DNA of 61,447 bases, the filler included, from an uncultured virus (IMG/VR IMGVR_UViG_3300005239_002421) (taxonomy: Duplodnaviria; Heunggongvirae; Uroviricota; Caudoviricetes). It is 6 parts of one record of this genome, joined end to end, with 100 filler letters (N's around TTAATTAATTAA, not from the genome) between each part and the next. Parts side by side here need not be neighbours in the genome. Positions count along the whole stretch, not along the records: positions 2,238 to 15,308 come from IMGVR_UViG_3300005239_002421; positions 15,409 to 20,211 come from IMGVR_UViG_3300005239_002421; positions 20,312 to 32,107 come from IMGVR_UViG_3300005239_002421; positions 32,208 to 57,276 come from IMGVR_UViG_3300005239_002421; 2 more parts are not named here. One strand, 5' to 3'. This document shows, in pieces, positions 1-61,447 of the stretch. The first letter of the stretch is position 1; each line of letters begins with the position of its first letter. The translations under genes and the position numbers were made by a program. The notes under the pieces are model-generated. The model had not been told where the DNA came from and searched no databases. It saw only the letters and a list, made by a program, of their open reading frames with translations.

Positions 1-2
1 GT

Positions 3-224
3 TGGAATACCGATAGACAATTTGCAATAGCAGCAGGAATAGGAAACTCTTATGGTGATTCAGGATTCCGAGATAAGGCTCGAAGATATGATTGGGATGC
101 AGAGAAAATACTAAATGCTTATGTATATAAATTTGGTAATGAATTTAGTAATCATAAAAACAAAAGAAAAAAGCAAATAGATAAGTGGTTTCCTAAATCT
201 AAAGAAACAAAAATAAATCTATAA
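3..224 (+). CDS. C-terminal fragment of hypothetical protein (only plus-strand gene seen)
   Basis: Open frame WNTDRQFAIAAGIGNSYG...KINL* from the window edge; its stop abuts the stop of the convergent gene at 225. Confidence 0.6.
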   Translation, partial: WNTDRQFAIAAGIGNSYGDSGFRDKARRYDWDAEKILNAYVYKFGNEFSNHKNKRKKQIDKWFPKSKETKINL

Positions 225-2137
225 TTATTTCTTATCGGCAATATACAGTCCTTTATCTAATTGCTCTTGTGTTATATCTGCTACGACTTTCATAGAATTT
301 TCATTTATCATATAACTAGATGCCTTTTTAGTATCTTCAGAAGTATCTAGCATTTTTTCCATAATTTTAGGATTTATATATTTCGGATGAACATACCAAT
401 CTTCATAACAAGCGGTATCATTTGGTGCTATATTTCTTACAACTAATTCATATCCTTTAGAATTAAGGAATAATCTTGATAACTCTCTGTATTTACTTTT
501 TGGGTCTGCATAATGGTCGTGCTCATATGTAATTACTTTAAAATCACACTTATCAAAAGGTATAGAAGTTAAAATATCAAAAGTTACAGAAGCAGGGTCA
601 CAATCTATCTGCAAATAATCAATTACACCGATTAGGTTGGAATAATCATATTTTCTTGCATCACAAAGTTCAACTTTATTTTTCCTCTCTTCTCTAAATT
701 TATTTACAAAAACCTCATCTATATCTATTGATACTCCTGTCCAACCTAATTCTTCTAATAAAGCAGTATTATTTCCGTAGAATGGGTCAGCAGAACCTAT
801 TTCAAGATATTCTCCATTAGTCTTTCCATCCAACATTGATAATACAAACATATCCTGATAACATTGAGAATAATTTTTATCTATTTTTTTATAATTTTTG
901 AATTTATATCTTAAACTATCTGCCATAGATTTATCATAAGGAAGGCACGGATGACTTACTTCCCCTAAATCTGTAATATTTTTTAATATTAAATCCTTAT
1001 AGAATTGTGTTAAAGGATAGTCCGATGAATAGAGTTTACTAAACTTTTTTCTAGCATCATTTCCTTGTCCTAAATTCCAATCACATATAGCATCTTGAAA
1101 CTCTAATTCATAAAAATGATGATATAAAAGAGCATTACTTATTGGTTCGCTATTATTTTTAAATTCAAGACCCAACCTAGCAAAGGTTTGAGATTGAGAA
1201 AAATTATTTCTATGTTCAAAATACTGTGAAACAAATAGATATGCTTCCGGTCTAGTTGGTTTATATCTAATAGCATTATGCCACAATTCTATTTCTGTAT
1301 CATCTCTCCTGCCTAATAAACTAATACATTTAGCTACAAATAATAATGATTCATAAACTAAATTTTCAGGTGTTTCTTCTATTTCAGCAGTTCTCAAAAA
1401 GAAAGATAATGCTGATGAATATTGACCACTTGTGAAATAATATAACCCTAAATCGTAATTTGTATTATATATATTTGGAGAATTAATAAAACTATTAATT
1501 AATCCGGTTGTACCTTCTACATCTATTTTTTTAAGTTTTGTATTCGGCTTCCTTAATCCTACCATTTCCTCAAACATATCACAAGGTAGTTTTAATAAGA
1601 ATGCGGTTGTATCTTGATAGCCAAATGGTAAATAAAAGTTATCTCCTTCTAAATGCAAACCACAGGTAAACTCTATCTGAGCATCCATAAATTTAAATTC
1701 TTCTGAATGATGTACTATTTTCCAATCTTTATCCCAAACAATAAACCTATGATAGTATTCACAATCTTTGTTATTCTGCTCATTAAACCATAAATCAACT
1801 TCGTGAGTAACACATACCCAATAGTCTTTATATTTTATTACTTGTGACCCTCCTCTTAAATCTCTTGGAAACTCAACATCTTGCTCAATTGTTTTTACCG
1901 TTTTAGATTTAGTTTTGGTGTTGTTTATCTTAACAATTTCTGTTGGAGAAGTCCATTTAACATAGTGATTTGGCATATCTAAAATTGGCATCCAATTCTT
2001 CTCACAGTAAGTATCTTTTGGTGCTTCTATTCTATTTCTTGAAATCTCTTTATTGCTTTTCACTTCCGAGATTTCCATTCTTCCCTGCCCGTTTGTAGTG
2101 GTATCTCTTCTAACTCCTGTTAGCAAAACTTTTCCTC
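225..2137 (-). CDS. Multidomain glycan-modifying protein: beta-propeller glycosidase-like + TPR + FkbM-like methyltransferase (5' truncated by gap)
   Basis: EKNWMP, LRGGSQ and IEFTCGL propeller-type motifs; PTRPEAY TPR-like helices; NYSQCYQDMFV..YLEIGS..IDYLQIDCD..VITYEHD..EDWYV. Confidence 0.7.
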
Positions 2138-2181
2138 NNNNNNNNNNNNNNNNNNNNNNNNNNNNNNNNNNNNNNNNNNNN

Positions 2182-2193
2182 TTAATTAATTAA
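2182..2193. other. Assembly spacer TTAATTAATTAA (also at 15353, 20256, 32152, 57321)
   Basis: Identical six-frame-stop linker embedded in runs of about 44 N on each side. Confidence 0.95.
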
Positions 2194-2238
2194 NNNNNNN
2201 NNNNNNNNNNNNNNNNNNNNNNNNNNNNNNNNNNNNNG

Positions 2239-3081
2239 TTTCTTCAAATCCCGGAATATCCCCTTCCCAATCAGTATGCTCTGCCTGTTCTTGAATAGTG
2301 GCTCCTTCATCTTCTTTCATAGCTTTTTCAAAAAGACTTGCAGTAGTTTTAGGTTTTGTTTCTATAACTATAGGCTGATTATTATCATCTAACCTCATAG
2401 CCCCTCCTCCTTCTACCACATTATCATAAGCTATAACTTTAGCCATATTTAAGTTCTTAGGTAGTAGTTTACATAATTGTTTAAAGCAGGTTTTCTTTAG
2501 CATCCAATTCTCAGGGTCTTTGGGTGAAAACCATATAGAACCATTACCTGCCTTTGAAAGTGCTTGTATGGCTCTTAAATCATCCATATTCATAACTTTA
2601 AAGATAGGTTCTTGGTTGGAAAATCTTACTACACAATATACTGCGATTAATGCCCCTCTCTTTACTGAAGTGGGTTTATGAGATAAAGTAGGAGTTAATC
2701 CTAGTTCATATTCAAACTCATCGTTCTCATAAACACATTCACTTGTTATATTTTGAACATTAGGATTTCTATATAATAATTTACTTAATCCTTGATAACC
2801 TATTTGAAATTGACATTCATTTCCATAAGGTATTAACCAACATTCTCCCATTTGAGCAGTTGGAGATAATCCAAATTCCGCACAAGTTAAAATTGAAGAA
2901 AATACAGATGCCGGATTTTTAGTAAATACTTGAAGTAATCTTGAATTTCTTTTTATTTGATTAACCGCCATATGCATAAACTGCTGAGGGTTAATTTCTT
3001 GTTCTTCTAAACGTCTTTTATAGTTTGTAGATAATACTTACTAAGTTGACTTTCAAATTTTAATGCTATTTCTTTTGACAT
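2239..3081 (-). CDS. recT: RecT-family ssDNA annealing protein
   Basis: GLSP..GECWLIPYG..CQFQIGYQG..VYENDEF..MLKKT motifs. Likely true ATG at 3081, joined if one base is missing in a homopolymer near 3010. 3' end runs into gap. Confidence 0.9.
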
Positions 3082-3098
3082 AGTGTGTGTGTTTTTAA

Positions 3099-3210
3099 AA
3101 TAGATGATACGGTAAAGTTCCTACTCGGCAACGGTCAAGTATGCTCCACAGGTTTGTACGGACTTTTTTGATGGAGGACTGCTCGTAACTTACCCCTGCA
3201 CTCATCTATT
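3099..3210 (-). ncRNA. Candidate structured RNA / 5' leader of recT
   Basis: GC-richer intergenic segment closed by AAUAGAUGA/UCAUCUAUU; internal pairs GGUAAGUU/AACUUUACC, CUCCA/UGGAG, UACUUG/CGAGUA. Confidence 0.45.
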
Positions 3211-3213
3211 ATA

Positions 3214-3648
3214 TTATTTATTTAACTCTTTATATCTTGCTATTTTTTGGTTCATTGTTTTACATCCTTTATACTCATCCCCGTAAGAACCCATAGTATA
3301 TATTTTGCAAAACTCTTTAACCTTAATATCTGTCCACAAATATTCTTGAATATCTTCAGACTCTCCATTCCATTCAAACTCTAATTCTGATTTGCTAGTA
3401 TCTTCATCAGCAATCATAAATATTGGTGTTTTTTCTCCCATATAGCTTCCAACTACATTATGTTGAAAAAATTCTACCGCCTCTTCTTCAGTCATTTTAT
3501 CTCTTTCCATAAGTATTTGTATGCATTTTTTACTGCTATAAATAGCTTTGACTGTATTACATTGTGATATTCCGACTATAGCTTCATTAAAACCATCTGC
3601 CAATAAGCATTGATTAAAATCTAACAACATTTCTAGTTCTTTATTCAT
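3214..3648 (-). CDS. Conserved phage hypothetical protein
   Basis: LLADGFNEAIVG..YS..KCIQILM..MTEEEAVEFF..NV.GSY.GE.TPIF pattern recalled from aquatic phages. Confidence 0.7.
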   Translation of the reverse strand: MNKELEMLLDFNQCLLADGFNEAIVGISQCNTVKAIYSSKKCIQILMERDKMTEEEAVEFFQHNVVGSYMGEKTPIFMIADEDTSKSELEFEWNGESEDIQEYLWTDIKVKEFCKIYTMGSYGDEYKGCKTMNQKIARYKELNK

Positions 3649-3680
3649 TTTTTAATTATTTATTTTTTTAATATTTATAG

Positions 3681-4094
3681 CTATATAGACTTAATTAAAT
3701 CAGCAACTATTTTCCAATCCTCATTAGTGCTATTATCTTTATTCTTGTATAATACACGCAATGAATTTAAAGCATCATTAATCTTTTGCTTCTTGGTTTT
3801 ATTAGATTTTTTTATATTTATAGGTAGTCTATCTGTTAAATCCCATTCAATTGATGTTCTTCCTGTAACATTACACTTTCTATTTTGAACTTCATAAATA
3901 ACCCCAAGTTTTCTTAATTCAGTAAATCTTGTTGCTTCTTGCTTAATGACATTCATAGTTGCATATACCTCTCTAGTTGTAGATGGTTTTCCCATAGACA
4001 ATAAAGCTGAATAAACTCTAAATCTCATATTAGATAATAGTCCTTCTTCTTTAATTTGATTGTAGCAATCTATTGATGTTTGTCTTGTATTCAT
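3681..4094 (-). CDS. Winged-helix DNA-binding protein
   Basis: TSIDCY..VYSAL..TTREV..RFTELRKLG..RKC.VTGR pattern. Confidence 0.6.
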   Translation of the reverse strand: MNTRQTSIDCYNQIKEEGLLSNMRFRVYSALLSMGKPSTTREVYATMNVIKQEATRFTELRKLGVIYEVQNRKCNVTGRTSIEWDLTDRLPINIKKSNKTKKQKINDALNSLRVLYKNKDNSTNEDWKIVADLIKSI

Positions 4095-4106
4095 AGTTTT
4101 TTTGAG

Positions 4107-4190
4107 TAATTAAGGAAGTTGTGTTCCGCAGTACCACCCTCAGCCTGAGTGGGTCTTTTGCTGACTGACTATTTACAACCTCCCTAATTA
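4107..4190 (-). ncRNA. Candidate structured leader RNA
   Basis: 16-bp stem UAAUUAGGGAGGUUGU/ACAACUUCCUUAAUUA, fully paired only on the minus strand (G-U pairs), enclosing a CUCA/UGAG hairpin. Confidence 0.5.
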
Positions 4191-4406
4191 AATTAATTAT
4201 ATACTTTTTCAACTTCTACTCTAACTCTTTTTGTTACTTTATCAATAGTATGGACACATATTAATCCGGTTGTCAATTCTATTCTTTCAATTTCTTTTAT
4301 TCTTCCTCCAAGTATTAAATACTTAATTTTTTTTAATAAATTTTTCATAATTTCTATTTTAATGTTTTAAACTATAATTTGTCTTAACAATAATTCCTTC
4401 TGAGAA

Positions 4407-4703
4407 TTAATGTCTGTTTGGATAACCTAAATCGTTTCTCCATTTGTCTTGAAGTTTACCCTGTCTTTTAAGATACTTTACTCCTCTAAATTGAGGTTCT
4501 TCTTCTTGCAGTTTTGCTCTTGCTCTTTTTATACTTGGAGCAGATGTTAATTGCTTAGTTGCGTACAATCTTAAAAAATCTTTATTTTCATATCCAAGTT
4601 GTTGAATTTCCTTGGACCAAATGTTAGCAGATAATCTTTCATCATCATCCTTTAAGGAGGGATGTTTATTTAGCCAATACTTTACTTTATCTTTAGTTTT
4701 CAT
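4407..4703 (-). CDS. Conserved phage hypothetical protein
   Basis: VKYWL..P.LKDDDERL.ANIW..SIKRARAKLQEE.P..RG. Confidence 0.7.
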   Translation of the reverse strand: MKTKDKVKYWLNKHPSLKDDDERLSANIWSKEIQQLGYENKDFLRLYATKQLTSAPSIKRARAKLQEEEPQFRGVKYLKRQGKLQDKWRNDLGYPNRH

Positions 4704-4727
4704 TACTATTTGATTTTGATTTCATTA

Positions 4728-4735
4728 CAAATATA
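4728..4735 (-). promoter_or_regulatory. Bacteroidota-type -7 promoter element TATATTTG
   Basis: Matches TAnnTTTG, intergenic, about 25 nt upstream of the ATG at 4703. Confidence 0.55.
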
Positions 4736-4797
4736 TAAAAAAAAACATAAAAACAATATATCTTTAAAGATAATTTGATAATTATTTTAAAAAATAT

Positions 4798-5172
4798 TTA
4801 TTTAACCTGATAATCGCCCATAAAAAAGGCACCATCTTTATCTAATTTCTGCTCTCTAATATGGAAATAAGCTAAATCTACAGACTTAATATATTTCATA
4901 TTTCGGTTAAAATCGGTCATTTGATGTGCCAAAACACCATTCTCCCATTTTTTGTGACAGGAAACACAATGATATTGTATGTTATTAGGGTCGGTAATTA
5001 GGTGCCTTGACCTAGAACGAGGAATAAGATGTGAATGAGTTAATTGCCTATAGGTTCCGCATCCTGTGCAGCGATGAGGTCTTTCTTCTGATATTCTTTG
5101 ATATACTTCCTTTAACTCTGTGTCTATTAAAGATTGTTTATCGCTTTTGTATGAAAGGTGTGTTTTTTTCAA
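4798..5172 (-). CDS. HNH / NinG-like endonuclease
   Basis: CTGCG..HSHLIPRS..NNIQYHCVSCH. Confidence 0.8.
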   Translation of the reverse strand: MKKTHLSYKSDKQSLIDTELKEVYQRISEERPHRCTGCGTYRQLTHSHLIPRSRSRHLITDPNNIQYHCVSCHKKWENGVLAHQMTDFNRNMKYIKSVDLAYFHIREQKLDKDGAFFMGDYQVK

Positions 5173-5174
5173 AT

Positions 5175-5513
5175 CTAATCTAATATATCTCTCATTGCAT
5201 CAAATAACATTTCTACTGATTTTTTAGAATCTTTTTCATTTGAAACATCTTCAAGTTTTTTGGCAAACTTTCTAAGTTTGAATGGAAAGGTTATCTTTTT
5301 CCATAGGTTTTTAAAAAACTGCTTTATATTATAGTATAATTTCATAATGTGTAAAGGGAATGTAAATAATAAGCAAACTATCCATAAAGAAATTTCAATA
5401 ATAATTGGCTCGTGAAATGGGAAATCATCCTGTATTTTTTTTCTATACTCTTCTTGAACCTTAAAGTATTCAACTATACCAACCAATATGTATATTATAA
5501 CGAATATTCCCAT
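5175..5513 (-). CDS. Hypothetical membrane protein
   Basis: Two hydrophobic segments; TATCTTTG promoter-like element upstream (5530-5537). Confidence 0.6.
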   Translation of the reverse strand: MGIFVIIYILVGIVEYFKVQEEYRKKIQDDFPFHEPIIIEISLWIVCLLFTFPLHIMKLYYNIKQFFKNLWKKITFPFKLRKFAKKLEDVSNEKDSKKSVEMLFDAMRDILD

Positions 5514-5547
5514 CTGATTTATTTATTCTCAAAGATAATTAATTATA

Positions 5548-6090
5548 CTACATACTATCCACAACTAAGGTTATATTATCAAGTTCATTTATAAAAGTGC
5601 TTACATTGATGTACTTCTTATAATAATCCTTATGTTTAAATACTTCAATAATTAAAGTTAAGTTATCTTTTACCTCAGAAAGGTCATTAAACTCTATCTT
5701 TCTACCAATTAATTTTTTAATAGATTTTAAAGAGTAATTATTTAATATATGAGAATAAGAATTATGGTTTATATCAGTATTAAAAACTACATTATTAACG
5801 AAATGCATATGCTCCCCATTAGTGCTTGATAATTTAAAATCTGAGTTCAACTTAAAAGGAGGCTCTTTTTCTCTTATGCTATTGACCTCAACACCGGTCA
5901 TTTCGCATACAAAGGGAATGTTTTCAGGTATTTTCCTGCCTTTCCTGTCTACATCTCTAATTAATGCTTTTTGATGCCTTAAAACAGATATATACCTTTT
6001 TTGTAATATTTGGTCTAATATATTTGACTCTATAAAGTCTATAACGACATTTAGTTCTTGTATTTTCTTATCAAGTTTGTTTGGTTTCAT
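5548..6090 (-). CDS. Hypothetical protein
   Basis: 180-aa ORF in co-oriented gene array. Confidence 0.6.
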   Translation of the reverse strand: MKPNKLDKKIQELNVVIDFIESNILDQILQKRYISVLRHQKALIRDVDRKGRKIPENIPFVCEMTGVEVNSIREKEPPFKLNSDFKLSSTNGEHMHFVNNVVFNTDINHNSYSHILNNYSLKSIKKLIGRKIEFNDLSEVKDNLTLIIEVFKHKDYYKKYINVSTFINELDNITLVVDSM

Positions 6091-6105
6091 TTATTAGTGT
6101 GTGTA

Positions 6106-6936
6106 TTAATCTCCTATATTTTTAGTTATATGCTTGATTGTTGTACTAAACCAAACTTCACTTACTTCAGGAACCTTTACTTTTTCTTTACAATTTTCTT
6201 TCAAAAAACATTTTGCACATCTTGAAATATTAGGGATTGCTTTAAAACCTGTTTTAAAATTGTGCATTAGGAAATTTAGACCTACTCTTATATCATTTGC
6301 GTGTTCTTCATATAACTCTTCTTCTATGTGAACTTTAATAATTTTGAAATCGTGCTGATTCGTAGTAGAGAAAACCCAAAAATAAAAGTCTAAATCTTCT
6401 CCGTGTAACTCTTTATAAAGCCATTTATAGTGTAATGCCTGAATCAATAAGGTTAATTTTGGTCTAAATTCACCTGCAAGGTGCTCTGTATTCCACCCAA
6501 AATCATTCCATTTGTCATCAAATAATGCCGTAGTTTTTAGGTCAATGATTGATTTTTTGCCATTCACTTTAGCAATAATATCAGCAGTTCCTGTTATGTT
6601 ACCCCAATTCATACTTACTCCTGACTGAATTTCAGTAACATTATAATGCTTTATAGCTTCTTTATAATTTTTAACTTGATTTAGCATTCTTTCATATGCC
6701 ACAGATAGTTTTCCGCTTTTTAAAACTTTTGGCAAAGGTACTTCAGGATGGTATGCCGGTAATGCTCCCGTACATTTATATTCAAACCAATTTCCTAAAT
6801 TCTGAGCATCAGTTGTGGGTCCTTTTGCCCCTTTGATATATAGGGCTTCAACTTTTAAACCACATTCTTTTTTTTCAGCATATTTAGTTAGTGCCTTTAA
6901 AAGAGATTGAGATATAGATAAATTATCAACTTTCAT
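6106..6936 (-). CDS. PD-(D/E)xK exonuclease (RecE/Cas4-like), probable RecT partner
   Basis: SQSLLK..LGNWFE..TGTADII..IIDLKTT..QALHY..C..C..C. Confidence 0.8.
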   Translation of the reverse strand: MKVDNLSISQSLLKALTKYAEKKECGLKVEALYIKGAKGPTTDAQNLGNWFEYKCTGALPAYHPEVPLPKVLKSGKLSVAYERMLNQVKNYKEAIKHYNVTEIQSGVSMNWGNITGTADIIAKVNGKKSIIDLKTTALFDDKWNDFGWNTEHLAGEFRPKLTLLIQALHYKWLYKELHGEDLDFYFWVFSTTNQHDFKIIKVHIEEELYEEHANDIRVGLNFLMHNFKTGFKAIPNISRCAKCFLKENCKEKVKVPEVSEVWFSTTIKHITKNIGD

Positions 6937-8060
6937 TATTTTTTATTTTCTTTTGGTATAAATAATATATCCCATATTTTTTCTCCTAAATCAGTATTAC
7001 ATTCTGATATTAAGTTTTTATAAGAATATCCTAATTCTAATAACTTTTTGAATTTTGTTTCTATTTGTTCATCTGTAATAATAGAGCCATAATCATAATC
7101 GCCCATACATTCTAAAACAATTACAGGTTTGAACTTATTAATTATTTTTAGCCCTCCCCTAATAACATTTTCTTCATATCCTTCTACATCTATTTTAAGA
7201 TAATCTAGGCTATCTAATTTTAATGAATCAAGAGTAATTACATCTACTTCTAAATCTAACTCTAGGTCATTTTTGTTTTTCCAAGTCTTATTTATAGAAC
7301 CTCCTTGTAATACGGTTGCTCCACAATTACCATCAGCAATAAAATCTATTTTAATCTTTCCTTTTTTATCGCCTATTCCTTTTTTAAATGTCTTTACATT
7401 TTTACAATTATTTAAATCTAAATTTTTGTTTAATAAATCATAAGATTGTTTTAATGGCTCAAAAGAATATACTTCTTTAGATAACTTGCTTAATATAACA
7501 GTTAGTGTACCAATGTGTGCCCCAACTTCTACTACTGTAGAATTTGAATCTAAATATTTATATGCTAAATCGTGATGATGCTCTTCCCATCTATAACCTC
7601 TTCTGATACAATCGGATATAATACATTTTTGATAAAGTTGAAATTTAGCGGTTTGCTCTTTATAGTAATTTGGTAATTCTCGTATGGTGTTATCTAATCT
7701 AAAAGTAGCTATTTCAGGATGTAATAAGTCGAACAAATCTTCATACCAACCATTATCTCCTTCTTTAACTTTAAATATATCTTCATCTTCTGCCATATCT
7801 CCACTTTCGACTATTTCACAATTATTTTTTGTATAGTCATCTACATAGCCTTGCACAATATCAGCATCAATTTCCCACATATCATCATCGTAATCGTGAC
7901 AAACATCTCCATCTTCATCGAGGTATGTTTCAACAGGAGATACATTTGCATATTCTCTTAAAACTCCTTTGTCCATATAACTATAGTTTATACCATAGTA
8001 ATTATTGTCTTTATCCTTGTAATAACAAATTTCTCCTGTATCAAATAGATGTACTAACAT
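6936..8060 (-). CDS. FkbM-family methyltransferase with acidic N-terminal extension
   Basis: VVEVGAHIG..SFEP..TLDSL..LKIDVEGYEENVIRGG..PVIVLE. Confidence 0.85.
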   Translation of the reverse strand: MLVHLFDTGEICYYKDKDNNYYGINYSYMDKGVLREYANVSPVETYLDEDGDVCHDYDDDMWEIDADIVQGYVDDYTKNNCEIVESGDMAEDEDIFKVKEGDNGWYEDLFDLLHPEIATFRLDNTIRELPNYYKEQTAKFQLYQKCIISDCIRRGYRWEEHHHDLAYKYLDSNSTVVEVGAHIGTLTVILSKLSKEVYSFEPLKQSYDLLNKNLDLNNCKNVKTFKKGIGDKKGKIKIDFIADGNCGATVLQGGSINKTWKNKNDLELDLEVDVITLDSLKLDSLDYLKIDVEGYEENVIRGGLKIINKFKPVIVLECMGDYDYGSIITDEQIETKFKKLLELGYSYKNLISECNTDLGEKIWDILFIPKENKK

Positions 8061-8284
8061 AATTCTTTTCGTTTTTCTAGTAATTGTAATTCTAATTGAG
8101 TTGACCCTACTAAATCATCAGTAGCATTCAAATACAATTTGATATAATTTTTTGCAGAATTTAAATGTTTATCATTCGTACAACTTTCAATTACTTTTTC
8201 TGCTTTATTCTTTGCTTTAATAATATCCTCTATAGTGTCTATAGAAAGATATATGAGATTTTGATTTTTGTCTTTCCCTATCAT
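8054..8284 (-). CDS. Hypothetical protein
   Basis: KAEKVIESC..HLNSAKNYIKLY; overlaps its neighbours. Confidence 0.6.
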   Translation of the reverse strand: MIGKDKNQNLIYLSIDTIEDIIKAKNKAEKVIESCTNDKHLNSAKNYIKLYLNATDDLVGSTQLELQLLEKRKELC

Positions 8285-8493
8285 TACTTTTTGATTTTTG
8301 ATAATTTTTCTATAAGATTTAAGATTTCTTCTTTATGCTTATAGTCTGTGTTTTTTAATTTATCTGAAATATATACAAGGTCTGTAGTTTTATCTTTTTC
8401 AATACCCATTTCTAATGCAAGAGTTGATAATCTCTTATATTTCTCAAGAATATTCCTTGTTTCAGGATTCATTAAGTCTGCTAATGTTGACAT
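8284..8493 (-). CDS. Hypothetical protein
   Basis: ORF in tightly packed array. Confidence 0.55.
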   Translation of the reverse strand: MSTLADLMNPETRNILEKYKRLSTLALEMGIEKDKTTDLVYISDKLKNTDYKHKEEILNLIEKLSKIKK

Positions 8494-8512
8494 TTTAATT
8501 TTAGTTTAATTA

Positions 8513-8935
8513 TTAAATAACAAATTTATCTGTAAGTATCACTTTCCTGCCTCTATCTTTAGTTCTTACACCTCTAAAGGGCATTTTCATTAATTCCTTT
8601 ACATCTAAGATTTTTTTTAACGCAGTTAATAGTGGTAATGAACAAAAAACTATATCAACTTTCTTTTCATTATAAAGTAACTCCCACATATTAATTCTTG
8701 ACATAAGTGCTTTTGATAACATAAAATCCATTTCAACTCCTGAAATATCCCTTATGTCTTTAACTACTTTTTCTCTAAACTGTACTTTAAAAAGACTTGA
8801 CTCTCTAATATCACATTTCATTAGTTTACTTCCATCATCAAATGTGAATATATGTGGACTACTAAAATTTGCTACTTTGGTTCCGTTTTTAAGAGTGATT
8901 ATAGAATCCTCTAAATCTTGCATACTTCTTCTCAT
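8513..8935 (-). CDS. Hypothetical protein
   Basis: VANFSSPHIFTFDDG; 140 aa. Confidence 0.6.
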   Translation of the reverse strand: MRRSMQDLEDSIITLKNGTKVANFSSPHIFTFDDGSKLMKCDIRESSLFKVQFREKVVKDIRDISGVEMDFMLSKALMSRINMWELLYNEKKVDIVFCSLPLLTALKKILDVKELMKMPFRGVRTKDRGRKVILTDKFVI

Positions 8936-8943
8936 ACATCAGT

Positions 8944-9466
8944 TTAGAAAGGTAGTTTATCATCTTCTTCGTAGGAAGTCATTTCATCTGTGAAATCTTC
9001 ATCTTGAATATCTAAATCCATTAAAGCATTTGCTTGTTCTTCAACTAAAGAATTTGCTTGTTCTTCAACTATCAATTCAGGAGAAGGCTTTTTTTGTTTC
9101 CAAAAATCCTCATCTCTTGTAAACCAAGATTTTAAAGTAAGTATAGAAACCTCTTTTATTAATACCGGAGTATTATTTCCTCCTTCAGAATCATCTAATT
9201 TTGTATTAACTTGCACTCCTGCTTTCGGCATCCAAGCATACATATTGTTTTCTTTATCTTCTATTTGTATAGCTTTTTCACTTATTTTACTTACAAATAC
9301 ATTTTTGTTTTCATTATAAGATTTATCCTCAAAAACACATTCTTGATTAAGAGATAAATGTAATACCTCGCATCGTGTATGAATTTTTTTATCTTGTTGA
9401 GTTTCTTTTCTTAAATGAATTATTTGTTTTTCTGAAAGTGTTCCTCTTTCTTTATATTGGTTTGAT
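8944..9466 (-). CDS. Hypothetical protein with acidic DDKLPF tail (SSB-like C-terminus); 5' part near or in gap
   Basis: Ends EEDDKLPF; coding-like sequence continues upstream of the ATG at 9243. Confidence 0.45.
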
Positions 9467-9827
9467 NNNNNNNNNNNNNNNNNNNNNNNNNNNNNNNNNN
9501 NNNNNNNNNNNNNNNNNNNNNNNNNNNNNNNNNNNNNNNNNNNNNNNNNNNNNNNNNNNNNNNNNNNNNNNNNNNNNNNNNNNNNNNNNNNNNNNNNNNN
9601 NNNNNNNNNNNNNNNNNNNNNNNNNNNNNNNNNNNNNNNNNNNNNNNNNNNNNNNNNNNNNNNNNNNNNNNNNNNNNNNNNNNNNNNNNNNNNNNNNNNN
9701 NNNNNNNNNNNNNNNNNNNNNNNNNNNNNNNNNNNNNNNNNNNNNNNNNNNNNNNNNNNNNNNNNNNNNNNNNNNNNNNNNNNNNNNNNNNNNNNNNNNN
9801 NNNNNNCTAAATTTAAATTCCATATTA

Positions 9828-10124
9828 TTAAGATTTTAATTTGTTATTTTCTTTTTCTTCAACACTTTTTAAAAGTGCATCATAAGTAAATTCTTCATTT
9901 AGCATTTTGGTTGGAAGATAACCAAGTTGAAAAAGATTACTGCCTAATAACTGCATATCTTCAGCATTTGAAACTTCTCTTTTTTCTACCGGCATATCCA
10001 TAAGATACTTTTGTGCAAGGTATAAGGCTTGACCTATAATATACTTTCCTCGCATATTGTGAAATAATTCTAATGCCATTTCTTTTTCTTTGTTCTCTTC
10101 TTTTTTGCTTTGCTTAGTTGCCAT
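9828..10124 (-). CDS. Hypothetical protein
   Basis: RGKYIIGQAL..EVSNAEDM. Confidence 0.6.
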   Translation of the reverse strand: MATKQSKKEENKEKEMALELFHNMRGKYIIGQALYLAQKYLMDMPVEKREVSNAEDMQLLGSNLFQLGYLPTKMLNEEFTYDALLKSVEEKENNKLKS

Positions 10125-10148
10125 AATTATTTTTTTAAATTTTTGATT

Positions 10149-10436
10149 TTAGATAAATAGGAAAAATGGGTCATTTTCCTTTGTGCTAATTAAATCTTTA
10201 ACTATAGATATTTTGAATTTCCAATCTTGATATAACTTCATATCAGCAGGTTCTTGTTTCTCTAACTCTTTATGAAATTCAATAAGTTCTTCTGATGAAT
10301 AATTTTTAAGATGATTAAGTTCATAATATTCTAACTCAGAAACTTTTTTATCATCTATAAAGTATTCCCATCCTGACTGCTTATTCTTTTCGCTGCTGCT
10401 AAAAAGAAGTTTAATAACTTTTTTCTTGTTTCCCAT
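10149..10436 (-). CDS. Hypothetical protein
   Basis: First ORF after the intergenic region at 10440-10630. Confidence 0.55.
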   Translation of the reverse strand: MGNKKKVIKLLFSSSEKNKQSGWEYFIDDKKVSELEYYELNHLKNYSSEELIEFHKELEKQEPADMKLYQDWKFKISIVKDLISTKENDPFFLFI

Positions 10437-10633
10437 TTTGTGTGATTTATTAATTAACTATTTGTGACTTGATTTCGATGTAAAGATAATTAAATTTTAT
10501 AATCCACAAAATAAAATAGACATAAATTACATATTTTTATATGCAACATCAGTATTATCAGGGTATGAGAGCCTGTAATTTGTTTTTAAAAATAATTGTA
10601 AAAAGGCGAAAATCTTAAAAATAATTGAAATAA

Positions 10634-11995
10634 TTACTCTTTTTCGATTGGGAAATCGTGCTTTTTGAATAATTTTCTTGCACCTTGCTCGGTATCAAGT
10701 TGATGTTGAACAAACTCCGGTGAGGGTATAAAGAGGTTTGTTCTTTGGAATGTACTTCCAACCATATCAAACTGAGGCATTTCTTCGACCTTTTCTTTTG
10801 GGAAGCAATCATAATTAATCATCAGTTGCTTGATGTATATTAACTTTGATTTAATTTGGTCTTGCCATAAAGGATTTTTACCTGCATTGAAAGTAGATTC
10901 TGAAACTACAGACTTTCCTGATTGATTAGCAAACTCTGACTTAGATGGCTTACCATCTTTTATCCATTGTAATTTTTCACTTAAATACTTACTTCTTTTG
11001 ATTAAGAAATCACAACCATACTTATCATATCCTTTTTCTAAACTATCTACAAAGTCAGGAGTTATATAATCCTTGTTTAGTTTTGGTTTTTTTACTTTGG
11101 CAATCAAAGGAGTTGCTATATCTATATATACATAATCAAGTATCAACCTTACAGTTGTTAAAGGAAGTAAATTATATTTTATTTTCGTAAAACCATCTAG
11201 TATGTACCCTTTCCCTTTTGGTGTTATAATGTAATTTTGAGATTGATATGGGTCAATAGTCGGTGTAAGTACCTTTTGATATACTTTACCTGTAGCTAAT
11301 GTTCTATCAAATAAAAACGGCTCTAATATTTGTTCTTGATTTTCAGAAAATATTTGAAAATTCTTTATGTCATATGTTCTCTGAATTGTACTATACAAAA
11401 AGTCGTTGTAAGGGAAATTAGAAGTAGATATTACAGAAATATTGGGATTTGAAGGCAAAGTAGGTGCTGCGGCTGAGGCTGAAGGATATACTTGTATTTC
11501 GCCCCAATTTGCTGCACCGGTTTGACCACCTAATAACAAAGATTCTACTCCATAATTATATTGAGCAGTTTTAGCAATATTTTGTGCAGCTACATATGCA
11601 GGGTCTACAATAACTCTAATTACGAAACTTGAAGATTCAAGACCATAAGGTCCATCTATTGACCATTCTCCTATTACGGCAAATGGGTTAGCTGCATCAT
11701 TCAAATATAATACTAATTCATCAGTAGATAGATTTACTAATTTTGGGTCCGTAATAGAACTAACTACAAATGTACTACCATCTGCTCTATAAATTCTTAT
11801 TGCCACAGTACCATTAGAGAGTACAAGTTTAGTATTCCACCAATCACCCAAAGTATATATAGGTGACCAATTTTGTTCAAAGTTCCAAACAGTTTCCGTG
11901 CTTGTATTGGGTGCACCTAAAGATGAAGTTTCAAAAACTGAAAATTCTTGAACTTCTGTAGAATTATTTCTAAAACTAAATACCGATGCATCCAT
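10634..11995 (-). CDS. Capsid-protein paralogue (minor capsid, penton or turreted subunit candidate)
   Basis: Shares Y..FL, Q.LE, K.L.PTIDPYQ.Q and DGFT with the ORF at 40420-41169; has a large insertion. Confidence 0.6.
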   Translation of the reverse strand: MDASVFSFRNNSTEVQEFSVFETSSLGAPNTSTETVWNFEQNWSPIYTLGDWWNTKLVLSNGTVAIRIYRADGSTFVVSSITDPKLVNLSTDELVLYLNDAANPFAVIGEWSIDGPYGLESSSFVIRVIVDPAYVAAQNIAKTAQYNYGVESLLLGGQTGAANWGEIQVYPSASAAAPTLPSNPNISVISTSNFPYNDFLYSTIQRTYDIKNFQIFSENQEQILEPFLFDRTLATGKVYQKVLTPTIDPYQSQNYIITPKGKGYILDGFTKIKYNLLPLTTVRLILDYVYIDIATPLIAKVKKPKLNKDYITPDFVDSLEKGYDKYGCDFLIKRSKYLSEKLQWIKDGKPSKSEFANQSGKSVVSESTFNAGKNPLWQDQIKSKLIYIKQLMINYDCFPKEKVEEMPQFDMVGSTFQRTNLFIPSPEFVQHQLDTEQGARKLFKKHDFPIEKE

Positions 11996-12672
11996 TATTT
12001 GCTATTTTTTAGTATGGTGAACCAATCTTGGGTATTATCATTTAAATATCCTTTATTGTCAATACTTACAATTCGCTTTGTAACTCCATTACTGACATTC
12101 CCTCCAATTACCTCTATATTTTTTCTTTTTCTATTAACATCTACAACTATATCACAATGTGATTTATAACTACTTGTTGTATCATAGTTTACACCCCTTT
12201 GTCTAGGATAACATATTAAATCTCCTTTTTCAGGTTTAACTTCGTGTACCTTATATCCTTTAAAGTCCGATTTATTGTTTTGTTTTCTATTCTGAATAAA
12301 AGGTCTTATATAATTAGTATGTGCCGATGAATAAGGAAATTCGTTTCCGGCACCACTCTTTTTCATTATAAATGATATGAAAGCAGATGACCAAGGTGTT
12401 TTTCTATCACAACCATCATAATTTTTATCTGTTCCTTTTTTCCAATACTCTCCTACTCTTTCTTTATATATAGGAGTACACTCAAACTCTCCTGATTCTT
12501 CTAATTTACCTCCTACTATTACAGGGCTACCCCATAGTTTCCATTCTTTATTAGCATTTGAAATAATAGCAGATTTGAATCCACTTAAAAGATATTTTTT
12601 AAACAAAATATATAGACCTGCCGATACGACAAGTCCTATTCCAACTCCTATTGCTACCTGAGCCTTTTTCAC
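11995..12672 (-). CDS. DUF2272 (CHAP-like) peptidoglycan hydrolase with N-terminal TM anchor
   Basis: EW..WG..YW..PWSSAFIS..AH..YI..GDLICY.R..SHCDIVV..IGGNV. Confidence 0.8.
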   Translation of the reverse strand: MKKAQVAIGVGIGLVVSAGLYILFKKYLLSGFKSAIISNANKEWKLWGSPVIVGGKLEESGEFECTPIYKERVGEYWKKGTDKNYDGCDRKTPWSSAFISFIMKKSGAGNEFPYSSAHTNYIRPFIQNRKQNNKSDFKGYKVHEVKPEKGDLICYPRQRGVNYDTTSSYKSHCDIVVDVNRKRKNIEVIGGNVSNGVTKRIVSIDNKGYLNDNTQDWFTILKNSK

Positions 12673-13070
12673 TTTTTAAATTTAGTATAAGCATAATATC
12701 CAATAGCAAAAAATGCAGCCCAATAATACCATTTAATAGCCTTATTTTGCATAACTCCATCATCAGCCTTCTCTTCTACATTTCCATTAAGAACTCCTCC
12801 TAAAGACTCTCCTGCCTTGTTGTATTCTAAATTTATAGTATTTGTGCCTGATGAAAAATCTTTGATAGATACAGTTTTGTTCTTATATCCAACATAAGAA
12901 ATAGTAAGAAAGTCAGAAGGAAAGACATCAATGGTAAATAAACCTTTTTTATTTCCGCTTGTCTTTTTTTTATTATCAATAATATTACCCTCTCCATCAG
13001 TTACATAAACCGTTGCTTGTGGTAATATTTCTTGAGTTTTACTATCTACTACTAATCCGTTTGCTAACAT
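12669..13070 (-). CDS. Carboxypeptidase-regulatory-like (CarboxypepD_reg) domain protein with C-terminal TM
   Basis: G.VVDSKTQE.LP.ATV..G.F.I..LTISYVGY, a domain typical of Bacteroidota. Confidence 0.8.
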   Translation of the reverse strand: MLANGLVVDSKTQEILPQATVYVTDGEGNIIDNKKKTSGNKKGLFTIDVFPSDFLTISYVGYKNKTVSIKDFSSGTNTINLEYNKAGESLGGVLNGNVEEKADDGVMQNKAIKWYYWAAFFAIGYYAYTKFKK

Positions 13071-13075
13071 TTTAT

Positions 13076-13207
13076 TTATTTTTCATCTGTTTCATCTATC
13101 ATTTTATTGGAAATTGCTCTATGAATTAGTAAAAACACTCCTAATAAAACAACTCCTATAATTATATCTCTTTCCGCTTTCTTTACTTCTTTTTTTATAC
13201 TAGACAT
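13076..13207 (-). CDS. Small membrane protein (43 aa)
   Basis: Read manually: MSSIKKEVKKAERDIIIGVVLLGVFLLIHRAISNKMIDETDEK*. Confidence 0.55.
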   Translation of the reverse strand: MSSIKKEVKKAERDIIIGVVLLGVFLLIHRAISNKMIDETDEK

Positions 13208-13208
13208 T

Positions 13209-13364
13209 TTATTTTTTTGTTTTTTTGTTTTTTTGGGCTTCTGCTACTTTGGATTTTATTGCTCCCGACAATCCTGTGTTTCCTTGAAATCCTTGATTTC
13301 CTATATTGCCTGAATTACCTGACCTTAAACCTAATCCTTTATTTGCTTTACCCGATAATCCCAT
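13209..13364 (-). CDS. Small Gly/Lys-rich protein (51 aa)
   Basis: Read manually: MGLSGKANKGLGLRSGNSGNIGNQGFQG... Confidence 0.45.
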   Translation of the reverse strand: MGLSGKANKGLGLRSGNSGNIGNQGFQGNTGLSGAIKSKVAEAQKNKKTKK

Positions 13365-15308
13365 TATTTTCTTCCTAAAAAGATTCCTAACAGAATACCT
13401 GCTAGTCCTCCTATTAACATTGAATTATCACCTTTTTTCTTTACTTCGCCACCTTTTGCATAACTTATTCTATCTAATCTTTTTCCTAATTCTTCTTCAT
13501 CATTTTTCCACAAATAAAACATTTCTTTGGCTAAATCTTCTACATCTTCATCTTCTGCCAACTCATCTCTATTCCAACTTACAACCTCTACTCCATCTCT
13601 ATATATAAAAAAATCTCCTAATTCTCCATCTGCTCCATCTCCATAGGGGTTTCCCTCTATTGTAATCTTACCACCTTTAGCAAAACTCCCAACATACTTA
13701 TCATCTAAATATCTAAATTTTCTTGTAATTCTATATCCGTTTTCTTTTAAGTATTTGATTTCTTTTTTGCATCTTCTAAAGAATCGAATCCTTCGTTATA
13801 TTCATCCCCCTCACTATCTACATATTCAATGTCATACGAATATCGACTATCTAAATCTCCACCTTTAGCAAATCTTCCGATTTTCAATTCTCTTCCTTCT
13901 TTATAGTTATCCCCATCAAACCATTTAGATATTTTATCAATACCTTTTTGTAGTTTTTCTTTTAAATCTTCTATACTATCAAAAGTGAATTTGTCTTGTG
14001 TGTAATCTTCCATATTTCCTGTTCTGTGATAAGGTGCTTCCATATTTACATTACCGGTAAGAACTATAGTATGCTTACCATCAATACCTCTGCTATTATC
14101 AGGATTATAGTAAAATGCTTCTACTTCAAACATAATACTATCATCATCACTTCTTGAAAACATATCTAAATCTTCTGCCTCATCCATATATCCTGCATCC
14201 TGTAAAGAAGAGTAATCAACATTTTCAATACCTCCTAATTCTTTTACTATGTCAGGATATTCTTCTTCAAATCTTTCTTTACCATATTCATAATTTAGAT
14301 TTTCTACTCTTTCTAATTCAGCATCTAAAGTATTTGTAGGTAAAGATTTTCCTGAACCTGTCAAATAGTTCCCGTATGTGAAAAAACGGTATTCATAACC
14401 TCCATCAGTAAAAGGAATAAAGCCATCTCTGCTCTCGTATTCTACTTCTTCTCCTTCTATGTCTTGACCTTCATATTCTTGATTAGCATCTTCTAATACA
14501 TCTTCTAACTCATCTTTTAATACCTCTACTATATCTTCTCTGCTTATAGCTTCTCCACCCTCTGAAAAACCTTGAGGGAATTTAGAACTATATATTTCAT
14601 CGTTATATCGAGATGCATTATCAACAACTCTTACCCAAGTATTAGAATCTTCTATTTCTCTTGCTTTTGAAATTGCTCTTTTTTTATTTGGTGCCTCATC
14701 ATCTAAATGCACTACATCGTAGTTTTCATCGAAATCATAATCATTTTCGTTGTTGTAAACTCTAATAATATATTCTTTGTTTTCATCTAAATCCCCACCT
14801 TTTTCAAAACTTCTAATCACGAAAATATCTCCATCATTAGACTTGTATTTCATTTTAGGGAAATACTTTTGTTTAGCTTCTTCAAAATTATCTCTATTCT
14901 GTCTTTCTGAATCTACAAAAATCACTTTATAATTATCTCCTGCTAATACTTTTATTTCTTCTACATCATAATCATAATCTCCTCCGGACTGCCAATCATC
15001 TCCGAACTTTTGCTTTGCTAAATCAATTAAACCGTTTTCACTAACAAAATCATCTGTTGATGTATAATTTCCACTTAAATCGTTTCCTAAACTGCCACCT
15101 TTTGCATATTTAGATAAATCGTATTCTTTTACTGTTCCTCCCTTTTTATAGTTTTGAAAATAATGTCCATCATATTCGTTGTAATTGTTTATTGATAAAT
15201 CTCTTCCCAAAGCCTCATAGTCAAAATAAAATTCAGGATTTGAAACACCTTCAATACCACCTACATTATCAACATAATTTTCTCCTAATTCGTAATCTCC
15301 ATCATATT
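13364..15308 (-). CDS. xxGG-repeat polyprotein A: ArdA-like segment, acidic modules, C-terminal TM (5' truncated; -1 shift near 13765)
   Basis: Frame open to the gap with YFDYEALGRDL; 7 [YF]xxGG motifs; -1 frame continues to LIGGLAGILLGIFLGRK. Confidence 0.75.
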
Positions 15309-15408
15309 NNNNNNNNNNNNNNNNNNNNNNNNNNNNNNNNNNNNNNNNNNNNTTAATTAATTAANNNNNNNNNNNNNNNNNNNNNNNNNNNNNNNNNNNN
15401 NNNNNNNN

Positions 15409-15515
15409 CTTTTATAATCTCTTAATCTTTCATTAGCACTAAAAAGTTGCCAAATAAGAATAAATAGAATTATAATACATATAGTTAGTGCATTATTTTT
15501 AAGTTTAGAAAACAT
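15409..15515 (-). CDS. Membrane protein, N-terminal fragment (spanin-like position)
   Basis: MFSKLKNNALTICIIILFILIWQLF.. directly after the holin-like gene; runs into gap. Confidence 0.4.
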
Positions 15516-15523
15516 AATCCATT

Positions 15524-15718
15524 TTATTTCTTGTTTCCTATATTTGACAAGTGTTCTCCGGCATTACCTACTGCATAAATACCAAATATCCACATTACAA
15601 ACTCAGACCAATTAGCAAAGTCTGCCTGTCCAATAAACAAGAAAACTGTTGCACATATAAACAATAAAATCGCAAAAAACATTTTACGACCACCTAAAAA
15701 ACTAAATACTTTTTCCAT
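15524..15718 (-). CDS. Holin-like two-TM protein
   Basis: GGRKMFFAILL..W..FVMWIFGIYAVGNAGEH. Confidence 0.6.
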   Translation of the reverse strand: MEKVFSFLGGRKMFFAILLFICATVFLFIGQADFANWSEFVMWIFGIYAVGNAGEHLSNIGNKK

Positions 15719-15730
15719 TTTTTCTTTTTT

Positions 15731-16402
15731 TTAATTCATAATTCTAACATCATATATATTCTGATTGGCGGCTATTATTCTTCTATTAACCTCATCCCAA
15801 TTTATAATTTTAAATATATTTTTGATGTATTTCGTTCTGTCTGCATCGTATTTCAAATAATATGCGTGTTCCCACACATCTATTCCTAATAAAGGATATG
15901 ATTGATACTCAGGCATATATGGGTTGTCTTGATAAGGGGTAGCTAGTATATTTGTACTACCATCTCTATTCATTACCCACCATACCCATCCTGAGCCGAA
16001 TCTTTTCTGCGATGCTTCAATAATAAATTCTTTAAATTGTCCGTAAGTACCAAAGTCTTGAATAATTTTAGCCAATGAAACACCGTGTGGTGGATTTGAC
16101 TTTTTTGATGGATTAGGTTTAAGCATTTTCCAAAACATAGAATGATTTACATAACCTCCTCCATTATCTCTAATTTCAATTGGGTATCTATCTATGTTCT
16201 GCATTACTCTAATAACCGGGTCAGTAATATCATATTTGTCTACTGCTGCGTTAAACTTTTTTAAATACCCTAAATAATGTTTATTGTAGTGTATTTGCAT
16301 AGTTTCCTCATCAATATATGGCTCTAAACCGTTATATTTATAAGGAAGCCTTACAGGAGAAAAATGTATTAAATCATAGTCATCATATTTATTCATTTTC
16401 AA
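15731..16402 (-). CDS. sodA: Fe/Mn superoxide dismutase (Mn-type signature)
   Basis: LEPYID..HYNKH..GGYVNHSMFW..FGSGW..QDNP..DVWEHAYY. Confidence 0.95.
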   Translation of the reverse strand: MKMNKYDDYDLIHFSPVRLPYKYNGLEPYIDEETMQIHYNKHYLGYLKKFNAAVDKYDITDPVIRVMQNIDRYPIEIRDNGGGYVNHSMFWKMLKPNPSKKSNPPHGVSLAKIIQDFGTYGQFKEFIIEASQKRFGSGWVWWVMNRDGSTNILATPYQDNPYMPEYQSYPLLGIDVWEHAYYLKYDADRTKYIKNIFKIINWDEVNRRIIAANQNIYDVRIMN

Positions 16403-16825
16403 ACTTTTTATTGCGTGTTAAGTTGCGTGTGGTAACATACGAACCTCTGAACAAAGCAAAAGAACCAATTACACACACGACTAACAAAGCACTTAGAACA
16501 ACTTTATTATTCACTTATTACTTACACTTATAGATTAAGTAACCTAACATTCCAATGATAATTACATTGTGAACATTGTTACCACCTAAAAAATCTGCAC
16601 TTTTAATATCAAACATTTTTTTTAAATTTTTGGGTTAATACTCGTTTTATTTACTCTCCTGCAAGTTATATTTTTTAATGAGATTTTTAGCGATAGTTTG
16701 TAACTTCTTTTTATCGGCTCTTGCAGGTGGGAGATTGTCGTTAGTAATATTAAGTTTAGACTCTTGCATACTTGCAATTGTATATTTTAAATTCTTAACG
16801 ATTTCTCTTGCCCTATTTACACTCA

Positions 16826-17332
16826 CTACTTCTTCAATAATAAATAGGCACCTACACCTATTGCTATATATAAAATTAAATCATTATTATCTTTTTTACC
16901 TTCAACCGGCTGCGGATTTACTACAACTACAGGAGTAGGTGTTACAGGAACTTCTGTAATAGGCTCAGTAACTACATTTTCTACAATAGGTTTAGTAGGA
17001 GGCGAGTAATTGATTCCTAACTCATCTACTGCTATAATAGGGTCATCTATATGATGTCCCTGAATAGGGTCAACAAACACAGGTGGACCTTTTACAATTG
17101 GTGTATTGCAAGGGTCTTTATCTAATGTCCATCCTTGAGGGCAAACTGTTCCGGGGAACATATTAGAAACCCCAAATCCTTTATCACACTTATTACATAT
17201 TACAGTCTGAGTAACAGGGTCTACAGGTCTAGTTGGTACACTTGGCACCGAAACAGGTGGTCGATAAGTTGGTACTACAACCCTACTTCGACCTTGAGTA
17301 GCTGCTGCTTCAAACCATAATTCATTTGACAT
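16826..17332 (-). CDS. Pro/Cys-rich protein with C-terminal TM (virion membrane candidate)
   Basis: Starts MSNELWFEAAA; ends LILYIAIGVGAYLLLKK. Confidence 0.65.
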   Translation of the reverse strand: MSNELWFEAAATQGRSRVVVPTYRPPVSVPSVPTRPVDPVTQTVICNKCDKGFGVSNMFPGTVCPQGWTLDKDPCNTPIVKGPPVFVDPIQGHHIDDPIIAVDELGINYSPPTKPIVENVVTEPITEVPVTPTPVVVVNPQPVEGKKDNNDLILYIAIGVGAYLLLKK

Positions 17333-17525
17333 ATCTTTTTATTTTTTATTATTTAATCTAATCCTACTAATTCATCAATAGTTTTGCCATCGAAATATTT
17401 ATCTTTTAAGAAATTATCATAAAAACCAACCAAGGCTACAATAGCTAATAAGTTAAAAGCTACTTGATATTCAAAAGGGGCTAAACCACCTTTTTTTAAT
17501 TTATTGTATGACCTTTTATTCATTT

Positions 17526-17741
17526 TTAATCTTCATTTATATTCCAATCTTGCTGAGGCTTTACGGCAATTATTTTAGATGAATTTTCTTCTTTTAATTC
17601 TTTTTTTACTAATTTTATTCTTAAAACATCTAAATATGTTTTTACAATATAAGAAACTCCTATAGCAATTGCAATAGAACCTCCTACTGTTAGTATTTTT
17701 TGAAGATGACCTTCTTCTAAATAATCTTCCCACTTAGCCAT
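17526..17741 (-). CDS. Small membrane protein
   Basis: Single TM segment. Confidence 0.6.
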   Translation of the reverse strand: MAKWEDYLEEGHLQKILTVGGSIAIAIGVSYIVKTYLDVLRIKLVKKELKEENSSKIIAVKPQQDWNINED

Positions 17742-17862
17742 TTACAATGTGTTTTTAGTTATTGTAATATTTTTTGCTATATATTCTTGGTAAATCATAT
17801 AAGCACCGTACCCTGCAAGAGCATATTTTATTATTGAAAACATAGTATATTATTTTTATTTG

Positions 17863-18369
17863 TTATGCTCCACAAGAACCACAAGCATTACTCATATTTG
17901 AAGTTTGCCAATCAGTACCTTGTAGGTTTCCTGATGCATTACTCATATTAGAAGTTTGCCAATCAGTTCCTTGTAAATTTGCTCTTCTTGCTCCGTTTGC
18001 ATTTGAATAACCACTTCTTCCCGGCATAGCCGCTAACCAAGTAGCTTCCCAACCTGCACTTGGTTTTCTTCCCGGAATAGCTGCTAACCAATTGTTATCT
18101 CTACTAGGTATTGCTTTAACATTAGGTGGACCATAAGGAATCATATATCCTCTTCTTGCTCCTGATGCGTTTTGGAATACTCCACCATCTTGCCACATAG
18201 TTTCTCTGTTTCTACCACTTTGTTGCCAATTAGTTCCTGTGAAACTTGAAGTTGGTTCAGCACCTTCAATTGGTGGAACTGTACTTGTTTTTGGTTTAGA
18301 GAAATGCTCGTAAGCTGCATATGCTCCAAATCCTGCTAGTCCGTAAAGACCGATTTTCATTAAATCCAT
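17863..18369 (-). CDS. N-terminal TM protein with repeated NAxG motifs
   Basis: FQNASG, YSNANG, MSNASG, MSNACG; tandem NLQGTDWQTSNMSNA x2 and WLAAxPGR x2. Confidence 0.75.
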   Translation of the reverse strand: MDLMKIGLYGLAGFGAYAAYEHFSKPKTSTVPPIEGAEPTSSFTGTNWQQSGRNRETMWQDGGVFQNASGARRGYMIPYGPPNVKAIPSRDNNWLAAIPGRKPSAGWEATWLAAMPGRSGYSNANGARRANLQGTDWQTSNMSNASGNLQGTDWQTSNMSNACGSCGA

Positions 18370-18388
18370 TTTTCTTTTTTTTTATTGA

Positions 18389-18802
18389 TTAATAATTATT
18401 TAATTTTTGTTTAATAGGTATTTCTAAAACTTCGCTACCTTGAAATTTATATTCATTTTCAGGGTACATCATTTGCGAGTTACCTAAGTTGTCTATTCCC
18501 CAAACAGGAAAATCCACATCTTTCATTGTGATTCTTCCATTTGGAATGAGATTATAAGGTTTGTTTATGTCCTTACTATCTCTTTTATAACCTGTAACAG
18601 AATATATGTCACCATTAAATCCTAATGATGCGGTTCCTCCTATTGGCAAACCTCCAATTACTCCACTATCAGGTACAGTCACAACATAAGGTTGTGATTG
18701 TCTATTAGAATCAAAAAAGTTGTCACCTTCGTTAAACCAAGAATCTCTTGTGTCTAACAAATTAGATACATCAGCATAGCCATCTTTAATAATACTATCC
18801 AT
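18389..18802 (-). CDS. Hypothetical protein with conserved-looking C-terminal beta domain
   Basis: GYKRDS..NLIP..ITMKDVDFPVWGIDNLGN..MYP..Y.F.G..V.EIP. Confidence 0.65.
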   Translation of the reverse strand: MDSIIKDGYADVSNLLDTRDSWFNEGDNFFDSNRQSQPYVVTVPDSGVIGGLPIGGTASLGFNGDIYSVTGYKRDSKDINKPYNLIPNGRITMKDVDFPVWGIDNLGNSQMMYPENEYKFQGSEVLEIPIKQKLNNY

Positions 18803-18968
18803 TTAATCCTCTTTTGTCTAATTCTTCTTTTACTATTTTCTTTACACCCGGTCTAAAAACATATATTTCTGCCCACATTTCAAGAGCAACAAAGGCACCT
18901 ACTGCTACTGCTACTGTACCCCAATTTATTTTATCACCGAATAACTTCATATTACCTTTTATATATTA

Positions 18969-19337
18969 TTAAAACAAAAATCTTGAGCCATTAGGAATAT
19001 CATATATAAAATCTTCACCTTCACAATAAAATGCTCCTTTTTTACCATTTTTATCTAACCAAAATTTTGATACAGTACAAGGTGTTTTACCATTAATAAG
19101 TCCTTTTGTTCCAATATGTAACCTTTCAGTTGCTTCATATTTATCATCACGAATTAAATCAATTGCATTATTATTTTTTGCATCACTAATGTTGATTGAA
19201 TTATTAAATGTTGAAGCTAGATTATCCTGCCCTAAAGTTGTTTCAGTTAATTCATTTTTATCTTTTTTAATAAATAAAAAGTAAGCTGCTACTGCCGCTA
19301 CTGATACACCTATAATAATTTTTGTTTTCTTATCCAT
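18969..19337 (-). CDS. N-terminal TM protein, paralogue of 32900-33253
   Basis: Shared ATE.L..GT..PCTVSKFW.DKNG..GA..C. Confidence 0.75.
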   Translation of the reverse strand: MDKKTKIIIGVSVAAVAAYFLFIKKDKNELTETTLGQDNLASTFNNSINISDAKNNNAIDLIRDDKYEATERLHIGTKGLINGKTPCTVSKFWLDKNGKKGAFYCEGEDFIYDIPNGSRFLF

Positions 19338-19350
19338 TTTATTGTTTTTC

Positions 19351-19494
19351 TTACTTCTTTTTATATATCATCATACCTGTCTTTGTTTTTGATGCAACAT
19401 AGGTACTTCCGTTATAACTAAAAGATTTTTTTCCGGCTTTTCTTGCCTTTTCTTTTGCTTTCATATAAGCATTCATTGCTCTTTTCTTTGCCAT
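19351..19494 (-). CDS. Small basic putative DNA-binding protein (47 aa)
   Basis: Read manually: MAKKRAMNAYMKAKEKARKAGKKSFSYNGSTYVASKTKTGMMIYKKK*. Confidence 0.7.
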   Translation of the reverse strand: MAKKRAMNAYMKAKEKARKAGKKSFSYNGSTYVASKTKTGMMIYKKK

Positions 19495-19664
19495 AATTAT
19501 TTATTTTTAAATTTATTTTTATATATGTAAAATGCTAAACCTGCCACAAGAATTGCACCTCCTATATACATTAGATTCTTATTTCTTTTTTCAGTTTTTA
19601 CTTCTTGAGTACGAGCATCAATAACTGCCTGTTCTTCTATAGTATGTTGTTTAGCCGCCATAAT

Positions 19665-19931
19665 TTATTTTTTAAACATTCCCTTACTGTAGGCATAATA
19701 TACACCTACTCCAACAATTGCTATCCAAGCTAAGTTTGGTAAGCCCATAAATCCTGCTTTTTTTGGCTTAACATCTGCCGGAGTAGTTCCCACATTATCT
19801 CCGGGTCCTATTACTTCTGCTTCAGCTAATAATTCTTCTTTTACTTCGGCATCATCTTTTCCTGCTCCGTATAAAGCATCATTTACTTTTTTTATATATT
19901 CAGGGTCTGTCCCTTGTGCGAATCTTGACAT
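19665..19931 (-). CDS. C-terminal TM protein
   Basis: KKAGFMGLPNLAWIAIVGVGVYYAYSKGMFKK; paralogous fragment at about 20058-20211. Confidence 0.7.
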   Translation of the reverse strand: MSRFAQGTDPEYIKKVNDALYGAGKDDAEVKEELLAEAEVIGPGDNVGTTPADVKPKKAGFMGLPNLAWIAIVGVGVYYAYSKGMFKK

Positions 19932-19937
19932 AATTTT

Positions 19938-20045
19938 TTATTTTTTTCGGGTATGACTTTTTACTGTCTTACCTTTTCGTTTATAACTCTTTATTATTGT
20001 GCAAGATTTACTTCCACTTTTTTTTGCTGCTTTTTTCTTTGCCAT
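19938..20045 (-). CDS. Small basic protein (35 aa)
   Basis: Read manually: MAKKKAAKKSGSKSCTIIKSYKRKGKTVKSHTRKK*. Confidence 0.6.
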   Translation of the reverse strand: MAKKKAAKKSGSKSCTIIKSYKRKGKTVKSHTRKK

Positions 20046-20311
20046 TTTATTTATTTTTTATTTTTTAAAAACTCCTTTTGTGTAGGCATAATATACACCT
20101 GCACCAATAATTGCAACCCAAACTAAAGTCGGTAATCCCATAAATCCTGCTTTTTTTGTTTTACCATCTGCAACTTCTGTGGTAGTAGATTCTGCTGCTA
20201 CTATTTCAGTTNNNNNNNNNNNNNNNNNNNNNNNNNNNNNNNNNNNNNNNNNNNNTTAATTAATTAANNNNNNNNNNNNNNNNNNNNNNNNNNNNNNNNN
20301 NNNNNNNNNNN

Positions 20312-22054
20312 ACCACCTTTAGCGAAATCATCATCTTGCTCTCTATCTTCTTGAGCATCATAATAATCTAAAGTTTCATTATTTAAAGTATCAATCAGAA
20401 TAACATCCATTTTATATAAATATTTACTTCTTTCATTTATAAACTCATCGTATGCTTCATCATAATCATTTCCTCTCCATAAATCATTTCTGCCATCAAG
20501 AGAAACAAGATATCTTCCATCTACCATCCCACCTTTAGCATATTTATTTTTCCATTTATTATTGGCGGTTTTTATATAATCTTCCTTGATGGCTATTTCT
20601 TCAAAATTATCATCATCAACATTATATCCGTGTCGTTCAAATTTTTCTTTCAAATCTTTATCAGTATATCTAACTCTTTTATCATAAGTATATTTAGGGT
20701 CTTTTATTCTGCCGCCTTTTGCATAATCTTCTATAATTACATCATCATAACCTTTTTCTTTCCACTCTTTTGCCAATCTCTCGGCTTCTTCTTCGGTTAA
20801 TTCTTCTCTACCATCTATATCTAAAGGCATATCTCCTACCCACACAATCTTACCACCTTTTGCATAAGATTTTTCATTTACTCTTTTAAGTAAATAAGTC
20901 TGCCAATCTTTCTCATCTTTCGTAAGCATATCTCTTCTACTCTCCCTATTCCAATCCTCTCTAATCTTTCTTCTTTCATCTAAATCAATTCTATCTAAAA
21001 CATAATGAGTGAACCTTTCATAATCTCTATCAAAATCATCATAAGTTTTCATAATCTTACCACCTTTAGCGAACTCTAATTTCTCTTTTTTATAGACTTC
21101 ATATGGAAATACAAATTGAGCAGAATACAACTTCATTTCACCTTTCTTCCAAAGTTCTTTTTCTTTTTCATTAGGTGCAGAAAACTCATCCCAATCACTA
21201 CCTTTTTCGTGCTTTACAAGAGCACTTGTTTGAATAGTATCTTCATCAACATAAAAATCCTCTTCTTTCATATCTGCGTATGAAACAAAATCATTTAAAG
21301 TTTCAAATAAATCTTTTTTATTAGTAAACTTAGTTTTATATGGAAAATCATTTTCACCTAAGTAATATGAATGAAATTGGTCTTGCTCTCCCTCTTCATA
21401 AGAATCTTCATAGAAAGTAACATCAGCACCCTTTATTTGGTATGTTTTTCCTACTTCTCCACCTTCTTCAAGTAAATCCGGATTAACATATTCTTTAGCC
21501 ACCATCATCTTTACGGGTATTTGTCTTTCGACTAAACTATCAACGGCTCCTTGTTCATTATATTCATTACTCATTATATAGCCATCCATACTGCTCCAAA
21601 CTAATCCTTGATTTTCTGCCTCATCCATAAACTCATCATCGCTTAATTCATCAGCATATCTTTTAAATTGATTGTAAGTGAAGAAACCTTCATCTGCATA
21701 CATATCTGCTCTCATATCAATAGCATAAACCCTTTCCTCAATCGTACCGCCTTTAGCAAATTTTGCTTTTTGTTTCTTAGCATCTTGAACGGTTTTGTAT
21801 ATGCCTCCTAAATCTTTCTTGATGTCTTTAATAACATTCTCATTATCCTTAATAGATTTTTTTTCTCTATCAATGCCACTCTCTAAATTGTTAATTTGAT
21901 TTTCAGAACCTGTAATGTCTTTACGAATGCTTTTTATCTCTTCCCTTCCTTCATTGATTTCTTTATCGCCTTTTTTAGCAACATTACCCATAGCTTTAGC
22001 AAGTTCAATTTGACCTCCTCTTTCGTAACTATTATTTCTATTTCCTCTTTTCAT
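20312..22054 (-). CDS. xxGG-repeat polyprotein B (3' end in gap)
   Basis: 8 motifs (YERGG, FAKGG x3, LEEGG, YAKGG x3) separating acidic modules. Confidence 0.8.
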
Positions 22055-22056
22055 AA

Positions 22057-23148
22057 TTATCTTCCTATAAAAAATGCACCAAGTAAAATACCTGCTATCC
22101 CTCCTACAAGTAAAGTTTGATTATTATTATCTTCAGTATTATCAACTTTTTTTGCTTCTACTTTTTCAATTTTATCATCACATTTATCTTTAGTGATAGT
22201 TTCTTTTCTTAAAGCACCTTTTTCCTTCTTTAGTTTAGCAATTTCTTTGTCTTTTTCTCTTCTTAGCTTAACATATCTATCTCTGTCAATTTTACCTTTA
22301 ACAGAACCTCCTCTTGCATATTGTTTTTCTGTATAAAATTCTTTTATGTTATCCTTTAACCCATACTGCTCTTTAAGTTGCTCTTGACTATTTTTACCAT
22401 CATATATTATGTCGCTATTTAACATATAATTTAAATTTTCTACTTCTTTTTCTGCCTCTGCTTTAGATTTATAAAGCATATCCTTATTTGTTGCAAAGAA
22501 ATTTTTATTTTTTGTTCTTCCCTTTATCACATAACCACCTTTTACAGAGCCACCACGAGCCATTTTTCTTTTGCCTTTATCCATTGTAGATACATCTGCA
22601 TACTTTCTTCTGCCCATAGATTTTTCAGTTCCTGCACTTTCTCTCATTCTACTATCTAAAGATTGAGATTTTTTTCCTCTGTTTCTTTCTCCTATGCTTT
22701 CTCTATCTCTGTCATCATAACCTTGAGTTTTACCACCTTCCATAAACATTCTATCTCCATTATCCATAGTTTCTACACTTGAATATGCTCTACGACCTAG
22801 ATTTTTATTAGCTGCTTTGCTTTCATCTCTTCGGTCTTTTAATGTTTGTTTATAATTGCTTTCTCTTCCAAGTCTAGTTCCTAAATCTTCATTTAACTTG
22901 TCGTTATACCCTTGTGGTTTAGCGGTTTCTCCTCCTTTAGCCATCTTTTTCTTATTTGCTATTTGTTGCATATTTAAAGCAAATTGTGCTCTTTCACGAG
23001 TTCTTTCTGAAAAGTCAGTTGGATTATCTTTTACTTTTTTAGCAAAATCTTGAACGGACATACCTGCATCAGTAGCTTGTTTAGTAAACGCACCAACAGT
23101 TCCTTTTTTTTCCATTTCTTTATCTACATTTTGAATCCAATCTGCCAT
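22057..23148 (-). CDS. xxGG-repeat polyprotein C with basic modules and C-terminal TM
   Basis: MAKGG, FMEGG, MARGG, YARGG; duplicated QGY.D..RR.Y..V.TMD module; ends LLVGGIAGILLGAFFIGR. Confidence 0.8.
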   Translation of the reverse strand: MADWIQNVDKEMEKKGTVGAFTKQATDAGMSVQDFAKKVKDNPTDFSERTRERAQFALNMQQIANKKKMAKGGETAKPQGYNDKLNEDLGTRLGRESNYKQTLKDRRDESKAANKNLGRRAYSSVETMDNGDRMFMEGGKTQGYDDRDRESIGERNRGKKSQSLDSRMRESAGTEKSMGRRKYADVSTMDKGKRKMARGGSVKGGYVIKGRTKNKNFFATNKDMLYKSKAEAEKEVENLNYMLNSDIIYDGKNSQEQLKEQYGLKDNIKEFYTEKQYARGGSVKGKIDRDRYVKLRREKDKEIAKLKKEKGALRKETITKDKCDDKIEKVEAKKVDNTEDNNNQTLLVGGIAGILLGAFFIGR

Positions 23149-23152
23149 ATTA

Positions 23153-23653
23153 TTAATTTTTTTTCATTATTAAATAACCTAAAACTAAAACAACTGCTCC
23201 AATACCTAAATACATTGCCATATTGCTATCATCTGAGCCTGATGAAACACCTGCTGCTACACTATCATCGTTTACATCATAAGAGGTCAAGTCATCTGAA
23301 TCAACTCCTAAATCTTCATCTATAACTTCATCAATCTCTTCTTGATTACTTGGTTGTTCCGAAATAGTCATTTCTGATAATTCATCATTAAAATCACTAA
23401 GATTCATAGATGTACCACCTTTTACTGTAACTTCTTTTCCGGGGTATCGTGAGTCTGATGGTCCGTGTTCTCTTAATGTTGCACTATATCCATCTCTTAC
23501 TGAAATATGTGATGCATCATCATTTGGAAAATCAGTATCTCCTAAAAAAGTACCTTCTCCAAAATTTTCTTGCCATCCCGGAAATCTACTATCACCATCT
23601 CCGTGTTGAGATAATGTTACTGCTCCTGTTTGTCCAAACCAAATATCACTCAT
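23153..23653 (-). CDS. Beta/gamma-crystallin domain protein with C-terminal TM
   Basis: Two Greek-key-like repeats: VTLSQH..FPG..NDDASHISV..GY.ATLREH..YPG..NDELS. Confidence 0.7.
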   Translation of the reverse strand: MSDIWFGQTGAVTLSQHGDGDSRFPGWQENFGEGTFLGDTDFPNDDASHISVRDGYSATLREHGPSDSRYPGKEVTVKGGTSMNLSDFNDELSEMTISEQPSNQEEIDEVIDEDLGVDSDDLTSYDVNDDSVAAGVSSGSDDSNMAMYLGIGAVVLVLGYLIMKKN

Positions 23654-23754
23654 ATCTATTTATTTATTAAAAACATTTTTGTTCATATACCATAATCCTA
23701 CGGCTATAATTGACCAAAATACTATTCTAGGTTTTCTTTTCTTTTCTTTTGCCA

Positions 23755-24237
23755 TTATCCTTCAGGGTTAAATGTTGCTTCCGGCAACTCCGGTCTTGGA
23801 GGTGCAGGAGCCATTGGAGCCTCTGCTACAGGTGAAGGCACAGTTTGTTGGGTAGGAGTATAGTCTACTTCTCCACCGTGGTCAAACTCTGCTCCATCTT
23901 CTTTCTCAAAGAATAATTTATATCCTACATAAACAATTCCTAAAAGTACCAATGCATCAAAAATCTCTCTCTTGTTTCTTTGAAAGAAATTTTGTTTCCT
24001 AGACAATTCTTTTTTCTTGTATTGTTTTATGCTACTTTTTTGCATATCCTCAACCCAATCTGAATTTCCATCATCGCTGACTTCCATTTTTCCATCAACG
24101 ACATAAGTTTCTTCAGAATTTTTTTGAGTTTCAGAGCCTTTAGGTTCAGATAGTTTCTTGTCTATAAGACCCCATCTTTCCTGTTCTTCTCTGTCATCTA
24201 CAAAGCCATTACTTTTAAAACCTGCATCTATACTCAT
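23755..24237 (-). CDS. Membrane protein with one FDHGG motif
   Basis: Central TM segment, Pro-rich tail. Confidence 0.65.
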   Translation of the reverse strand: MSIDAGFKSNGFVDDREEQERWGLIDKKLSEPKGSETQKNSEETYVVDGKMEVSDDGNSDWVEDMQKSSIKQYKKKELSRKQNFFQRNKREIFDALVLLGIVYVGYKLFFEKEDGAEFDHGGEVDYTPTQQTVPSPVAEAPMAPAPPRPELPEATFNPEG

Positions 24238-24605
24238 AACTTAATTATTTTTGTTCTCTTGCTACATTTCTACCTTTTTGCCACCCATATCCAAGTGCAA
24301 AAAACATTGCTCCTGTTAACACAAGAGAAACTGCGAAAGTGCCANNNNNNNNNNNNNNNNNNNNNNNNNNNNNNNNNNNNNNNNNNNNNNNNNNNNNNNN
24401 NNNNNNNNNNNNNNNNNNNNNNNNNNNNNNNNNNNNNNNNNNNNNNNNNNNNNNNNNNNNNNNNNNNNNNNNNNNNNNNNNNNNNNNNNNNNNNNNNNNN
24501 NNNNNNNNNNNNNNNNNNNNNNNNNNNNNNNNNNNNNNNNNNNNNNNNNNNNNNNNNNNNNNNNNNNNNNNNNNNNNNNNNNNNNNNNNNNNNNNNNNNN
24601 NNNNN

Positions 24606-24872
24606 ACCAAATTTTCCATCAACTTTTAAACCATAACTTCCTGCATCATTTAAAAATCTTTGTAAATTTTCTACTTTTACTCCTCCGCTACCTTTTTTTA
24701 ATGGAAAGCCTCTTCCTGAAAATTTATCTACTGTTTTAATATTAGGGCTATTATTTGTTCCATTATTACTTGGTGTAATTCTAACTCTACTAGGTCTTAA
24801 TAGATAATATAGACCTACTCCTGTTCCGAGTACACCTACAACTATTAAAGTTATTTTTAAGTTTTTATTCAT
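24606..24872 (-). CDS. TM-anchored peptidoglycan-binding protein (3' in gap)
   Basis: FPLKKGSGGVKVENLQRFLN..LKVDGKFG fits PG_binding_1. Confidence 0.8.
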
Positions 24873-24877
24873 AATTA

Positions 24878-25327
24878 TTAATCGTTAAACCACATTTGGT
24901 CATTATATCCTCCAAAACCTTGTTGATTAAAATTAGAGTATGATTCTCCATCAAATCCTATACTAGTTCTTCCTCTAACGGAGCCACAACTTGCAGGGCT
25001 ATTACTATAATTACCCAAAGAACCACAGTTACCTTGAGATGTTAGTGTTGTAAAGTTTGAACCCGGCATTGGTATTCCCACACCTTGACATCCTTGTGGA
25101 TAGCAAAATCCTGTGTAGGTACAACTTCCATCATCATTATTTGCTCCCGGACTATAATTGTTTGCACTAGAATCAGTACAACCGCTAATAGTATATTCAC
25201 ACGGACAATCAACAGTTGGTGGTGGTGGTGGTGGTGGTACATTTATATTTGCTGCTGCATTAAAGAATTCATCTCTTGAAATGTAAGAGTTAAATCCATC
25301 TTGGTCGTTATTTATTAAAAAAGCCAT
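24878..25327 (-). CDS. Cys-rich GCTD-repeat protein, paralogue of 31602-32060
   Basis: GCTDSSANNYSPGANNDDGSC; ends SNFNQQGFGGYNDQMWFND. Confidence 0.75.
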   Translation of the reverse strand: MAFLINNDQDGFNSYISRDEFFNAAANINVPPPPPPPTVDCPCEYTISGCTDSSANNYSPGANNDDGSCTYTGFCYPQGCQGVGIPMPGSNFTTLTSQGNCGSLGNYSNSPASCGSVRGRTSIGFDGESYSNFNQQGFGGYNDQMWFND

Positions 25328-25345
25328 TTTTTTTTATTTTTTATA

Positions 25346-26119
25346 TTAATAATCTCCCATCATAAAGGTTCCATCAAATCCTCTACTGTAATCAACATTA
25401 ACAGGTGTATTTCCTCCTGTTGTTGGAGTAGTTGGGTTAGAACATCCGACTGTTGCATTAGGATTATAGTTATCTGCCAATGGGTCAGTACATCCTACTA
25501 TTTGAACAGGAGGATATTGACAACTTCCATCATCTGCAACTGCTAAAGAATCATAGTTTAATGCTGAAGGGTCCATACATCCTGCTATTGGCATTGGTGG
25601 TGGATTGTATGCACAAGTACCATTGTCTGATGTAGCATTATAATCAAAATTTAATGCTTGTGGGTCAGTACATCCTAATATAGGAGCAGGTGGATAAAAG
25701 CAACTTCCATCATCAAGTGTTGCTAATGGGTTATAAGTGCTTGAATTTGGGTCTACACAACCTAAAACATCAGCAGGAACTTCAGTAGATGGGTCACCAT
25801 ATTGACATAATGGAAAGCCATTTGCATCTAATATATCAGGCTCTGAATTCGCTAAAGGGTTATAAGTGATTGAATTTGGGTCCATACACCCTACTATAAT
25901 ATTTCCACTACCCGGAACAACAACTTGTCCGGAAGTTGGTAGTGGTGGTACAAATATTGGGTCATCAAGAAGTGGTGGTAACGATGGAACAGTTGGGTCG
26001 ATTGGTGGCAATGTTGGTTCGGTATTGCTTACTATAGCAACCGTTTCATCCTTTTTCTTGTTAAGAAGTAAGTAGGCAGCCACACCGATGCCTAATAATC
26101 CCAATAATTTGTTGTCCAT
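25346..26119 (-). CDS. TM-anchored protein with five GCxD..NY..A..DDGSC-type repeats
   Basis: Repeats read directly; ends RGFDGTFMMGDY. Confidence 0.8.
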   Translation of the reverse strand: MDNKLLGLLGIGVAAYLLLNKKKDETVAIVSNTEPTLPPIDPTVPSLPPLLDDPIFVPPLPTSGQVVVPGSGNIIVGCMDPNSITYNPLANSEPDILDANGFPLCQYGDPSTEVPADVLGCVDPNSSTYNPLATLDDGSCFYPPAPILGCTDPQALNFDYNATSDNGTCAYNPPPMPIAGCMDPSALNYDSLAVADDGSCQYPPVQIVGCTDPLADNYNPNATVGCSNPTTPTTGGNTPVNVDYSRGFDGTFMMGDY

Positions 26120-26125
26120 TTTTCT

Positions 26126-26365
26126 CTATTTTGTTAGTTCTTTCTTTAGTTTTTCAGCATCATTTTCATTAAAACCATCAAGAATTGTTTGCGATGTTCC
26201 GGAAACAGGTGTGGTAGGATTTGTCACATTTGCTACACTACCGTTTGAAATGGCAGTATTTTTAGTAGCAGTTGTGCTTTCTCCTTGTTTACGAGAAAAT
26301 ATCCTGTGAAGGATAAATGTTGCAGCAATGGCTCCGATGATATATGTTAATGGTACTTTTTTCAT
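26126..26365 (-). CDS. Small N-terminal TM protein
   Basis: Single TM segment. Confidence 0.6.
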   Translation of the reverse strand: MKKVPLTYIIGAIAATFILHRIFSRKQGESTTATKNTAISNGSVANVTNPTTPVSGTSQTILDGFNENDAEKLKKELTK

Positions 26366-26565
26366 TACTATTTTTTCTTTCTAGCTTTTTTTTCTTCAAC
26401 TACAGGCTCTTCTACAACAGGTGGTGGTGGAGGAGGTGCCGGTAATTCTCCTGTTAAATCTACAGTTCCATAAGTATTAATTTCTTTTACTCCCCATCCT
26501 AATGCTTTATAATGCTTAAACATTCTGCTTTTTTGTCTTGCGTTCATAGTTTTTAATTTTTTTAA

Positions 26566-26820
26566 TTATTTCCAAAATTTAACTACTGCGGTAATTATAA
26601 TACCCCATATTGTAGTTACGGCAGTTACTCCTCCCATAATTTTGTTTTTAAATGTTTTATCTTCGGCTATGTACTCAGAGTGCTCATTTACTTGTTCAAT
26701 CAATCCTTTTTGACCAAACTCTGCATCACCACATACCGCATTAGCTAATCTCTCAATAAGAACACTTTGTTTAGTTAGTTCTTGCTTTATGTATGTTATA
26801 TTCTCTTTTTGCGTTGCCAT
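26566..26820 (-). CDS. Coiled-coil protein with C-terminal TM (holin/XhlA-like architecture)
   Basis: Likely start MATQKEN; G..EFGQKGLIEQV then TM. Confidence 0.5.
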   Translation of the reverse strand: MATQKENITYIKQELTKQSVLIERLANAVCGDAEFGQKGLIEQVNEHSEYIAEDKTFKNKIMGGVTAVTTIWGIIITAVVKFWK

Positions 26821-26822
26821 AA

Positions 26823-27101
26823 TTACATTGCTACTACTATACCTGTGCTTCCTGCTCCACAAGCAATATCCAATACACCTAAATTTCTATTATCAGGATT
26901 TTGGATTGTTATACTTTCATTTGCTTTTAAAACAATATTATTTGAATCATCCCCTCCTATACTTCCTGTGCCTAGAATAGTAATTCCATTGGCTCCCGTA
27001 TTATCTGTTTTACATAAGACAGAAATATATGTTATTCCCATACTTAATGTTGTAGATACCGTGTCAGTTGCGGCTAGGGTTCTTGTAAATATTGCACTCA
27101 T
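26823..27101 (-). CDS. Small all-beta protein (spike/penton-like domain candidate)
   Basis: Alternating beta pattern, IVLKANESITI. Confidence 0.45.
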   Translation of the reverse strand: MSAIFTRTLAATDTVSTTLSMGITYISVLCKTDNTGANGITILGTGSIGGDDSNNIVLKANESITIQNPDNRNLGVLDIACGAGSTGIVVAM

Positions 27102-27102
27102 A

Positions 27103-27543
27103 TTATCCTATATTTCCTAATATCTCTTCAGGCTTATCGAATAGCCAATTAAAAGATATTTGTTTAAAAAATTCGTTGTTGTGATAGGCTAACATATATA
27201 CTTTATTAGCATCGCTATCTTTTGTCACTATTATAGATGACATTTCGTTTACATCTGTGTTTTTTTCTTCTGCTAATCTTATAATAGATTGTTGTAAAAA
27301 AGGTGCGGTTAAAAACTCTCTTTGTTTAAAGTCAAACTTTACATCTAAAATTTCATTGAAAGTTAAGTCACTTATTTTTTCATAATCTTTCATATAAGAA
27401 TATAAAACACTTTTCCCGTTAAACTTAATAACGAGTTGAATGTTTTTTGCATCACAATTGTTTTTATCAGACAACCTTTTTAGAGCATTGCTCATTATGT
27501 CAATCGCTGAATTTACTATTTGTGCTTTTAGTGCCGTGTTCAT
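27103..27543 (-). CDS. Hypothetical protein
   Basis: 146-aa ORF; TATTTTTG element at 27561-27568. Confidence 0.65.
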   Translation of the reverse strand: MNTALKAQIVNSAIDIMSNALKRLSDKNNCDAKNIQLVIKFNGKSVLYSYMKDYEKISDLTFNEILDVKFDFKQREFLTAPFLQQSIIRLAEEKNTDVNEMSSIIVTKDSDANKVYMLAYHNNEFFKQISFNWLFDKPEEILGNIG

Positions 27544-27595
27544 CTTCTAGTTTTTATTTTCAAAAATAATAAAATTATTCAATTTATCCATTTTT

Positions 27596-28081
27596 TTAGC
27601 CTATAAAATCACTTGTAGATGCCGTAACATCAATAGGTAAATTATTTATAGTTACTATTCCTGCTCTTACATCTAAGCTACCTCTAAGAGTTGCCATTCC
27701 CGGTGTCTTATCTACTAATTGATTTATTATTGTTGCAATACCTAATGATAATGATAAATTAGTGTCTGCATTCGCTACTACAGGAATTATTACTGAACCT
27801 TTTGCAGGAATATTATATTCTTTATCATCAGATGATTTTGCAACTATCTTATTATCAATAATTAAATCAAATTGATACCTTTTTACTTTTATATTAAAAT
27901 CCGCAGTATTTGTGAATTTCATTTGAACTTCTATTTTAGTATTGTTATTAGATGTGCCTAAATATGTTACATTTTTTATCTTATATCCAAATGCTGATAG
28001 CAAATTTCTTTGTCTATTTATATAAGTTGCAAATGCAATACCGGCAGCCCCTAAAAGTGTAATAAACCAATACTTTTTCAT
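27596..28081 (-). CDS. LEA_2/WHy-domain membrane protein
   Basis: N-terminal TM, then F.N...FNIKV..Y.FDL.ID..I...IPAKGSVIIPV. Confidence 0.7.
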   Translation of the reverse strand: MKKYWFITLLGAAGIAFATYINRQRNLLSAFGYKIKNVTYLGTSNNNTKIEVQMKFTNTADFNIKVKRYQFDLIIDNKIVAKSSDDKEYNIPAKGSVIIPVVANADTNLSLSLGIATIINQLVDKTPGMATLRGSLDVRAGIVTINNLPIDVTASTSDFIG

Positions 28082-28087
28082 AGTTAT

Positions 28088-28846
28088 TTAGTCGTTATAA
28101 AATTCCGGTTTTGGTCCTGATGCTTTAATTGCCATATATCCTAATGTTGCAACAACTCCTGCCACTAAGACCCATCCAATAATTTTAGTTGTGCCATCTC
28201 CACCTAATGATGCTTGAGTAGTTGTAGTGGTTGTTCCTGCATTTACATTTGCATTAGGGTCAAATTGTGGAGCCTGTACCCCCGGTTTTGTCATATTTAC
28301 TCCTGTTGAAAACCCTTTATTTATACTATCAAATATATTACCTATTGTACTCCAAGTATTTTGTTTTCTATCATCAATTTGTGCTTGAGTTAAACAAGTA
28401 TTTCTTGAACTAGAAGTCCATCCTGCCGGTTGCTGACCTTTTGGAAATTGTTGACTGATTGGCATACCATTTTGGCAAGTATGATAAGTTCTCATACCAT
28501 CTCCACCAAAAATTCCTGATATAAATCCACCTCCACTAGAACTCTCTTCTGTAGCAGGAACTGTTCCTAAATCTACAGGAGGTAATTCACCTCCATCAAC
28601 AGTATCGTTATCTCCTCCACCAAATATTCCGCCTAAAAATCCGGGGTGATTACTCCAAGCATCATCTTGTACCTCTCCTGTAAAACTATTGTATTCAGCA
28701 GTACCATTTAATCCATCTCCTTGGTCAACAGAATTCGCTTGAGTATCAGGATTACCTCTTAATCCAAAAGGATTTGGTAAAGGATTATGAAATGTATAAT
28801 CTTGGGAATCTCCAAAGAAGTTTAAATATTTATCTTCACTTTTCAT
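28088..28846 (-). CDS. Gly-rich protein with C-terminal TM
   Basis: SFTG and WSNHPGFLGG motifs; TM near the end. Confidence 0.7.
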   Translation of the reverse strand: MKSEDKYLNFFGDSQDYTFHNPLPNPFGLRGNPDTQANSVDQGDGLNGTAEYNSFTGEVQDDAWSNHPGFLGGIFGGGDNDTVDGGELPPVDLGTVPATEESSSGGGFISGIFGGDGMRTYHTCQNGMPISQQFPKGQQPAGWTSSSRNTCLTQAQIDDRKQNTWSTIGNIFDSINKGFSTGVNMTKPGVQAPQFDPNANVNAGTTTTTTQASLGGDGTTKIIGWVLVAGVVATLGYMAIKASGPKPEFYND

Positions 28847-28854
28847 ATCTTTTT

Positions 28855-29502
28855 TTATTTTTTCATTATAAGATAGATAGCAACTGCCCCTAATACTAAT
28901 GCTATAGTTTTATCTACACACTTTTCTTCTCCTTGAATTTTAAAAGGTACTGTATATTGGTCATCTCCACATCCACTTGAAACTACCACAGGTGCCGGTT
29001 GAGGTACTACTATTACGGGCACAGGTACCGTGTCATCAATTACTTCCGGTTCAATTACGGGCTCAGGTGCAAGAACACTAACTTCTGTAGCAAAAAAGAA
29101 ACCTGTTGTTCCATCATCCCAAAGTATTTCGTATCTCTCAGGAAAAGTTTTTTGAATATTTCCTGTTACTGTACCTCTATTAATAATCATTGGTGGGCAA
29201 GGTGGAGCAAAACATTGTACTTGAACCGAAATTCCTACTCTTTGTCCTTTAACTAATCTCATTGGCTTAACTCCTCCTGTATTAGGTACAGGTGGTAGCA
29301 CATATCCTATATCATTAGCTATTTGTTCAGCAGTTGAGCCCGGAGCAGGTAATCCTGCCGCTATAGGTGCTCCTGTAGGTATAACTCCTCTATCTACGAT
29401 AAAATTTCCTCCATTATCTTGTGGACATCCCCCGTATATAGCATCACAACTAATTCCGTTAAAAGTTTCTCCTGATTGATTGAACCATAATGTATTTTCC
29501 AT
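28855..29502 (-). CDS. Cys/Pro-rich protein with C-terminal TM
   Basis: Starts MENTLWFNQSG; QCFAPPCP. Confidence 0.7.
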   Translation of the reverse strand: MENTLWFNQSGETFNGISCDAIYGGCPQDNGGNFIVDRGVIPTGAPIAAGLPAPGSTAEQIANDIGYVLPPVPNTGGVKPMRLVKGQRVGISVQVQCFAPPCPPMIINRGTVTGNIQKTFPERYEILWDDGTTGFFFATEVSVLAPEPVIEPEVIDDTVPVPVIVVPQPAPVVVSSGCGDDQYTVPFKIQGEEKCVDKTIALVLGAVAIYLIMKK

Positions 29503-29512
29503 ATTCTTTTTT

Positions 29513-30812
29513 TTAATAATCTCCTAGCATAAACTCTCCATCAAATCCTCTTGTGGGTGTAGCTATATTNNNNNNNNNNNNNNNNNNNNAAACCTCTTGT
29601 TGAGGAAGATATGTTTGTATTGTTTTTAATTTGTGTTTGTATTGGTTTAGTCGGTAACGGTGGCAATGTTGGACTCGTAGGTCTTGTCGGTCTTGTTGAA
29701 CCTTGTTCGCAACATCTTTTTAGTATATCGTATGCCTGATTATATGATAGTGTAAATCCAATACCTGCTGCATAAGTAGTAAATGTGCTTACTACATTTG
29801 GTATAGCAGTTTGTGGCTGACCGAATGCACTAGCATTTCTGAATTGTATGCAAAATTCTTCAGGTACATTTTCACAAGAATAATCGCCTGATTGGTTAGA
29901 TGGTTCACAACAAGAACAATAATCTGTTCCATTTGCTTGGTCATAGTACCAAGTTCCTGTATTTGGATTCCAACTTACAGGGAAACTTCCATTTCCGGCT
30001 CTACATCTATCACAGTAATTATTTTTACCATAGTTATAATTTGGCTGACCAATTGTTCCTCCCATTGCAAGATTTACCCAATTTGGGTCATTACAAGGGT
30101 TATCACCTGTGTTACCATCACGACAACATTTTTGTAATAAACCATATGCTTGGTCATAAGTAAGAGTAACTCCATAACCACTTGCGTAAGTAATAAATGG
30201 TATTACAGTTCCTTGCATATTAGGTGAATCTTTTCCAAATGCAAATGCTTGATTAAACTTAATGCACCATTCTTGTGTTACATATGAGCAATCAAAAGAA
30301 ATCGGGTCATCTGTAGGCTCATCTATTGGTAATTCATAACCTTTACATAAGCATCTTTCAGCTAATAAAGCCTTTGCTTGTGCGTTGTCAATATTATACA
30401 TTGATGCTACTGTAGCAGCTATTGTATTCATAGCACCGCCATTTCCTGAAATATAGGCTTGATAATATTTATCACAATATGCATCAACATTTGAATAATC
30501 ATTTACAGGAGGTACTGAAATAGAAGGTCTTACAGGTCTTACAGGTTGAGCCGTTTGACCCAATGGTATTTCACGATTATATACTTGAGGTATTGATGGT
30601 TCTATACCACCTGTACTTAAAAGCATATCTATGTAAGAAATTTTGTTTACTAGAAGTTGTTGCCATTCAGGGTATGTTCCTGCTGATGCTAATCCATTAA
30701 GTGTATTAACATTTACATTTCTTCTGTTTTGTAAAAATGAAACCCCAAACTTTTTAAATCCATCAATCATATTGTTCTGAAATATAACGGATGGTTGAAT
30801 ATCTTCGTTCAT
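29513..30812 (-). CDS. Cys-rich repeat protein
   Basis: Likely start MNEDIQ; three C..QA...LL..C(C) helical repeats; frame after the gap ends RGFDGEFMLGDY*. Confidence 0.7.
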
Positions 30813-30813
30813 A

Positions 30814-31308
30814 TTATATATTATTTTTATTACCAAACAATCCTTTAGTGTAAGCATAGTATATACCACCTGCTGCTAAAAGCAATACAATTATAAGTTT
30901 GGTATTACTACTACCCATTCCTGCTTCTAATACATCTCCCTCAGCCCCTGTTGTTTCAACTGAACTTGTAACTTCTGTATCATCAGAAGTAGATGCGGCA
31001 CAATCCTTATAAAAATCAAGCCTGTCTTGATTAGATGCAAATTTCATTGTCATAGCTGCATCTACACAACTTTGTGGAATTTTAGTTGTTGTCCCACCCT
31101 CTCTAAAACCTGCATTTGGGTTATTAGGATTACCACCTCTTCTATTAGGTGGATTTGTTCTTGCATTTATATAATCTTCAACCTCAGAGTTCATTTCTAT
31201 TTCACCTGATGCTACTGCATCTTGAACTACCCTTATTTGGGCTGCACGAACTGCCGGTGAGTCAAATCGGCTTCCACCTTGATTGCTTCTTCCTCTTATA
31301 AATGCCAT
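30814..31308 (-). CDS. C-terminal TM protein
   Basis: Ends EAGMG..LLAAGGIYYAYTKGLFG. Confidence 0.7.
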   Translation of the reverse strand: MAFIRGRSNQGGSRFDSPAVRAAQIRVVQDAVASGEIEMNSEVEDYINARTNPPNRRGGNPNNPNAGFREGGTTTKIPQSCVDAAMTMKFASNQDRLDFYKDCAASTSDDTEVTSSVETTGAEGDVLEAGMGSSNTKLIIVLLLAAGGIYYAYTKGLFGNKNNI

Positions 31309-31365
31309 ATTCTATTTATTTTTTAAAATATTTTTGATAAGCTAGTAAACCAATTACACCGGCAG

Positions 31366-31578
31366 CTACACCAATCCAATAATTTTTTCACTAAAAATAT
31401 TTGTGTATGAATCTCCATCTCCACTCATTCTTCTATATCCTCTTCTGCTTCCTCCTGCTGAAGAACCTGATTTACCTGTGCATTGATAACCACTACATCC
31501 TCCACATCCTTTTGGACATCCTACATTTGCATCACAGTAATAATTACTACACGGTTTTTTACTTGCATTAATTGCCAT
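31366..31578 (-). CDS. Small Cys/Gly-rich protein
   Basis: Six Cys in about 25 aa. Confidence 0.55.
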   Translation of the reverse strand: MAINASKKPCSNYYCDANVGCPKGCGGCSGYQCTGKSGSSAGGSRRGYRRMSGDGDSYTNIFSEKIIGLV

Positions 31579-31601
31579 ATCTTCTGTTTTTTCGTTAATT
31601 A

Positions 31602-32060
31602 TTAATCGTTAAACCACATTTTGTCGTTATATCCACCAAATCCTTTTTGGTTGAAATTTGAGTATGAGCCACACCCACCTGCATTATAAAATGTTCCATC
31701 AAAACCTACAGTTGGTCCTGTACTTACAGGTCCTGAAGATGCTCCTCCTAATACATTTCCGTTACAATCTACATTAGCACTAGGGTTGTAATTAAGTGCT
31801 GATGGGTCAGCACATCCTGAAACAGGTGCTATACAAGAACCATCATCTTGATTTGCGTTAGGATTATAGTTTAAGCTACCTGCGGTAGTACATCCTAATA
31901 TTGGTGCAGGTGCATATTGACAAGGGCAACTTGCACTTGCATTACCACCACCTACTGATGAATTACCAAGACCTGTTGATATAGTTCCTGCTACTCCTCC
32001 GCCTATTGCTCCTACTTGATTAAGCCAAGCATAATTTTCATTGTTTCTTAAAAAACTCAT
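31602..32060 (-). CDS. Cys-rich GCTD-repeat protein
   Basis: WLNQVG, FYNAGG; ends GFGGYNDKMWFND. Confidence 0.75.
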   Translation of the reverse strand: MSFLRNNENYAWLNQVGAIGGGVAGTISTGLGNSSVGGGNASASCPCQYAPAPILGCTTAGSLNYNPNANQDDGSCIAPVSGCADPSALNYNPSANVDCNGNVLGGASSGPVSTGPTVGFDGTFYNAGGCGSYSNFNQKGFGGYNDKMWFND

Positions 32061-32207
32061 ATTTTTTTTTTTTTATAATTATTTAATTAAAGGAAAGAGA
32101 AAGGGGANNNNNNNNNNNNNNNNNNNNNNNNNNNNNNNNNNNNNNNNNNNNTTAATTAATTAANNNNNNNNNNNNNNNNNNNNNNNNNNNNNNNNNNNNN
32201 NNNNNNN

Positions 32208-32447
32208 CTTTCTTGCTTTTTGTAAAGCTAGACCGGGTGTAAGCAAAATATGTCCTCCATTACTATAAGATGTATAATAAGTTGGACTAAACCATTCATT
32301 ATAATTACTAATATTGGCTCCTTCTCCCCCAATAGCCGAGTAGATTTCAGTAAATAATTTTTTTCTTCTAATTGAAGTGACAACTAAATACACAATACCT
32401 AATCCGGCAACTGATGCTCCTATAATTATTTTTTGCTTTCTAGTCAT
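32208..32447 (-). CDS. N-terminal TM protein (3' in gap)
   Basis: KIIIGASVAGLGIVYL. Confidence 0.6.
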
Positions 32448-32890
32448 TATTTTCCTATTGCTTTTTGACCTCCGCCTATTTGTCCTGCTTCTGACATTCC
32501 TCTTGTTCCTATTGCTGCACCAAGTCTTTGTGCTCCTTCAGGAGTTTTAACAATATTATAAATCATTAAACCTGCTCCTCCTACAATAATTAATACAATT
32601 ATCTTAGAAATAGTAGAACCAAAATCTATACTGCCTCCAATAAAATCAAATACTCCTTTTCCTGTATCGGTCAATCTGTCTATAACATCTCTATCTAATT
32701 GAACACCTTGTTTTTCCATATACTCTCGTAATTCAACGGTGTCCCCCGGCATTTCTTTATCAAAATTCATCATCCAAAGTTGATTGGCTTGTGATTTTCC
32801 AACGCAACTTTTTAATGACTTATGCCATTCTATCCAAGTAGAAAAACTACTCTGATTAGTGGGTATTATTAAACAGGCATCTTTGCTCAT
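32447..32890 (-). CDS. Membrane protein
   Basis: WIEWHKSLK..ANQLW; C-proximal TM. Confidence 0.7.
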   Translation of the reverse strand: MSKDACLIIPTNQSSFSTWIEWHKSLKSCVGKSQANQLWMMNFDKEMPGDTVELREYMEKQGVQLDRDVIDRLTDTGKGVFDFIGGSIDFGSTISKIIVLIIVGGAGLMIYNIVKTPEGAQRLGAAIGTRGMSEAGQIGGGQKAIGK

Positions 32891-32899
32891 ACTATATAT

Positions 32900-33253
32900 T
32901 TACCAATTTAGTGTGCTTCCTTCAGGCACTTGATAGTCGCCCTCTGCAATTTCTTTACATCTAAGTGCTCCAACATAACCATTTTTATCTTGCCAAAACT
33001 TACTTACCGTACAAGGTGAACCGTTGAAAGTGGCAACTGTTCCTAACCTTAGTTTTTCAGTAGCTTCACCTCTTTCTTTAGAAGGAACACCTATCCATTT
33101 ACCCTTTCCTTTTCCTAATGCTTCTGCTACATCAATACTAAGTCCTTTGTCTGATATGACAGGAGATGAACCATCTCCAACACTTGTTTCTGCTTTTTTT
33201 CTAAAGAACAAGAAATAAGCTGCTACTGCCGCTACTGATGCTCCTATAATTAT
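32900..33253 (-). CDS. N-terminal TM protein, paralogue of 18969-19337 (start in gap)
   Basis: IIIGASVAAVAAYFLF upstream of the tracked ORF; PCTVSKFWQDKNG. Confidence 0.7.
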   Translation of the reverse strand: MIIGASVAAVAAYFLFFRKKAETSVGDGSSPVISDKGLSIDVAEALGKGKGKWIGVPSKERGEATEKLRLGTVATFNGSPCTVSKFWQDKNGYVGALRCKEIAEGDYQVPEGSTLNW

Positions 33254-33273
33254 NNNNNNNNNNNNNNNNNNNN

Positions 33274-33563
33274 TGCATCATCTCTTTCATACGAGTTACA
33301 TTTTCTAACTTATCTCTTTTTTCTTTTTCTAAAGACAAAGAGTTTAATTTAGATTTAAGAATCATTTCATCTTCTTCACAATTAGGCTCAATAGATGAAA
33401 CTTCATTAATCATATCTGTTAAGTCATCATACTCCATATTGTTAGCCATTCGTGATGAATTGGACTTATTACGATTAGGAATTTTATATACTGTTACATT
33501 ATCATCTCCCCAAGCTGAATTGCTTTTTCTAAATGCATCTTTATGATTATTAAGAAATGCCAT
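33274..33563 (-). CDS. Hypothetical protein
   Basis: Likely start MAFLNNHKDAF, resembling the MAFLINN/MSFLRNN starts. Confidence 0.55.
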
Positions 33564-33564
33564 A

Positions 33565-34035
33565 TTATGTAATGTTTTGTATTGATGAAATTTTACAAGA
33601 TTTTCTAGCCATATTATATGCCGTTTTAAATCCGGGACCAATATAACCATCTACTCCACCTGAAGAATCAATTATAACCTTGATGTCAGGACTTAAATCA
33701 GACAGATTCATTTGCATTTTTTCGATTTCGGAAGATGAATAATCATCTGCCTTAATACCATCCGCAGTATATGGGTCTGCCGGTGCTTCACAAGTTGGTG
33801 CCGTTGTAGGATTATTTTCTTTTTCTTTTTTTGCAAAAAGTTCAGAAAACAAATTTCCAATTGTTGTGCCCAAACTATCTACGGTGCTAGTTGATGGGTC
33901 ATTTTGATTTGAACCGCCCCCTCCTGTAGTAGTAATAGTTGTTGTAGTTCCGGGTTTTCTAGTAAGCAAATAAACTCCAACACCTAATGCTCCAACTACA
34001 CCAACACCAATAAGAATCTTATTAGTATCTGTCAT
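33565..34035 (-). CDS. N-terminal TM protein with degenerate PG-binding-like domain
   Basis: IEKMQ..L..GGVDGYIGPGFKTAY. Confidence 0.55.
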   Translation of the reverse strand: MTDTNKILIGVGVVGALGVGVYLLTRKPGTTTTITTTGGGGSNQNDPSTSTVDSLGTTIGNLFSELFAKKEKENNPTTAPTCEAPADPYTADGIKADDYSSSEIEKMQMNLSDLSPDIKVIIDSSGGVDGYIGPGFKTAYNMARKSCKISSIQNIT

Positions 34036-34039
34036 AATT

Positions 34040-34396
34040 TTACTTTTTTAAATATTTGTTATAAGCCCAAAATCCTACTAAAAGTGCTCCTGCAATAAAT
34101 ACTACTTTCTTAGTTGGAAAGTTAGATACACTTGCACCTGCCGTTACTTCTGAACTTCCTAAACTTACTGAACCGCTAACGGCTGCTCCTCTTGGAAACT
34201 CTATATTTTCATCAGCATTATCTAATACCACTTGTTCTTTAGTTCTTGGTGCATCAGGAATAAATCCTTCGCCATTCATATTAATGAATTCTTCATTTTC
34301 AATGAATTTTGCTCCATACTTATTTTTTTGCTCTCCTACCCACTCGCTGAATGGAGTATCTGAACCTGTTAATTTGTAAACTTGATTTGCAGTCAT
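34040..34396 (-). CDS. C-terminal TM protein
   Basis: MTANQVYK..PFSEWV..FINMNG; terminal TM. Confidence 0.7.
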   Translation of the reverse strand: MTANQVYKLTGSDTPFSEWVGEQKNKYGAKFIENEEFINMNGEGFIPDAPRTKEQVVLDNADENIEFPRGAAVSGSVSLGSSEVTAGASVSNFPTKKVVFIAGALLVGFWAYNKYLKK

Positions 34397-34428
34397 TTTT
34401 TTTGATTTTAATTGTTAATTGTTATTAT

Positions 34429-35022
34429 TTATTTTTTTAAGACAAGAACTAAAAGCATAATTCCTACTAATGCTCCTGCACCTATCATTAAATTCTTTTT
34501 TTCTTTATCGGCTTTTGCAGTTTCACGATTTATTAAAGCCTGTGCTTCATTAAATGTTCTTTCAGTTGCTGCTGCCGAGTCCTTACCCAATTGTGTTAAT
34601 TGCTCTCTTATAGCATCTAGTTCTTTGTTTTTTTCTGCTACATCTTCAATACCTGCATCAATAGAAGAGCCTACTGTAGTATTTACCTGACAATCTCTAG
34701 CATCCATAAAACTAACTACTTTACCTTTGTGGAATGTAGCTGCTTTTCTTTTTCTCTTAGGAACTCTACTATTACCTGTATTAGAGTTGTAGATGTCTTG
34801 GAAGAAATCTTTACACTCTTGTAAGTCTACACAACTATCTCCTGCTGCGTAATCACAATCAGCTTTTTGATTTGCCTCTTCGGTTTTATATCTGTCACTT
34901 TCGGCTCCTTTGGGGTTAGTTATATCTTTAAACCAAGACCCTCCAATAAATCCGGGATGATTTAAGAATTCACCATCTGTAAGAGATGATACATTTTGAT
35001 TTGAATCACTATCTAAAAACAT
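34429..35022 (-). CDS. Coiled-coil C-terminal TM protein (family with 35026 and 36454)
   Basis: FLNHPG; FMDARDC. Confidence 0.7.
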   Translation of the reverse strand: MFLDSDSNQNVSSLTDGEFLNHPGFIGGSWFKDITNPKGAESDRYKTEEANQKADCDYAAGDSCVDLQECKDFFQDIYNSNTGNSRVPKRKRKAATFHKGKVVSFMDARDCQVNTTVGSSIDAGIEDVAEKNKELDAIREQLTQLGKDSAAATERTFNEAQALINRETAKADKEKKNLMIGAGALVGIMLLVLVLKK

Positions 35023-35025
35023 AAT

Positions 35026-35835
35026 TTATTTCTTTTTTAATATTAATACTGCAATGACTATAACTGCTCCAATCATAATCATTTTATTTCTTTTTGCTAA
35101 CTCAGCATTATCTTCTGCTGCTATTGCTGCTGCTGCATCTGACTCTTCTTTTATTAGTTCTATTTCTTGATTATATGCTGCATCTGATGTTTCTTTTTCT
35201 ATTTGTGCTAATTCTGCTGCTGCTTCTGCTTCATCTTGTGCAATTTGAGCAGTATCAATAGCTGAGGTTGTGCCATTACAATCTCTTGCATCCATAAATC
35301 CTGAAACCTTACTTAAAGCATCAGAAATTTCACTTAAATATTTTGCTCTATAATCTCTATCAAATTCGTGTACTACCGAAGCATTACTCCAATCATTCAT
35401 TAAAGAATTTAAATTTTCAGTAACACTAACATACTCTGCACAAGTCATATCTGAAGTAAATGGAACTAAGTTTTTTACTCTTGATTTAACTGAATTAAGA
35501 CTACTACTCATAGTAGCTAAATTAAGTCCGTGTGAGTTTAAACTTTCAGCTTTTGTATCATATGCTTCTTTTATTGCTTGATTTGAAGAATAATCTACAA
35601 TTTTGAAGCCGGGTGTTTGGCACATAATACCCATAAAACCTCTACAAGCAGTAAATCCTGCATTTGAGAAACCTGACCTACCGGGGAAAATCTTATATTT
35701 TATAACAAATTCTCTGTAATTTACATTTGCAGCAGCATTATAATATTCTCCACTTGCATAAAGTGAGTTGTCCTGCATTGCATCTGTGTCAAAATTTCCA
35801 AAACTATTTGCGTTAAAGTCGCTATCTATAAACAT
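35026..35835 (-). CDS. Coiled-coil C-terminal TM protein
   Basis: Starts MFIDSD; YYNAAA; FMDARDC. Confidence 0.7.
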   Translation of the reverse strand: MFIDSDFNANSFGNFDTDAMQDNSLYASGEYYNAAANVNYREFVIKYKIFPGRSGFSNAGFTACRGFMGIMCQTPGFKIVDYSSNQAIKEAYDTKAESLNSHGLNLATMSSSLNSVKSRVKNLVPFTSDMTCAEYVSVTENLNSLMNDWSNASVVHEFDRDYRAKYLSEISDALSKVSGFMDARDCNGTTSAIDTAQIAQDEAEAAAELAQIEKETSDAAYNQEIELIKEESDAAAAIAAEDNAELAKRNKMIMIGAVIVIAVLILKKK

Positions 35836-35845
35836 ATTTCTTTTT

Positions 35846-36115
35846 TTAATTATCCATTACACCGTTTTTGAAACGGTATGCCCCAAGTTTTAATCCTTCT
35901 ACTCCTCCAAACTTAGATTTTGTTTTACAATCTTTATTTGTGAAAATTCCATCTCCACTATCATCCATACTGTCACAACCTCTATCCCAAGTTAGTACAG
36001 GCTCATATGAATACTTATCTCCTCCTACAGTAATAACTGCATCTCCGGATTGATTAAACCAAAGTTCTGTACTATTTTGTGCTCCTGATTGATTAAACCA
36101 TAAATTGTTTTCCAT
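35846..36115 (-). CDS. Small protein with two LWFNQSG motifs
   Basis: Likely start MENNLWFNQSGAQNSTELWFNQSG. Confidence 0.65.
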   Translation of the reverse strand: MENNLWFNQSGAQNSTELWFNQSGDAVITVGGDKYSYEPVLTWDRGCDSMDDSGDGIFTNKDCKTKSKFGGVEGLKLGAYRFKNGVMDN

Positions 36116-36125
36116 TTTCTTTTTT

Positions 36126-36449
36126 TTAATAATCTCCAAACATAAAATCACTACTACCACCAAATCCAAACCACACATCTGAATTGGCTTTTGTTCCTCC
36201 ACTTGCATTTAGCATAGATGGAGTAATATTTTGATAAGGGTCAATCACACTTGTATTAACTCTTGTAGATGTATTACCTGCAACTGCATTTCCTGTTGTA
36301 ACACTATATTGTTCAGTTGGACCACCAATACCATCTCCACCAAAAATTGATGAATAATCGCATCCGCTTCCATCAGGTAAACTACATAATGGATAGCAAG
36401 GGTCATTTGTAACATATTGTCCGTTACATAACATTGTTTTGTTGCTCAT
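36126..36449 (-). CDS. Cys-rich small protein
   Basis: MLNASG; ends WFGFGGSSDFMFGDY. Confidence 0.65.
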   Translation of the reverse strand: MSNKTMLCNGQYVTNDPCYPLCSLPDGSGCDYSSIFGGDGIGGPTEQYSVTTGNAVAGNTSTRVNTSVIDPYQNITPSMLNASGGTKANSDVWFGFGGSSDFMFGDY

Positions 36450-36453
36450 AATT

Positions 36454-37143
36454 TTATCTTTTTATTACTTTATAAATACCATATCCAACTGCTCCAAGAA
36501 CTAAAAATCCAAGCATTAAGTTTGTAGGACTATTTAGACCTCCTGTTGCTGCTGCGGATTGTGTAAATAATTGTTGTTGATTAGCCAAATTGACTTGTTG
36601 TGCTTGTTGTTCTGCAATACAAGCTGATTCCATAGCATCTTTTATACTTGGTCTACGAATACCTCTTGTTTTTCTTGCTCTTGCATTAACTCTTTTAGAA
36701 CCTCTACTTCCGCCATCTTTATTGGCTTCTAATCTATCTACATCTCCATCTAATCTTTCTAAACTTGATGTAAGAACCGCACAGTTTCCTGTATTAGGAT
36801 ATTCTGCATTTACTTTAGCTTGTTCTTTAGCTTCTCGTTCTCTTTCAGCTTTCTTTTTACTCCAAGTTATTCCTAAAAATCCGGGATGGTTACTCCATAC
36901 ATCACTATCAGGCATTGAATTATTATCATCATCAGTTAAGACCATATTTGGTCTATTTCCAATATGATGGTCTAATGTGATTGATTCTTCTCCTGATGCA
37001 TTAAAAGCAGTACCAACTATCTGAGATACTCTTACTGCTTCTTCTTTTGTTACATTTCCTGCTTGATTTGACCAAACTGTGTTACCCCAAGGCATATCAT
37101 TTGGCACATCTGAAGCATCCATATTTAAAAAGTTATTGTCCAT
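36454..37143 (-). CDS. C-terminal TM protein with several N-x-x-G motifs
   Basis: WSNQAG, FNASG, WSNHPG. Confidence 0.7.
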   Translation of the reverse strand: MDNNFLNMDASDVPNDMPWGNTVWSNQAGNVTKEEAVRVSQIVGTAFNASGEESITLDHHIGNRPNMVLTDDDNNSMPDSDVWSNHPGFLGITWSKKKAEREREAKEQAKVNAEYPNTGNCAVLTSSLERLDGDVDRLEANKDGGSRGSKRVNARARKTRGIRRPSIKDAMESACIAEQQAQQVNLANQQQLFTQSAAATGGLNSPTNLMLGFLVLGAVGYGIYKVIKR

Positions 37144-37159
37144 TTTTTATATTTTTTTA

Positions 37160-37288
37160 TTAAGCTGATTCTTGTCCTTTATAATATCCATAGCCAATTA
37201 CATAAAATAATACTCCTACTGATACCATTGATAAAACAAAATTACCTACACTCATTTTCGATACATTTTCTTCTTCTGTTCTTTCCAT
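37160..37288 (-). CDS. Small membrane protein
   Basis: MSVG..VIGYG..KG, like the C-terminus of 37305 and the fragment at 24245-24343. Confidence 0.6.
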   Translation of the reverse strand: MERTEEENVSKMSVGNFVLSMVSVGVLFYVIGYGYYKGQESA

Positions 37289-37304
37289 TTTTTTAATTTT
37301 TTTA

Positions 37305-37790
37305 TTACTTAGCAGCCGTACCGCCTTTTCTAATTGAATAACCAATTACAAATGCAGTTAAACCAATTCCTAAATATCCCATCAATAATTTACCTACACT
37401 CATTTGCATATTTGAACTATCTCTTCCGGAGAATCTTCTGTAAATTATTCCTGAGCCTGTTGGCAATGGTTTTACAGGTGTTCTTCTGTCCATTAGTGGC
37501 GGTAATAGTCTTTCATCACCTGCCGCATTTTGGAATACTCCACCATCTTGCCACATAGTTTCACGATTTCTTCCTGATTGTTGCCAATTAGTACCCGTAA
37601 AACTTCTAAAGTTTTGTCTTTGCCCTCTTGGACCATATCTTAATGAGCCTTGTGAAGGAACTCCTCTTGTTTTTGATATTCCTCCTCCTTCTACTCTTGC
37701 ATCGCAAGGGTCACATCCTCCTGAAGAAGTCATTTGCCCAAAACAACTTGAGCCATCTGCCAATATTCTGCTACAATTATATGCTGCCAT
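37305..37790 (-). CDS. Cys-rich N-terminus, C-terminal TM protein
   Basis: Contains a 27-aa block identical to one in the ORF at 17863. Confidence 0.7.
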   Translation of the reverse strand: MAAYNCSRILADGSSCFGQMTSSGGCDPCDARVEGGGISKTRGVPSQGSLRYGPRGQRQNFRSFTGTNWQQSGRNRETMWQDGGVFQNAAGDERLLPPLMDRRTPVKPLPTGSGIIYRRFSGRDSSNMQMSVGKLLMGYLGIGLTAFVIGYSIRKGGTAAK

Positions 37791-37808
37791 ATCTTTTAAT
37801 TTTTATTA

Positions 37809-38639
37809 TTATCTACTTGCTTTCAAATTAGGTGTACTATTCTGAGTGCAAAATTTATTTCTTTCAAAATTTGTTATAAACTGATTTAAAATGTCAAATC
37901 TTTCTTTATTTTGAGGTGTTGGAGTGTCCTTAAATGTTGTAAGGAAACTTTGATAAGCCTCTATTCTTGGATAACCAAGAGCCAAATAAATTAATAATCC
38001 ATTCAAATCTGCTTCTGTTTCATCTTCCATATTCTCATTCAAATAAAAATGAGAAAACTCGTGTAATAGAATTGCCATTCTCATTGGAACAGTAAACTTT
38101 TTATAATGTGCTTTGCTTACTTGTATAATTCCTTTTGACTGACTAATTCTTGCAGGGGTTTGTATTACCAAACCTCTTTTTGTTCTAATATCATCAAAGT
38201 AATCTATTCTAAAATTACCCTCATCTGAGATATATGTGCTTCCGTTTGGAAACTTTCCTGCACTTAATATTCCTGCGTTGTCTGAGAATTGTTGAGCAAA
38301 ATTTGCAAAATCTCTTATTTTTGGATTACTCCAATCAACACAATCCATTTTTCTTTCTAATGGTCTAGCATCTATTTTTACAACTTTAAATGATGCATCT
38401 TGACCCTTTTTCAAATTACCGTTAGCTTTATTATATACACTTATAAGTGCTTCATAAGGAGATAAAGGCATTCTAACGAAGAATCTTTGCTTACCATCAA
38501 TAGTTGCATATCTATTAGTATAATCAGTATTAGGCTTATTAATATCCTTAACTACTATCTGAATTTTTTGAGGACTATTTGTTACGACCTCTATCATAAT
38601 AGTTAACGATTTTTGCTTTGTTTTAAATAAAATATTCAT
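37809..38639 (-). CDS. Zinc metallopeptidase (HEXXH), candidate virion maturation protease
   Basis: ILLHEFSH..ETEAD zincin pattern, located in the structural module. Confidence 0.75.
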   Translation of the reverse strand: MNILFKTKQKSLTIMIEVVTNSPQKIQIVVKDINKPNTDYTNRYATIDGKQRFFVRMPLSPYEALISVYNKANGNLKKGQDASFKVVKIDARPLERKMDCVDWSNPKIRDFANFAQQFSDNAGILSAGKFPNGSTYISDEGNFRIDYFDDIRTKRGLVIQTPARISQSKGIIQVSKAHYKKFTVPMRMAILLHEFSHFYLNENMEDETEADLNGLLIYLALGYPRIEAYQSFLTTFKDTPTPQNKERFDILNQFITNFERNKFCTQNSTPNLKASR

Positions 38640-38767
38640 TTCTTAATTACCAAAATTATTAAACCTAATAATATGACTCCTCCTACTAACCTTAATCGAG
38701 TTACTGATATACCCTTTATTTGCATATCCATTTCTTCTCTTTCCAAAGGTTGTAGTGCCACTTATCA

Positions 38768-39076
38768 TTACTTTTTAAAATTTATAATACTCTCCTTTGC
38801 TATGTAACCTCCGGCTAATCCTCCGGCTAAAACTCCCATCCATACACTTTTCTTTCTCCATAATGATAGAATAGCCCCTAATACACTTCCTAATACTGCT
38901 CCTTTCAACATCTCTTTAGTGCTATCTTTAACTAAAGCTGCCTTTCCATCATCTACAATCGTACTGATACTTTCTTGTGTTTCAGTTGGCATTGTCATTC
39001 TGTTTGTGACATTATTTTGTCCATCAAAAGAAATTTCCTGAGCCTCATCAAAAAGATTTACTTCGCTATCAAACAT
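38768..39076 (-). CDS. Two-TM glycine-zipper membrane protein
   Basis: GAVLGSVLGA..GVLAGGLAGG. Confidence 0.7.
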   Translation of the reverse strand: MFDSEVNLFDEAQEISFDGQNNVTNRMTMPTETQESISTIVDDGKAALVKDSTKEMLKGAVLGSVLGAILSLWRKKSVWMGVLAGGLAGGYIAKESIINFKK

Positions 39077-39087
39077 ATTTCAAAGAA

Positions 39088-39783
39088 CTAATTTTGTACT
39101 GCCGGTGATGAACTTCCTTTTCTACTATTATATAAAGCAAAACCTATAACTGCTAAAACCCCAACACCTAATAAAATAAATACAACTTTGCTAGAGCCTC
39201 CTAAACCTGCTTGAGTTGGCGGTAATACAGTTTGATTTGCACCTAATTCCATTTGCTGCAACATCAAATCTCTATTCATTCCTGCAAGTTCTAATTCGTG
39301 AGCCCTTTGCTTTCCTGCTTCTTTATAGCTTTTATTTCCTTGCCAAATACCTGCAATTGTAGATAATACCTGAACTCCTCCGTTTAACCATTGTCCGCCT
39401 GTAACTCCTGCTCCTGCACTTACCGGTGGGGCAGGAACACCTGCTTGATTCATAAATCCATCTCTAGGCGAATCCGTGTCCATTGGACTAATTTCTTCTG
39501 CACCTTCAATAAATGGCAATTGATTAGCTAAAACTAATTTCATAATTCCTAGCCTTACACATTCACTTGTTAAATTGTATGCTACTGCCGTAACTAATTC
39601 AACTTTTCCTGCTCGTGAAGAAACTCTCACACCACAGTTAATAAGTGTTTTTCGTACTAAAGCCGGTCTACCCTCTATCACTTTAGCAACTTCGGATAAC
39701 ATTAACTCTCTCGTTATAGCCATATCTTTTGTTTTATTTATTGCTTTAAAATTTTCTTTAAAATTATGATGCTCATATCTCAT
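39088..39783 (-). CDS. Virion membrane protein candidate
   Basis: FMNQAG; amphipathic segment and C-terminal TM. Confidence 0.7.
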   Translation of the reverse strand: MRYEHHNFKENFKAINKTKDMAITRELMLSEVAKVIEGRPALVRKTLINCGVRVSSRAGKVELVTAVAYNLTSECVRLGIMKLVLANQLPFIEGAEEISPMDTDSPRDGFMNQAGVPAPPVSAGAGVTGGQWLNGGVQVLSTIAGIWQGNKSYKEAGKQRAHELELAGMNRDLMLQQMELGANQTVLPPTQAGLGGSSKVVFILLGVGVLAVIGFALYNSRKGSSSPAVQN

Positions 39784-39784
39784 A

Positions 39785-40294
39785 CTACTTTTTTGCTATT
39801 ATATATCCTACCGCAAAACCAACGGCTAATAAAAGAATTGGAGATGTTTGCATTTCTTTCATTTTTCTATCTCTTGCTCTCCTATCTCTTTTTAGCTTTT
39901 CTCTAAGTATTTCTTTTTTTACTTCTTTTATTTCACTTACTACCTCTTTTGCATCAAAATTAGAACTTGATGTATTAGGCTCAAATGAAGATGGAGCCTC
40001 CGGTTTAAATGGGGTTGGCTCTACAACTTCAGGTTCAGCAAATCCCGGTGTTCTACCTGTTGCATAAGCGAAATCTTTATCTGAACCAAATGATTTAGTG
40101 AAAGACTCTAATAAAGACTTATCAGGATGAATTTCACTAATATCTTGTAAGGCAACTTTTTTGTATTTTCTTACAATTATTTTTAATCTGCTAATTAACT
40201 CACTTATACTGTTGGTAGCTTGAAAACCATAATTACTTAAAAGTTCATTAGCCCCTGAAGAATTATTATGTGCTATGTATGTGTATAAATTCAT
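39785..40294 (-). CDS. C-terminal TM protein downstream of capsid gene
   Basis: YIAHNN..A..LL..YG..IHPDK; terminal TM. Confidence 0.7.
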   Translation of the reverse strand: MNLYTYIAHNNSSGANELLSNYGFQATNSISELISRLKIIVRKYKKVALQDISEIHPDKSLLESFTKSFGSDKDFAYATGRTPGFAEPEVVEPTPFKPEAPSSFEPNTSSSNFDAKEVVSEIKEVKKEILREKLKRDRRARDRKMKEMQTSPILLLAVGFAVGYIIAKK

Positions 40295-40332
40295 TTTTAT
40301 CTTTTTTGTATATTTTTAATTTATCTTTTAGT

Positions 40333-40385
40333 AAAAAAAAAATGGGGCTCGAAGAAAATGCCTTTGCATCTACCTCTGCCCCATT
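40333..40385 (-). terminator. Rho-independent terminator after putative major capsid gene
   Basis: AAUGGGGC..GAUGC-AAAG-GCAUU..GCCCCA hairpin followed by a 10-U tract. Confidence 0.85.
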
Positions 40386-40419
40386 TAATATCTAATCTCT
40401 AAGAATTAATAACTTAATA

Positions 40420-41169
40420 TTAACCCTGTAATGCACGAGCAACTCCTTGACCAAGAACAATCTTGTCTTGTCTTACAACATTTGGATTACCATAACCACG
40501 AGCAATTGAATTGCCTGTTAGAGCACGACCTTGAGAAACAGTTTCAGATGGGAACAAGTAGACTTTTAAAGTCGCTTTTGCTGCAATACTGTTAACTGTT
40601 AATGTAGTAAAGCCATCCCACTTATAGGTATGCTTTAATACAGTAATGTCTGTTTGGTTTTGGTAAGGGTCAATTGTAGGAACAAGAGTTTTTTGTTGTT
40701 GATTACCATTAGAGTCAACTACTTTTACTACGATAGTTTCTAGGACCTGTGTTGAGCCTCCATCACTTTGTAGGTAAGTTAATCCAACCACGAATGGTTT
40801 AGATGAACTTTGCCATAAAAATTCAAGATAAGTTACACCTGAAATAGCCATATTATATAGGATATTTGCCGTGTTACCTGCTTCACCTGCCGGAATACCT
40901 CCACCTGCTGCGATTGCGGTTACCTTAGTTATCGTGTTATATGCTCCACCAATTTCAACAGATGCTACATCTGCTGCCGTAGAGTTATATAATGAGATAA
41001 TGTAAGGTTGTGATGAACTAGCATCAGCCGAACCCATTGCGTTTAAGTATTCTTCTTCAGAACCACCAAAGTCAAAAGCATCATCCCAATCATTTACACC
41101 ATTAGCTGACATAAATTCGTTTGAAATGTTTTCTTCTGCATCAGAGAAATAACGGTTTAAATTTTCCAT
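40420..41169 (-). CDS. Putative major capsid protein (single beta-sandwich/jelly-roll-like) with acidic N-terminal propeptide
   Basis: Beta-rich; high-expression-type codons (GCT, CGT, AAC); own promoter and terminator; near the packaging ATPase; has a paralogue. Fold is inferred, not computed. Confidence 0.6.
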   Translation of the reverse strand: MENLNRYFSDAEENISNEFMSANGVNDWDDAFDFGGSEEEYLNAMGSADASSSQPYIISLYNSTAADVASVEIGGAYNTITKVTAIAAGGGIPAGEAGNTANILYNMAISGVTYLEFLWQSSSKPFVVGLTYLQSDGGSTQVLETIVVKVVDSNGNQQQKTLVPTIDPYQNQTDITVLKHTYKWDGFTTLTVNSIAAKATLKVYLFPSETVSQGRALTGNSIARGYGNPNVVRQDKIVLGQGVARALQG

Positions 41170-41372
41170 TTTTTCTTTAATTTTATTTGGTTAAACAATT
41201 ATAATTCATAAACTTTTTATGAACTAAACAACATAAACTCCCCTTAACGGGTCACTCTTTTTACAAAACTTAATAATTATCTTGTTATCAATTATCAACC
41301 TTTAGGAGCCGTGGGCTCAACTAAAAGGACCATATCAAACTGACTGCCCTTGGGACTTACCATCAATAATTA

Positions 41373-41501
41373 CTATGCTTCACCATCTTTGTCTAGGAAA
41401 TTCTTTTCAACCACATTTGCTCCAATGATACCTATCATTACACCAACTGCGACTCCAAGAATACCCATCAACATAGACTTCTTTCCTTTTCCTTCAATCA
41501 T
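41373..41501 (-). CDS. Small TM protein upstream of capsid gene (42 aa)
   Basis: Read manually: MIEGKGKKSMLMGILGVAVGVMIGIIGANVVEKNFLDKDGEA*. Confidence 0.7.
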   Translation of the reverse strand: MIEGKGKKSMLMGILGVAVGVMIGIIGANVVEKNFLDKDGEA

Positions 41502-41555
41502 CTTACTAAAGATTTTAAATTAAACTTAGGCACAAGCCATTGTTAAATACAAAAA

Positions 41556-41563
41556 CAAATTTA
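41556..41563 (-). promoter_or_regulatory. Bacteroidota-type -7 element TAAATTTG for the capsid operon
   Basis: TAnnTTTG in intergenic DNA upstream of 41501. Confidence 0.5.
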
Positions 41564-41687
41564 TAAACATATATAGGTTTATTAGCTTGTTGTTATGTAA
41601 ATAAGTGTAACCGGTTTGGTTGAAGTTATTTTAGAAAATACTATTTAACCCTGAAAATTTGATAAAAAAGTTGAAATTAAGTTGAAA

Positions 41688-41924
41688 TTAAAATGATTTT
41701 TTAACTTCATTTACTATTACACCATTCATAATAGAAAATATTCCTACTATTAATGCTAACTTAACTAACTCTTTAGAATCCGGTAATTTGAAGTTATTTG
41801 GATTTGTCACTTCGCCTTCTAATTCTTTTGTATGATTTTTACCCATATTAAAATGGATAATTGCTTCAGTCATAAATAGAACAAAAGTTGTGCCTCCAAC
41901 AATAAGACCTAGATTCTTTTTCAT
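41688..41924 (-). CDS. Two-TM protein
   Basis: TTFVLFMTEAIIHFNMG..FKLPD..LALIVGIFS; TATCTTTG 4 nt upstream of the ATG. Confidence 0.7.
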   Translation of the reverse strand: MKKNLGLIVGGTTFVLFMTEAIIHFNMGKNHTKELEGEVTNPNNFKLPDSKELVKLALIVGIFSIMNGVIVNEVKKSF

Positions 41925-41958
41925 TGGACAAAGATATATAAAAAAATATTATAAAAAA

Positions 41959-43431
41959 TTAATTCAATATTTTTTCAATTTCCATTCCTGTTAAAACATA
42001 CTTAATATCAGGATTTATAGCAATATGATATTCTTTATAAAGCCCCATAGCTATTGCCATTGAAACAGAAGGATTACAATAAAATTTATTACATTTTTTT
42101 ATCATCCAAGCCATATCATATAAGTCTTTTACTTTATCGCCATAAAAAATTAAATTATCTTTTACATCGTATTCTTTTAAAAGGGCTTCATATTCATCTT
42201 TCAAACCAATAAAATAGTTTTTACCTTTTTGTTCTTTAATACATTTTTCCCAATCAAAATCTACTCCATCTCTGTACCTTTGCGTTATATGAAATACATT
42301 AAATTTTCCCTTTGGAATTTCTACATTATTATTTAATTCGGGAGTATTAAATGTAAAGTCATCCTTCAATAATAAATAGGGAAACGGGGTATCTTGAGGA
42401 TTTTCTTTCCAAACTCTAAAATATGAAAACACTACTTGTTCTTCAAAAAGTTTTGGCGAAAGCCTAAAATAATCTAAATCATAATCTAACTCTACTGAAT
42501 TATCATATTTTACTTTAACACCTGTGTCGATTTCAGATGTTGAACCTTTTTTGTATGTTTTTTCTCCAAAACCATCTTTATATAAATTTACATTATTTAT
42601 ATAAGGTTGACATTTAAGCAGCCTGTATAAAGATTGATATTGCTTATTGGTGGCAGAAAATTTATGTTTATTTTTTAAATAAATATCTCCTCCTCCTTTT
42701 TTAATAATTAATGGCAATGAAAATATTACATCTCCTAAACTTCCGCTATGTAAAAAACTTTGAACTCTTTTTTTAGAAAAATTTTCTACTCCTACTTCTT
42801 CTATAAATTCTTCTGTGCTCTTTATATTCATCCACTCTTCTCTGTTTTTTGAGAAATTATCCCAATCAAGAGTTATTTTACCTTTGATAGCCGGTTTTTT
42901 CTTTTGGGCAAATGTAATCATACCAACCCCTGTATCTGTATCAATTACTGACATTTCTACATCTGTTCTTTCATTTCTAACTCGAACAAATGCTTTCCAA
43001 ACATCTCCATTCCAATAACTTGTTACTGCCGGTACTTTTTGATGGTCCTCTTCTAAAGGCAAACAATCGTGCATTAAAATTGTACCCCCTTTATTTAAAC
43101 AATCTATAGAATTATTTATATCTCTATATACTTGCTCATTTAGGTGTAATCCATCAATAAATATAATATCATATTTGTGATTGTGATTTTTAAAATATTC
43201 ATCTGATGTCATTCTAAAATCTACATCTATTTCTGATGGTTTCCATTTTTTATCAGATGTACTTTTAGCAACAGAAAATTCCGCTAAAAATCCTTCATCT
43301 AAAGGGTCACATCCTTTTTTATCATCTATTATAATTTGATTGAAACATTCTTTATCCCTTACCCCTATTTCGAGATATGTTTTGTAATTGTTTTTTTTAA
43401 TCAATGCGTTTATAATGTCAAATCTTTTCAT
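41959..43431 (-). CDS. Class I SAM methyltransferase fused to a GT-B (GT9-like) glycosyltransferase domain
   Basis: YLEIGV..DIIFIDGLH..GGTILMHDCLP..WNGDVWKA; then HSGSLGDVIFSLP. Confidence 0.8.
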   Translation of the reverse strand: MKRFDIINALIKKNNYKTYLEIGVRDKECFNQIIIDDKKGCDPLDEGFLAEFSVAKSTSDKKWKPSEIDVDFRMTSDEYFKNHNHKYDIIFIDGLHLNEQVYRDINNSIDCLNKGGTILMHDCLPLEEDHQKVPAVTSYWNGDVWKAFVRVRNERTDVEMSVIDTDTGVGMITFAQKKKPAIKGKITLDWDNFSKNREEWMNIKSTEEFIEEVGVENFSKKRVQSFLHSGSLGDVIFSLPLIIKKGGGDIYLKNKHKFSATNKQYQSLYRLLKCQPYINNVNLYKDGFGEKTYKKGSTSEIDTGVKVKYDNSVELDYDLDYFRLSPKLFEEQVVFSYFRVWKENPQDTPFPYLLLKDDFTFNTPELNNNVEIPKGKFNVFHITQRYRDGVDFDWEKCIKEQKGKNYFIGLKDEYEALLKEYDVKDNLIFYGDKVKDLYDMAWMIKKCNKFYCNPSVSMAIAMGLYKEYHIAINPDIKYVLTGMEIEKILN

Positions 43432-43451
43432 TTATTTATTTTTTAAAATAT

Positions 43452-44270
43452 TTATGTTAGGAAATATTGCTGCCTTATTCTACCCCTAACTTGTCTAATA
43501 GCTTCATCTCTATCAATTTTAGAGCCATCACTTAAACTTTTTTTATTAATAGCAGGTTTTACTACGGAATTAAAATTTTTAGATAAGTATTCATCTATTC
43601 CATTATTTATAATTGCTTCAGACATTTTTCCTTTTAATTTTTCTTCATCTAAATCTACATACATAAAATATCTAGGATTATCATTAAAATACTGTGTGTT
43701 TACTATGTTTTCAGCTATACTAAACATTTCGTATTTATCAGGAAATTTATTTCTATGTCTTTCAATACTATCTGAGTTTTTATGAAACCTCAACCAATTA
43801 GCATTTTGCCATACTTTAGTTGTTATTCTTCCAATACTCTGAAAATGCATAATAATATCTAAGTCTGTGTGTCTGTTGGAGCAAATAGCACCTACAATAT
43901 CTGTTGGAAGATGGTCACCTACATACTTATTAATGTCCTCAATCAATAACATACCCCCTCTAAAATAGTGTAGTATATCCCATAATTGATTTGCTATTTC
44001 TTTTAAAGTAAGTCTTATTCCTGTCTGCTCATTAAAAGGTCTTACCCTTCTTATTTCTGCGGTAGGCATAACAGAAAATCTTACTAAATCTTTCATAGAT
44101 ATAGCTTTATAATCTACAAACTCATCATTAACATCTAAAATTAATACTCTACGAGGAAGAACCCCTTTTGATGGATTTCCATAAACATAGGATTCAATAA
44201 GTATTTTAGTTTGATAGGTTTTACCAATCCCTTTTTTTCCTACTGCCATTCCTAGCTTTGGTTCTCTCAT
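43452..44270 (-). CDS. FtsK/HerA-superfamily genome-packaging ATPase (A32/P9-like)
   Basis: Walker A GKKGIGKT, ILDVNDEF, Walker B LLIEDI, arginine-finger region NRHTDLDIIMHFQS..VWQNA; 272 aa, no nuclease domain. Confidence 0.8.
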   Translation of the reverse strand: MREPKLGMAVGKKGIGKTYQTKILIESYVYGNPSKGVLPRRVLILDVNDEFVDYKAISMKDLVRFSVMPTAEIRRVRPFNEQTGIRLTLKEIANQLWDILHYFRGGMLLIEDINKYVGDHLPTDIVGAICSNRHTDLDIIMHFQSIGRITTKVWQNANWLRFHKNSDSIERHRNKFPDKYEMFSIAENIVNTQYFNDNPRYFMYVDLDEEKLKGKMSEAIINNGIDEYLSKNFNSVVKPAINKKSLSDGSKIDRDEAIRQVRGRIRQQYFLT

Positions 44271-44271
44271 T

Positions 44272-44898
44272 CTATAATTTTTTAAATGTAGCAGTTAATA
44301 TATTTGGTGTGTAATTTTTATCAATTCTAACTTTATCTTCTATGTTAGTATAATTAATAATTTCAAAACCCATTCTTTTCATAAATTTTTCTAATGATTT
44401 TTCATCAAAGTGATACAAATGTTCATCAGGCTTTCTATGTTTCCAATTATTAAACCATTCATCATCTGATGCCCCCCAACACCAAGGAAGAGATATAACT
44501 GCGTATTTACACTTTAAATCTTTTACAAACTCAATATCATTAAAATGCTCTAAACTGTCAAAAAATGTAATGACATCCACCTCAACAGAGGTTATATCTT
44601 TTACAAATTTTATATTATCTTTTAAAGGATATGCAGGTTCTACATCATTTCCATAAAGAACATCTATTGAGTTTTTACACGCATCTAAAAAATCTCCATT
44701 GCCATATCCAACATCCATTAACGATTTTGGAATATGACCTATTGAGCCAATAATATATCCTAATCTTAGGTTAAGTATATTGCCCCTGTCATTAAATACT
44801 GAATACCTGCTATCTGAATATTCTTTAGAATATATATACGGTTTGCAATTTATTTGCTTAACTACTCCATCTATATTTTTTTTATAGTTAGCTAACAT
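44272..44898 (-). CDS. Class I SAM-dependent methyltransferase
   Basis: LMDVGYGNGDFL..DVITFFDSLEH..EHLYHF. Confidence 0.85.
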   Translation of the reverse strand: MLANYKKNIDGVVKQINCKPYIYSKEYSDSRYSVFNDRGNILNLRLGYIIGSIGHIPKSLMDVGYGNGDFLDACKNSIDVLYGNDVEPAYPLKDNIKFVKDITSVEVDVITFFDSLEHFNDIEFVKDLKCKYAVISLPWCWGASDDEWFNNWKHRKPDEHLYHFDEKSLEKFMKRMGFEIINYTNIEDKVRIDKNYTPNILTATFKKL

Positions 44899-45330
44899 TT
44901 ATTTTTTTTTATAGTCATTCACTTTTTTTTCACTTTCACCTGCTTCAAATCGTTTCATAAAATCTTCTTTGTAATAAATATATGTATCTACATAAACATT
45001 TTTTTGAGATACGATTTCTATTTTAATATTATGAGAATCTATTTTTGCCTGTGCTACATCTAATAGCATTTTATTATCCTCAATAGGATGTGCAATATAT
45101 TCTTTAAGACATTTTTCTTTATCTTCTAAAAGTTCAACATATTTTTTTCGCAATTCTAACTGCCCCTCTAATCTTTCTTTTTGACCCTTCATAGAAGTAT
45201 CTCTCTTCTTATCTCTTTCGCCTATATATTTTGTTATATCTCCGGGCATTTTCCACTTAAAGTCTTTATAATGAGTTTTTTTTGGCTCTTTCCTTAAATA
45301 CTCTTTTCCGTTGTTTGCAAAGTGATTCAT
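44899..45330 (-). CDS. Coiled-coil hypothetical protein
   Basis: 143-aa ORF. Confidence 0.6.
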   Translation of the reverse strand: MNHFANNGKEYLRKEPKKTHYKDFKWKMPGDITKYIGERDKKRDTSMKGQKERLEGQLELRKKYVELLEDKEKCLKEYIAHPIEDNKMLLDVAQAKIDSHNIKIEIVSQKNVYVDTYIYYKEDFMKRFEAGESEKKVNDYKKK

Positions 45331-45350
45331 ATTTTAATTGTGTTTATTTT

Positions 45351-46106
45351 TTAATTATAATCTTTTCCAAATTCTCCCCATTTTGAATTCTTATGTTTAC
45401 ATATTATACCTGTATGAGCAAAATATTTTTGACCATTACGATATAAATCGTTTATGTAAACCACATCAGGAAACCATCTTTGCCCTTCTATATATCTGAA
45501 ATCATACTTTTCAAATACCGGTCTTGCAATCAAAATGCACCCTAAACCTGCTGACAATGTTTGAACAGGCTTTCCATCTATCATAAAGTTGTTACTTGCC
45601 CCTGAAATAGAACATCTATGGTCATCTAAGTCTGATGATATTCTATTCAACATAGGTTGCCTATTCTCGTTATCGTTTAACTGATACAAGGCACCTATTA
45701 CGGGCTTTCTTTCAAACATTAAGTCCTGAATTACATCAGGTGGAGGAAACACATCTGTTTCAAGATGAAGTATGTAGTCGTAATTCTTTCTTAAAGCATA
45801 CTGCCTACACAACTCGTGACTAATCGCTAGTCTTTTTAAAACAGAATCTTTGTTATCTTCTTCAGTTACATTAATACAATCAAAACCTTTGGTTTTAATA
45901 TATTCACTAAAGTCCTTTGTCAAAGAATTGTCCGCAAGAAAAACATCATATTCAGGATAGGTAAAGTTTTTTACATTTTCTGCCCACTCATCAAAACAAT
46001 AATCTTTTATATCTGATTGTGGTCCGCAGACTAAAACCTTTTTCCTTCTGTATTTCATTTTTCTATTTCTTTTTCGTAAATCTTCCTCTAGGTCCTCTGT
46101 CAACAT
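45351..46106 (-). CDS. GT2/GT-A glycosyltransferase-like protein
   Basis: YDYILHLETDVFPP..GLGCILIAR..D..H. Confidence 0.8.
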   Translation of the reverse strand: MLTEDLEEDLRKRNRKMKYRRKKVLVCGPQSDIKDYCFDEWAENVKNFTYPEYDVFLADNSLTKDFSEYIKTKGFDCINVTEEDNKDSVLKRLAISHELCRQYALRKNYDYILHLETDVFPPPDVIQDLMFERKPVIGALYQLNDNENRQPMLNRISSDLDDHRCSISGASNNFMIDGKPVQTLSAGLGCILIARPVFEKYDFRYIEGQRWFPDVVYINDLYRNGQKYFAHTGIICKHKNSKWGEFGKDYN

Positions 46107-46272
46107 TTTTGTTGTATTGAGGATGCAGGTTCTTTTGAGCCCTCTTGATACTTTCTACTCTTTTGTCTTTGGGTTTAGAAGAATCATTTTCACAACTTCC
46201 TTTTCTGTTACACAAAGAATAAATAGAAATACCAAAAAGAATAAGAACTACTAAAAAAATAATTATTTTCAT
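46063..46272 (-). CDS. Small N-terminal TM protein
   Basis: TM segment plus RGPRGRF tail. Confidence 0.55.
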   Translation of the reverse strand: MKIIIFLVVLILFGISIYSLCNRKGSCENDSSKPKDKRVESIKRAQKNLHPQYNKNVDRGPRGRFTKKK

Positions 46273-46303
46273 AATTTCATTTTTGGGTTAATACTAAGTT
46301 TAA

Positions 46304-47477
46304 TTATTTTTCTTCAGCTTCCATAGCATCTGACATATCGAAACCTTTATTTAAATCTACATCTTCAACTGTAGCTTCTATAATTGTTGTTTTACTTTCT
46401 TCTTCTGTTGGCTCTAACCTCATTTTTTTTCTAGGTCTGCCTCTTCTTCTTTTTGGAACTACGGTTATTTCATCTTCCATATCATCGTGAAAAGTTCCTT
46501 CATCTTCATTCGGAGAATTCATTTCCTGTTCTACAGTTTGTTTTATAGGGTTTGCAATTTCTTCTTGTTTCGGAAGCCCTCCAAACACCTCTTCTTCTCT
46601 TAAAGCAGATGGTGCTTCAGGCTCCGGAGTTGGTGGTGGCGGAGGTGGTGATTGGGGCTTAGGAGGAGTTGGTGGAGGTGACTGAGGAGGAGGACTTTGT
46701 GGTCTTGGTCCTGTTGCTCCTTGAGAACTAGAGTTAAACTCAGGATTTACTTGAGCATTATACATTTCGGTCATCATTTTCAACGATTGTGTAAGTGATT
46801 TTTTGAATGTATAAAGTTGTGCTCCTTTTTGAACTATATCTTTTCCAAATGCTACCATTAAGAATTGCTCATCACTCAAACCATATCCTCTTGAAGAGAA
46901 TACTCTAATCATTACGGGTCTTACACTTTCTACAAAATCATCATCAACTACTAATACTTCAGTTACCTGTCTATTATATTCTCCAATAAACTCTTGAACT
47001 GAAATTGTTTGAGTCTGAGAAATAGGGATTCGCATATCAGGATTTATCTCTCCCTTGATAGCTTTTTTAACAATTTCTTCTTCACTTAATGAAAAGTATT
47101 TTTGTCCAAATGTATGTGCAACTTTATTTCCTTCTAAAAAAGTGTCTACCCATCAAACTAGCACTTTCATCGGCATCTTTTTTACTATAATCTTGCAGGT
47201 CGTTATTTACAAAAAGGGTCATCGCTTCCAAATCCTGATTTAGGTTTTGAGGGCTTTTCCTTTTTTGAAGCAGGTTTATCATCTTCATAATCATCCTCTT
47301 GTAATTCATCTAAATTCGGTTGCTGATACATTGGCTCCGGAATGCTTGTTATTGAAGCAGGGTCATATGATACCCTTGGGTTTTGTATATTCCCCTTTGA
47401 ACTACCGGCTCATCAAATGGGTTGAAGTTTTCAGGAGTAGATAATTCCGAATAATCCGGTGTAGTGTTTTCAGACAT
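46304..47477 (-). CDS. Pro-rich acidic protein with AT-hook (about 390 aa; 5' part broken by homopolymer indels)
   Basis: ATG at 47477 (MSENTTPDY..FNPFDEPV) can be threaded into the 46304-47035 ORF; KRRRGRPRKK. Confidence 0.6.
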
Positions 47478-47478
47478 A

Positions 47479-47916
47479 TTATTTATTATTTTCAACGAAT
47501 ATCTTAATATCGTTGTTTATTTTAATTAATTTGTTATTTTGTTTTTTTTCTTCAGGAAATTTCGGGTTCAAATTTTCCATATAACGCATATCTCTGCTTA
47601 CAGTCGCTTTATTTAATTTAAGATTTTGAGATATTTGAGATTGTGACCAATGTAGATGTTCTCTGATTAGTAATACTAACATTGCTCGTGCTTTTGTTCT
47701 AACACCAAACTTCCTGCTTTTGCCTAGAAACAGTTCACTCTCTGATATGTTGAAATTTTTGCAAGTTGTTTTGATAATATAAGCTAAAAGATAATCTTGA
47801 TTTTCATATCCTTCTTTTAGTCCTTTATCTATAATTTTTTTTGCCTTTTCGATTCCTTTCTCATCAACGAGTTTCATTAATTTTTTAATGAGTTCAAAAG
47901 AATTGGTGTGTTTCAC
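47479..47916 (-). CDS. DnaA C-terminal-like HTH protein
   Basis: CKNFNISESEL..GKSRK..ARAM..L..SQSQIS..ATV. Confidence 0.7.
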   Translation of the reverse strand: MKHTNSFELIKKLMKLVDEKGIEKAKKIIDKGLKEGYENQDYLLAYIIKTTCKNFNISESELFLGKSRKFGVRTKARAMLVLLIREHLHWSQSQISQNLKLNKATVSRDMRYMENLNPKFPEEKKQNNKLIKINNDIKIFVENNK

Positions 47917-47981
47917 GAATGAATAATTTTATTTTAATAAATAATTACTAATTGCAACAAAAGTAAAAAAAAAAATTGCAA

Positions 47982-48377
47982 TTACAACCTATTTACTTGA
48001 ATAATTATTTTTGGTTCTCCTTTTTGAAAGAAATAATGAATCTGTTGTATATGATGAACACTATCATCTTCTATTTTTCCCATTCTTTTAAGCAAATCAC
48101 ATAATACCTTTTGCCAAAAAAATGCTTTATTATCTAAATCGAAATGATTGTTTTTGTCTGTTTGATAACCTATTGATATACTTAGATTGCTTCCAAGAAC
48201 CGGACAGTCTTGCAAGTGAGGAAGTAAAAATTGTTTAGCTTCATCGACCACTTGTTTTCTAACTTGGTAATGAACACTACTATAAAATAAATTTGCGGTT
48301 AAGTAGTAGGTAGATTTCTTTTTCTTTCCTAATTCTACTTTTTCTATTGGGGTGGGAATGACTTTTCTATACAACAT
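47982..48377 (-). CDS. rusA: RusA-like Holliday junction resolvase
   Basis: DLDN..K.LCD.L..GKIEDDS. Confidence 0.75.
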   Translation of the reverse strand: MLYRKVIPTPIEKVELGKKKKSTYYLTANLFYSSVHYQVRKQVVDEAKQFLLPHLQDCPVLGSNLSISIGYQTDKNNHFDLDNKAFFWQKVLCDLLKRMGKIEDDSVHHIQQIHYFFQKGEPKIIIQVNRL

Positions 48378-48381
48378 AAAC

Positions 48382-48408
48382 AAAAAAAAAGTCAGGCACC
48401 AACCTGAC
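48382..48408 (-). terminator. Intrinsic terminator-like hairpin
   Basis: GUCAGG-UUGGUG-CCUGAC followed by U9. Confidence 0.65.
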
Positions 48409-48501
48409 TGAATTCTAAGGAATAAACAATTTGTAAAAAAGAGTTGTTTAAGCTACAAATATATAAAAAATTTATTAAACAAATCATTTTTGTGTTTTTT
48501 T

Positions 48502-49137
48502 TTACAAGAACTTTAATCCTCTCTCGGTTACTTCTTGTATTGATTTAAAATGTGATAATGAAAGTTGATAACTACCTTCATCACTCATTAAAACTTCAGC
48601 CTCTTTTAAATTGGTCATAAATCCATTTTCAGTTAATACTGAAGGCATTGATGTATATTTTAATACATAAAAATTAGCGGTTTTAATACCTCTATTTCTC
48701 CATTTCATCTCCTCAACAACATTATCATTAAATATGGATGCTAATCTTAATCCTTTGTCTGATGTTGGATAATGATAAGTTGACAATCCGTGTGCATTAT
48801 TCCAACCTTTTCCGTAAGCATTATGATGTATTGATACATATATACAGTTATCTATCTTTTCAGCTATTAAATTAGCTTTTGTAACTCTATCGCTTAAAGA
48901 ATTATCTCTCCATTCCTCTGATACTACACTATATTCGTAGTTGTTTTCATCTAGTAACTCTTTTAAACAATGTAAAACCTGTCTATTTCTTACTCCTTCA
49001 TACAATACTTCTCCTGCATATTTATTTGGAGTAGGGAATACCGGGCTTCTTTTACCTCTTGTTTGATACTCTCCGGTTTCAGGATTCAATCCTCCGTGAC
49101 CTGCATCTAATATCCAATGATATTTTTTAGTATTCAT
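48502..49137 (-). CDS. N-acetylmuramoyl-L-alanine amidase (Amidase_3), endolysin candidate
   Basis: ILDAGHGG..E..VSIHHNA..FYVLKYT.MPSVLTENGFMTN. Confidence 0.9.
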   Translation of the reverse strand: MNTKKYHWILDAGHGGLNPETGEYQTRGKRSPVFPTPNKYAGEVLYEGVRNRQVLHCLKELLDENNYEYSVVSEEWRDNSLSDRVTKANLIAEKIDNCIYVSIHHNAYGKGWNNAHGLSTYHYPTSDKGLRLASIFNDNVVEEMKWRNRGIKTANFYVLKYTSMPSVLTENGFMTNLKEAEVLMSDEGSYQLSLSHFKSIQEVTERGLKFL

Positions 49138-49147
49138 ATGCTTATGT

Positions 49148-50116
49148 TTATTTAGTACCAAACGGAGGCATACCTCCTTCAGGTGCTTTAGGAAGCCCTC
49201 CAAATACCTCATTTTCATTTACTGTTTTAGGTGGAGCAAATCTATTAGGTGTTTGTCCTTGATTGCCTTGAGGACTGTTTTGTACTGCATTAGAGATTCC
49301 ATAATCTTGTTGTGAATCAAAATAATTTTCTGTCCCCGGATTATTATTTACATAATTCTTTATTGGGCTTTTGCTATCTCCTATACTTTCTGCAATTTTA
49401 CTTGCATTAAAATATTTATTTTTAAAGTTGTCATCGTTAATAATACCCTGAGCCAATTGCTTACCAAAAACTTCATCAGAAGGAAAATGAACTCCTAAAA
49501 TTATTCTTGATTTAGAGCATTTATCAGCAAATTTAGTTAGCATATCTTGTTGGTCGGGATAACGAAAAGATAATATCTCTGCAAATACCCTGCTTTGTAC
49601 GGTATGACCTGAAGGGTATGAAGGTGACTGAGCAGATACCGTGGGCATTGGGTTTAAAGGAAACTTATAAATATTTGCAAGTTGATAAGGTCGTATTCTA
49701 TTATAATAAAATTTTAACTTCATTATAATTGGATTTATATCTTTATATAATTCTTTTACAAAACCTTCAAGATTTGAAACTCCGCATTTATATGCAGTAT
49801 CAAGAAACATTCCTTCTAAATCTTCATCAAATTTGATACTTAACTCCACAACTTTATCGTGTTGGAGTTTTTCCATATCTTTTTGTATATCCTTTAACTC
49901 TTTAGCGGCATAAGTACCATCATTATTTGGATAGGGTTTATCCATAAAATAATTTGCTATGTAATCAAAATCTCCTTCTTTTCTAATAAGTATATCTTGT
50001 GCTGCATTAGGATTTCCATATGTTAGATTATTAACAGGAATTAGCCCATACTTAGTTTCAGGTGTAGAAGTATTAATTGTTTGCTGAGTTCTTTTTCTTG
50101 TTCTTGTTCTAGCCAT
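49148..50116 (-). CDS. PAP2-superfamily phosphatase
   Basis: K....RIRP, SYPSGH, SRIILGVHFPSD. Confidence 0.85.
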   Translation of the reverse strand: MARTRTRKRTQQTINTSTPETKYGLIPVNNLTYGNPNAAQDILIRKEGDFDYIANYFMDKPYPNNDGTYAAKELKDIQKDMEKLQHDKVVELSIKFDEDLEGMFLDTAYKCGVSNLEGFVKELYKDINPIIMKLKFYYNRIRPYQLANIYKFPLNPMPTVSAQSPSYPSGHTVQSRVFAEILSFRYPDQQDMLTKFADKCSKSRIILGVHFPSDEVFGKQLAQGIINDDNFKNKYFNASKIAESIGDSKSPIKNYVNNNPGTENYFDSQQDYGISNAVQNSPQGNQGQTPNRFAPPKTVNENEVFGGLPKAPEGGMPPFGTK

Positions 50117-50125
50117 AATTATATA

Positions 50126-50560
50126 TTAAAAAAAGTAATCAAAAAGTGAATTTCCCTCTTGCTTAGGTTTAGGCTCAGGCTCTTCTTTCAATTTTTCTTC
50201 TTCTAATCTTTTAGCTTCTGCCTGTTCTGTTCGCTTTAAATCCTCTTCTTCTTGAATTCTTTTTAGTTCTAAGGCTTCTTGTTGTAGTCTTTCTTCTTCT
50301 TTCTTTCTAGCTACGGCTTCTTGCCTTGTGGTATTCATATCTTCATAAATCTGAACACAAACTGATTTTGATAATCTTATTAATTTTTGTGTATCAGATT
50401 CTGATACTTCAAATTCTTTGCCTTTTTTTTCTGCTCTTGATTGCTTTAAAGAAACTCCTCTATGAAAATGATTAAAATCTTTTAAATAATTTTGTGCTTC
50501 TCTTGTCAGATTTTCTTTTTGAAGTTTCTGCTCTTCCATTAAAACTTGGTGTGGGTACAT
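50126..50560 (-). CDS. Coiled-coil hypothetical protein
   Basis: E/K-rich; ends LFDYFF. Confidence 0.65.
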   Translation of the reverse strand: MYPHQVLMEEQKLQKENLTREAQNYLKDFNHFHRGVSLKQSRAEKKGKEFEVSESDTQKLIRLSKSVCVQIYEDMNTTRQEAVARKKEEERLQQEALELKRIQEEEDLKRTEQAEAKRLEEEKLKEEPEPKPKQEGNSLFDYFF

Positions 50561-50582
50561 AATGTATAAGTTTAGTTAATAA

Positions 50583-51274
50583 TTAATTTTGTGCACCGGG
50601 CTTCAATCTTCCGGATGCTATGTCGGCTCTTATCTCGCCTAATTTTTTAATCAAATCTTTTATTAATTGGTCTGCATCTTTTTTATATTGTATCATTTCA
50701 ACACAATTTTTAACAATAGACTCAATATTGAATGCAATGGCTTTTTGTTCACTTTTGGTAATCTTCTGACCGGCATCAGATTTACTCTCAATAGTTTCAG
50801 CTTCATTTTTCAATGATGCACTTGGTTTTAATGAACCATCTTTGGTTGCTCTTCCTGATTTAATATTTTTTTCAGTTGTATCTTCTGCCTTTAATAAAGA
50901 ATTAGATTTTTGTTTTAGAANNNNNNNNNNNNNNNNNNNNNNNNNNNNNNNNNNNNNNNNNNNNNNNNNNNNNNNNNNNNNNNNNNNNNNNNNNNNNNNN
51001 NNNNNNNNNNNNNNNNNNNNNNNNNNNNNNNNNNNNNNNNNNNNNTTTTTTATTAGTGTCCTTAGATTTTTTTGCTTTAGCTTTTTTGTCAGCTTCTGCT
51101 TTTTTATTTGCTTTAGCTTTTTCTTCATCCTCCAAGGCTTTAAGTGCTTCTTTAGCAGCTTTTATCCTAACCTCTACCTTATCAGCAAACTTTTTATTCC
51201 TTTCTTTACAAAAGTAGATTTAAGACCTCTTGGTTCTTAATTTTCTTCTTTAATTCTTCTATTTTACTTGCCAT
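50583..51274 (-). CDS. Lys/Ala-rich basic protein (gap and indels inside)
   Basis: ATG at 51274 (MASKIEELKKK), KAKANKKAEADKKAKAKK; TATATTTG at 51294-51301. Confidence 0.55.
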
Positions 51275-51349
51275 TTTCTATTGTTTTATTTTACAAATAT
51301 ATTATTTTTTAAAATAACTTACTACATTTGTATGGTTAATTTAATATTA

Positions 51350-52965
51350 CTACTTTAATGTTGTTAACTTCTTTAAGTTTTTATCAATCAATTTTTGTAT
51401 TGACTCTACCCTGAATGAATTAATTCGTTTTTCATCTGATGTTACACTAGCATCTAAATTTTCTAAACTTACTTTTAATTGATTATAAAGATAGTCCAAA
51501 CTAAAATTAACTTTTAGTGATTCATCTGACTTTAATTTTTTGACTTTTCCTCCTTTTTTCATACGAGATTTTGCTCTAACTCTATCTGCTTTGCCCGATG
51601 AAATAGCACCAAAGTATCTTTTCTGTTTATCAGTTAATTGCTTTCCATTTGCAATACCATCATCTAGTATTTGTTTAGCTTTTGTAGGTGTAAGCCCTCC
51701 TTTTTTAAACTTTCCTTCGTTGTCAATATAATATAAATCTCCTTCATATTCAAAACCTATAGCTTCTTGACCCCATTTTCTAGCCCATTCTTTTACTTTA
51801 GAAACTACTTTTGCTTCATTCTTACTCCAATCCTTTTCATTAGCAAATACTGATACTTTAACTATATCCTCTTCTATTATTTCTCCTGACTGAGATTTGT
51901 AACCTCCATCTGTTTCGGTTTCAGTATATCCTCCAAATTCATTTGCTACATAGTTCTCTACTTCTTTAACTCTACCTTCTAATTCTTCTTCAGATATTTT
52001 ATCTCCTACATTAGATGTAGATGGGACATAAATAACAAAATTCTTATCAAATTTAAATTCTTTTGACAAGGCACCACCTTTCTCATAAGGACTTGATACC
52101 CAAAGTTCTCCTCCTTTTTCCATCTTCAATTCCTTTTCATCTACTTTGGCTGCCTTACCTCCCATTACCGCACTATACACCCTAGCTTGAGCCCATTGCT
52201 CTTTTGATTTAACATTAGGTCTAACACTCGATGGATTAGTTTTATAGGCTCCTATGCCTTTATTGTATATTTTTTGAATTCCTTTTTTTGAAACACCGGT
52301 ATCTTCTGCTATATCCGATAATGAATTTGATGCATCTAAATCATTTCCATACTTTTTATTATATTTTTCTTTCCAAGTCTTTGCCTCTTTGGTCTTACCA
52401 CCTTTTTTAAATTCAGTTGGCTTATTNNNNNNNNNNNNNNNNNNNNNNNNNNNNNNNNNNNNNNNNNNNNNNNNNNNNNNNNNNNNNNNNNNNNNNNNNN
52501 NNNNNNNNNNNNNNNNNNNNNNNNNNNNNNNNNNNNNNNNNNNNNNNNNNNNNNNNNNNNNNNNNNNNNNNNNNNNNNNNNNNNNNNNNNNNNNNNNNNN
52601 NNNNNNNNNNNNNNNNNNNNNNNNNNNNNNNNNNNNNNNNNNNNNNNNNNNNNNNNNNNNNNNNNNNNNNNNNNNNNNNNNNNNNNNNNNNNNNNNNNNN
52701 NNNNNNNNNNNNNNNNNNNNNNNNNNNNNNNNNNNNNNNNNNNNNNNNNNNNNNNNNNNNNNNNNNNNNNNNNNNNNNNNNNNNNNNNNNNNNNNNNNNN
52801 NNNNNNNNNNNNNNNNNNNNNNNNNNNNNNNNNNNNNNNNNNNNNNNNNNNNNNNNNNNNNNNNNNNNNNNNNNNNNNNNNNNNNNNNNNATAAGAATTA
52901 TAATTACCTTTTTCTCTTTCACTATTTCTTATAGCTAATAGTTTTTTCTTTTTTTCTCTATCCAT
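51350..52965 (-). CDS. xxGG-repeat polyprotein D (DUF5824-like and SAM-lyase/DUF3574-like modules); spans gap
   Basis: Frame open from the gap edge at 52426 to 51350; FKKGG x2, MEKGG, YEKGG, MKKGG; probable ATG at 52965. Confidence 0.7.
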
Positions 52966-52968
52966 AAC

Positions 52969-55900
52969 CTATAATACTTTTTTCATTTTTTCAATTTCTT
53001 CCATCAATTCTTTACGCAATCCCTCATCTTTTTCTTCTTTTATCATTGATTCAAGAATATCTATTTGTTCTGCAATTTCTTTGTCAAACTTTTTTAAATC
53101 TACTTTACCACCTTTTTCCATAACTAAATCTCCATCTTCATCAAGGTAATAATCTGCATCTTCATCAGTTTTAACTCTGTTTTTTAATTCCCATTCTATA
53201 GCTTCTTCAGGTGTAACAGAGCCATATTCTCTGTCTAATTCCTCATCATAAAAACCATTGTCATAATCCATAACTACTAAAAACTCAGCAACTCTTTGTC
53301 TTTTATCAGACACTTCTCCACCTTTTGCAAATTGTTTATTATACTCTTCGGCTCTTTTTTCAATTTTATTTTTTATTACAATTGGAGCCTTTTCATAAGT
53401 AATTGTTTTACCCCAATGGCTTATGTCAGCAGGAAATTCTGCTCTGTTTCCTGCATACATATCAATACTCATATTTGGCATAGTATGATGGTTCATTTCA
53501 TACACATCTCCGTGCATTACTATAGTATAATCTCCATCCAAGCCTTGATATATGTCTATTTCATTCATATCTAGCTTTCCTCCATCTTCAAGTAATCTTG
53601 CTCCACTATTGTCAGATTTAACAAAAGAACTACCAACACTTTTTCCTGAAGTAGATTTTATTTGATTTATAAACTCCTGTAATTCTGCCTCACTTAACTC
53701 AAAAGTATTTACATTCCTATTCATCATATCTGAGGATAAGTGCCAACTTGTATTTCCTGATTTGCTTAAAATACCTTTTCCGGTAGGCAGGTGTATCTCT
53801 CCGAATTTCTTACCACTTTGAATTCTTATTTTATCAGTTTTCTCAGTAATTGGATATACTATAAAATCTTGTGGCTTTCTCATACCTTTAACCTTTAAGT
53901 CAAAAGATGTAGTTCCCATTATATTTTTCTTATAGTTTGTTATTGGGGAATCAGTTTCTCCACCTTTTGCATTTATAGGAGTTCCATCATATTTTCTGTT
54001 TTCGCCTTTGGAGTTTTTTAATACCTCAAACCCATATTTATCACTTAACTCATAATCTTCTGTCCACTCATCCTTTCTTTTGTCTTTCATTAAGTCCTCT
54101 AAACTCTTATAGGTTTTATATGTTCCTCCATCGGTTGCCTCCCACTCTTTAGTAATTTCATTATAATCTAATATATAGTTTCCTACTTCTAATTGCTTTT
54201 CTTCAATTAACTCTTCATACTCATCTTTGTCTATACCCCAATAATTTCCTTCAATAAATCCACCTTTTTCAAATGGCTTCATTACTACTCTTTCTCCCAA
54301 AGGATAAGTATCGTTTACTCTATAAACAGTATCAATTAGCAAGTCTTTAGGATTTTCTCCTTTTGGTCGTACTCTATCAATTTCAACTAATCCTACCCCA
54401 TCTTCTTTGAATTTATTCTTTCCCCATTCAATAGCTTCTTTTTCACTAGCAAATCTTTTAGAATCTCCATATTTTAAATTATGTCTGTGCTCTAAAGCTA
54501 CTGCATTGTAGTGAGGTGTAACTCCACCTTCTGCATATTTATTATCTTTTCTTCTGTAAAAATAATCATCTGTATCTTTTATTCCATAAGTATCAACATC
54601 ATCAAAAGCACCTTTCTTTTCAAGTCTTTTTTCTATCATACTTGCACCTCTAAATGTATCAGAACTACCTAAGACCTCTCCATCATAACCATCACCTTTG
54701 TGAACAATATATCTTTTGACTTTGCCTCCTTTTGCATAAGAAGGAGTATATAAATCATATCTATCTGACATTTCATATTCTGATAAATTAATTAATCTTT
54801 GAGTTCGGTCAAGCACATCATCATATAATTCTACTACATCATTATCTGAATACTTATCTTTCTCAACTGATATAACCTCTAATGCTATGTTGCTACCTTT
54901 TTTCTGAACAAAATCTCCTTTTTTAAGGTCTGCTATATTAATCTCTCCACCTTTTGCATAAGAAGTTACCATTGGATATTCTCCTTTGTATGAGTCATCA
55001 GCTATTTCATATAGATATTCTCCATCTTTAGATACTTCAACATACCAAGTTCTTTTAAATTTACTTTTTGCTAATTCTATAATAGATTTTGGTGTGCTAT
55101 TTTTAGGAATATCAATATCTCCCAATAAAAATGCTCTACCTGTATCATCATCTTTAAATCCAACAACTTCTCCTTTGTAAGTCAAATTTTTGTCTATGGT
55201 ACCACCTTTTGCATAGTTTTTAGAAATATTTCCTTTAGTTTTTATCTTAGAATAGGTTTTTCCTAATTCAATTAATTCATCATACTTTTTATTTGCCTCT
55301 TCTAATGTTGCATATTGCCAAACCTCTTGATTTTTACCCGGTCCTTGTCTGCTTATGCCATACTTATAATTTCCTTTATACTTTAATCCATCTTGATTTC
55401 TAAAAGGGTTTAGTTTTACTAAATTAAATATCCATCCATCTTCAAAGTTGGTATATCTTAACNNNNNNNNNNNNNNNNNNNNACTTATATTGGTTCTTCT
55501 TACAGAGCCACCTTTTTCATAGTAATTTTTAACATCATCTTCAGTTATTGTTATATCTTGTCCTTCTCCTTTAATTACCGCCCACATTTCATCAGTTGAA
55601 GAACGATAATTTCTTTGATTTCGCATTTGTTTTTTAGCATATTCTATCGCATCTACCAAAGTTCTTAAATATATATTTCTTCAGATGAGTCCTTAAATTG
55701 ATACGAACCTTCATAAAAACGAACTAAATAACCTTTTTCAGTTTCTCCACCTTTTGCATAATCTTTTATAGCTTTGTCTAGTGAAAGAAAAACAACATTG
55801 GCACTTGCTCTATTAAACTTTGGATTTTTGTCATCATAATCGCTATTTAAATCATTATCCTCAGACATAAAATAAACTCTGCCGTTTTTAATATTTATTT

Positions 55901-56741
55901 TTACTAATGGCATTTCACCCGTAACCATATTATCGGTTTGGACTCTTGCTAACATTTCTCCATCCTTTAGAGGAATATGTGAGTAAAATTTTTCATCATA
56001 ATCATCTAGTTTATACAAATAATAATCTCCAATATATTTTTTATCTATCTTGTGAGCAAAGGCTCCAAAAGATTTTTGACCATTAGATGATTTTTTGCTT
56101 TCCCAAATTTTTCTTGAAGAAGTATTATCTTTTAAGTCTGTAAATATTACCTCTCCTCCTTTTGCCATTTTCTCAATATCTCCAATTAAATAACTTCCTT
56201 TTTCTCCTGAAAATTCTACTTGGTCTTTTTTGTTTTTTGATATGTCAGTAACTTTCATTGTAGTTCCACTATCTTTTATTTTTACTTTATCACCTTCATA
56301 TATAGCACCACCTTTAGCAAAGAACAAGCTATTATCTACCTTGATGTCAGAGAATTTTATATTATCTAAATTTTCTTGTGAAACCTGTTTTATTTCTATT
56401 GGTTTCGTTTCGATTTCTTCTACAGTTTCTACAAACTCTTCATCCGGAGAAGAATCTGTTTCTTGTGCAAATTTTCTTTCATCATCTTCAATTTCATCTA
56501 AAGTGTTTTGGTCTAAATCTTGTTCTACAGGAGCATCAGTATTGAGTTCAACTTCTACAGGAGCATCAGTATTGAGTTCACTTAAAGCCGCATTAATTTT
56601 AATTATTTCTTGAGCATTTTTATCATACATCATTTTATAATCACGGTCATCAAGGTCCTCTGCAAACATTTCTTGTTGCTCGTTTAAATCCTCTAAGATT
56701 TCTAATAAATCTTCTTCTGTTTTATTGGTGTAATCTTCCAT
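52969..56741 (-). CDS. xxGG-repeat polyprotein E (about 1250 aa; tracked ORFs 55665-56741 and 52969-55659 probably one gene)
   Basis: 13 motifs; one extra A near 55677 gives SEENIYLRTLVDAIEYAK and joins the two frames. Confidence 0.75.
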
Positions 56742-56746
56742 ATTTT

Positions 56747-57276
56747 TTATTTTAATGCTTCAATTTTTTCTTTAATAATTCTTATTTCTTCTTCGGCTTC
56801 CTCATCCTCTCCTACCATATCTACATACTCTTGCAAAGCAAGAAGTTCAGTATTTAATTCTCTTGTCTGAATAGTTCTTTCATCTTCTACTACTACTATT
56901 GGCTCTTCAGGATTATCTAAATCAATTATAATATCTTCTTCAGTTTTCTCTTCTACCCTTTCATCAATTTTTGCAGGAGCAATTTCTTCTCTGCTTCCAA
57001 TCATTTTTCCTTCCAAAGTCAATACAGGGTCTAAAGTTTCAATCTTTTCTATGACCTCATCATAATCCCACACTTCACTTGGGTATCTACCTGCCGGTAT
57101 ATTTATGTAACTGCCTCTAAATTTTAATTCTTCTTGTTTTTTATTCTCCTTTTCAAGAAATGCTAAGTCTTGTTTTTCCTCTTCCCACACTCCTTTGCTT
57201 GTTTCTGTCATTGTAGTAGGGGCTTTGCTTTTAATTGCTGCCTGTACTGCTAATAAATTATTATTGGCATCTACTA
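56747..57276 (-). CDS. Acidic protein (5' in gap)
   Basis: Frame open to the gap; C-terminus EEIRIIKEKIEALK. Confidence 0.6.
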
Positions 57277-57376
57277 NNNNNNNNNNNNNNNNNNNNNNNN
57301 NNNNNNNNNNNNNNNNNNNNTTAATTAATTAANNNNNNNNNNNNNNNNNNNNNNNNNNNNNNNNNNNNNNNNNNNN

Positions 57377-57575
57377 CAATGCTTTCCGGCTTAAACAAGA
57401 AAGTATCGAATGTATTCATAAGTAACTCGTATTGCTCTTCTATTTGAGGAGAAACACCCTTTTTAACTTTTTTATCTAAACTTTGTAACTCTTTTAAAAA
57501 AGAATCATATCTAGGATAAACTGAATATAGTTGTTCAATTGTTACATTAGGAAATGTGTCTAAAAACTTTCTCAT
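57377..57575 (-). CDS. Hypothetical protein N-terminus (3' in gap; may join the 56747 ORF)
   Basis: ATG 8 nt after the helicase stop. Confidence 0.5.
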
Positions 57576-57583
57576 TTTTTATT

Positions 57584-60500
57584 TTATTTTACTCTTATTT
57601 TTAATAATGGCATAGACCTATTAAAATTTTCAATTAATGTTTCAAGATTATCGCCTCTATTTTTTGAGTTCGCCTCTTGAATTTCCTTCTCTACTACTCT
57701 TCTTTTTTCTTTCCACTTTTTCTCGCTATCTAATTCTTGTTGACCTTCGATTATTTTATTAGATGCACTACTTATTAATTCATCAATATCGTAGATAGAA
57801 TAATTCTCCTTTGTTTTTTCATCTTTTACTTGATTCTCAATTAAGTAGTAATAGTTAGACATAATACTTTCATTTTCAGAACCTGTTACAAATTCATTTA
57901 CTCTTCTTACCAAAGCATCATAAGTAAAGCCTTTTTTGCCTGTTTGATTTCCAAAAATTACTTTAACAATTTGCTTCCCTAAAGAAGATTCCTCGGTTGT
58001 CCTTGACATTTCTAAATTTTGCTCATCAGGTTCTAAATCAAGAATAGTTTGAATTTCTCCTTTTCTTGCCCTAATCATTCTTCTTACTTTATCAGCTACT
58101 TCATTAACCTCTGTCATTTGTGATGAGGAGTTTAGGTATATATCTTGATTTTCTAATATTATATTATTATTATCAATTTCTTTTTGAATAATATCAATTG
58201 CATCACTCATAGAAACCGGAACAAATTTATTCTCTTCTTTCCAAGCACTTCCTCTTCCTCTACTATCTACTTGATACTCATATTGTTTTTGAATATCTAA
58301 TCTTGTCTTTTCTTTATCAGCTAACATTCTAATCTCTCTGTCTATCACTAATTTGTATAGTTTATTCATAGTGAAAACATATGTATCATAAGAGGTTTTA
58401 ACCTTACCATAATTGTTTTTAATGGTATTTAATTTACCTTTTATATCAGAATATCTTGAAACCTTTGCGTTCAATTCATCAACTTTATCTTGCCAAGCTA
58501 AATCAGTTAATTGGTCAATATCAGAGATTATATTTCTAATTCTTTCTTTAGCATTTATAGTGTATTGTGTTTTATTTAATTCATAAACACCCTGCTCTAG
58601 CATTACTTTAATTTCATTAATCTTCGTTTGAAGTTTAGAGTAAATAAATGCATCTATACTATCTCTACCTAAAACATAGACTATTCGTACAAACTCCCAC
58701 ATATTATTCTGCCTCCATATTCTACCTTCTAATTGCATAGCATTAGATGGAGAAAAATCACTATCTAATACATAAAGAGTATGTGCTCTTTTATTTAAAT
58801 CAATTCCTTCTTTAATAGCAGATGAGCCTATTAGAATTTTTATTCTACCATCATTAAATTTATCTCTTATATCCTCTCTTGTTCCTATTGTTTTTTTCTT
58901 TCCGTTTTCATCAAGCATTACTTTATTGAATTTATCAGTAGCATCTAAAGTTTTAGACATACCACCTGTAATTATACCAATTTGGTCTTTTGTAATTACT
59001 TTTTCTTTTTCTTCAATATTATCGTAATATTTAATCTTTCTGTCTACAATATAAGTTTCAATTAATTCGTATAAATTATAGTAGTACCNNNNNNNNNNNN
59101 NNNNNNNNNNNNNNNNNNNNNNNNNNNNNNNNNNNNNNNNNNNNNNNNNNNNNNNNNNNNNNNNNNNNNNNNTGCATATTTTATTTTAGGACTATTCTCT
59201 ACAAAGTTTTTTGCAGATTTAGATTTATCATCAGGATATAAAGGAAAATCTTTAAGCAAATCATTTGGTGTATTTCCGGACTTATCACATTTAAGTAAAT
59301 AAGGAGAAATAACACATAGTTGACCAAATCCTTGCCCTACTATTGCTCTAGCTAATCTTACTTCGTTTTTGCTATTTACAGTTAAGTCTATATCTTGATA
59401 ATTACTATCGTATAAACTCTCTTCATCTGCCATATCTTTAAGTGTTTCAGGCTCAAACAATGCCTTGTCTACTTTAGATTGTTTACTAGCAATTCTTCCA
59501 TCTTCAGGATATTTTTCTCTTAATTCTACTAATATTTTTCTTGCCTTATGAAATAATTCTATCCACTCATTACTTTCTTGCTCTTCTTGTTTTGCTTTTT
59601 TAAGAATTTCATTTACTTCTTCTATTGAATCTTCTACTTCTTGATTAGCATAAGTTATCAACCCTGTTTCTTCTTCAACTTTTATTGCCTCTCCATAATT
59701 AGGGCAGTATTCAAATGGAATATCAATTTTTCCCTCAACATATTCTGCTATTTTCTTTAGAATTTGTTTTTGAACATCACTTAATTCGATATAACTAGAA
59801 ACATTTTGAAGTTCGGGTGCCCATTGAACAGATGATGTATTTGCACCTGCTTGAAAACCTCCATCAGCACCATCTTGAGGTATAATATACTTTAGTGGTC
59901 TTTTAGCCTCTATAATTTTATCTGAAACTTTAAAATTAGCCATTGACTTAATAAAGTTAGCCATAGCTGCACTATTATAATAGCTTTTAATTTCAGGAAA
60001 TAATCCAAAAGTTTGTCTGTGAGTAATGTTATATCTCCACTCTTCTTTTACAAATGTTACAAAGAAGTCCCAAACAGACATAATGTTACTGTCTTTCATC
60101 TTTTCAAGATTAGTCATACCAAATACAGAAAACATTTGAAATATATTATCTGTAAAAGGAGTAGCAGACATTAGTATCGTATTGTTAACATTTTGATTCT
60201 CTTCTTTAGATTGAATTTGAAATATTAAAGCCATTAAATTAGATGGAGCAGTAGTTAAACTTCCCTTACCTGATGAATAATACTTTAATCTATAAGCTGC
60301 TTGAGCCTCGTATTTTTCTGTTTTTATATTTCTTTTAAAAGGATGATGGTAGTTAGTATCATCTTCTATCTGAAGTCCTTGAGTAGAGTTTATATTCTCT
60401 CCATCCGGTAAAAATTTAAGAGCCGCACTTGCACTCATTGTTGGTAATATGTGGAAGTCTTTATCAACCTTTTTCTGACCACCTCTTAATGGTGCAACAT

Positions 60501-61447
60501 TGGAAAGCATATGCTCTCTTGGCTTACTAATAAGATTATTGAAATTATGTATTTCATCTACACAAATCCCATCAATATTTAATTTTCTTAATGATAAAGG
60601 TTGATTTGCTAAATTATCAAAGAACCTGTTAGTGCTCTTATTAACATATCTTACATCTTCTACATTTTGAACATACATCTTAGCTTTTTCTCTAGCTTTT
60701 GAAGTAGCACGGAATTGTTTAATAGCTTGATGAGAACAAAGCACAATTTTATTTGGTTTTAAAACTTCAGGTCTGTAGATGCCTAATACATCAATTAACA
60801 TACCTTCAATCTTTTTTAATAAAGCCGTAACTTTTCCTGTATTCTTACTTCCTATAGGATTAAAGAACTCTAAACCTACTTTGTTTTCAAGTGATTTAAT
60901 TTTACTAATTCCTATTTCTGTCAATGCACCTTCCCATTCTGTATTTAAGGCTTTTGTTTCAGAAACAATTTTATCATACTGTGCTTGAGTAATAACACCA
61001 TCTTTAAGTGCATCCGAAGGATTATCTATCCATCCTTTTTGTGGATATGAACTTTGTGCAATAGCATAGTTTTCTATATTCTTATTTGCTTTAGGGTCTG
61101 CTTTTTTCCACCATTCTTGAATTGACTGTGGGTATTCTGTTATTTTCAGTTTTTTATCGCCTGTAAAGTCCTGTATAGTATATCTATAGCCCGTTTTAAT
61201 TCTTTCAAATTCACTATCTACTTGTGCAATATTATAATCAATTAACCTTTTGATTTTATTAATTATTTCTTCACTTGCCTCAAATATTGGTCCATCATCA
61301 AATAGCTGAGGTATTTTTGTAGGTAAGTAATCAAATAAGAACTCTTCATACCATTCTTCTGCATTTGACTTTATAGAGGTTTCAGAGAATCTTCCTCCTT
61401 CTACTTTTCCATTGCTAAACTTAATAATTGGTAAAGTGTCCTCCGGT
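57584..61447 (-). CDS. Large SF2 (SNF2/DarB-like) helicase, 5' end outside the window; tracked ORFs 59062 and 57584 are one gene across the N gap
   Basis: VDEIHNFNNL, LMSATPF.DN, SPKI, KILIGS..KEGIDL, Q.EGRIWRQ.N; after the gap the frame YYYNLYELIETY..QIGIITGGMSKT is continuous. Confidence 0.85.

Follow-up and report, generated by a model that had tools for sequence, protein, structure and literature searches.

An uncultivated bacterial virus common in seawater carries a probable packaging motor of the tailless membrane-phage type

What kind of virion is encoded by viral DNA that carries an FtsK/HerA-type ATPase and no recognisable terminase? The window, the whole stretch of 61,447 nucleotides analysed here, raises this question. 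A preliminary description had proposed a large tailless, membrane-containing virus. That proposal stands in part: the ATPase is P9-like, no hallmark gene of tailed phages is recognisable, and the jelly-roll-like protein is a candidate for the capsid role. The window covers part of a bacterial virus that is uncultivated and common in seawater, and whose packaging motor is of the kind found in tailless membrane phages. We consider it rather probable that its ~61 kb belong to a larger genome of a widespread, uncultivated lineage, and that the virion module belongs to the PRD1/PM2/STIV type rather than to the tailed-phage type. Genomes of relatives span 60-132 kb. No description of such a lineage was found in the literature searched.

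The ATPase carries much of this argument.

43452..44270, minus strand: packaging ATPase, FtsK-HerA superfamily, P9/B204/A32-like, 272 aa

It is present as first described, with Walker A GKKGIGKT at residues 11-18 and Walker B LLIEDIN at 108-114. Residues G11, K13, G16, K17, E111 and D112 are invariant across 42 sequences. The HerA central domain (PF01935) is matched by 33 of these 42 family members; the window protein reaches E 9.4e-4, below Pfam's cut-off. Its proposed P9 affinity is borne out by phrog_2666, the family of PRD1 P9 and PM2 P9, which 30 of the 42 match (best E 5.7e-8; window protein 1.8e-4) in the same profile region as PRD1 P9 (1.1e-64) and PM2 P9 (2.6e-50). Against single P9 sequences, hhalign probabilities of only 24% and 13.5% are uninformative. 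Among the seven Pfam families that the 42 members hit at E <= 0.01, Pox_A32 does not figure. The fold is of the HerA/FtsK type, nearest a viral packaging ATPase. The best structural matches come from icosahedral viruses, the ATPase of sphaerolipovirus PH1 is among the best BFVD matches, and no TerL is among the 50 best VIA structural matches. A tblastn search of 50,697 phage records gave no match, even at E 10, and PDB sequence profiles returned only a ClpB P-loop (E 0.02). The ATPase is a putative motor that would package the genome into a procapsid.

A HerA/VirB4-like ATPase could also serve transfer or secretion in a large non-viral plasmid or mobile element. We regard this as very improbable. 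At 272 aa the protein is near viral packaging sizes (B204 ~200 aa; PRD1 and PM2 P9 227 and 218 aa), not VirB4. Relaxase, coupling protein and type IV secretion genes are absent from scans of the window and of three relatives, G5 (79 kb), G1 (101 kb) and G6 (132 kb), and endolysins are encoded along with a lysis-type gene set. The DNA is listed in IMG/VR, it occurs in a sequencing run that is labelled a viral metagenome, and three relatives have the same ends.

Several of the following genes are of kinds usual in tailed phages.

2186..8060, minus strand: recombination and modification genes (RecT, HNH, PD-(D/E)XK exonuclease, FkbM methyltransferase)
2186-2977, minus strand: RecT (PHROGs, Pfam)
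6106-6936, minus strand: PD-(D/E)XK exonuclease (PHROGs, Pfam)
47982-48383, minus strand: RusA resolvase (PHROGs, Pfam)
48502-49218, minus strand: Amidase_3 endolysin (PHROGs, Pfam)
57584..61446, minus strand: DarB-like SF2 helicase in two ORFs, the upstream one leaving the window (phrog_10089, Helicase_C)

RecT, the exonuclease, RusA and the amidase, all four named earlier, are confirmed by PHROGs and Pfam. With the endolysins, polyvalent proteins, tail-fibre-adhesin and tail-lysozyme domain matches, and about half of the proteins unannotated, they would fit a very divergent tailed phage whose hallmark genes escape Pfam and PHROGs and whose ATPase has another role. This reading is improbable in our judgement. 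Of all tailed-phage genes, TerL is generally the easiest to detect, yet sequence profiles reveal none of its families in the window or in G5, G1 and G6. Terminase, portal, HK97 capsid, tail and tape-measure genes are absent from all 88 window ORFs (PHROGs and Pfam, E <= 1e-3), as the first inspection had indicated. The window has 18 runs of N, the longest of 464 bases, so a terminase or portal could not hide there. Carried beyond the window, the search found no tailed-phage hallmarks in 105 ORFs of G5 (Pfam and PHROGs), 127 ORFs of G1 (Pfam) or 132 of 138 ORFs of at least 110 aa in G6 (PHROGs), and PF03237 occurs in none of five records rated 100% complete by CheckV. Sequence profiles show no Pfam or PHROG family for portal or HK97-fold capsid in the window, G5, G1 and G6, and PHROG scans of the window, G5 and G6 found no tail tube, sheath, tape measure or baseplate. 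Tail-category PHROG matches are restricted to lytic domains (lysozyme, M23, CHAP or peptidase) and, in G6, a single fibre-adhesin domain of 163 aa. Among packaging-type families, only the one that includes PRD1 P9 and PM2 P9 was matched. The terminal 3 kb of the window, of G5 and of G1 contain no end repeats, and among the relatives neither a protein-primed polymerase nor a terminal protein was seen.

The ATPase belongs to a conserved cluster of a PAP2 phosphatase, a 243-aa basic-tailed protein, the ATPase itself, in places a small TM gene, SJR-1, small membrane proteins and a zincin-like protein. Relatives share this order (up to 71 of 74 loci per gene).

49148..50116, minus strand: PAP2-superfamily phosphatase (PF01569, E 4.5e-9; 68 of 74 loci)
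46304..47035, minus strand: conserved 243-aa protein just upstream of the ATPase (71 of 74 loci)
41959..43431, minus strand: 490-aa methyltransferase-domain protein between ATPase and SJR-1 (PHROGs, Pfam)
41688..41924, minus strand: 78-aa protein with two hydrophobic segments (homologue in G5)
41373..41501, minus strand: 42-aa single-TM ORF upstream of SJR-1 (sequence)
40420..41169, minus strand: SJR-1, candidate major capsid protein, one jelly-roll-like beta-sandwich, 249 aa
~40333..40386, minus strand: intrinsic-terminator-like hairpin and U10 after SJR-1 (sequence and fold)
37809..38639, minus strand: putative zincin metalloprotease with HExxH motif, 276 aa (47 of 74 loci)
26566..40294, minus strand: about 25 small genes, mostly with a single C- or N-terminal TM, candidate virion membrane proteins
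27596-28081, minus strand: LEA_2 protein inside the small-gene block (Pfam)

The phosphatase lies ~2.6 kb upstream of the ATPase. In alignment, the 243-aa protein consists of a ~90-aa domain, a proline-rich linker and a basic tail, KRRRGRPRKK; it matches no family. The small TM gene reported just upstream of the beta-rich gene is the 42-aa ORF.

SJR-1 is that beta-rich gene. Its AF2 model has about ten strands (residues 56-207) that form one jelly-roll-like sandwich; capsid proteins are not favoured over other folds. Matches to carbohydrate-binding modules, fibre tips and TNF/C1q are as good as those to capsid proteins, and no sphaerolipovirus/P23-77-type capsid protein is among the 50 best structural matches. 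By sequence, SJR-1 stands apart: tblastn against 50,697 phage records gave no match, PDB sequence profiles gave nothing meaningful, PHROGs gave single stray matches in 3 of 59 members, and the ESM Atlas held no useful neighbour (best 0.78). As a sequence relative of PM2 P2 or PRD1 P31 it was rejected (hhalign probability 0.1%). The terminator ascribed to the gene is visible as a hairpin, AAUGGGGC...GCCCCAUU, followed by U10; its folding energy, computed within 101 nt, is -29 kcal/mol. It escaped a consensus scan owing to its long loop.

The ambivalent fold leaves room for another, possibly new virion plan around the P9/A32-like ATPase, enveloped, pleomorphic or with an unrecognised capsid, in which the SJR proteins would be spikes or adhesins. 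The equally good matches to carbohydrate-binding modules, fibre tips and TNF/C1q fit this plan. So do the multiplication of SJR domains in one relative, G003, the variable large proteins that adjoin SJR-2, and the abundant membrane proteins, which would suit an envelope. Against it, SJR-1 is the best conserved protein among G5, G1 and G6 (77-79% identity; ATPase 60-69%), above the usual adhesin level, and its 841 clusters at 50% identity are of nearly uniform length. SJR-1 also occupies the position of the PM2 capsid gene after the ATPase; this position is fixed, with a start ~1.2 kb past the ATPase start in most relatives. Moreover, the best ATPase matches belong to icosahedral viruses. We consider the spike or adhesin plan unlikely, and the strongest competitor to a capsid role for SJR-1.

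A second SJR protein lies ~30 kb from SJR-1, beside peptidoglycan hydrolases.

10634..11995, minus strand: SJR-2, candidate vertex or minor capsid protein, 453 aa (SJR-1 domain paralogue)
11995..12672, minus strand: DUF2272/CHAP peptidoglycan hydrolase with N-terminal TM anchor (PF10030, E 6.9e-30)
12669..13070, minus strand: CarboxypepD_reg-like domain protein with hydrophobic C-terminal stretch (Pfam)

In SJR-2, the segment from residue 176 to 288 is paralogous to the domain of SJR-1 (98.3% probability and E 1.7e-14 in hhalign). Both paralogues are present in the window, G1, G2, G3, G5 and G6; a single one was detected in G4. SJR-2 orthologues in G1, G5 and G6 have 147-180 aa and adjoin a variable large protein, an NHL beta-propeller in G1 and, in G6, a 747-aa repeat protein and one that is tail-fibre-adhesin-like. 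Tandem two-domain SJR forms occur naturally in relatives (P0425, P0482), and the tandem gene of G003 is 40 kb away from its ATPase. The CarboxypepD_reg-like protein has orthologues in 4 of 5 full-length relatives; its hydrophobic stretch falls below the TM scan threshold.

That scan (Kyte-Doolittle, window 19, threshold 1.6) found at least one hydrophobic segment in 28 of 87 ORFs, nearly all between 11995 and 41924. The segment is single and C-terminal in 14 and single and N-terminal in 8, so the dozens of single-TM proteins first noted come to about two dozen. This is the coding capacity for the small membrane proteins of a putative internal lipid membrane. Short aromatic motifs, WFNQSG and NHPGFLG, recur in the small-gene block. 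For the HExxH protein there are weak M56/M48/SprT hints only and an ESM Atlas lead (0.87) to a DUF4344 metallopeptidase; PDB sequence profiles gave nothing.

Large acidic proteins with a repeated [FYM]-[AE]-K-G-G motif form two sets.

13747..23148, minus strand: acidic proteins with the motif, superoxide dismutase, small TM genes
13747-15210, 20264-22054 and 22057-23148, minus strand: motif proteins, first set
15731-16402, minus strand: Fe/Mn superoxide dismutase (Pfam)
51350-52180, 52969-55659 and 55665-56741, minus strand: motif proteins, second set (region 51350..56741)

These components suggest how the virion might be built. SJR-1 would form an icosahedral shell, to which SJR-2 would contribute as a minor or vertex protein, and beneath this shell an internal lipid vesicle would be studded with tail-anchored membrane proteins. 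The ATPase would pump linear dsDNA into the procapsid via a special vertex. The large acidic and polyvalent proteins may be packaged and then enter the cell with the DNA, and the HExxH protein perhaps cuts packaged proteins at the repeated [FYM]-[AE]-K-G-G sites. The membrane-anchored CHAP/DUF2272 hydrolase would aid entry and Amidase_3 would give lysis. The fullest version of this reading is tentative and, taken as a whole, somewhat doubtful: a tailless membrane-containing lineage of order level or higher, with by far the largest such genomes (60-132 kb), abundant and nearly clonal across oceans and also in fresh water, with a single-jelly-roll shell that has no sequence kin among known capsids, and with virions loaded with giant polyvalent or acidic proteins that a virion zincin processes at the motif.

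Window DNA was found in the viral-metagenome run and 13 further DNA runs, and near-identical DNA occurs in 11 studies from 2015 to 2025. The host was sought by several routes. The window shows no enrichment of the Bacteroidetes -7 motif TAnnTTTG (88 occurrences vs 93.4 expected). The superoxide dismutase is uninformative, with cellular-length matches 53-57% identical and a best identity of 48% across 151 genomes of one phylum. The best RecT matches are actinophages (38%), which probably reflects which phages are in the database. CarbopepD_reg_2 was dropped as a host marker since it is present in 7 of 14 control genomes, as were MAG bins, in which 9 loci bear eight different labels. One contig of 132 kb, placed in a Sediminibacterium bin, is virus-like between 3 and 124 kb and has no host flank.

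Cultured tailless membrane-containing phages have genomes of ~9-44 kb. Electron-microscope counts find most marine virus particles non-tailed, and sequence catalogues are dominated by tailed phages. If the tailless reading is true, the size range thought possible for tailless bacterial viruses changes, part of the gap between small prokaryotic and large eukaryotic jelly-roll viruses is filled, and a prokaryotic test case arises for how jelly-roll capsids scale with genome size. The lineage could then explain some of the non-tailed particles counted in seawater, and the ATPase, SJR-1, PAP2 and HExxH genes would provide a sequence handle for counting it in viromes. Software that relies on tailed-phage markers may overlook such viruses or misfile them. 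The lineage would have hundreds of diverged members, a spread backed by the 841 SJR-1 clusters and the 11 studies.

Among known systems, polyvalent proteins of phages and conjugative elements (Iyer et al. 2017, PMC5512222) have counterparts in the relatives, which carry proteins of 1,244-1,933 aa with ART-PolyVal, RelA_SpoT and Zeta-toxin domains. The DarB-like helicase pieces and the conserved zincin-type protease candidate add to this likeness. Here the [FYM]-[AE]-K-G-G motif marks polyvalent and other large acidic proteins; the portion of PMC5512222 available to us does not mention it.

SSIP-1 infects a host allied to Bacteroidota, and no larger cultured tailless membrane phage is known. 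Its circular record has 43,788 bp, a size surpassed by the 60-132 kb of the relatives, at 57% GC, compared with 30% here, and it encodes a structural ATPase and a giant 2,319-aa structural protein annotated as a methyltransferase. It shows no similarity to the window, G5, G1 or G6 by BLASTP (1e-3) or four family profiles.

The Thermus phages P23-77 and IN93 and the haloarchaeal sphaerolipoviruses have genomes of 17-31 kb. According to the accessible part of PMC6356626, P23-77, IN93 and SSIP-1 have two capsid protein types, which in P23-77 are single beta-barrels, and the plan of these Thermus phages and sphaerolipoviruses combines two related single beta-barrel proteins, an A32-like ATPase and an internal membrane. 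If both have a capsid role, the two SJR paralogues would resemble this two-barrel plan; they differ in lying ~30 kb apart. The PH1 match of the ATPase is a further likeness. To B204 of STIV/STIV2 (Turriviridae) the window ATPase is 15-20% identical, with ~55 extra C-terminal helical residues relative to B204 chains of ~200.

STIV and STIV2 are archaeal viruses of ~17 kb. The Corticoviridae (PM2) and Tectiviridae (PRD1), whose P9 ATPases share phrog_2666 with the window ATPase, have genomes of 10 and 15 kb, much smaller, as had been stated, than the 60-132 kb here. Like FLiP, they have a double jelly-roll capsid protein, unlike SJR-1, which models as one sandwich and has no sequence similarity to PM2 P2 or PRD1 P31. 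Lytic enzymes lie inside the structural region here too. The PM2 order P9-P7-P2-membrane proteins corresponds to ATPase, small TM gene, capsid candidate and membrane genes in the window, with the 42-aa TM ORF in the position of P7 between P9 and P2.

Across its 61,447 bases (GC 30%), the window carries almost all of its long ORFs on the minus strand and contains no tRNA. We searched 88 minus-strand ORFs against PHROGs and Pfam. Matches were obtained to RecT, an HNH nuclease, a PD-(D/E)XK exonuclease, several methyltransferases, pieces of a DarB-like helicase, a DUF2272/CHAP hydrolase, an Fe/Mn superoxide dismutase, RusA, Amidase_3 and a PAP2 phosphatase. Roughly 13-41 kb (~30 kb) gave hardly any match, and no terminase, portal, HK97 capsid, tail or tape measure was found among the 88 ORFs. 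What the preliminary description had observed in the window (the ATPase, a beta-rich gene with its terminator, a small transmembrane gene, further transmembrane proteins and no tailed-phage hallmarks) was confirmed throughout. The superoxide dismutase lies at 15731-16402, within the late gene block. Further long contigs, of up to 104 kb, carry copies 68-93% identical to it, making it a stable gene of this virus clade.

The window holds 18 runs of N, the longest of 464 bases. Among them are five intergenic pairs of 44 N each with 12 bases between (2138-2237, 15309-15408, 20212-20311, 32108-32207 and 57277-57376), each directly downstream of a gene. Because reading frames continue through them, these pairs look like 1:1 masks rather than gaps, and the masks look as if they may cover a repeated intergenic element of ~100 bp.

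Four minus-strand genes are central to the analysis.

43452-44270, minus strand: ATPase, 272 aa, with Walker A and Walker B motifs
40420-41169, minus strand: candidate capsid protein, 249 aa (SJR-1)
10634-11995, minus strand: second protein with the SJR-1 domain, 453 aa (SJR-2)
37809-38639, minus strand: putative zincin, 276 aa (HExxH protein)

The ATPase itself matches profiles only weakly (DUF87/HerA, E 9.4e-4; phrog_2666, E 1.8e-4). Its family comprises 835 proteins at E <= 1e-3 out of 1,258 candidates. In a diverse set of 42 members, the HerA central domain was matched by 33 and phrog_2666 by 30. PHROGs labels phrog_2666 'terminase large subunit'. PRD1 P9 (E 1.1e-64) and PM2 P9 (E 2.6e-50) match the same part of this profile, so phrog_2666 represents the packaging ATPase of tailless phages. 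The phage-collection records of PRD1 and PM2 (L106, L107) tag P9 as 'terminase large subunit', and the PRD1 capsid protein P3 is tagged 'minor head protein'. Such P9 labels mean that automatic annotation could give a tailless phage an apparent terminase. The AF2 model of the ATPase is confident (pLDDT 89.3). Foldseek against the PDB placed the STIV/STIV2 packaging NTPase B204 at ranks 1-14 (best E 8.9e-9), roughly a thousandfold better than SIR2/HerA, Zot or RadA, and the best BFVD matches were a Corticoviridae NTPase, A32-like ATPases of giant viruses, the Haloarcula virus PH1 ATPase, mavirus and STIV. Both its fold and its profile matches place the ATPase in the P9/B204 family, bearing out its original reading as an FtsK/HerA-type, A32/P9-like enzyme.

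The ATPase profile found 74 IMG/VR loci, including 21 contigs of at least 60 kb (largest 102 kb), and PF03237 occurred in none of five records, all rated 100% complete by CheckV. Three whole relatives were scanned: G5 (79 kb; 105 of 108 chosen ORFs, Pfam and PHROGs, with a 1,371-aa boundary ORF added and ORFs of 92 and 109 aa left out), G1 (101 kb; 127 ORFs, Pfam, one 72-aa ORF omitted) and G6 (a 132-kb contig binned as Sediminibacterium; 132 of 138 ORFs of at least 110 aa, PHROGs, six boundary-crossing ORFs omitted). No terminase, portal, HK97 capsid, tube, sheath or tape measure was found in the scanned ORFs. Tail-category matches were to lysozyme, M23, CHAP or peptidase domains and to one 163-aa fibre-adhesin domain (G6). 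G5, G1 and G6 are colinear from end to end with common termini, pointing to a linear genome whose ends are fixed; no terminal repeats were found. The window lines up with roughly 25-81 kb of G6 and is thus part of a single genome, which rules against contigs of different origin. The proposal of an unusually large tailless, membrane-containing virus, in which the capsid protein, the membrane and the particle shape are predictions, withstood the three findings named against it, namely tailed-phage genes elsewhere, mixed contigs and a fold other than a jelly roll, and the ATPase lends it strong support.

The relatives also encode giant proteins of 3,772, 2,575 and 1,933 aa (G5 L077:53-11371; G1 L080:9892-17619 and L101:122-5923), the last being polyvalent, with Zeta-toxin kinase, DUF5824, DUF5661 and ART domains. 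At one genome end of G1 (L079:1943-7910), six DNA methyltransferase genes form an array, of which five are N6_N4_Mtase and one is MT-A70, adjoined by an RNase_T exonuclease. APS kinase, sulfotransferases, glycosyltransferases and a cytidylyltransferase are also encoded by relatives, and this set suggests virus-coded glycan modification.

Gene order was compared across the 74 loci. Around the ATPase it is invariant and on a single strand wherever the genes are seen.

Conserved genes around the ATPase (position relative to the ATPase; loci)
PAP2 phosphatase: ~2.6 kb upstream; 68/74
243-aa protein, ~90-aa conserved domain and basic tail: ~0.7 kb upstream; 71/74
SJR-1: ~1.2 kb downstream; 55/74
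169-aa tail-anchored protein: ~2 kb downstream; 19/74
276-aa HExxH protein: ~5.8 kb downstream; 47/74

The PAP2-superfamily phosphatase (49148-50116) has no predicted transmembrane segment and is among the cluster's most conserved genes. Lipid or undecaprenyl phosphate as its substrate would be of interest if the virion contains a membrane.

Of 1,541 candidates, 870 are homologues of SJR-1, carried by contigs as long as 89 kb, and a HMMER pass over 1.84 billion representatives gave 841 clusters, mostly of 200-260 aa. In an AF2 model from 59 sequences (pLDDT 68.8), the N-terminus is disordered, acidic and aromatic, and residues 55-207 form one beta-sandwich. Where a jelly roll had been foreseen for this gene, the predicted fold is a single jelly-roll-like sandwich, but Foldseek returned no match at E <= 1e-3; the match scores lie in a range described as common by Foldseek itself and point to no particular function. 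No membership in a known capsid protein family was found. A capsid role is favoured by other evidence. SJR-1 is the most conserved protein across G5, G1 and G6 (77-79% identity versus 60-69% for the ATPase), follows the ATPase on the same strand and has its own terminator-like hairpin with U10. It is directly preceded by a 42-aa membrane ORF and followed by a series of genes for membrane proteins, the same order as P9, P7, P2, P3, P4, P8 in PM2.

SJR-2 contains, in residues 176-288, a homologue of the SJR-1 domain (hhalign 98.3%, E 1.7e-14). Orthologues of 147-180 aa in G5, G1 and G6 sit at the far end of the late gene block. Each has a large, variable neighbour, which in G5 is a 491-aa protein, in G1 an NHL beta-propeller and in G6 a 747-aa repeat protein that has a fibre-adhesin-like protein nearby. 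These neighbours would suit SJR-2 as a vertex protein alongside a receptor-binding spike. A further relative, G003 (L105, 102 kb), has six SJR domains in five ORFs, at ~17.4-18.4 kb and at 6.7, 14.6, 59.2 and 97.4 kb. One ORF of 406 aa carries two in tandem, so that the candidate capsid fold occurs naturally in doubled form. This multiplication could reflect stages on the way to a double jelly roll or, alternatively, use of the domain as a general-purpose module.

A crude hydropathy scan found hydrophobic segments in 28 of 87 window ORFs, with a single C-terminal segment in 14 and a single N-terminal one in 8, nearly all at 12-42 kb. Shares are comparable in G5, G1 and G6. In many of these membrane proteins, short motifs rich in aromatic residues occur close to the N-terminus (WFNQSG, NHPGFLG) or at the extreme C-terminus (FMGDY, MWFND). 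They were defined post hoc, so that shuffle counts overstate their significance. Cysteine-bounded repeats, C-x-DP-x-A-x-NYNP-x-A-x-DDGSC, occur in the proteins at 25346-26119, 24878-25327 and 31602-32060, with five in one protein. These proteins share the endings FDGTF..GDY or MWFND, and the HNH protein (4798-5172) also terminates in FFMGDYQVK. The repeats may be a small disulfide module and the endings a sorting or docking tag.

Another motif, [FYMLWN]-[AEKSM]-[KERD]-G-G, has 34 of its 35 copies (ORFs of at least 100 aa) in six large acidic proteins. A second count over all minus-strand ORFs gave 36 versus 1.8 expected from shuffles.

Proteins with [FYM]-[AE]-K-G-G, 3-10 copies each
13747-15210
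20264-22054
22057-23148
51350-52180
52969-55659
55665-56741

Giant proteins of relatives carry it too, with 14 copies in the 1,371-aa protein of G5 and 15 in the 2,575-aa protein of G1, and one so marked is polyvalent, with ART and RelA_SpoT domains. The motif may serve for proteolytic cleavage or for docking. Adenovirus and ASFV proteases cleave at GG|X sites. The HExxH protein gave only weak peptidase hints. By analogy with polyvalent proteins, which Iyer et al. 2017 (PMC5512222) describe as packaged and processed by zincin peptidases, the KGG-motif proteins would be packaged and processed by the putative zincin.

A 9.9-kb stretch (window 37000-46900) was found at 0.81-0.82 of sampled 31-mers in 14 DNA runs from 11 studies (2015-2025), marine or seawater apart from one freshwater run and one labelled viral metagenome. 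Six RNA runs contain it at 0.29-0.61. The run with the best share may be the source sample. Such near-identical DNA marks an unusually uniform and widespread population. The host is a bacterium, since peptidoglycan hydrolases are encoded. Among 14 control genomes, DUF3127 and DUF6965, present in relatives, matched only in Bacteroides, besides a sub-threshold Sulfolobus hit. The other host tests, based on MAG bin labels, the Bacteroidetes -7 promoter motif, the superoxide dismutase, RecT and CarbopepD_reg_2, pointed to no particular group.

No description of such a lineage was found in the literature searched. Among cultured analogues, SSIP-1 (43,788 bp) comes closest in size and style. It has a structural ATPase, a 2,319-aa structural protein and, according to PMC6356626, two capsid protein types; it has no detectable sequence in common with the window lineage. 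On its predicted genes, the lineage would work as PRD1, PM2, STIV and P23-77 do, combining an A32/P9-type motor with jelly-roll proteins and numerous small membrane proteins.

Follow-up and report, generated by a model that had tools for sequence, protein, structure and literature searches.

Adenovirus and ASFV use clan-CE cysteine proteases (adenain/Ulp1/ASFV type) that cut at GG|x, and the adenain-type consensus is (M/I/L)-x-G-G|x. For the polyvalent proteins of phages, Iyer et al. (2017; PMC5512222) name zincin peptidases as the commonest domain, with processing by them proposed, and describe some members, such as the N4 virion RNA polymerase, as packaged uncut. Here, a 61,447-nucleotide stretch of DNA (the window) from an uncultured virus was analyzed. 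The source is marine with a bacterial host, and belongs to a large clade that is rich in membrane proteins and apparently tailless. The locus is best explained, at a probability of about 0.5, by standardized polyvalent chains whose joints would be protease sites for a zincin and whose cargo would be membrane anchored.

The window consists of several contigs, with joins marked by five blocks of 44N+TTAATTAATTAA+44N at 2138, 15309, 20212, 32108, and 57277, and its own genome is incomplete. The relative L001 (99.9% identity) has 987 nt instead of the 100-nt block at 15309 and 2,070 nt instead of that at 20212; two arrays (genes C and B2) are cut off by spacers. The original prediction listed five long motif-bearing proteins. 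The motif in these ORFs is real, but 52969-56741 resolves into two genes, 55668-56741 and 52972-55659, and both 13364-15308 and 20312-22054 are incomplete (Table 1). Since the spacer at 15309 replaces 987 nt of L001, the former lacks its 5′ part. Furthermore, its segments 13367-13795 and 13750-15306 differ in frame because of one extra A (a 1-nt homopolymer indel) in an A-run near 13770, where L001 is in frame. In L001, gene C is a single 785-aa ORF that runs from a 12-aa leader ending in YNKGG through a complete ArdA domain (Pfam E 3.7e-23, Pfam positions 1-153 of 155; phrog_2059 anti-restriction, E 1.8e-24) and further modules to the anchor. Full-length B2 (P0001) spans 611 aa with 8 joints and carries the anchor MLIGGIAGILLGIFLGRK; the window copy is missing the last 30 aa, which are that membrane anchor. 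A 464-N run lies within 51350-52965, the two ends of which differ in frame, and a 20-N run (55463-55482) lies within A2. The predicted C-terminal tail anchor is present and conserved, but it terminates three window array genes (B1, B2, and C) instead of two; the other three of the six lack it.

Table 1. Coordinates of the array genes and of other features of the window
Feature	Coordinates	Strand	Details
Array gene A1	55668..56741	-	358 aa; unanchored; joints at residues 141 (FAKGG), 192 (MAKGG), and 328 (YAKGG)
Array gene A2	52972..55659	-	At most 896 aa; unanchored; about 10 joints; separate from A1
Array gene(s) A3	51353..52965	-	Five joints visible; 5′ part masked by 464 N (52427-52890)
Array gene B1	22060..23148	-	363 aa; joints MAKGG, FMEGG, MARGG, YARGG; C-terminal tail anchor LLVGGIAGILLGAFFIGR
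Array gene B2	20312..22054	-	581 aa visible; 3′ end lost at contig-join spacer 20212-20311
Array gene C	13367..15308	-	5′ end cut by spacer at 15309; frame broken near 13770 by an additional A
Membrane protein	23758..24237	-	160 aa; single joint-like FDHGG-EV downstream of TM helix
Zincin-like metallopeptidase candidate, stand-alone	37812..38639	-	276 aa; N-terminal beta-sandwich, then HExxH domain
Core protein	40423..41169	-	249 aa; adjoins ATPase; 11/11 genomes, 20 members
P-loop ATPase	43455..44270	-	272 aa; weak HerA/FtsK-type matches
Tail-anchored membrane protein block	12672..40294	-	At least 20 small ORFs with C-terminal TM helix then K/R, identified from a hydropathy scan and the C-termini; syntenic in relatives
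DarB-like helicase	57587..58960	-	Helicase_C; phrog_10089 "DarB-like antirestriction" E 7.2e-11; phrog_1685 (matches for 57587..61446 region)
Large ORF, 5′-open	59065..61446	-	With helicase, directly upstream of A1-A3

Seven minus-strand ORFs, 3,218 aa in total, hold all 28 copies of the pattern [YFM][AEK]KGG; the remaining 77 gene products (14,789 aa) have none, nor do the plus-strand frames. Shuffling the residues of these seven ORFs 2,000 times produced 0.09 matches on average and never more than 2. As predicted, the motif is restricted to a few long ORFs. A broader pattern gave 37 sites in these ORFs, close to the 38 or so of the original prediction, and its per-gene counts (8, 4, 5, 13, and about 7) match as well. 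The joints of A2 are YEKGG, YAKGG (three times), YAEGG, FEKGG, LEDGG, FAKGG, and MEKGG, plus NAKGG. Per-genome counts of the general motif ranged from 8 to 49 among the window and 10 retrieved relatives (shuffle means, 0.9 to 3.5; shuffle maxima, 4 to 8). Its spread is uneven, and some relatives carry 3 to 5 joints per 1,000 to 1,900 aa, with two domains between neighboring joints.

The joint comprises seven residues, [Y/F/M]-A-[K/D/N/E]-G-G-x-[V/I/T/L], with K or D as the P3 consensus. A profile built from 682 unique sites in 114 non-redundant proteins has its information at P5-P1 and P2′ only; flanking positions carry at most 0.19 bits. The second residue after GG (P2′), which lies outside the search pattern, reaches 1.83 bits (V, 36%; I, 25%; T, 16%; L, 10%; M, 7%) and is V, I, L, or T at all 30 scorable window sites. 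The joint is selected at the protein level, not the DNA level. Its codons vary synonymously (GCA 11 and GCT 9; second Gly GGT 12, GGA 10, GGC 6, and GGG 3). For the first Gly, codon choice is skewed genome by genome (GGT at 20/31 window sites versus a 33% background; GGC in genome G003), which fits a contribution from DNA or recombination.

Codon usage also bears on a translational role, in which the K-G-G codons AAAGG[T/A]GG would form a Shine-Dalgarno (SD)-like word that makes ribosomes pause or initiate internally where modules meet. Although most joints do contain AAAGGAGG or AAAGGTGG, this role is extremely improbable. Codons four bases further on (GTA, ATT, TTA, or ACC) are mostly not start codons, and P3 codons of GAT or AAT in relatives (FADGG and YANGG) destroy the word while the peptide motif stays. 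In addition, SD-like sequences precede only 1 of 74 genes, the leaders being A-rich instead; thus, virus and host evidently do without SD use.

The genes were predicted to be strings of unrelated modules with the motif at their borders, and this was supported. None of the 47 Pfam and PHROG domain hits (0/26 and 0/21) contains a joint; joints flank the domains. Many of the hits are tightly bracketed, for example ArdA (21-187, between a joint ending at 12 and one starting at 191) and LPD11 (654-721, between joints at 649 and 725). In the AlphaFold2 model of P0001, all 8 joints fall in blocks with a pLDDT under 55, and a confident helix (12-100) and a domain (201-323) lie exactly between joints 10-14/99-103 and 195-199/328-332, respectively; with a mean pLDDT of only 51.7, this model tests the borders informatively for just three modules. 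Within A3, a DUF5824 module (residues 8-95) and a phrog_3543-like module (residues 125-238) are each bracketed by joints.

Module exchange among homologues was likewise observed. A total of 546 modules fell into 221 families in 67 proteins, with variable order, and later modules are replaced between near-identical relatives (P0001 versus P0003 and P0004). Of 459 similarity-block ends, 53% lie within 5 aa of a joint, compared with 13% for random positions. Cassettes are swapped in frame at the joint, both between relatives and between the three loci. Module family F49 of A1 is found again in the anchored protein P0045, and F50 is common to A2 and P0046.

Whole free-standing phage proteins serve as modules, as anticipated: ArdA, DUF5824, phrog_3543 (3-112 of 125), and phrog_1987 (1-123 of 128). 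The proposed SAM-lyase-like module, however, received no Pfam or PHROG support. The head of B1 matches phrog_20603. Cargo domains in the arrays include ArdA, ART-PolyVal, LPD11, DarA_C, Zeta toxin, and RelA_SpoT, and those of relatives hold ART, Zeta, RelA/SpoT, DarA_C, LPD11, and DNA methylase domains. The identifiable cargo is anti-defense in nature. Given this cargo, the genes are very likely jointed cassette arrays of the polyvalent class.

Swapping exactly at joints would also be expected if the chains worked intact, as membrane-tethered beads on a string. The joint would then serve partly as a standard flexible hinge and chiefly as a standard site for in-frame recombination, with cassettes exchanged by the phage's own RecT/exonuclease system or by illegitimate recombination. 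GG is a classic hinge, a RecT (2189-2977) and a PD-(D/E)XK nuclease (6109-6936) are encoded in the window, and the first Gly codon is homogenized per genome. The unprocessed packaging of some polyvalent proteins, as described in PMC5512222, is also compatible with uncut chains, and no GG-specific protease was found among the window ORFs and five near-complete relatives. Nevertheless, we consider this reading rather unlikely. With only about 11 of 15 bases of the joint fixed, and free variation in its Ala and second Gly codons, homology for recombination is poor, and the aromatic P5 (Y, F, or M) and aliphatic P2′ (V, I, T, or L) are kept as residues despite differing codons. In 29 of 103 chains, a short N-terminal leader ends in a joint with no domain ahead (random-window rate, 14%). 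Leaders are 5 to 18 residues long in many chains, each closing with a joint, and leave nothing to hinge. Joints also stand close together in places: 36 of the 605 spacings measure at most 12 aa, and tandem joints 5 to 7 aa apart bring no module. Joint leaders and tandem joints hint at a recognized site, not a passive linker.

Such a site could be bound and not cut. As a docking or packaging tag, an option already raised in the original prediction, the joint would be held by a particle component (membrane or coat protein), with loading proportional to joint number. This would suit a compact linear motif within disordered segments, as well as joints in N-terminal leaders and near the anchor, the helix of which ends about half of the chains, 11 to 16 residues past the last joint. 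However, a tag after every cassette would be redundant on an already anchored chain, and the search for a receptor gave no candidate, which makes docking improbable.

If the joint is cut, a clan-CE enzyme is one possibility, and the original prediction invoked both a Ulp1/adenain-like protease and adenain-like cleavage. Gly-Gly after a hydrophobic residue does resemble the adenain-type consensus, the short tails past the terminal joint (YAKGGSIK and YAKGGKTRKKRKK) recall ubiquitin-like precursor trimming, a divergent or host-encoded protease may exist, and the window's own genome is incomplete. Still, neither expectation held. The 84 window ORFs gave no Pfam match to C48, C5, or any further cysteine-protease family, Peptidase_C48 (PF02902) and Peptidase_C5 (PF00770) were each found in 0/5 near-complete relatives, and a clan-CE triad regex gave only implausible matches (such as RecT, HNH, and methyltransferase). 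Cys is nearly absent from the arrays. In contrast to adenain, with its hydrophobic P4, the joint has its hydrophobic residue at P5 and Ala at P4 in 77% of sites. A clan-CE protease is thus very unlikely here.

The zincin-like candidate (Table 1) contains HEFSH and has 1,661 homologues; a diverse set of 32 shows no variation at H193, E194, H197, E207, E209, and D211. In its AlphaFold2 model (pLDDT 89.6), residues 124-261 matched best to the M48 protease BepA in VIA-align 2 (6sar_A; rmsd 4.7; 120 aligned) with a Z of 8.5, which is "middling" on the tool's own scale. The next zinc peptidases were 3c37_B (Z 6.8) and Ste24 (4il3_B; Z 6.1). Foldseek against PDB matched only the beta-sandwich part, and no Pfam match even at E ≤ 10 and no PDB sequence match were obtained. 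The candidate is a core gene in 11/11 genomes compared, all of which have joints, in a set selected for having the zincin and thus holding no zincin-negative genome. No peptidase domain was found in cis in 20 large arrays of relatives. This co-occurrence across genomes tentatively suggests that the candidate may cut the joints.

For the zincin-processed chain that we prefer, the joint would be a short linear recognition site at which this stand-alone, universally conserved HExxH zincin separates the chain into individual proteins. Cleavage would fall at G-G-x|[VITL], because zincins usually prefer a hydrophobic P1′ and an invariant aliphatic residue stands two positions past GG. The anchor would tether the precursor to the membrane that the virus builds into its particle, and the preloaded cargo would enter the next host along with the DNA. 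We put cutting of the joint at even odds and packaging of the cargo somewhat lower.

The genomic setting was also surveyed. Anchored arrays B1, B2, and C lie within the membrane-protein block and A1-A3 outside it. The 160-aa membrane protein adjoins arrays in relatives too; its membership in the array system is doubtful. The ATPase is a core gene (11/11 genomes) and probably the packaging motor; its DUF87 match (E 9.4e-4) is short of Pfam's cut-off. The 249-aa core protein is a candidate coat protein, with no Pfam, PDB-sequence, or ESM Atlas lead. Another motif, [FY]-x-N-[AF]-x-G, is present at 40423-41169 and 17866-18369. The 57587..61446 region looks like a large polyvalent or anti-restriction protein of the classic kind. 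By their standardized build and frequent tail anchors, the arrays can be regarded as a new form of the polyvalent class (Iyer et al. 2017).

On translation, the GG motif lay in the minus-strand frames exactly as the original prediction had described it. Seven ORFs (3,218 aa) together contained 28 copies of [YFM][AEK]KGG; none stood in the remaining 77 gene products (14,789 aa) or in the plus-strand frames, and 2,000 shuffles of the seven ORFs yielded a mean of 0.09 and a maximum of 2. When R was permitted at P3, the window contained 31 sites, and all 30 scorable sites carried V (11), I (10), L (5), or T (4) at P2'. Pooling the window with 61 database homologues, 31 metagenome loci, and 10 IMG/VR records gave 114 non-redundant arrays and 682 unique sites, which define a seven-residue joint, [YFM]-A-[K/D]-G-G-x-[V/I/T/L]. 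P2' was outside the search pattern, and the remaining positions from P13 to P8' were at background (≤0.19 bits). The median spacing between joints was 79 aa, and about half of the arrays (58/114) ended in a C-terminal transmembrane (TM) anchor.

Synonymous codons varied from joint to joint in the window, and the K at P3 was exchanged for D or N in relatives (FADGG, YADGG, MADGG, and YANGG). Thus, selection acts on the joint peptide. A reading of AAAGGTGG at the joints as a translational signal is disfavoured, since SD-like sequence was present upstream of only 1 of 74 genes. Joints were enriched in 11/11 genomes compared. Phyletic profiling of motif-positive versus motif-negative genomes was abandoned because the generalised motif was present in all 11 and the contrast collapsed; covariation of P3 charge with residues of the zincin (an HExxH protein) was dropped because each genome mixes K, D, and N at P3, leaving nothing to covary.

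Coordinates of features in the window and in relatives, with the composition of the joint (nt of the window unless stated otherwise)
Feature	Location	Remarks
Array A1	55668-56741	minus strand
Array A2	52972-55659	minus strand
Array A3	51353-52965	minus strand
Array B1	22060-23148	minus strand
Array B2	20312-22054	minus strand; first 581 aa of the 611-aa protein P0001
Array C	13367-15308	minus strand; window copy split into 13367-13795 and 13750-15306
Spacers	2138-2237, 15309-15408, 20212-20311, 32108-32207, 57277-57376	44 N + TTAATTAATTAA + 44 N
Zincin	37812-38639	276 aa; HEFSH; zincin candidate
ATPase	43455-44270	
Coat candidate	40423-41169	
Membrane-protein block	12672-40294	
Vertex or spike candidate	10637-11995	453 aa
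Shorter second paralogue of coat-candidate family	54559-55098 of relative G001	32% identity over 136 aa to 10637-11995
Fe/Mn superoxide dismutase	15734-16402	E 8.8e-33
PAP2 lipid phosphatase	49151-50116	
RecT annealing protein	2189-2977	
PD-(D/E)XK exonuclease	6109-6936	
CHAP/DUF2272 protein	11998-12672	
Giant ORF of G001	40053-51368 of G001	3,772 aa
Giant ORF of G010	51961-67974 of G010	5,338 aa
Cys-rich proteins with C-terminal motif	24881-25327, 25349-26119, 31605-32060, 36129-36449, 4801-5172	relatives L002:1421-2716 and L010
[FY]-x-N-A-x-G sites	40423-41169 (residue 19), 17866-18369 (residues 65, 121), 31605-32060 (residue 124)	
ArdA	residues 21-187	flanking joints: end 12, start 191
DUF5824	residues 8-95	flanking joints 10 and 102
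phrog_3543	residues 125-238	flanking joints 118 and 240
LPD11	residues 654-721	flanking joints 649 and 725
Joint P5 (682 sites)		Y 52%, F 36%, M 12%
Joint P4 (682 sites)		A 77%
Joint P3 (682 sites)		K 72%, D 13%
Joint P2, P1 (682 sites)		G, G
Joint P1' (682 sites)		E, K, S weakly preferred
Joint P2' (682 sites)		V 36%, I 25%, T 16%, L 10%, M 7%; 1.83 bits

All long ORFs of the window were on the minus strand, and the GC content was about 30%. The window contained 1,774 N, and its five N blocks are six-frame-stop spacers for contig joining. Where the window has its 100-nt spacer at 15309, metagenome locus L001, which is 99.9% identical to the window, had 987 nt; where it has the one at 20212, L001 had 2,070 nt. 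Because real sequence stands there in place of the spacers, the window is made up of six or more contig pieces, arranged in an order that is roughly syntenic. Two spacers directly abutted array genes and a third lay about 500 nt upstream of array A1, which suggests that assembly breaks at the hypervariable array genes.

The five long proteins of the original prediction carried the motif as described, but two of the five were cut off at contig ends. The supposed single protein at 52969-56741 proved to be two genes (A1 and A2), with a stop followed by a new frame and no slippery site. The stretch 13364-15308 was indeed one gene (array C), a continuous 785-aa ORF in L001, but its window copy was split into two frames by an extra A in the run GCAAAAAAGAAA (about 13765-13775, minus strand). 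This region coincides with the classic slippery heptamer A_AAA_AAG. A programmed −1 frameshift near 13770 was rejected, as L001 has one A fewer and is in frame; the extra A is likelier to be a homopolymer error or a variant. The first 137 residues of array C, comprising a 12-aa leader and most of the ArdA domain, were lost from the window at the spacer, and 51350-52965 was broken by 464 N. The end of P0001 that is absent from the window copy of B2 is the same membrane anchor. The shared anchor was therefore real, but it ended three genes rather than two, as (M/L)L(I/V)GG(I/L)AGILLG(I/A)F... A GlyGly-CTERM/rhombosortase signal was rejected for it, with no NCBIfam match in P0001 or other anchored arrays, and no ORF with three or more TM helices, as expected of a partner intramembrane protease, was found in the 31 metagenome loci.

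Module borders fell at the joints, as had been proposed. No joint lay inside any of 47 Pfam or PHROG domain matches (26 in the arrays and 21 further in large arrays of relatives), and several modules matched, almost from end to end, the profiles of phage protein families that occur free-standing. The AlphaFold2 model of P0001 was poor overall (mean pLDDT of 51.7). Its confident parts, a helix at 12-100 and a domain at 201-323, were both exactly between joints, and all eight joints were in low-confidence coil. A fold search with this model returned only generic long-helix matches.

Exchange of modules among homologues, also predicted, was extensive. A search with array B2 matched 61 proteins, mostly at high identity over only part of the query. 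Each carried joints (61/61; 1 to 12 per protein), and 59/61 had at least three. When 67 proteins were cut at the joints, 546 modules in 221 families were obtained, in varied orders, with 3 to 13 modules per array protein in the window. A recurring frame consisted of a 14-aa leader, a helical head of about 85 aa, variable cargo, and the anchor. Distal modules were replaced between near-identical relatives (P0001 versus P0003 and P0004), and two families of unanchored arrays (F49 and F50) were found again in anchored proteins. All 31 related metagenome loci carried arrays; in 30, between one and four genes had at least two joints, and 40 of the 48 non-redundant arrays from these loci were anchored. 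The modular-cassette reading is well supported. The window also encodes a Red-like recombination pair, RecT and a PD-(D/E)XK exonuclease, which could drive cassette swapping.

Among 459 internal ends of similarity blocks, 53% fell within 5 aa of a joint, compared with 13% for random positions. The main rival reading of the joint, which we consider doubtful, is that of an uncut hinge doubling as a recombination joint. Proteolytic release at the joint is the best explanation, at about even odds: it would explain why the linear motif is compact, why leaders and tandem joints exist, and why a zincin encoded in trans is conserved.

The Ulp1/adenain-like (clan CE) protease that the original prediction proposed to look for was not found: Pfam gave none in the 84 window ORFs, a regular-expression search gave no credible triad, and PF02902 and PF00770 were each absent from five near-complete relatives (0/5). 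Other cysteine proteases were likewise not detected by Pfam in the 84 window ORFs. Nor is the joint an adenain-type site. The adenain consensus is (M/I/L)-x-G-G↓x, with the hydrophobic residue at P4; the joint has Y, F, or M at P5, followed mostly by A at P4 and by K or D at P3. Two further candidates for the GG cutter, an M23 peptidase found only in relative G001 and the CHAP/DUF2272 protein, were rejected because neither was kept across the 11 genomes.

The zincin was found by its HEFSH motif in a motif scan and had 1,661 homologues at E ≤ 1e-3. In 32 diverse homologues (49-85% identity to the query), H193, E194, H197, N201, E207, E209, A210, D211, and the strand T161-I165 (TPARI) were invariant, and H193, E194, and H197 were also kept in the zincins of 10 aligned genomes. 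The structural model (pLDDT of 89.6, pTM of 0.88) consisted of a beta-sandwich (1-93) followed by an alpha/beta domain, with HExxH on helix 184-200 and E207, E209, and D211 on the next helix (207-220). In a VIA-align 2 search with residues 124-261, the first match was BepA (6sar_A; Z of 8.5, rmsd of 4.7, 120 aligned), followed by the putative Zn peptidase 3c37_B (Z of 6.8), Ste24 (4il3_B; Z of 6.1), and 5zum_B (Z of 5.9). At these moderate Z values, the model shows a zincin fold, with a mixed beta-sheet and an active-site helix. Foldseek matched only the beta-sandwich part, BFVD matches were weak (enhancin, and an M48 protein of Sylvanvirus at E of 4.9e-3), Pfam placed the protein in no curated peptidase family (M48, MPTase-PolyVal) at E ≤ 10, and its profile had no match among PDB sequences. 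Like M48-type zincins (BepA/YfgC 6sar, Ste24 4il3, and 3c37), the predicted enzyme has an HExxH helix followed by a helix with invariant acidic residues. Unlike them, it lacks sequence-level membership and membrane spans, carries an N-terminal beta-sandwich, and is virus-encoded.

Three families, the zincin, the ATPase, and the coat-candidate family, were present in 11/11 genomes compared, all of which had been chosen through the zincin. The zincin alignment also found 63 IMG/VR loci. No fused (longer) forms were found, in a search that is itself weak evidence. When the zincin was modelled together with Zn and a joint peptide of 35 residues (P0001 382-416), without controls, the complex scored 0.00, which speaks neither for nor against binding. 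Zincins usually favour a hydrophobic P1', and the P2' of the joint is invariably aliphatic; hence, the proposed cut is at G-G-x↓[VITL]. We infer that the zincin acts on the joints, in genomes that were themselves picked through it.

The identifiable cargo was rich in conflict and anti-defence domains. ArdA was present in eight arrays (E of 3.7e-23 in L001; the window retains only its tail, E of 6.7e-4), and further array cargo included ART-PolyVal, DUF4240, DUF7447, and DUF5824. ART-PolyVal was found in P0029 and in genomes G001, G013, G005, and G002. Jointed giants of relatives carried ART-PolyVal, LPD11 (E of 3.6e-31), DarA_C, Zeta toxin, RelA/SpoT, N6 DNA methylase (N6_Mtase), GNAT, DUF2958, and DUF5661.

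According to the main text of Iyer, Burroughs, Anand, de Souza, and Aravind (2017, J Bacteriol, PMC5512222), polyvalent proteins are long proteins of phages and conjugative elements that mix unrelated conflict and anti-defence domains and are extensively mosaic; they are proposed to enter with the invading DNA and to be processed by zincin peptidases, a peptidase domain in the same chain being common (about 36%) and not obligatory. The arrays share with them, as portrayed there, the union of several unrelated domains in one phage polypeptide, the particular domains (ART-PolyVal, LPD11, DarA_C, ArdA, Zeta, RelA/SpoT, and DNA methylase in arrays or relatives), and the rapid mosaic change of domain order. 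The arrays fall within the polyvalent-protein class and form a new variant of it that is standardised and, in many cases, membrane-anchored. In contrast to polyvalent proteins, most of their cassettes are entire small proteins, one standard seven-residue joint follows each cassette, and a tail anchor closes about half of the chains. Many polyvalent proteins carry a peptidase in cis, whereas Pfam found no peptidase family within the chain in 20 large arrays of relatives, 65 further arrays, or the window arrays; the stand-alone zincin is a core gene instead. The terms "linker", "glycine", "Gly-Gly", "transmembrane", and "marine" are absent from the main text of PMC5512222, so the standard joint and the tail anchor appear to be new relative to that text. 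Searches of the literature for the motif (YAKGG/FAKGG), DUF5824, and the wider concept found no description of the system or the clade.

Neither the window nor the 56 ORFs of G001, a complete relative of 79 kb, yielded a capsid, portal, terminase, or tail family. In the region from 12.6 to 40.3 kb, a TM helix followed by K/R closed at least 20 ORFs, and the anchored arrays were located among these. The ATPase had only weak HerA/FtsK-type matches, and the lysis genes were directed at peptidoglycan. In the phage GenBank collection, 40000-52400 was unmatched at the DNA level, as were the ATPase and two arrays at the protein level, and IMG/VR gave no match for the ATPase, the array alignment, or the back-translated anchor pattern. 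PDB sequence searches with the ATPase, the coat candidate, and the zincin returned nothing useful, and the ESM Atlas gave no model for the coat candidate (scores below 0.8). Of 14 metagenome-assembled genome (MAG) contigs with the zincin, seven were labelled Bacteroidota and one Ignavibacteria, which we take to be a related lineage. Given the TM-rich block, the lack of tailed-phage families, the peptidoglycan-directed lysis genes, the MAG labels, and the absence of SD sequences, the host probably belongs to Bacteroidota, and the virus probably has a particle with a membrane and without a tail.

Several side observations concern the same genomes. Other MAG labels of clade contigs (L138-L151, three of them 101-132 kb) were Chlamydiae, Alphaproteobacteria, Gammaproteobacteria, Planktophila, and Saccharibacteria; such mixed labels probably reflect mis-binning. 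The complete relative G010 (84,420 bp) is classed in IMG/VR as having inverted terminal repeats, which would suggest a linear genome with possibly protein-primed replication. A superoxide dismutase and a PAP2 lipid phosphatase are encoded in the window, and the PAP2 gene was kept in 9/11 of the compared genomes, in keeping with the handling of membrane lipid by the virus. Giant ORFs without joints lay downstream of the membrane-protein block in G001 and G010, and that of G001 had no Pfam match. The 453-aa protein has a domain in common with the second, shorter member of the coat-candidate family and may be a vertex or spike protein. A further motif, [FY]-x-N-A-x-G, occurred in the window as EFMSANG, FQNASG, YSNANG, and FYNAGG and has an A-x-G core in common with the joint. 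Several Cys-rich proteins without a TM helix ended in ...GFGGYND(Q/K)MWFND or ...F(D/G)G.FM(F/M/I)GDY, and an HNH protein ended in FFMGDYQVK; this shared C-terminal motif may be a second sorting or assembly tag.

Taken as a whole, we give a probability of roughly 0.3 to a true polyprotein arsenal for host takeover in a dsDNA bacterial virus. Interchangeable effector cassettes would be set between standard seven-residue cut sites, and the tail anchor would tie the chain to a membrane later built into the particle. Cutting at G-G-x↓[VITL] would fall to a dedicated viral zincin acting in trans, and the pieces would be delivered along with the DNA. If true, this would amount to a plug-and-play system by which a large undescribed clade of tailless phages with a membrane preloads its anti-defence cargo. 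The clade is abundant in marine and freshwater settings, with genomes of about 60-170 kb without detectable tailed-phage genes, and membrane-lined, tailless particles would imply a new mode of cargo carriage in such viruses. Polyvalent proteins are regarded as the weapons with which an incoming phage or plasmid first arms itself in the cell. The modules beside ArdA, ART, Zeta, and DarA domains are candidate anti-defence proteins, and the module families, at least 221, form a natural catalogue that is mostly without assigned function. In addition, a candidate pair of protease and site is provided, and the joint is fixed, short, and easily mutated, so that processing is directly testable.

Processing of the kind proposed here is known from other viruses. 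The T4 head protease gp21 cuts internal proteins at L/I-x-E, and phiKZ and SPN3US use S/A/G-x-E; all of these are tailed phages, their capsids being of the HK97 type and their proteases of the U9/S80 type. Like them, the arrays would present virion cargo with many short consensus sites for one virus protease, cutting being a proposal here, and the array leaders of 5-18 aa resemble the short N-terminal targeting leaders of T4, which end at the cleavage site. Unlike these phages, the arrays have a different motif, a modular and shuffled cargo, and a membrane anchor, and the HK97 capsid and TerL families were each found in 0/5 near-complete relatives. Adenain of adenovirus and pS273R of ASFV process polyproteins at GG↓x. 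The joint resembles these sites in its Gly-Gly core after a hydrophobic residue, and the virus may likewise have an internal membrane. The system differs in lacking a detected clan-CE protease and in the placement of the hydrophobic residue at P5 rather than P4, and the substrates would be effector arrays, whereas those of adenovirus and ASFV are core structural polyproteins.

What the first reader, a model, noticed from the sequence alone, without database searches (positions are those of the whole stretch)
15140..15308. ArdA-like antirestriction module inside an xxGG polyprotein
Upstream of the tracked start the frame reads YDGDYELGENYVDNVGGIEGVSNPEFYFDYEALGRDLSINNYNEYDGHYFQN and ends at YKKGG. 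YFDYExxGRDL..GxYF is the C-terminal signature of ArdA DNA mimics that inhibit type I R-M. The domain end coincides with the motif, which supports modular processing.
Basis: partly seen in the sequence, partly recalled or inferred. Interest (0 to 1): 0.8.

Follow-up and report, generated by a model that had tools for sequence, protein, structure and literature searches.

The report
Anti-restriction cassette in phage polyprotein
An uncultured aquatic bacterial virus carries an ArdA DNA-mimic domain (whole in a near-identical relative) as one swappable bead of a long protein whose beads are joined by a short double-glycine motif; it is likely packed into the particle and possibly cut free to block the host's restriction enzymes, but neither cutting nor activity has been measured.

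Summary
Confirmed as ArdA; processing unproven. The 57 residues at 15136-15306 (-) match the Pfam ArdA C-terminus at the curated cut-off and abut an artificial contig linker. A 96.7%-identical virus record (G001) fills the gap: a whole 183-residue ArdA (Pfam E 4e-23; predicted fold matches PDB 2W82) between two [YFM]xxGG motifs, at the front of a 768-residue polyprotein. In related polyproteins the module ends at a motif or stop (53 of 53 measurable) where stand-alone ArdA proteins naturally end, though all descend from one capture. Strain differences break at the motifs (17 of 21), so the motif is at least a swap joint. Cutting is not shown: no Ulp1, adenain or C39 protease was found; a core zincin and a core H..GG..E module are candidates, and monomeric ArdA is known to stay active. 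Best reading: late-made, likely virion-delivered anti-restriction cargo. ArdA inside polyvalent proteins is in print (Iyer 2017); the motif-bounded cassette form was not found in ten paper searches. The scan earlier noted a SAM-lyase cassette in this genome and motif-joined cargo polyproteins in tailed phages, but no ArdA cassette.

The parts
15136..15306 (-). C-terminal 57 residues of the ArdA module (domain 3: dimer-interface 'anti-restriction' motif and VF-equivalent strand), ending in the motif
   Evidence: identical over all 57 residues to P0013 and 56 of 57 to P0012/G001
15136..15150 (-). YKKGG boundary motif ([YFM][AEK][KRE]GGx[VI] consensus)
15094..15135 (-). 14-residue peptide module that follows every canonical-length ArdA module
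   Evidence: 28 of 28 canonical-length modules ending in a motif, 0 of 26 long ones
15309..15408 (.). Artificial contig spacer; stands for about 987 bases holding the first 138 codons of the polyprotein (12-residue leader ending in a motif, plus ArdA domains 1-2) and the 3' part of the upstream gene
13364..15306 (-). Rest of the ArdA polyprotein: further motif-bounded modules of unknown function and a C-terminal hydrophobic tail; one-base assembly slip near 13762; about 785 residues in all
13367..13429 (-). C-terminal hydrophobic tail (predicted membrane anchor), shared with two other polyproteins of G001
   Evidence: hydropathy; present in only 6 of 58 ArdA polyproteins at the strict cut-off
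15409..15515 (-). 5' part of the upstream gene (225 residues in G001, N-terminal hydrophobic segment, no family match); its stop lies 4 bases before the polyprotein ATG in G001
37809..38639 (-). Core HExxH zincin-like gene near the putative capsid gene; candidate processing protease
   Evidence: 18 of 18 records; HExxH plus downstream Glu; ESM lead DUF4344 metallopeptidase 0.87, a lead only
40420..41169 (-). Putative major capsid protein used as the group marker (fold not verified here)
   Evidence: 870 homologues, 62 viral loci; no match to PDB, PM2 or FLiP capsid sequences
43452..44270 (-). Core P-loop ATPase, HerA/FtsK-like, putative packaging ATPase
   Evidence: PF01935 E 0.001, below cut-off; found in all 5 genomes compared
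20312..23148 (-). Two more motif polyproteins
51350..56741 (-). Two more motif polyproteins (broken by N runs); one module here sits in the ArdA polyprotein in G001

Best explanation
The fragment is the end of a full-length, strongly acidic ArdA DNA-mimic domain that sits as one motif-bounded, swappable cassette at the front of a viral polyprotein, which is likely made late, likely packed into the virion, and possibly cut at the GG motifs so that the freed ArdA would block host type I restriction enzymes as the genome enters. Shown: ArdA sequence and predicted fold; cassette borders that match the natural ends of free ArdA; gain, loss and movement of cassettes at the motif; tight coupling to the upstream gene in a block with lysis-type and virion-type genes. 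Inferred: late expression, packaging, delivery, cleavage (most likely by the core zincin or the core H..GG..E module), dimer formation, a Bacteroidota host and a type I R-M target.
For: Full module in G001: Pfam ArdA profile 1-153, E 4.4e-23, 83 bits; 2W82 residues 3-150, E 2e-7 for the equivalent module of P0013; AlphaFold2 pLDDT 92.9 and Foldseek 2W82 prob 1.00, E 1.5e-6, no other match under E 1. Charge: modules average 25.8% D/E and 7.6% K/R against 16.1% and 17.1% for the rest of the same proteins; net -31 in the G001-type module. Tn916 residues Y137, I138, D139, D146, L127, V130 align to Y, F, D, D, I, V (roles from PMC2731889 passages). Borders: 53 of 53 measurable modules end at a motif (49) or stop (4) 22-34 residues after the domain-3 signature, and 50 of 53 begin at a motif (42) or Met (8); stand-alone viral ArdA stop 24-32 residues after it in 52 of 56. 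No motif inside the first 140 residues of ArdA in 59 proteins, 73 expected. Motif Gly codons vary synonymously. 17 of 21 window-versus-G001 breakpoints in polyprotein DNA lie within 30 bases of a motif, 26% expected; P0186 equals P0185 plus one exact motif-bounded insert. The gene follows its upstream neighbour by 4 bases and precedes a CHAP/DUF2272 gene. Sister cassettes are conflict-type (ART-PolyVal, LPD11, Zeta-like kinase, DUF3574). The core single-copy module (18 of 18 records) sits behind the same motif in a head-adjacent 'tape measure' protein of Bacteroides phage BF1-2 and resembles tape-measure and crassvirus cargo-1 regions (leads only). GG|X cutting is established for eukaryotic jelly-roll viruses (PMC6048507 passages).
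Against: No GG-cutting protease of known family: Peptidase_C48 0 of 45 records, adenain 0 of 18, C39 0 of 5. Zincins are not known to me as GG|X cutters (recalled). Monomeric ArdA keeps anti-restriction activity, so release is not required. The border counts are not independent: the polyprotein ArdA modules form one clade (43 of 43 rows, SH-aLRT 97, quick tree), partly by construction of the search. Dimer-interface acids are only partly kept (3 of 7 exact, 2 more shifted by one) and L134 faces a gap or Pro. The membrane tail is in 6 of 58 ArdA polyproteins only. ArdA is accessory: 6 of 45 related records, 1 of 15 near-complete ones. An ArdA-like phage protein is reported to inhibit EndoV, so the target need not be type I R-M (PMC13091555 passages). 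No expression or virion data exist here; the capsid fold was not verified.
Confidence: 0.42

Rival explanations
1. The polyprotein is packaged or delivered whole; ArdA works while still fused, and the motif is a recombination joint and flexible linker or a docking tag, not a cut site.
For: Breakpoints cluster at motifs (17 of 21); no known GG protease; monomeric and extended ArdA are compatible with activity; N4 virion RNAP, ArdC and TraC1 travel unprocessed (PMC5512222 section 8); the 14-residue peptide stays next to ArdA in 28 of 28 canonical modules although a motif separates them.
Against: The motif is constrained at protein level, with a P5 aromatic, P3 Lys and P2' aliphatic preference and free synonymous codons, more than a linker needs; cassette borders reproduce the free protein's own ends; a 12-residue leader ending in the motif precedes ArdA in this clade.
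Confidence: 0.28
2. The ArdA cassette acts late in the infected cell or on another target: it blocks host methylation of progeny DNA or another DNA-binding defence or repair enzyme, with no role at entry.
For: Gene position in a late-type block; ArdA has anti-modification activity; ArdA-like gp119 inhibits EndoV; elongated ArdA variants in 24 of 43 tree rows suggest a changing target.
Against: The cassette shares its chain with other polyvalent-type cargo and, in this clade, a membrane tail like that of many virion-type proteins (21 of 130 G001 ORFs); a stand-alone gene would serve a late role as well (inference).
Confidence: 0.22
3. The cassette is an inactive passenger kept by hitch-hiking.
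For: Absent from most related records; some interface residues changed.
Against: Intact, acidic and full-length in 59 polyproteins down to 39% identity; confident fold; moved between N-terminal, internal and C-terminal positions with clean borders.
Confidence: 0.05

Closest known systems
ArdA (Tn916 ORF18, PDB 2W82; Pfam PF07275; McMahon 2009 PMC2731889, passages seen)
   Same: Whole three-domain sequence and predicted fold, acidic composition, domain-3 interface residues Y137/D139/D146 equivalents.
   Different: Known ArdA are stand-alone genes of conjugative elements and tailed phages (133 phage records matched, the 25 listed all stand-alone); here it is a cassette between motifs, with a fixed trailing peptide; activity and dimer untested.
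Polyvalent proteins of phages and conjugative elements (Iyer 2017, PMC5512222; passages and section 8 seen, FTP supplements not seen)
   Same: Many unrelated conflict domains in one chain, ArdA among them; proposed virion delivery and release by zincin peptidases; relatives here carry that paper's LPD11 and ART-PolyVal families.
   Different: There ArdA is found primarily in Firmicutes beside ArdC-N and the peptidase is usually in the chain; here the modules are bounded by one repeated motif that is also the swap point, the zincin is a separate core gene, and the terms 'diglycine' and 'jelly' do not occur in that paper's text. Members of this class may be in its unseen architecture files.
GG|X maturation of mavirus, adenovirus and African swine fever virus proteins by clan CE proteases (PMC6048507, passages seen)
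   Same: A repeated double-glycine motif with a hydrophobic residue upstream, in a virus with a HerA/FtsK-like ATPase and no terminase nuclease.
   Different: No clan CE protease detected here; the hydrophobic residue is one place further upstream; the released parts would be counter-defence cargo, not structural proteins.
Phage P1 DarA/DdrB virion-borne anti-restriction proteins (as summarised in PMC5512222) and T4 internal proteins (recalled)
   Same: Anti-restriction protein made in one cycle, processed, and delivered in the next.
   Different: Different protein families and a tailed head; not DNA-mimic ArdA.
sArdC, small C-terminal ArdA proteins (PMC12548430, abstract and passages seen)
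   Same: The visible 57 residues cover about the same C-terminal third.
   Different: Here the shortness is an assembly gap; the gene encodes the whole ArdA.

Membership tests
ArdA (PF07275) | Full-length sequence match above the curated cut-off | tested here: met
   83 bits vs 27 over profile 1-153 in G001; window fragment at 27.0 bits
ArdA (PF07275) | Three-domain elongated fold of 2W82 | tested here: met
   AlphaFold2 pLDDT 92.9; Foldseek prob 1.00, E 1.5e-6, TM 0.54-0.60, rmsd 5.2-5.6; a prediction
ArdA (PF07275) | Strong net negative charge | tested here: met
   25% D/E, net -30 to -31; rest of the chains 16% D/E. The surface pattern itself was not mapped.
ArdA (PF07275) | Anti-restriction motif (Tn916 126-140) and VF motif in domain 3 | tested here: met
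   Y137, I138, D139, D146, L127, V130 align to Y, F, D, D, I, V; L134 not kept; VF read as YF by eye from the alignment with stand-alone members
ArdA (PF07275) | Conserved acids across the dimer interface (D109, D111, D112, D115, E122, E123, E129) | tested here: inconclusive
   3 of 7 exact, 2 more one residue off
ArdA (PF07275) | Homodimer through domain 3 | not tested
ArdA (PF07275) | Inhibits type I R-M in vivo or in vitro | not testable with these tools
   needs a bench assay
Polyvalent proteins (Iyer 2017) | Two or more disparate conflict domains in one chain | tested here: met
   ArdA plus 6 or more modules; LPD11, ART-PolyVal, Zeta-like, DUF3574 in relatives; the other modules of this chain have no family match
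Polyvalent proteins (Iyer 2017) | Embedded MPTase or ArdC-N partner | tested here: not met
   No such Pfam match in the G001 chain; the zincin is a separate gene. The paper reports MPTase in about 36% only, so this does not exclude membership.
Polyvalent proteins (Iyer 2017) | Carried in the virion and delivered at infection | not testable with these tools
   inferred from gene position and cargo type
Clan CE GG|X-processed viral polyproteins | Virus encodes a clan CE cysteine protease | tested here: not met
   PF02902 0 of 45, PF00770 0 of 18; a very divergent member could be missed by the first-look filter
Clan CE GG|X-processed viral polyproteins | Repeated GG motif at product borders | tested here: met
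Tailless double jelly-roll viruses (Varidnaviria) | Double jelly-roll major capsid protein | tested here: inconclusive
   No sequence or profile match to PDB, PM2 or FLiP; not folded here
Tailless double jelly-roll viruses (Varidnaviria) | HerA/FtsK packaging ATPase and no terminase | tested here: inconclusive
   PF01935 E 0.001 below cut-off; Terminase_6C 0 of 5; inverted terminal repeats in 4 of 45 records; no match to the PM2 ATPase

The most novel reading that the evidence does not exclude
A widespread group of 60-130 kb, probably tailless Bacteroidota viruses runs a protein-level cassette array: one short motif is both the recombination joint and the cut site of a new GG-specific protease (the core H..GG..E module or the core zincin), so counter-defence proteins such as ArdA are captured with their natural ends, shuffled between chains, loaded into the virion and released mature at entry; the elongated ArdA variants are longer DNA mimics aimed at other defences.
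Probability: 0.3. Interest if true: 0.85.

Novelty: new variant of a known kind. Interest (0 to 1): 0.58.

Why it matters
ArdA is normally thought of as a stand-alone gene that must be expressed in the new host. A late, cassette-borne copy would mean a ready-made DNA mimic arrives with the genome. Because ArdA has a solved structure and a simple plating assay, it is the easiest cassette with which to test whether these motif-joined chains are cut, and it validates the rule 'motif to motif = one protein', which turns the many unknown cassettes into a list of candidate counter-defence proteins with exact ends. The same motif and core module occur in cultured Bacteroides phages, so cleavage can be tested without culturing this virus.

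Tried and rejected
Joining the fragment to the open polyprotein end at 20312: rejected; none of the four contigs that run past 15308 lay on 20312-21700 and G001 is colinear with the scaffold order. Reading it as a small sArdC gene: rejected. Clan CE and C39 proteases: not found. Motif enrichment at chain ends as a sign of cutting: not supported at N-termini (12 of 66, 11.3 expected) and weak at C-termini (20 of 64, 10.9 expected, 5 of them the hydrophobic tail's own GG). Core module as a known enzyme: no PDB match by sequence, Foldseek or VIA-align (best Z 2.3), which shows neither absence nor novelty. Capsid fold by sequence: no match. Functions of the other modules of this chain: no PHROG or NCBIfam match, none in cultured phages for the 232-residue module. 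Single-sequence scans of viral contigs with the capsid protein and with P0013 found nothing. No earlier finding of the scan resembles the ArdA module by sequence.

Full report
Observation. The minus-strand frame reads exactly as quoted, 57 codons at 15136-15306 ending in YKKGG. It begins at a 100-base spacer, one of five identical spacers that mark contig joins. Pfam ArdA matches residues 5-49 to the last third of the profile at E 8e-6 and 27.0 bits, the curated cut-off; PHROG 2059 agrees. The stop at 13747 is a one-base slip: contigs of 2 of the 4 runs laid carry an extra T behind 13762, so the chain runs on to a hydrophobic tail ending at 13364.

Closing the gap. No own assembly is held, but the nearest virus record G001 (99,403 bases) is colinear with the window and 96.7% identical over 13859-15308, with 987 bases where the spacer stands. 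Its gene encodes 768 residues: a 12-residue leader ending in a motif, then ArdA at residues 13-195 (Pfam profile 1-153, E 4.4e-23, 83 bits). Database proteins P0012-P0017 have the same start, and P0013 is identical to the window over all 57 residues. P0013 matches PDB 2W82 residues 3-150 at E 2e-7. AlphaFold2 on a 41-row alignment gives pLDDT 92.9 and Foldseek returns 2W82 at probability 1.00, with nothing else under E 1. The gap letters come from a relative, not from the window's own sample, whose contig runs 348 bases into the gap but was not read out.

ArdA features. Modules average 25.8% Asp/Glu and 7.6% Lys/Arg against 16.1% and 17.1% in the rest of the same chains. Against the residues named in McMahon 2009 (PMC2731889, passages), Y137, I138, D139, D146, L127 and V130 align to Y, F, D, D, I and V; L134 is not kept; 3 of 7 interface acids are exact and 2 more are one residue off. 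The dimer could not be modelled.

The motif and the borders. The motif is [YFM][AEK][KRE]GGx[VI]; 35 matches in 3,185 residues of polyprotein frames against 7 in 14,135 other residues, with synonymous Gly codons free. Two searches gave 59 ArdA-bearing polyproteins. A pattern located ArdA in 58 of 59 and the domain-3 signature in 53 of those 58 (5 dropped). All 53 end at a motif (49) or a stop (4) 22-34 residues after the signature, and 50 of 53 start at a motif (42) or Met (8), against about 15% by chance per border. As an independent ruler, stand-alone viral ArdA (61 of 66 distinct frames from 80 loci) stop 24-32 residues after the signature in 52 of 56 measured and start 10-24 residues before the N-terminal signature in 59 of 60. 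So the cassette reproduces the free protein's own ends. These counts are not independent: 43 polyprotein modules (of 58; near-copies left out) form one clade against 46 stand-alone rows (SH-aLRT 97, quick tree), and the search was seeded from one member.

The motif is a swap joint. Of 21 alignment breakpoints between the window and G001 in polyprotein DNA, 17 lie within 30 bases of a motif, where 26% is expected; breakpoints come in pairs, so the nominal p of 3e-7 overstates it. One module sits in a different chain in the two strains, and P0186 is P0185 plus one exact motif-to-motif insert. This is shown; it does not by itself show cutting.

Is it cut? GG|X cutting is established for mavirus, adenovirus and African swine fever virus by clan CE proteases (PMC6048507, passages). 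I found no Peptidase_C48 in 45 related records, no adenain in 18 and no C39 in 5. Two single-copy core candidates exist in 18 of 18 records: an HExxH zincin two genes from the putative capsid gene's neighbour block and an 80-residue module with invariant His and two Glu, itself motif-flanked. The latter has no PDB fold match but resembles regions of tape-measure and crassvirus cargo-1 proteins (leads only; crassvirus gp45 is virion cargo, PMC10172136 passages), matched 52 cultured-phage records, all of Bacteroidota hosts (weak E-values), and sits right behind the same motif in Bacteroides phage BF1-2 gp1, upstream of head genes. Against a need for cutting, monomeric ArdA keeps anti-restriction activity and extended homologues were suggested to be active (PMC3906837, abstract only), and some polyvalent proteins travel uncut (PMC5512222 section 8).

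Timing and virus. In G001 the gene starts 4 bases after the stop of its upstream neighbour, below a superoxide dismutase and a small two-helix membrane gene, above a CHAP/DUF2272 gene; all on one strand. I infer late co-expression, and an anti-restriction protein made late is most useful if packaged. This clade's chain ends in a hydrophobic tail like 21 of 130 G001 frames, but only 6 of 58 ArdA chains have one. The virus group is large (870 capsid homologues; 62 viral loci). ArdA is accessory: 6 of 45 records, each in a frame of 357-1135 codons. Taillessness is inferred, not shown here: weak HerA match, no terminase nuclease in 5 of 5, inverted terminal repeats in 4 of 45, but no capsid match to PDB, PM2 or FLiP. 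A Bacteroidota host is inferred from bin labels (2 long contigs of 5 loci are Flavobacteriales and Sediminibacterium).

What is known. ArdA, stand-alone phage ArdA and ArdA inside polyvalent proteins, mainly of Firmicutes beside ArdC-N (PMC5512222, passages), are known. An ArdA-like phage protein that inhibits EndoV widens the possible targets (PMC13091555, passages). Ten full-text searches returned no paper describing GG-motif polyproteins of this group or an ArdA cassette in them; Yutin 2018 (PMC5894146, passages) has no mention of polyproteins, proteases or ArdA. The library lacks most subscription papers, and the unseen supplements of Iyer 2017 may list such chains, since relatives carry its LPD11 and ART-PolyVal families. 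Earlier notes of this scan report a SAM-lyase-like cassette in this genome and motif-joined cargo chains in tailed phages; I treat them as leads.

Verdict. Real ArdA, new architecture, mechanism open at the cutting step. My odds: ArdA homologue 0.98, active against type I R-M 0.75, virion-borne 0.65, cut at GG 0.5; all steps together about 0.42. New variant of a known kind; interest 0.58.

Noticed in passing
window 15094-15135 (-): A 12-16 residue peptide follows 28 of 28 canonical-length ArdA cassettes that end in a motif, 0 of 26 long ones, and was not found elsewhere in 64 polyproteins, although downstream cassettes are freely swapped. Possibly a pro-peptide, cofactor or loading tag.
   Followed up: partly
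P0037-P0064; L071:1483-2283, L072, L075, L076: Elongated ArdA cassettes of 238-362 residues with an acidic insert or duplication inside domain 3 form their own clade (24 of 43 rows); some stand-alone ArdA of 230-263 residues show a similar duplication.
   Followed up: partly
G001 85888-86475 (L099:9888-10475, -), outside the window: Core single-copy module with invariant His and two Glu (18 of 18 records), shared with head-adjacent 'tape measure' proteins of cultured Bacteroidota phages and flanked by the same motif in BF1-2; no known fold.
   Followed up: partly
window 13762: One-base assembly slip splits the polyprotein; extra T in contigs of 2 of 4 runs.
   Followed up: yes
G001 80749-85881 (L099), outside the window: Three adjacent genes: a vWA-like protein, an HExxH protein with an acidic tail and an AAA-like ATPase, recalling MoxR-vWA-metallopeptidase trios (weak Pfam hits; the family name is recalled).
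   Followed up: no
L082:11355-14873, L087:3280-5637: Related polyproteins carry Zeta-toxin-like kinase and ART-PolyVal ADP-ribosyltransferase cassettes.
   Followed up: no
window 15731-16402 (-): Fe/Mn superoxide dismutase directly upstream of the small membrane gene and the gene preceding the ArdA polyprotein.
   Followed up: no
window 24878-40294 (-): Many small proteins with a terminal hydrophobic helix and a second recurring motif of the aromatic-x-Asn-x-x-Gly type (seen), distinct from the GG motif; may mark a second processing rule.
   Followed up: no

Follow-up and report, generated by a model that had tools for sequence, protein, structure and literature searches.

A short peptide, [WFYM]-x-N-[AQH]-x-[GA], recurs through the structural proteins of an uncultured marine virus of bacteria (IMGVR_UViG_3300005239_002421), and it is not a quirk of the stretch in which it was noticed: it recurs family-wide in relatives. 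Our preferred explanation, to which we give slightly less than an even chance, is that the peptide is a tag read, and probably cut, by a zinc metalloprotease-like protein (zincin) whose gene, 37809-38639, belongs to the same block. What is observed is the motif with its conservation and its bias toward one membrane topology and one gene block, together with the conserved HExxH protein, and the interpretation that the sequence-only reading of this DNA had placed on the motif is partly supported.

The window, by which we mean the whole stretch analysed (61,447 nucleotides, filler included, from six parts of one record joined end to end), was represented by 104 non-overlapping minus-strand ORFs of at least 40 aa, 48 of them inside the tested region 16826-41169 and 56 outside it. 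Comparison sets comprised 55 distant and 54 close loci, with 464 protein clusters entered by one representative each where stated. The virus has no tail genes; no tail, portal or HK97-type gene was found in the window, and the coat protein, ATPase and zincin had no match among 50,697 phage records, with no cultured relative. Its candidate packaging ATPase matches Pfam DUF87 (E 9.4e-4) and is found in 51 loci (Table 1).

Table 1. Motif copies and associated genes, in window coordinates
Feature	Position	Strand	Basis
Four copies (FQNASG, YSNANG, MSNASG, MSNACG), gene 17863-18369	17878..18177	-	
FFNAAA, gene 24878-25327	25250..25267	-	
WSNHPG, gene 28088-28846 (C-terminal TM)	28640..28657	-	
WFNQSG, residues 6-11, gene 28855-29502 (C-terminal TM)	29470..29487	-	
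FRNASA, doubtful member, gene 29541-30869	29826..29843	-	
FYNAGG, gene 31602-32060	31674..31691	-	
WLNQVG, gene 31602-32060	32010..32027	-	
FLNHPG, gene 34429-35022 (C-terminal TM)	34951..34968	-	
YYNAAA, gene 35026-35835 (C-terminal TM)	35728..35745	-	
Two WFNQSG copies, gene start, gene in 35846-36208	36044..36100	-	
MLNASG, gene 36126-36449	36198..36215	-	
WSNHPG, gene 36454-37143	36880..36897	-	
WSNQAG, gene 36454-37143 (C-terminal TM)	37057..37074	-	
FQNAAG, gene 37305-37790	37518..37535	-	
Conserved HExxH protein, 276 aa, candidate motif reader/protease	37809..38639	-	alignment, AF2
FMNQAG, gene 39088-39783 (C-terminal TM)	39439..39456	-	
FAYATG, variant copy, gene 39785-40294 (C-terminally anchored)	40055..40072	-	orthologue column
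Putative single jelly-roll coat protein, 249 aa	40420..41169	-	homologues, alignment, AF2
YLNAMG, coat residues 41-46	41032..41049	-	
FMSANG, coat residues 19-24, degenerate first copy	41098..41115	-	
P-loop ATPase, candidate packaging ATPase, core gene	43452..44270	-	weak HerA/FtsK-type match

Recurrence of the Motif

Within the tested region the pattern matches 20 times in 14 of the 48 genes, against 1.13 +/- 1.05 expected (maximum 6), and none of 2000 per-protein shuffles reached 20; the recurrence that had first been noticed in the sequence alone is real. Every peptide then listed was found again (WFNQSG three times, WSNHPG twice, and FLNHPG, WSNQAG, WLNQVG, FMNQAG, FQNASG, FQNAAG, YSNANG, MSNASG, FYNAGG, MLNASG, YYNAAA, FFNAAA and YLNAMG), and two further peptides, MSNACG and FRNASA, fit the pattern, the membership of FRNASA being doubtful because a Cys-rich domain surrounds it. 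The 56 genes outside the region contain 4 matches (0.83 expected; 16 of 2000 shuffles reach 4). All instances are on the minus strand, and copies of the same peptide are written in different synonymous codons, so the motif is a protein-level feature and not a DNA repeat. Some carriers are paralogous (17866-18369 and 37308-37790 share about 25 identical residues, and both the NHPGF[LI]G trio and the E[FY][FY]NAAAN pair are related), which leaves some 9-10 independent contexts, not 14.

The excess extends to relatives, with 196 matches in the 55 distant loci (34 expected) and 263 in the 54 close ones (19 expected). When each of the 464 clusters is counted once, by its representative, FxNAxG and YxNAxG are each found in 11 (0.91 expected; P ~4e-9), and in an unbiased scan of 160,000 patterns they rank 5-6, the best that are not low-complexity, the other top-ranked patterns being transmembrane or low-complexity; [FYW]xNAxG is present in 32 of the 464 clusters. 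The pattern originally proposed needs correction: the family-wide core is [FY]-x-N-A-x-G, or with its flank [DEGS]-[DEGS]-[FY]-x-N-A-x-G, while the lineage of the window uses a relaxed form, [WFY]-x-N-[AQH]-x-G, in which W and Q/H are lineage-specific. N-[QH] accounts for 12 of 21 matches here and 6 of the 188 found in distant relatives; for a W in first position the figures are 8 of 21 and 2 of 188. One such variant shift, running lineage-wide across many proteins, suggests a shared reader.

Conservation and Sequence Context

The sequence-only reading had staked itself on conservation in homologues; the motif is conserved there, and on this point it stands unrefuted. Instances form conserved islands within disordered, indel-rich and locally acidic segments, where the fixed positions are more conserved than the flanks, for example 0.92 against 0.54, 0.98 (identity) against 0.76 at WSNHPG 36880-36897 in 25 distinct orthologues, and 0.92 against 0.56 at FLNHPG. 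NQxG, NAxG and NHPG swap at one orthologous site, as where the FMNQAG of gene 39088-39783 is replaced by FMNQxG, FMNADG or FMNHPGF. The final Ala is a derived variant of Gly (the YYNAAA site reads YKNAAG, YSNAIG or YANASG in orthologues), Met at position 1 makes a weak member (some orthologues have MLSFDG or QLGFDG in place of MLNASG), and orthologue comparison shows Asn to be favoured and not essential; in the FAYATG column [FY]x[NG][AVFM]xG is the rule, found in nearly every one of 44 distinct orthologues. Copy number varies, and the motif is gained and lost within orthologues, with one to three WFNQSG copies in those of the gene in 35846-36208, whose true start is probably the internal MENNLWF and which forms a single ORF with 36126-36449 in 15 of 25 close loci. 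At positions -1 to +5, 0-2% of residues are basic, compared with a background of 13%, and at positions -3 to -1, 21-28% are acidic (background 11%). Such conservation, copy-number variation and flank composition, like the differing synonymous codons of the copies, are typical of a short linear motif.

The coat protein, with 870 homologues, consists of an N-terminal helix, a disordered acidic arm that bears the motif twice and, starting at about residue 55, a beta core. Its capsid label is putative and has weak fold matches behind it (jelly-roll, Z 5-6.5), and in the AF2 model (pLDDT 62.6) residues 14-52 fall below 50 and the first strand spans 56-62. The first 30 residues carry a net charge of -7, and YLNAMG, correctly placed by the sequence-only reading in the acidic arm, ends about nine residues before that strand. 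In 37 distinct close homologues its fixed positions are 0.95 identical and its x positions 0.50; distant homologues have F-D-M-A-x-G or F-F-N-A-G-G at this site. FMSANG is the counterpart of F-x-N-A-D-G in distant relatives, whose coat arms also carry two copies. The N-terminal helix is strongly conserved, with Y7 and F8 invariant, and would fit an arm that is retained as well as it fits a scaffold-like propeptide, a point that speaks against cutting.

Topology, Gene Block and a Second Motif

Of the 43 motif clusters, 21 have a C-terminal membrane anchor, a feature shared by 99 of all 464 clusters (OR 4.2, P 2e-5), and only 4 have an N-terminal one. Such C-terminal anchoring would place the tagged parts in the cytoplasm, on the capsid side of the membrane. 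Among recurrent clusters, 13 of the 46 located at the coat gene or after it carry the strict motif, compared with 1 of the 39 that precede it. The motif is disjoint from a second one, [FYM]A[KR]GG, the two sets having been called largely distinct in the sequence-only reading: no gene of the window and none of 1956 family proteins carries both. To describe the two as sorting codes was nevertheless an overstatement, given how many membrane-protein clusters in the structural block are without the motif. It is worth noting that [FYM]A[KR]GG is just as good a candidate for the site of the single protease seen, a point against the preferred explanation. The further motif [SG]F[DTN]G, also said to recur, does so in the region (8 against 0.96 expected) and is weakly enriched family-wide (16 against 6.1 among cluster representatives).

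The HExxH Protein as Candidate Reader

The 37809-38639 product, suggested earlier as the enzyme that cleaves the tag, is a core gene product: its gene is present in 40 of 41 loci with at least 7 kb after the coat gene, and it has 829 representative relatives. HE..H is kept in 46 of 46 cluster members, and H193, E194, H197, E207 and D211 are invariant in 30 sequences. The confident AF2 model (pLDDT 90.8) has a beta-sandwich at residues 1-96 and a zincin-like helical domain at about 100-260. Its best structural match is the M48 metallopeptidase BepA of E. coli (PDB 6sar; Z 8.3, rmsd 4.8, 119 aligned residues), a Z in the range that the structure-comparison tool classes as common, and 3c37 is also matched (Z 6.3); no Pfam or PHROG family, no PDB sequence match and no Foldseek match at E <= 0.001 was found. 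Residues 124-261, the part matched to BepA, share with it the HExxH helix and an invariant acidic residue on the next helix, whereas the extra N-terminal beta-sandwich, the lack of TPR or membrane domains, the lack of a sequence-family match and the borderline Z set the protein apart. The zincin assignment is a modest one.

When the zincin was modelled together with coat residues 1-62, the predicted complex scored 0.42, in the weak-support band, against 0.03 for the best of three controls; the score, obtained with self-made alignments and reported with no contacts, covers the arm as a whole, so the motif itself is not pinned as the bound part. The runs agree in at least 33% of their contacts, and the pLDDT of the partner is at least 41. 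Of 157 solved complexes, 116 reach the support mark used for such predictions, as do 2 of 215 mismatched pairs; with a score of 0.60 or below, only 18 of the 157 do so, along with both passing mismatches.

Activity of the zincin, its recognition of the motif and any cutting at all are inferred. The motif would be a short linear recognition signal, read by one common viral factor, most likely the zincin. It would be displayed on arms and linkers that are disordered and locally acidic, both in the coat protein and in some ten to twelve further particle proteins, of which many have a C-terminal membrane anchor. The enzyme would bind the tagged arm and, as the particle matures, probably cut at the tag or beside it, so that acidic N-terminal pieces (coat residues 1 to ~41-47, for example) would be lost. 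Some proteins carry the tag at residues 5-11, where the propeptides would be trivially short; this, too, speaks against cutting.

Competing Explanations

The main rival, which we consider unlikely, is a docking signal that is never cut: the motif, as a strand and tight turn, would fit into a pocket, either in the coat jelly roll or in some other assembly factor, and so recruit cytoplasm-facing, tail-anchored arms and the coat N-arm into the growing particle, much as encapsulin cargo-loading peptides do. All of the motif evidence applies equally to docking, the C-terminal-anchor bias puts the tag on the capsid-facing side, and the two coat-arm copies of distant relatives, like the variable copy number, suit multivalent binding; the conserved coat helix suits an arm that stays, and a tag placed at the very N-terminus would hardly mark the end of a propeptide. 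Docking would nevertheless leave a conserved protease-like gene of the same block with no known substrate, and the coat model is poor (pLDDT 62.6); the one pair modelled as a complex is the zincin with the coat arm. It is improbable, in our view, that there is no common reader, and that a favoured Asn/Gly turn beside an aromatic simply recurs in Asn-, Gly- and Ser-rich disorder, its counts inflated by paralogy and post hoc pattern fitting. G, S, N and D do abound in the flanks, several of the window's instances are related by paralogy, the original pattern was fitted after the data had been seen, and many orthologues lack the motif. Against this, shuffles that keep composition give 1.1 matches where 20 are observed, the core is the top non-low-complexity pattern in an unbiased, one-per-cluster enumeration, and the fixed positions are conserved over both x positions and flanks; the exclusion of basic residues, the concentration at or after the coat gene (13/46 against 1/39 clusters) and the lineage-wide variant shift argue the same way.

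Modification of the Asn, for instance cytoplasmic N-glycosylation at an unusual sequon by viral glycosyltransferases, we regard as very improbable. In many instances no position is better conserved than the Asn, and glycosyltransferase-like and methyltransferase genes lie near the coat gene in the window. Chloroviruses glycosylate at sites such as NIPG. The PBCV-1 coat protein is glycosylated at the atypical site 280-NIPG (PMC9614988). However, orthologous sites exchange Asn for G, S, Y, R or K (as in FLGADG, FAYATG and YFRASG) and keep the aromatic, position 4 and the Gly; and although the motif is family-wide, the Anp1-like glycosyltransferase clusters with proteins of only 4 distant-set loci and the methyltransferases with no distant-set protein.

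Parallels in Other Viruses

Reading and trimming by the zincin would have its closest parallel in phage T4, where capsid-targeting sequences on internal proteins first target the protein and are then removed by the prohead protease gp21 at L/I-x-E. Both systems have a short peptide common to unrelated particle proteins, often near the N-terminus, and a virus-encoded protease (here a candidate) in the structural gene block; here, however, the peptide is [FY]xNAxG, the candidate is a zincin-like HExxH protein and not a herpesvirus/T4-type serine protease, most carriers are membrane-anchored, the window has no tail, portal or HK97-type genes, and targeting and cleavage are proposals. In the giant phages phiKZ (gp175) and 201phi2-1, head maturation at S/A/G-x-E sites likewise involves many head proteins that share one short motif and lose N-terminal propeptides, but these phages are tailed, use a serine protease and another motif, and have processing proven by mass spectrometry. 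Adenovirus adenain cuts at (M/I/L)XGG|X and (M/I/L)XGX|G in pIIIa, pVI, pVII, pVIII, pX and pTP, so that the many virion precursors of a jelly-roll virus repeatedly show a hydrophobic residue ahead of small residues and Gly, with two related site types in one virus; adenain, however, is a cysteine protease, a class not recognised here, its sites differ in spacing and in the Asn/Ala core, and [FYM]A[KR]GG resembles its site more than [FY]xNAxG does. Vaccinia, a membrane-containing DNA virus with a Gly-based code, pairs the cysteine protease I7L (AG|X) with a separate virion-associated metalloprotease, G1L, but is a eukaryotic virus, and G1L is of the inverted-motif (HxxEH) M16 type with undefined sites. 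The encapsulin cargo-loading peptide, which docks uncut into a pocket of the shell protein, is the model for docking: it too is short, conserved and carried by unrelated proteins, but it is usually C-terminal and serves an HK97-fold shell with no membrane. Overall, since relatives keep both the tag and the adjoining candidate zinc protease gene, the tag is probably an assembly or trimming signal.

Recurrence of the Tag

The six-residue pattern [WFYM]-x-N-[AQH]-x-[GA], here called the tag, occurs 20 times in 14 of the 48 genes of the block at 16826–41169, where 2000 per-protein shuffles gave a chance level of 1.13 ± 1.05 and none reached 20; in the remaining 56 genes of the window there are 4 hits where 0.83 would be expected. 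The gene set behind these counts comprises 104 non-overlapping minus-strand ORFs, longest-ORF calls made in this analysis; the minus strand holds essentially all long ORFs of the AT-rich window (G+C about 30%), within which there are several N-masked stretches. All of the instances listed in the sequence-only reading were found, along with two more, MSNACG and FRNASA. Copies of one peptide differ in their synonymous codons, so selection acts at the level of the protein, and a DNA repeat as the origin of the copies is ruled out. Paralogy among some instances brings the count of independent contexts closer to 9–10 than to 14. The tag hits of one cluster of long fibre-like proteins (cluster 20, e.g., YSNQIGSSNVAVG) were set aside as belonging to a different, repeat-type context.

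A lack of conservation in homologues had been named among the things that would count against the motif's proposed role; it is conserved in distant and close relatives alike: 196 hits against 34 expected in 55 viral-contig loci whose coat proteins are 28–45% identical to that of the window, and 263 against 19 expected in 54 metagenome-contig loci with a coat identity of 67–100%. The forms in the distant set are more uniform (FSNADG, FFNAGG, FANADG, FLNASG, YSNANG) and reduce to a family-wide core, [FY]-x-N-A-x-G. Because these loci are related to each other, their 1956 proteins were grouped into 464 clusters by BLAST single linkage, and every pattern of the type a-x-b-c-x-d (160,000 in all) was counted over one representative per cluster. 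YxNAxG and FxNAxG, with 11 clusters each against 0.91 expected (P about 4e-9), rank 5th and 6th, surrounded by patterns typical of membrane helices or low complexity such as AxGGxV, TxTTxT and PxPPxP. The form [FYW]xNAxG is present in 32 of the 464 clusters (161 proteins), and the tag thus recurs in non-homologous proteins in the manner of a short linear motif.

Sequence Constraints on the Tag

When clusters are weighted equally, the three residues that precede the aromatic residue are acidic in 21–28% of cases, against a background of 11%, or are Gly or Ser, and basic residues account for 0–2% at positions −1 to +5 against a background of 13%. The flanks are rich in Gly, Ser, Asn and Asp and have many indels. 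As is usual for short linear motifs, the tag segment of the coat protein is disordered in the structural model and the flanks are non-globular by composition and indels, and, when close orthologues are aligned, the fixed positions are better conserved than the wildcard positions and flanks, a contrast that is absent for the two instances in 31602–32060.

Conservation of the fixed tag positions and of their surroundings in close orthologues
Instance	Fixed positions	Compared positions
YLNAMG	0.95	0.50 (x positions)
FAYATG	0.92	0.54 (flanks)
FMNQAG	0.76	0.30 (flanks)
WSNHPG	0.98	0.76 (flanks)
FLNHPG	0.92	0.56 (flanks)
second WFNQSG	1.00	0.64 (flanks)

Within these limits, tag variants replace one another at orthologous sites. 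One site in 39088–39783 reads FMNQAG, FMNADG or FMNHPGF; the YYNAAA site becomes YKNAAG, YSNAIG or YANASG; and the MLNASG site becomes MLSFDG or QLGFDG, which means that, at least there, the [SG]F[DTN]G of the sequence-only reading is a variant of tag positions 3–6. At one column, [FY]-x-[NG]-[AVFM]-x-G is kept by nearly all of the 44 distinct orthologues of the gene adjoining the coat gene, and another cluster has the variants YFRASG and YFKMSG. With Gly, Arg, Lys and others found at its site, the Asn is preferred rather than essential, and the most constant parts of the tag are the aromatic residue and the Gly. Local duplication alters the number of copies, one linker holding between one and three of the form WF[NSG]Q[NSA]G, and some orthologues in the distant family are without the entire motif-bearing insert. 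There is also a shift by lineage: N-[QH] makes up 12 of 21 hits here against 6 of 188 in the distant relatives, and W stands at position 1 in 8 of 21 against 2 of 188. Such a simultaneous change of variant in many proteins would be expected if all of them answer to one reader.

The NHPG variant (in 28088–28846, 34429–35022 and 36454–37143) is followed by a conserved GF[LI]GG[ST]W[FW]KD, which may be an added amphipathic or membrane-binding element and is not found after the NA and NQ variants. Two overlapping ORFs, 36126–36449 and 35846–36208, form one ORF of 153–197 aa in 15 of 25 close relatives' loci, and the split in the window's lineage falls exactly in the tag-bearing linker; the long annotated start of 35846–36208 is probably wrong, MENNLWF being the likely start. 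The products of 17863–18369 and 37305–37790, 19 kb apart, share about 25 near-identical residues (SFTGTNWQQSGRNRETMWQDGGVFQNA...), including a tag-resembling WQQSG; the shared stretch suggests a recent duplication or gene conversion. Three paralogous proteins of 24878–26119 and 31602–32060 contain Cys-rich GC[TM]DP.A.NY(N/D) modules and end in aromatic-, Gly- and Asn-rich tails, GF(D)G...F(M/N)(G)DY or SNFNQ[QK]GFGGYND[QK]MWFND, that are possibly further tag-like elements.

Carriers of the Tag and a Second Motif

A simple hydropathy scan places one membrane helix in many products of 16826–41169, and helices called by hydropathy window proved to be unevenly distributed among the tag clusters. 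C-terminal anchors are found in 21 of 43 tag clusters, compared with 99 of all 464 clusters (odds ratio 4.2, P 2e-5), and N-terminal anchors in 4 of 43, compared again with 99 of 464 (P 0.05); in the window, 7 of the 14 tag genes encode a C-terminal helix. The tagged part of such tail-anchored proteins is cytoplasmic, and in a virus whose capsid encloses a membrane vesicle the cytoplasmic side would be the one that faces the capsid. Of the 46 recurrent clusters (at least 5 members) that lie at the coat gene or beyond it, 13 have the strict motif; of the 39 that lie before it, 1 does. Many membrane-protein clusters of the block are without the tag, which is therefore not a universal label.

A second motif, [FYM]A[KR]GG, has 99 hits family-wide in 24 proteins and 12 clusters, and not one of the 1956 proteins carries it together with the tag; the separation of the two sets that had been noticed in the window is correct and extends to the family. 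Its copies lie about a domain's length apart in large proteins that are mostly soluble, 9 of them in the product of 20264–23148, and seem to mark where polyproteins or repeated modules are joined. The window has no recognised cysteine protease.

Features of the window discussed in the text
Feature	Position	Strand	Remarks
Coat-core paralogue	10634–11995	minus	453 aa; hhalign probability 97.3%, E 1.7e-11
[FYM]A[KR]GG carriers	20264–23148, 13364–15210, 52969–56741	minus	also in relatives' loci L001, L002, L006, L012
Fe/Mn superoxide dismutase	15731–16402		
LEA_2-like protein	27596–28081		
Overlapping ORFs 36126–36449 and 35846–36208	35846–36449	minus	single ORF in 15 of 25 close relatives' loci
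Zincin-like protein	37809–38639	minus	276 aa; HExxH
Putative coat protein, candidate jelly roll	40420–41169	minus	249 aa
HerA/FtsK-like ATPase	43452–44270		weak; DUF87 E 9.4e-4, under Pfam's cut-off
PAP2-family lipid phosphatase	49148–50116		

The Putative Coat Protein and the Type of Virus

Metagenome protein collections contain 870 relatives of the putative coat protein; an identical gene lies on a 91.9 kb contig (L056), and marine metagenomes hold many contigs from close relatives. AF2 models the protein with modest confidence (pLDDT 62.6) as a beta-sandwich in which residues 14–52 are disordered (pLDDT <50) and the first strand spans 56–62. The first 30 residues have a net charge of −7, and YLNAMG, at residues 41–46, closes this acidic arm, just where the sequence-only reading had placed it, ahead of the first strand. 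Y7 and F8 are invariant in a conserved N-terminal helix, and coat proteins of the distant set mostly have two tag copies, at about residues 19 and 37. Many distant homologues in the coat alignment A1 (e.g., P0061, P0064, P0067 and P0083) have an Arg-rich C-tail of up to about 25 residues of Arg and Gly, absent from the window's protein, and longer poly-acidic N-arms, and so bear opposite charges at the two ends. The core of the fold is met again 30 kb away, where residues 178–284 of a 453-aa protein align to coat residues 95–203, TPTIDPYQ and DGFT included; this protein also has FANQSG and may be a second coat or vertex protein. IDPYQ, part of the coat protein's invariant PTIDPYQ, is likewise present in that paralogue and stands directly before MLNASG in the small Cys-rich product of 36126–36449.

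A Foldseek search of the coat model against the PDB gave no match at E <= 0.001, and the ESM Atlas nothing above 0.78. In a wide structural search the best match had a Z of 6.5, with none at Z >= 8; the jelly-roll capsid proteins of PR772, FLiP, PBCV-1, Faustovirus and phiCjT23 appear at Z 5–6.5, a range that the tool calls common. For this reason "tailless jelly-roll virus with many membrane proteins" is used here as a reasonable working label and not as an established fact. Pfam and PHROGs matches in the window include genes of phage type for replication, recombination and lysis, and in all comprise RecT, a PD-(D/E)XK nuclease, HNH, RusA, an Amidase_3 endolysin, a DUF2272/CHAP protein, methyltransferases, a PAP2 phosphatase and a superoxide dismutase; among them there are no tail, portal, terminase or HK97-type genes. 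The PAP2 gene is core, being present in 47 of the family's loci, and fits a virus that handles membrane lipid. The block at 16826–41169 itself is dark: none of 46 scanned proteins passes the curated Pfam threshold, and weak PHROG matches were obtained for four only. The ATPase, a candidate for genome packaging, gave no match in a PDB sequence search, and tblastn of the coat protein, ATPase and zincin-like protein against 50,697 phage records gave 0 matches. Literature searches for the motif and for such viruses returned no description: the motif strings led to irrelevant papers only, and the virus type to known jelly-roll virus papers, none of which, as judged from listings or abstracts, fits the present group.

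A Zincin-Like Candidate Reader

The gene at 37809–38639, referred to as the zincin, is present in 40 of the 41 loci whose sequence continues for 7 kb or more beyond the coat gene, with identities of 42–51%, and is among the family's most conserved; a gene of protease-like type, its activity predicted, is thus encoded with the structural genes, as one would look for in a maturation system. HE..H is found in all 46 cluster members, and an alignment of 30 sequences shows no variation at H193, E194, H197, E207 or D211. Helix 207–220 comes after the active-site helix, and E207 or D211 is the candidate third metal ligand by sequence. The AF2 model is confident (pLDDT 90.8, pTM 0.88), with an N-terminal beta-sandwich (residues 1–96) and a helical domain. 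In the wide structural search the model as a whole matched best to E. coli BepA, an M48 zinc peptidase, whose catalytic domain aligns to model residues 124–261 over 119 positions (Z 8.3, rmsd 4.8); next comes 3c37, a putative Zn peptidase (Z 6.3, 19% identity).

Searches for a named family were negative. A profile search with the zincin alignment found 829 representative relatives, and the 150 matches listed are all full-length members of the family, with no named cellular family among them. There were 0 Pfam families at E <= 0.01 and 0 PHROGs, no M48 or other curated peptidase profile being matched; the best PDB sequence match had an E of 1.1 and was irrelevant; Foldseek against the PDB gave nothing at E <= 0.001; and the ESM Atlas returned the protein's own viral clusters and a DUF4344 lead scoring just 0.87. 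Given the lack of a curated family, PDB sequence or Foldseek match, the protein is called zincin-like, and on its model possibly M48-like, rather than a member of M48.

Complex prediction was applied to one pair, the zincin (alignment A2) with coat residues 1–62 (A1), with 3 controls. The pair scored 0.42 (runs 0.42, 0.41 and 0.52) against 0.03 for the best control, which the method classes as weak support, a score that bears on the whole arm of residues 1–62 and neither on the tag as the contact nor on cutting. The runs share at least 33% of contacts and the partner pLDDT is at least 41; the score comes without an interface map. Of 157 solved complexes 116 reach the mark used, as do 2 of 215 mismatched pairs, and those that reach it with scores of 0.60 or less are only 18 of the 157 solved complexes plus both passing mismatches; these counts are rough, own alignments having been used. 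The prediction nudges the odds slightly towards binding of the coat arm by the zincin.

How the Tag May Be Read

The most economical reading, and a probable one, is that a single viral factor recognises the tag in trans as a short linear signal. A turn motif with no reader at all is improbable, being hard to square with the shuffles, the unbiased pattern ranking, the exclusion of basic residues, the restriction to one gene block and the lineage-wide shift in variants. Modification of the tag Asn, for which the nearest analogue is the glycosylation of chlorovirus protein at NIPG (PMC9614988), is quite improbable: at orthologous sites the Asn is replaced by Gly, Ser, Tyr, Arg or Lys with the rest of the tag kept, and glycosyltransferase and methyltransferase genes are not core. 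In an N-glycosylation sequon the acceptor Asn is indispensable, which it is not in the tag, and the same replaceability makes Asn-dependent self-cleavage, like Asn modification, unlikely as a general mechanism.

As for the reader, we favour the zincin, trimming its targets at or beside the tag, at somewhat short of even confidence. The grounds for this are that the zincin gene is constantly found in the same block, that acidic N-terminal pieces end at the tag, that the tag lies in linkers between modules, and that the complex prediction was weakly positive. Zincins usually seat a hydrophobic residue in the S1' pocket, and the likeliest cuts would then be before the aromatic residue or between Asn and Ala, placing the mature coat N-terminus within residues 41–47. 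Docking without cutting is the main rival and a distinctly less probable one; it explains the conservation of the coat N-terminal helix, with its invariant Y7 and F8, equally well, and is an equally good fit to multivalency and to the tags at the extreme N-terminus of some proteins. By analogy with T4, docking and trimming could also be combined.

Relation to Known Systems and Meaning

Common targeting or cleavage tags on particle proteins are a feature of tailed phages (T4, phiKZ) and of adenoviruses. The capsid-targeting sequences that work with gp21 in T4, head processing in giant phages and adenovirus maturation are similar in kind to what is proposed here; from all of these the present case differs in the sequence of the tag, the type of candidate enzyme, the membrane-anchored carriers and a virus group without a cultured member among 50,697 phage records. 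To our knowledge, shared particle-protein tags are undescribed for tailless bacterial viruses with many membrane proteins, and we know of no explanation of how viral membrane proteins are selected for the particle in such viruses.

A six-residue tag, a zincin-like gene and a disjoint Gly-Gly motif are all kept across a very large uncultured marine family, and together they make a testable system with a single candidate enzyme, a well-defined peptide and a dozen possible substrates. It is conceivable, if rather unlikely, that the family uses two orthogonal peptide codes, [FYM]AKGG and [FY]xNAxG, the latter selecting membrane proteins for the particle. The former would mark where the domains of large soluble proteins join, and the latter the arms that the coat protein and the tail-anchored membrane proteins turn towards the capsid; these membrane proteins would dock to either the coat or the zincin before being trimmed. 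If true, one virus group would thereby offer an answer to a question of long standing, how phages that contain a membrane sort the proteins of that membrane.
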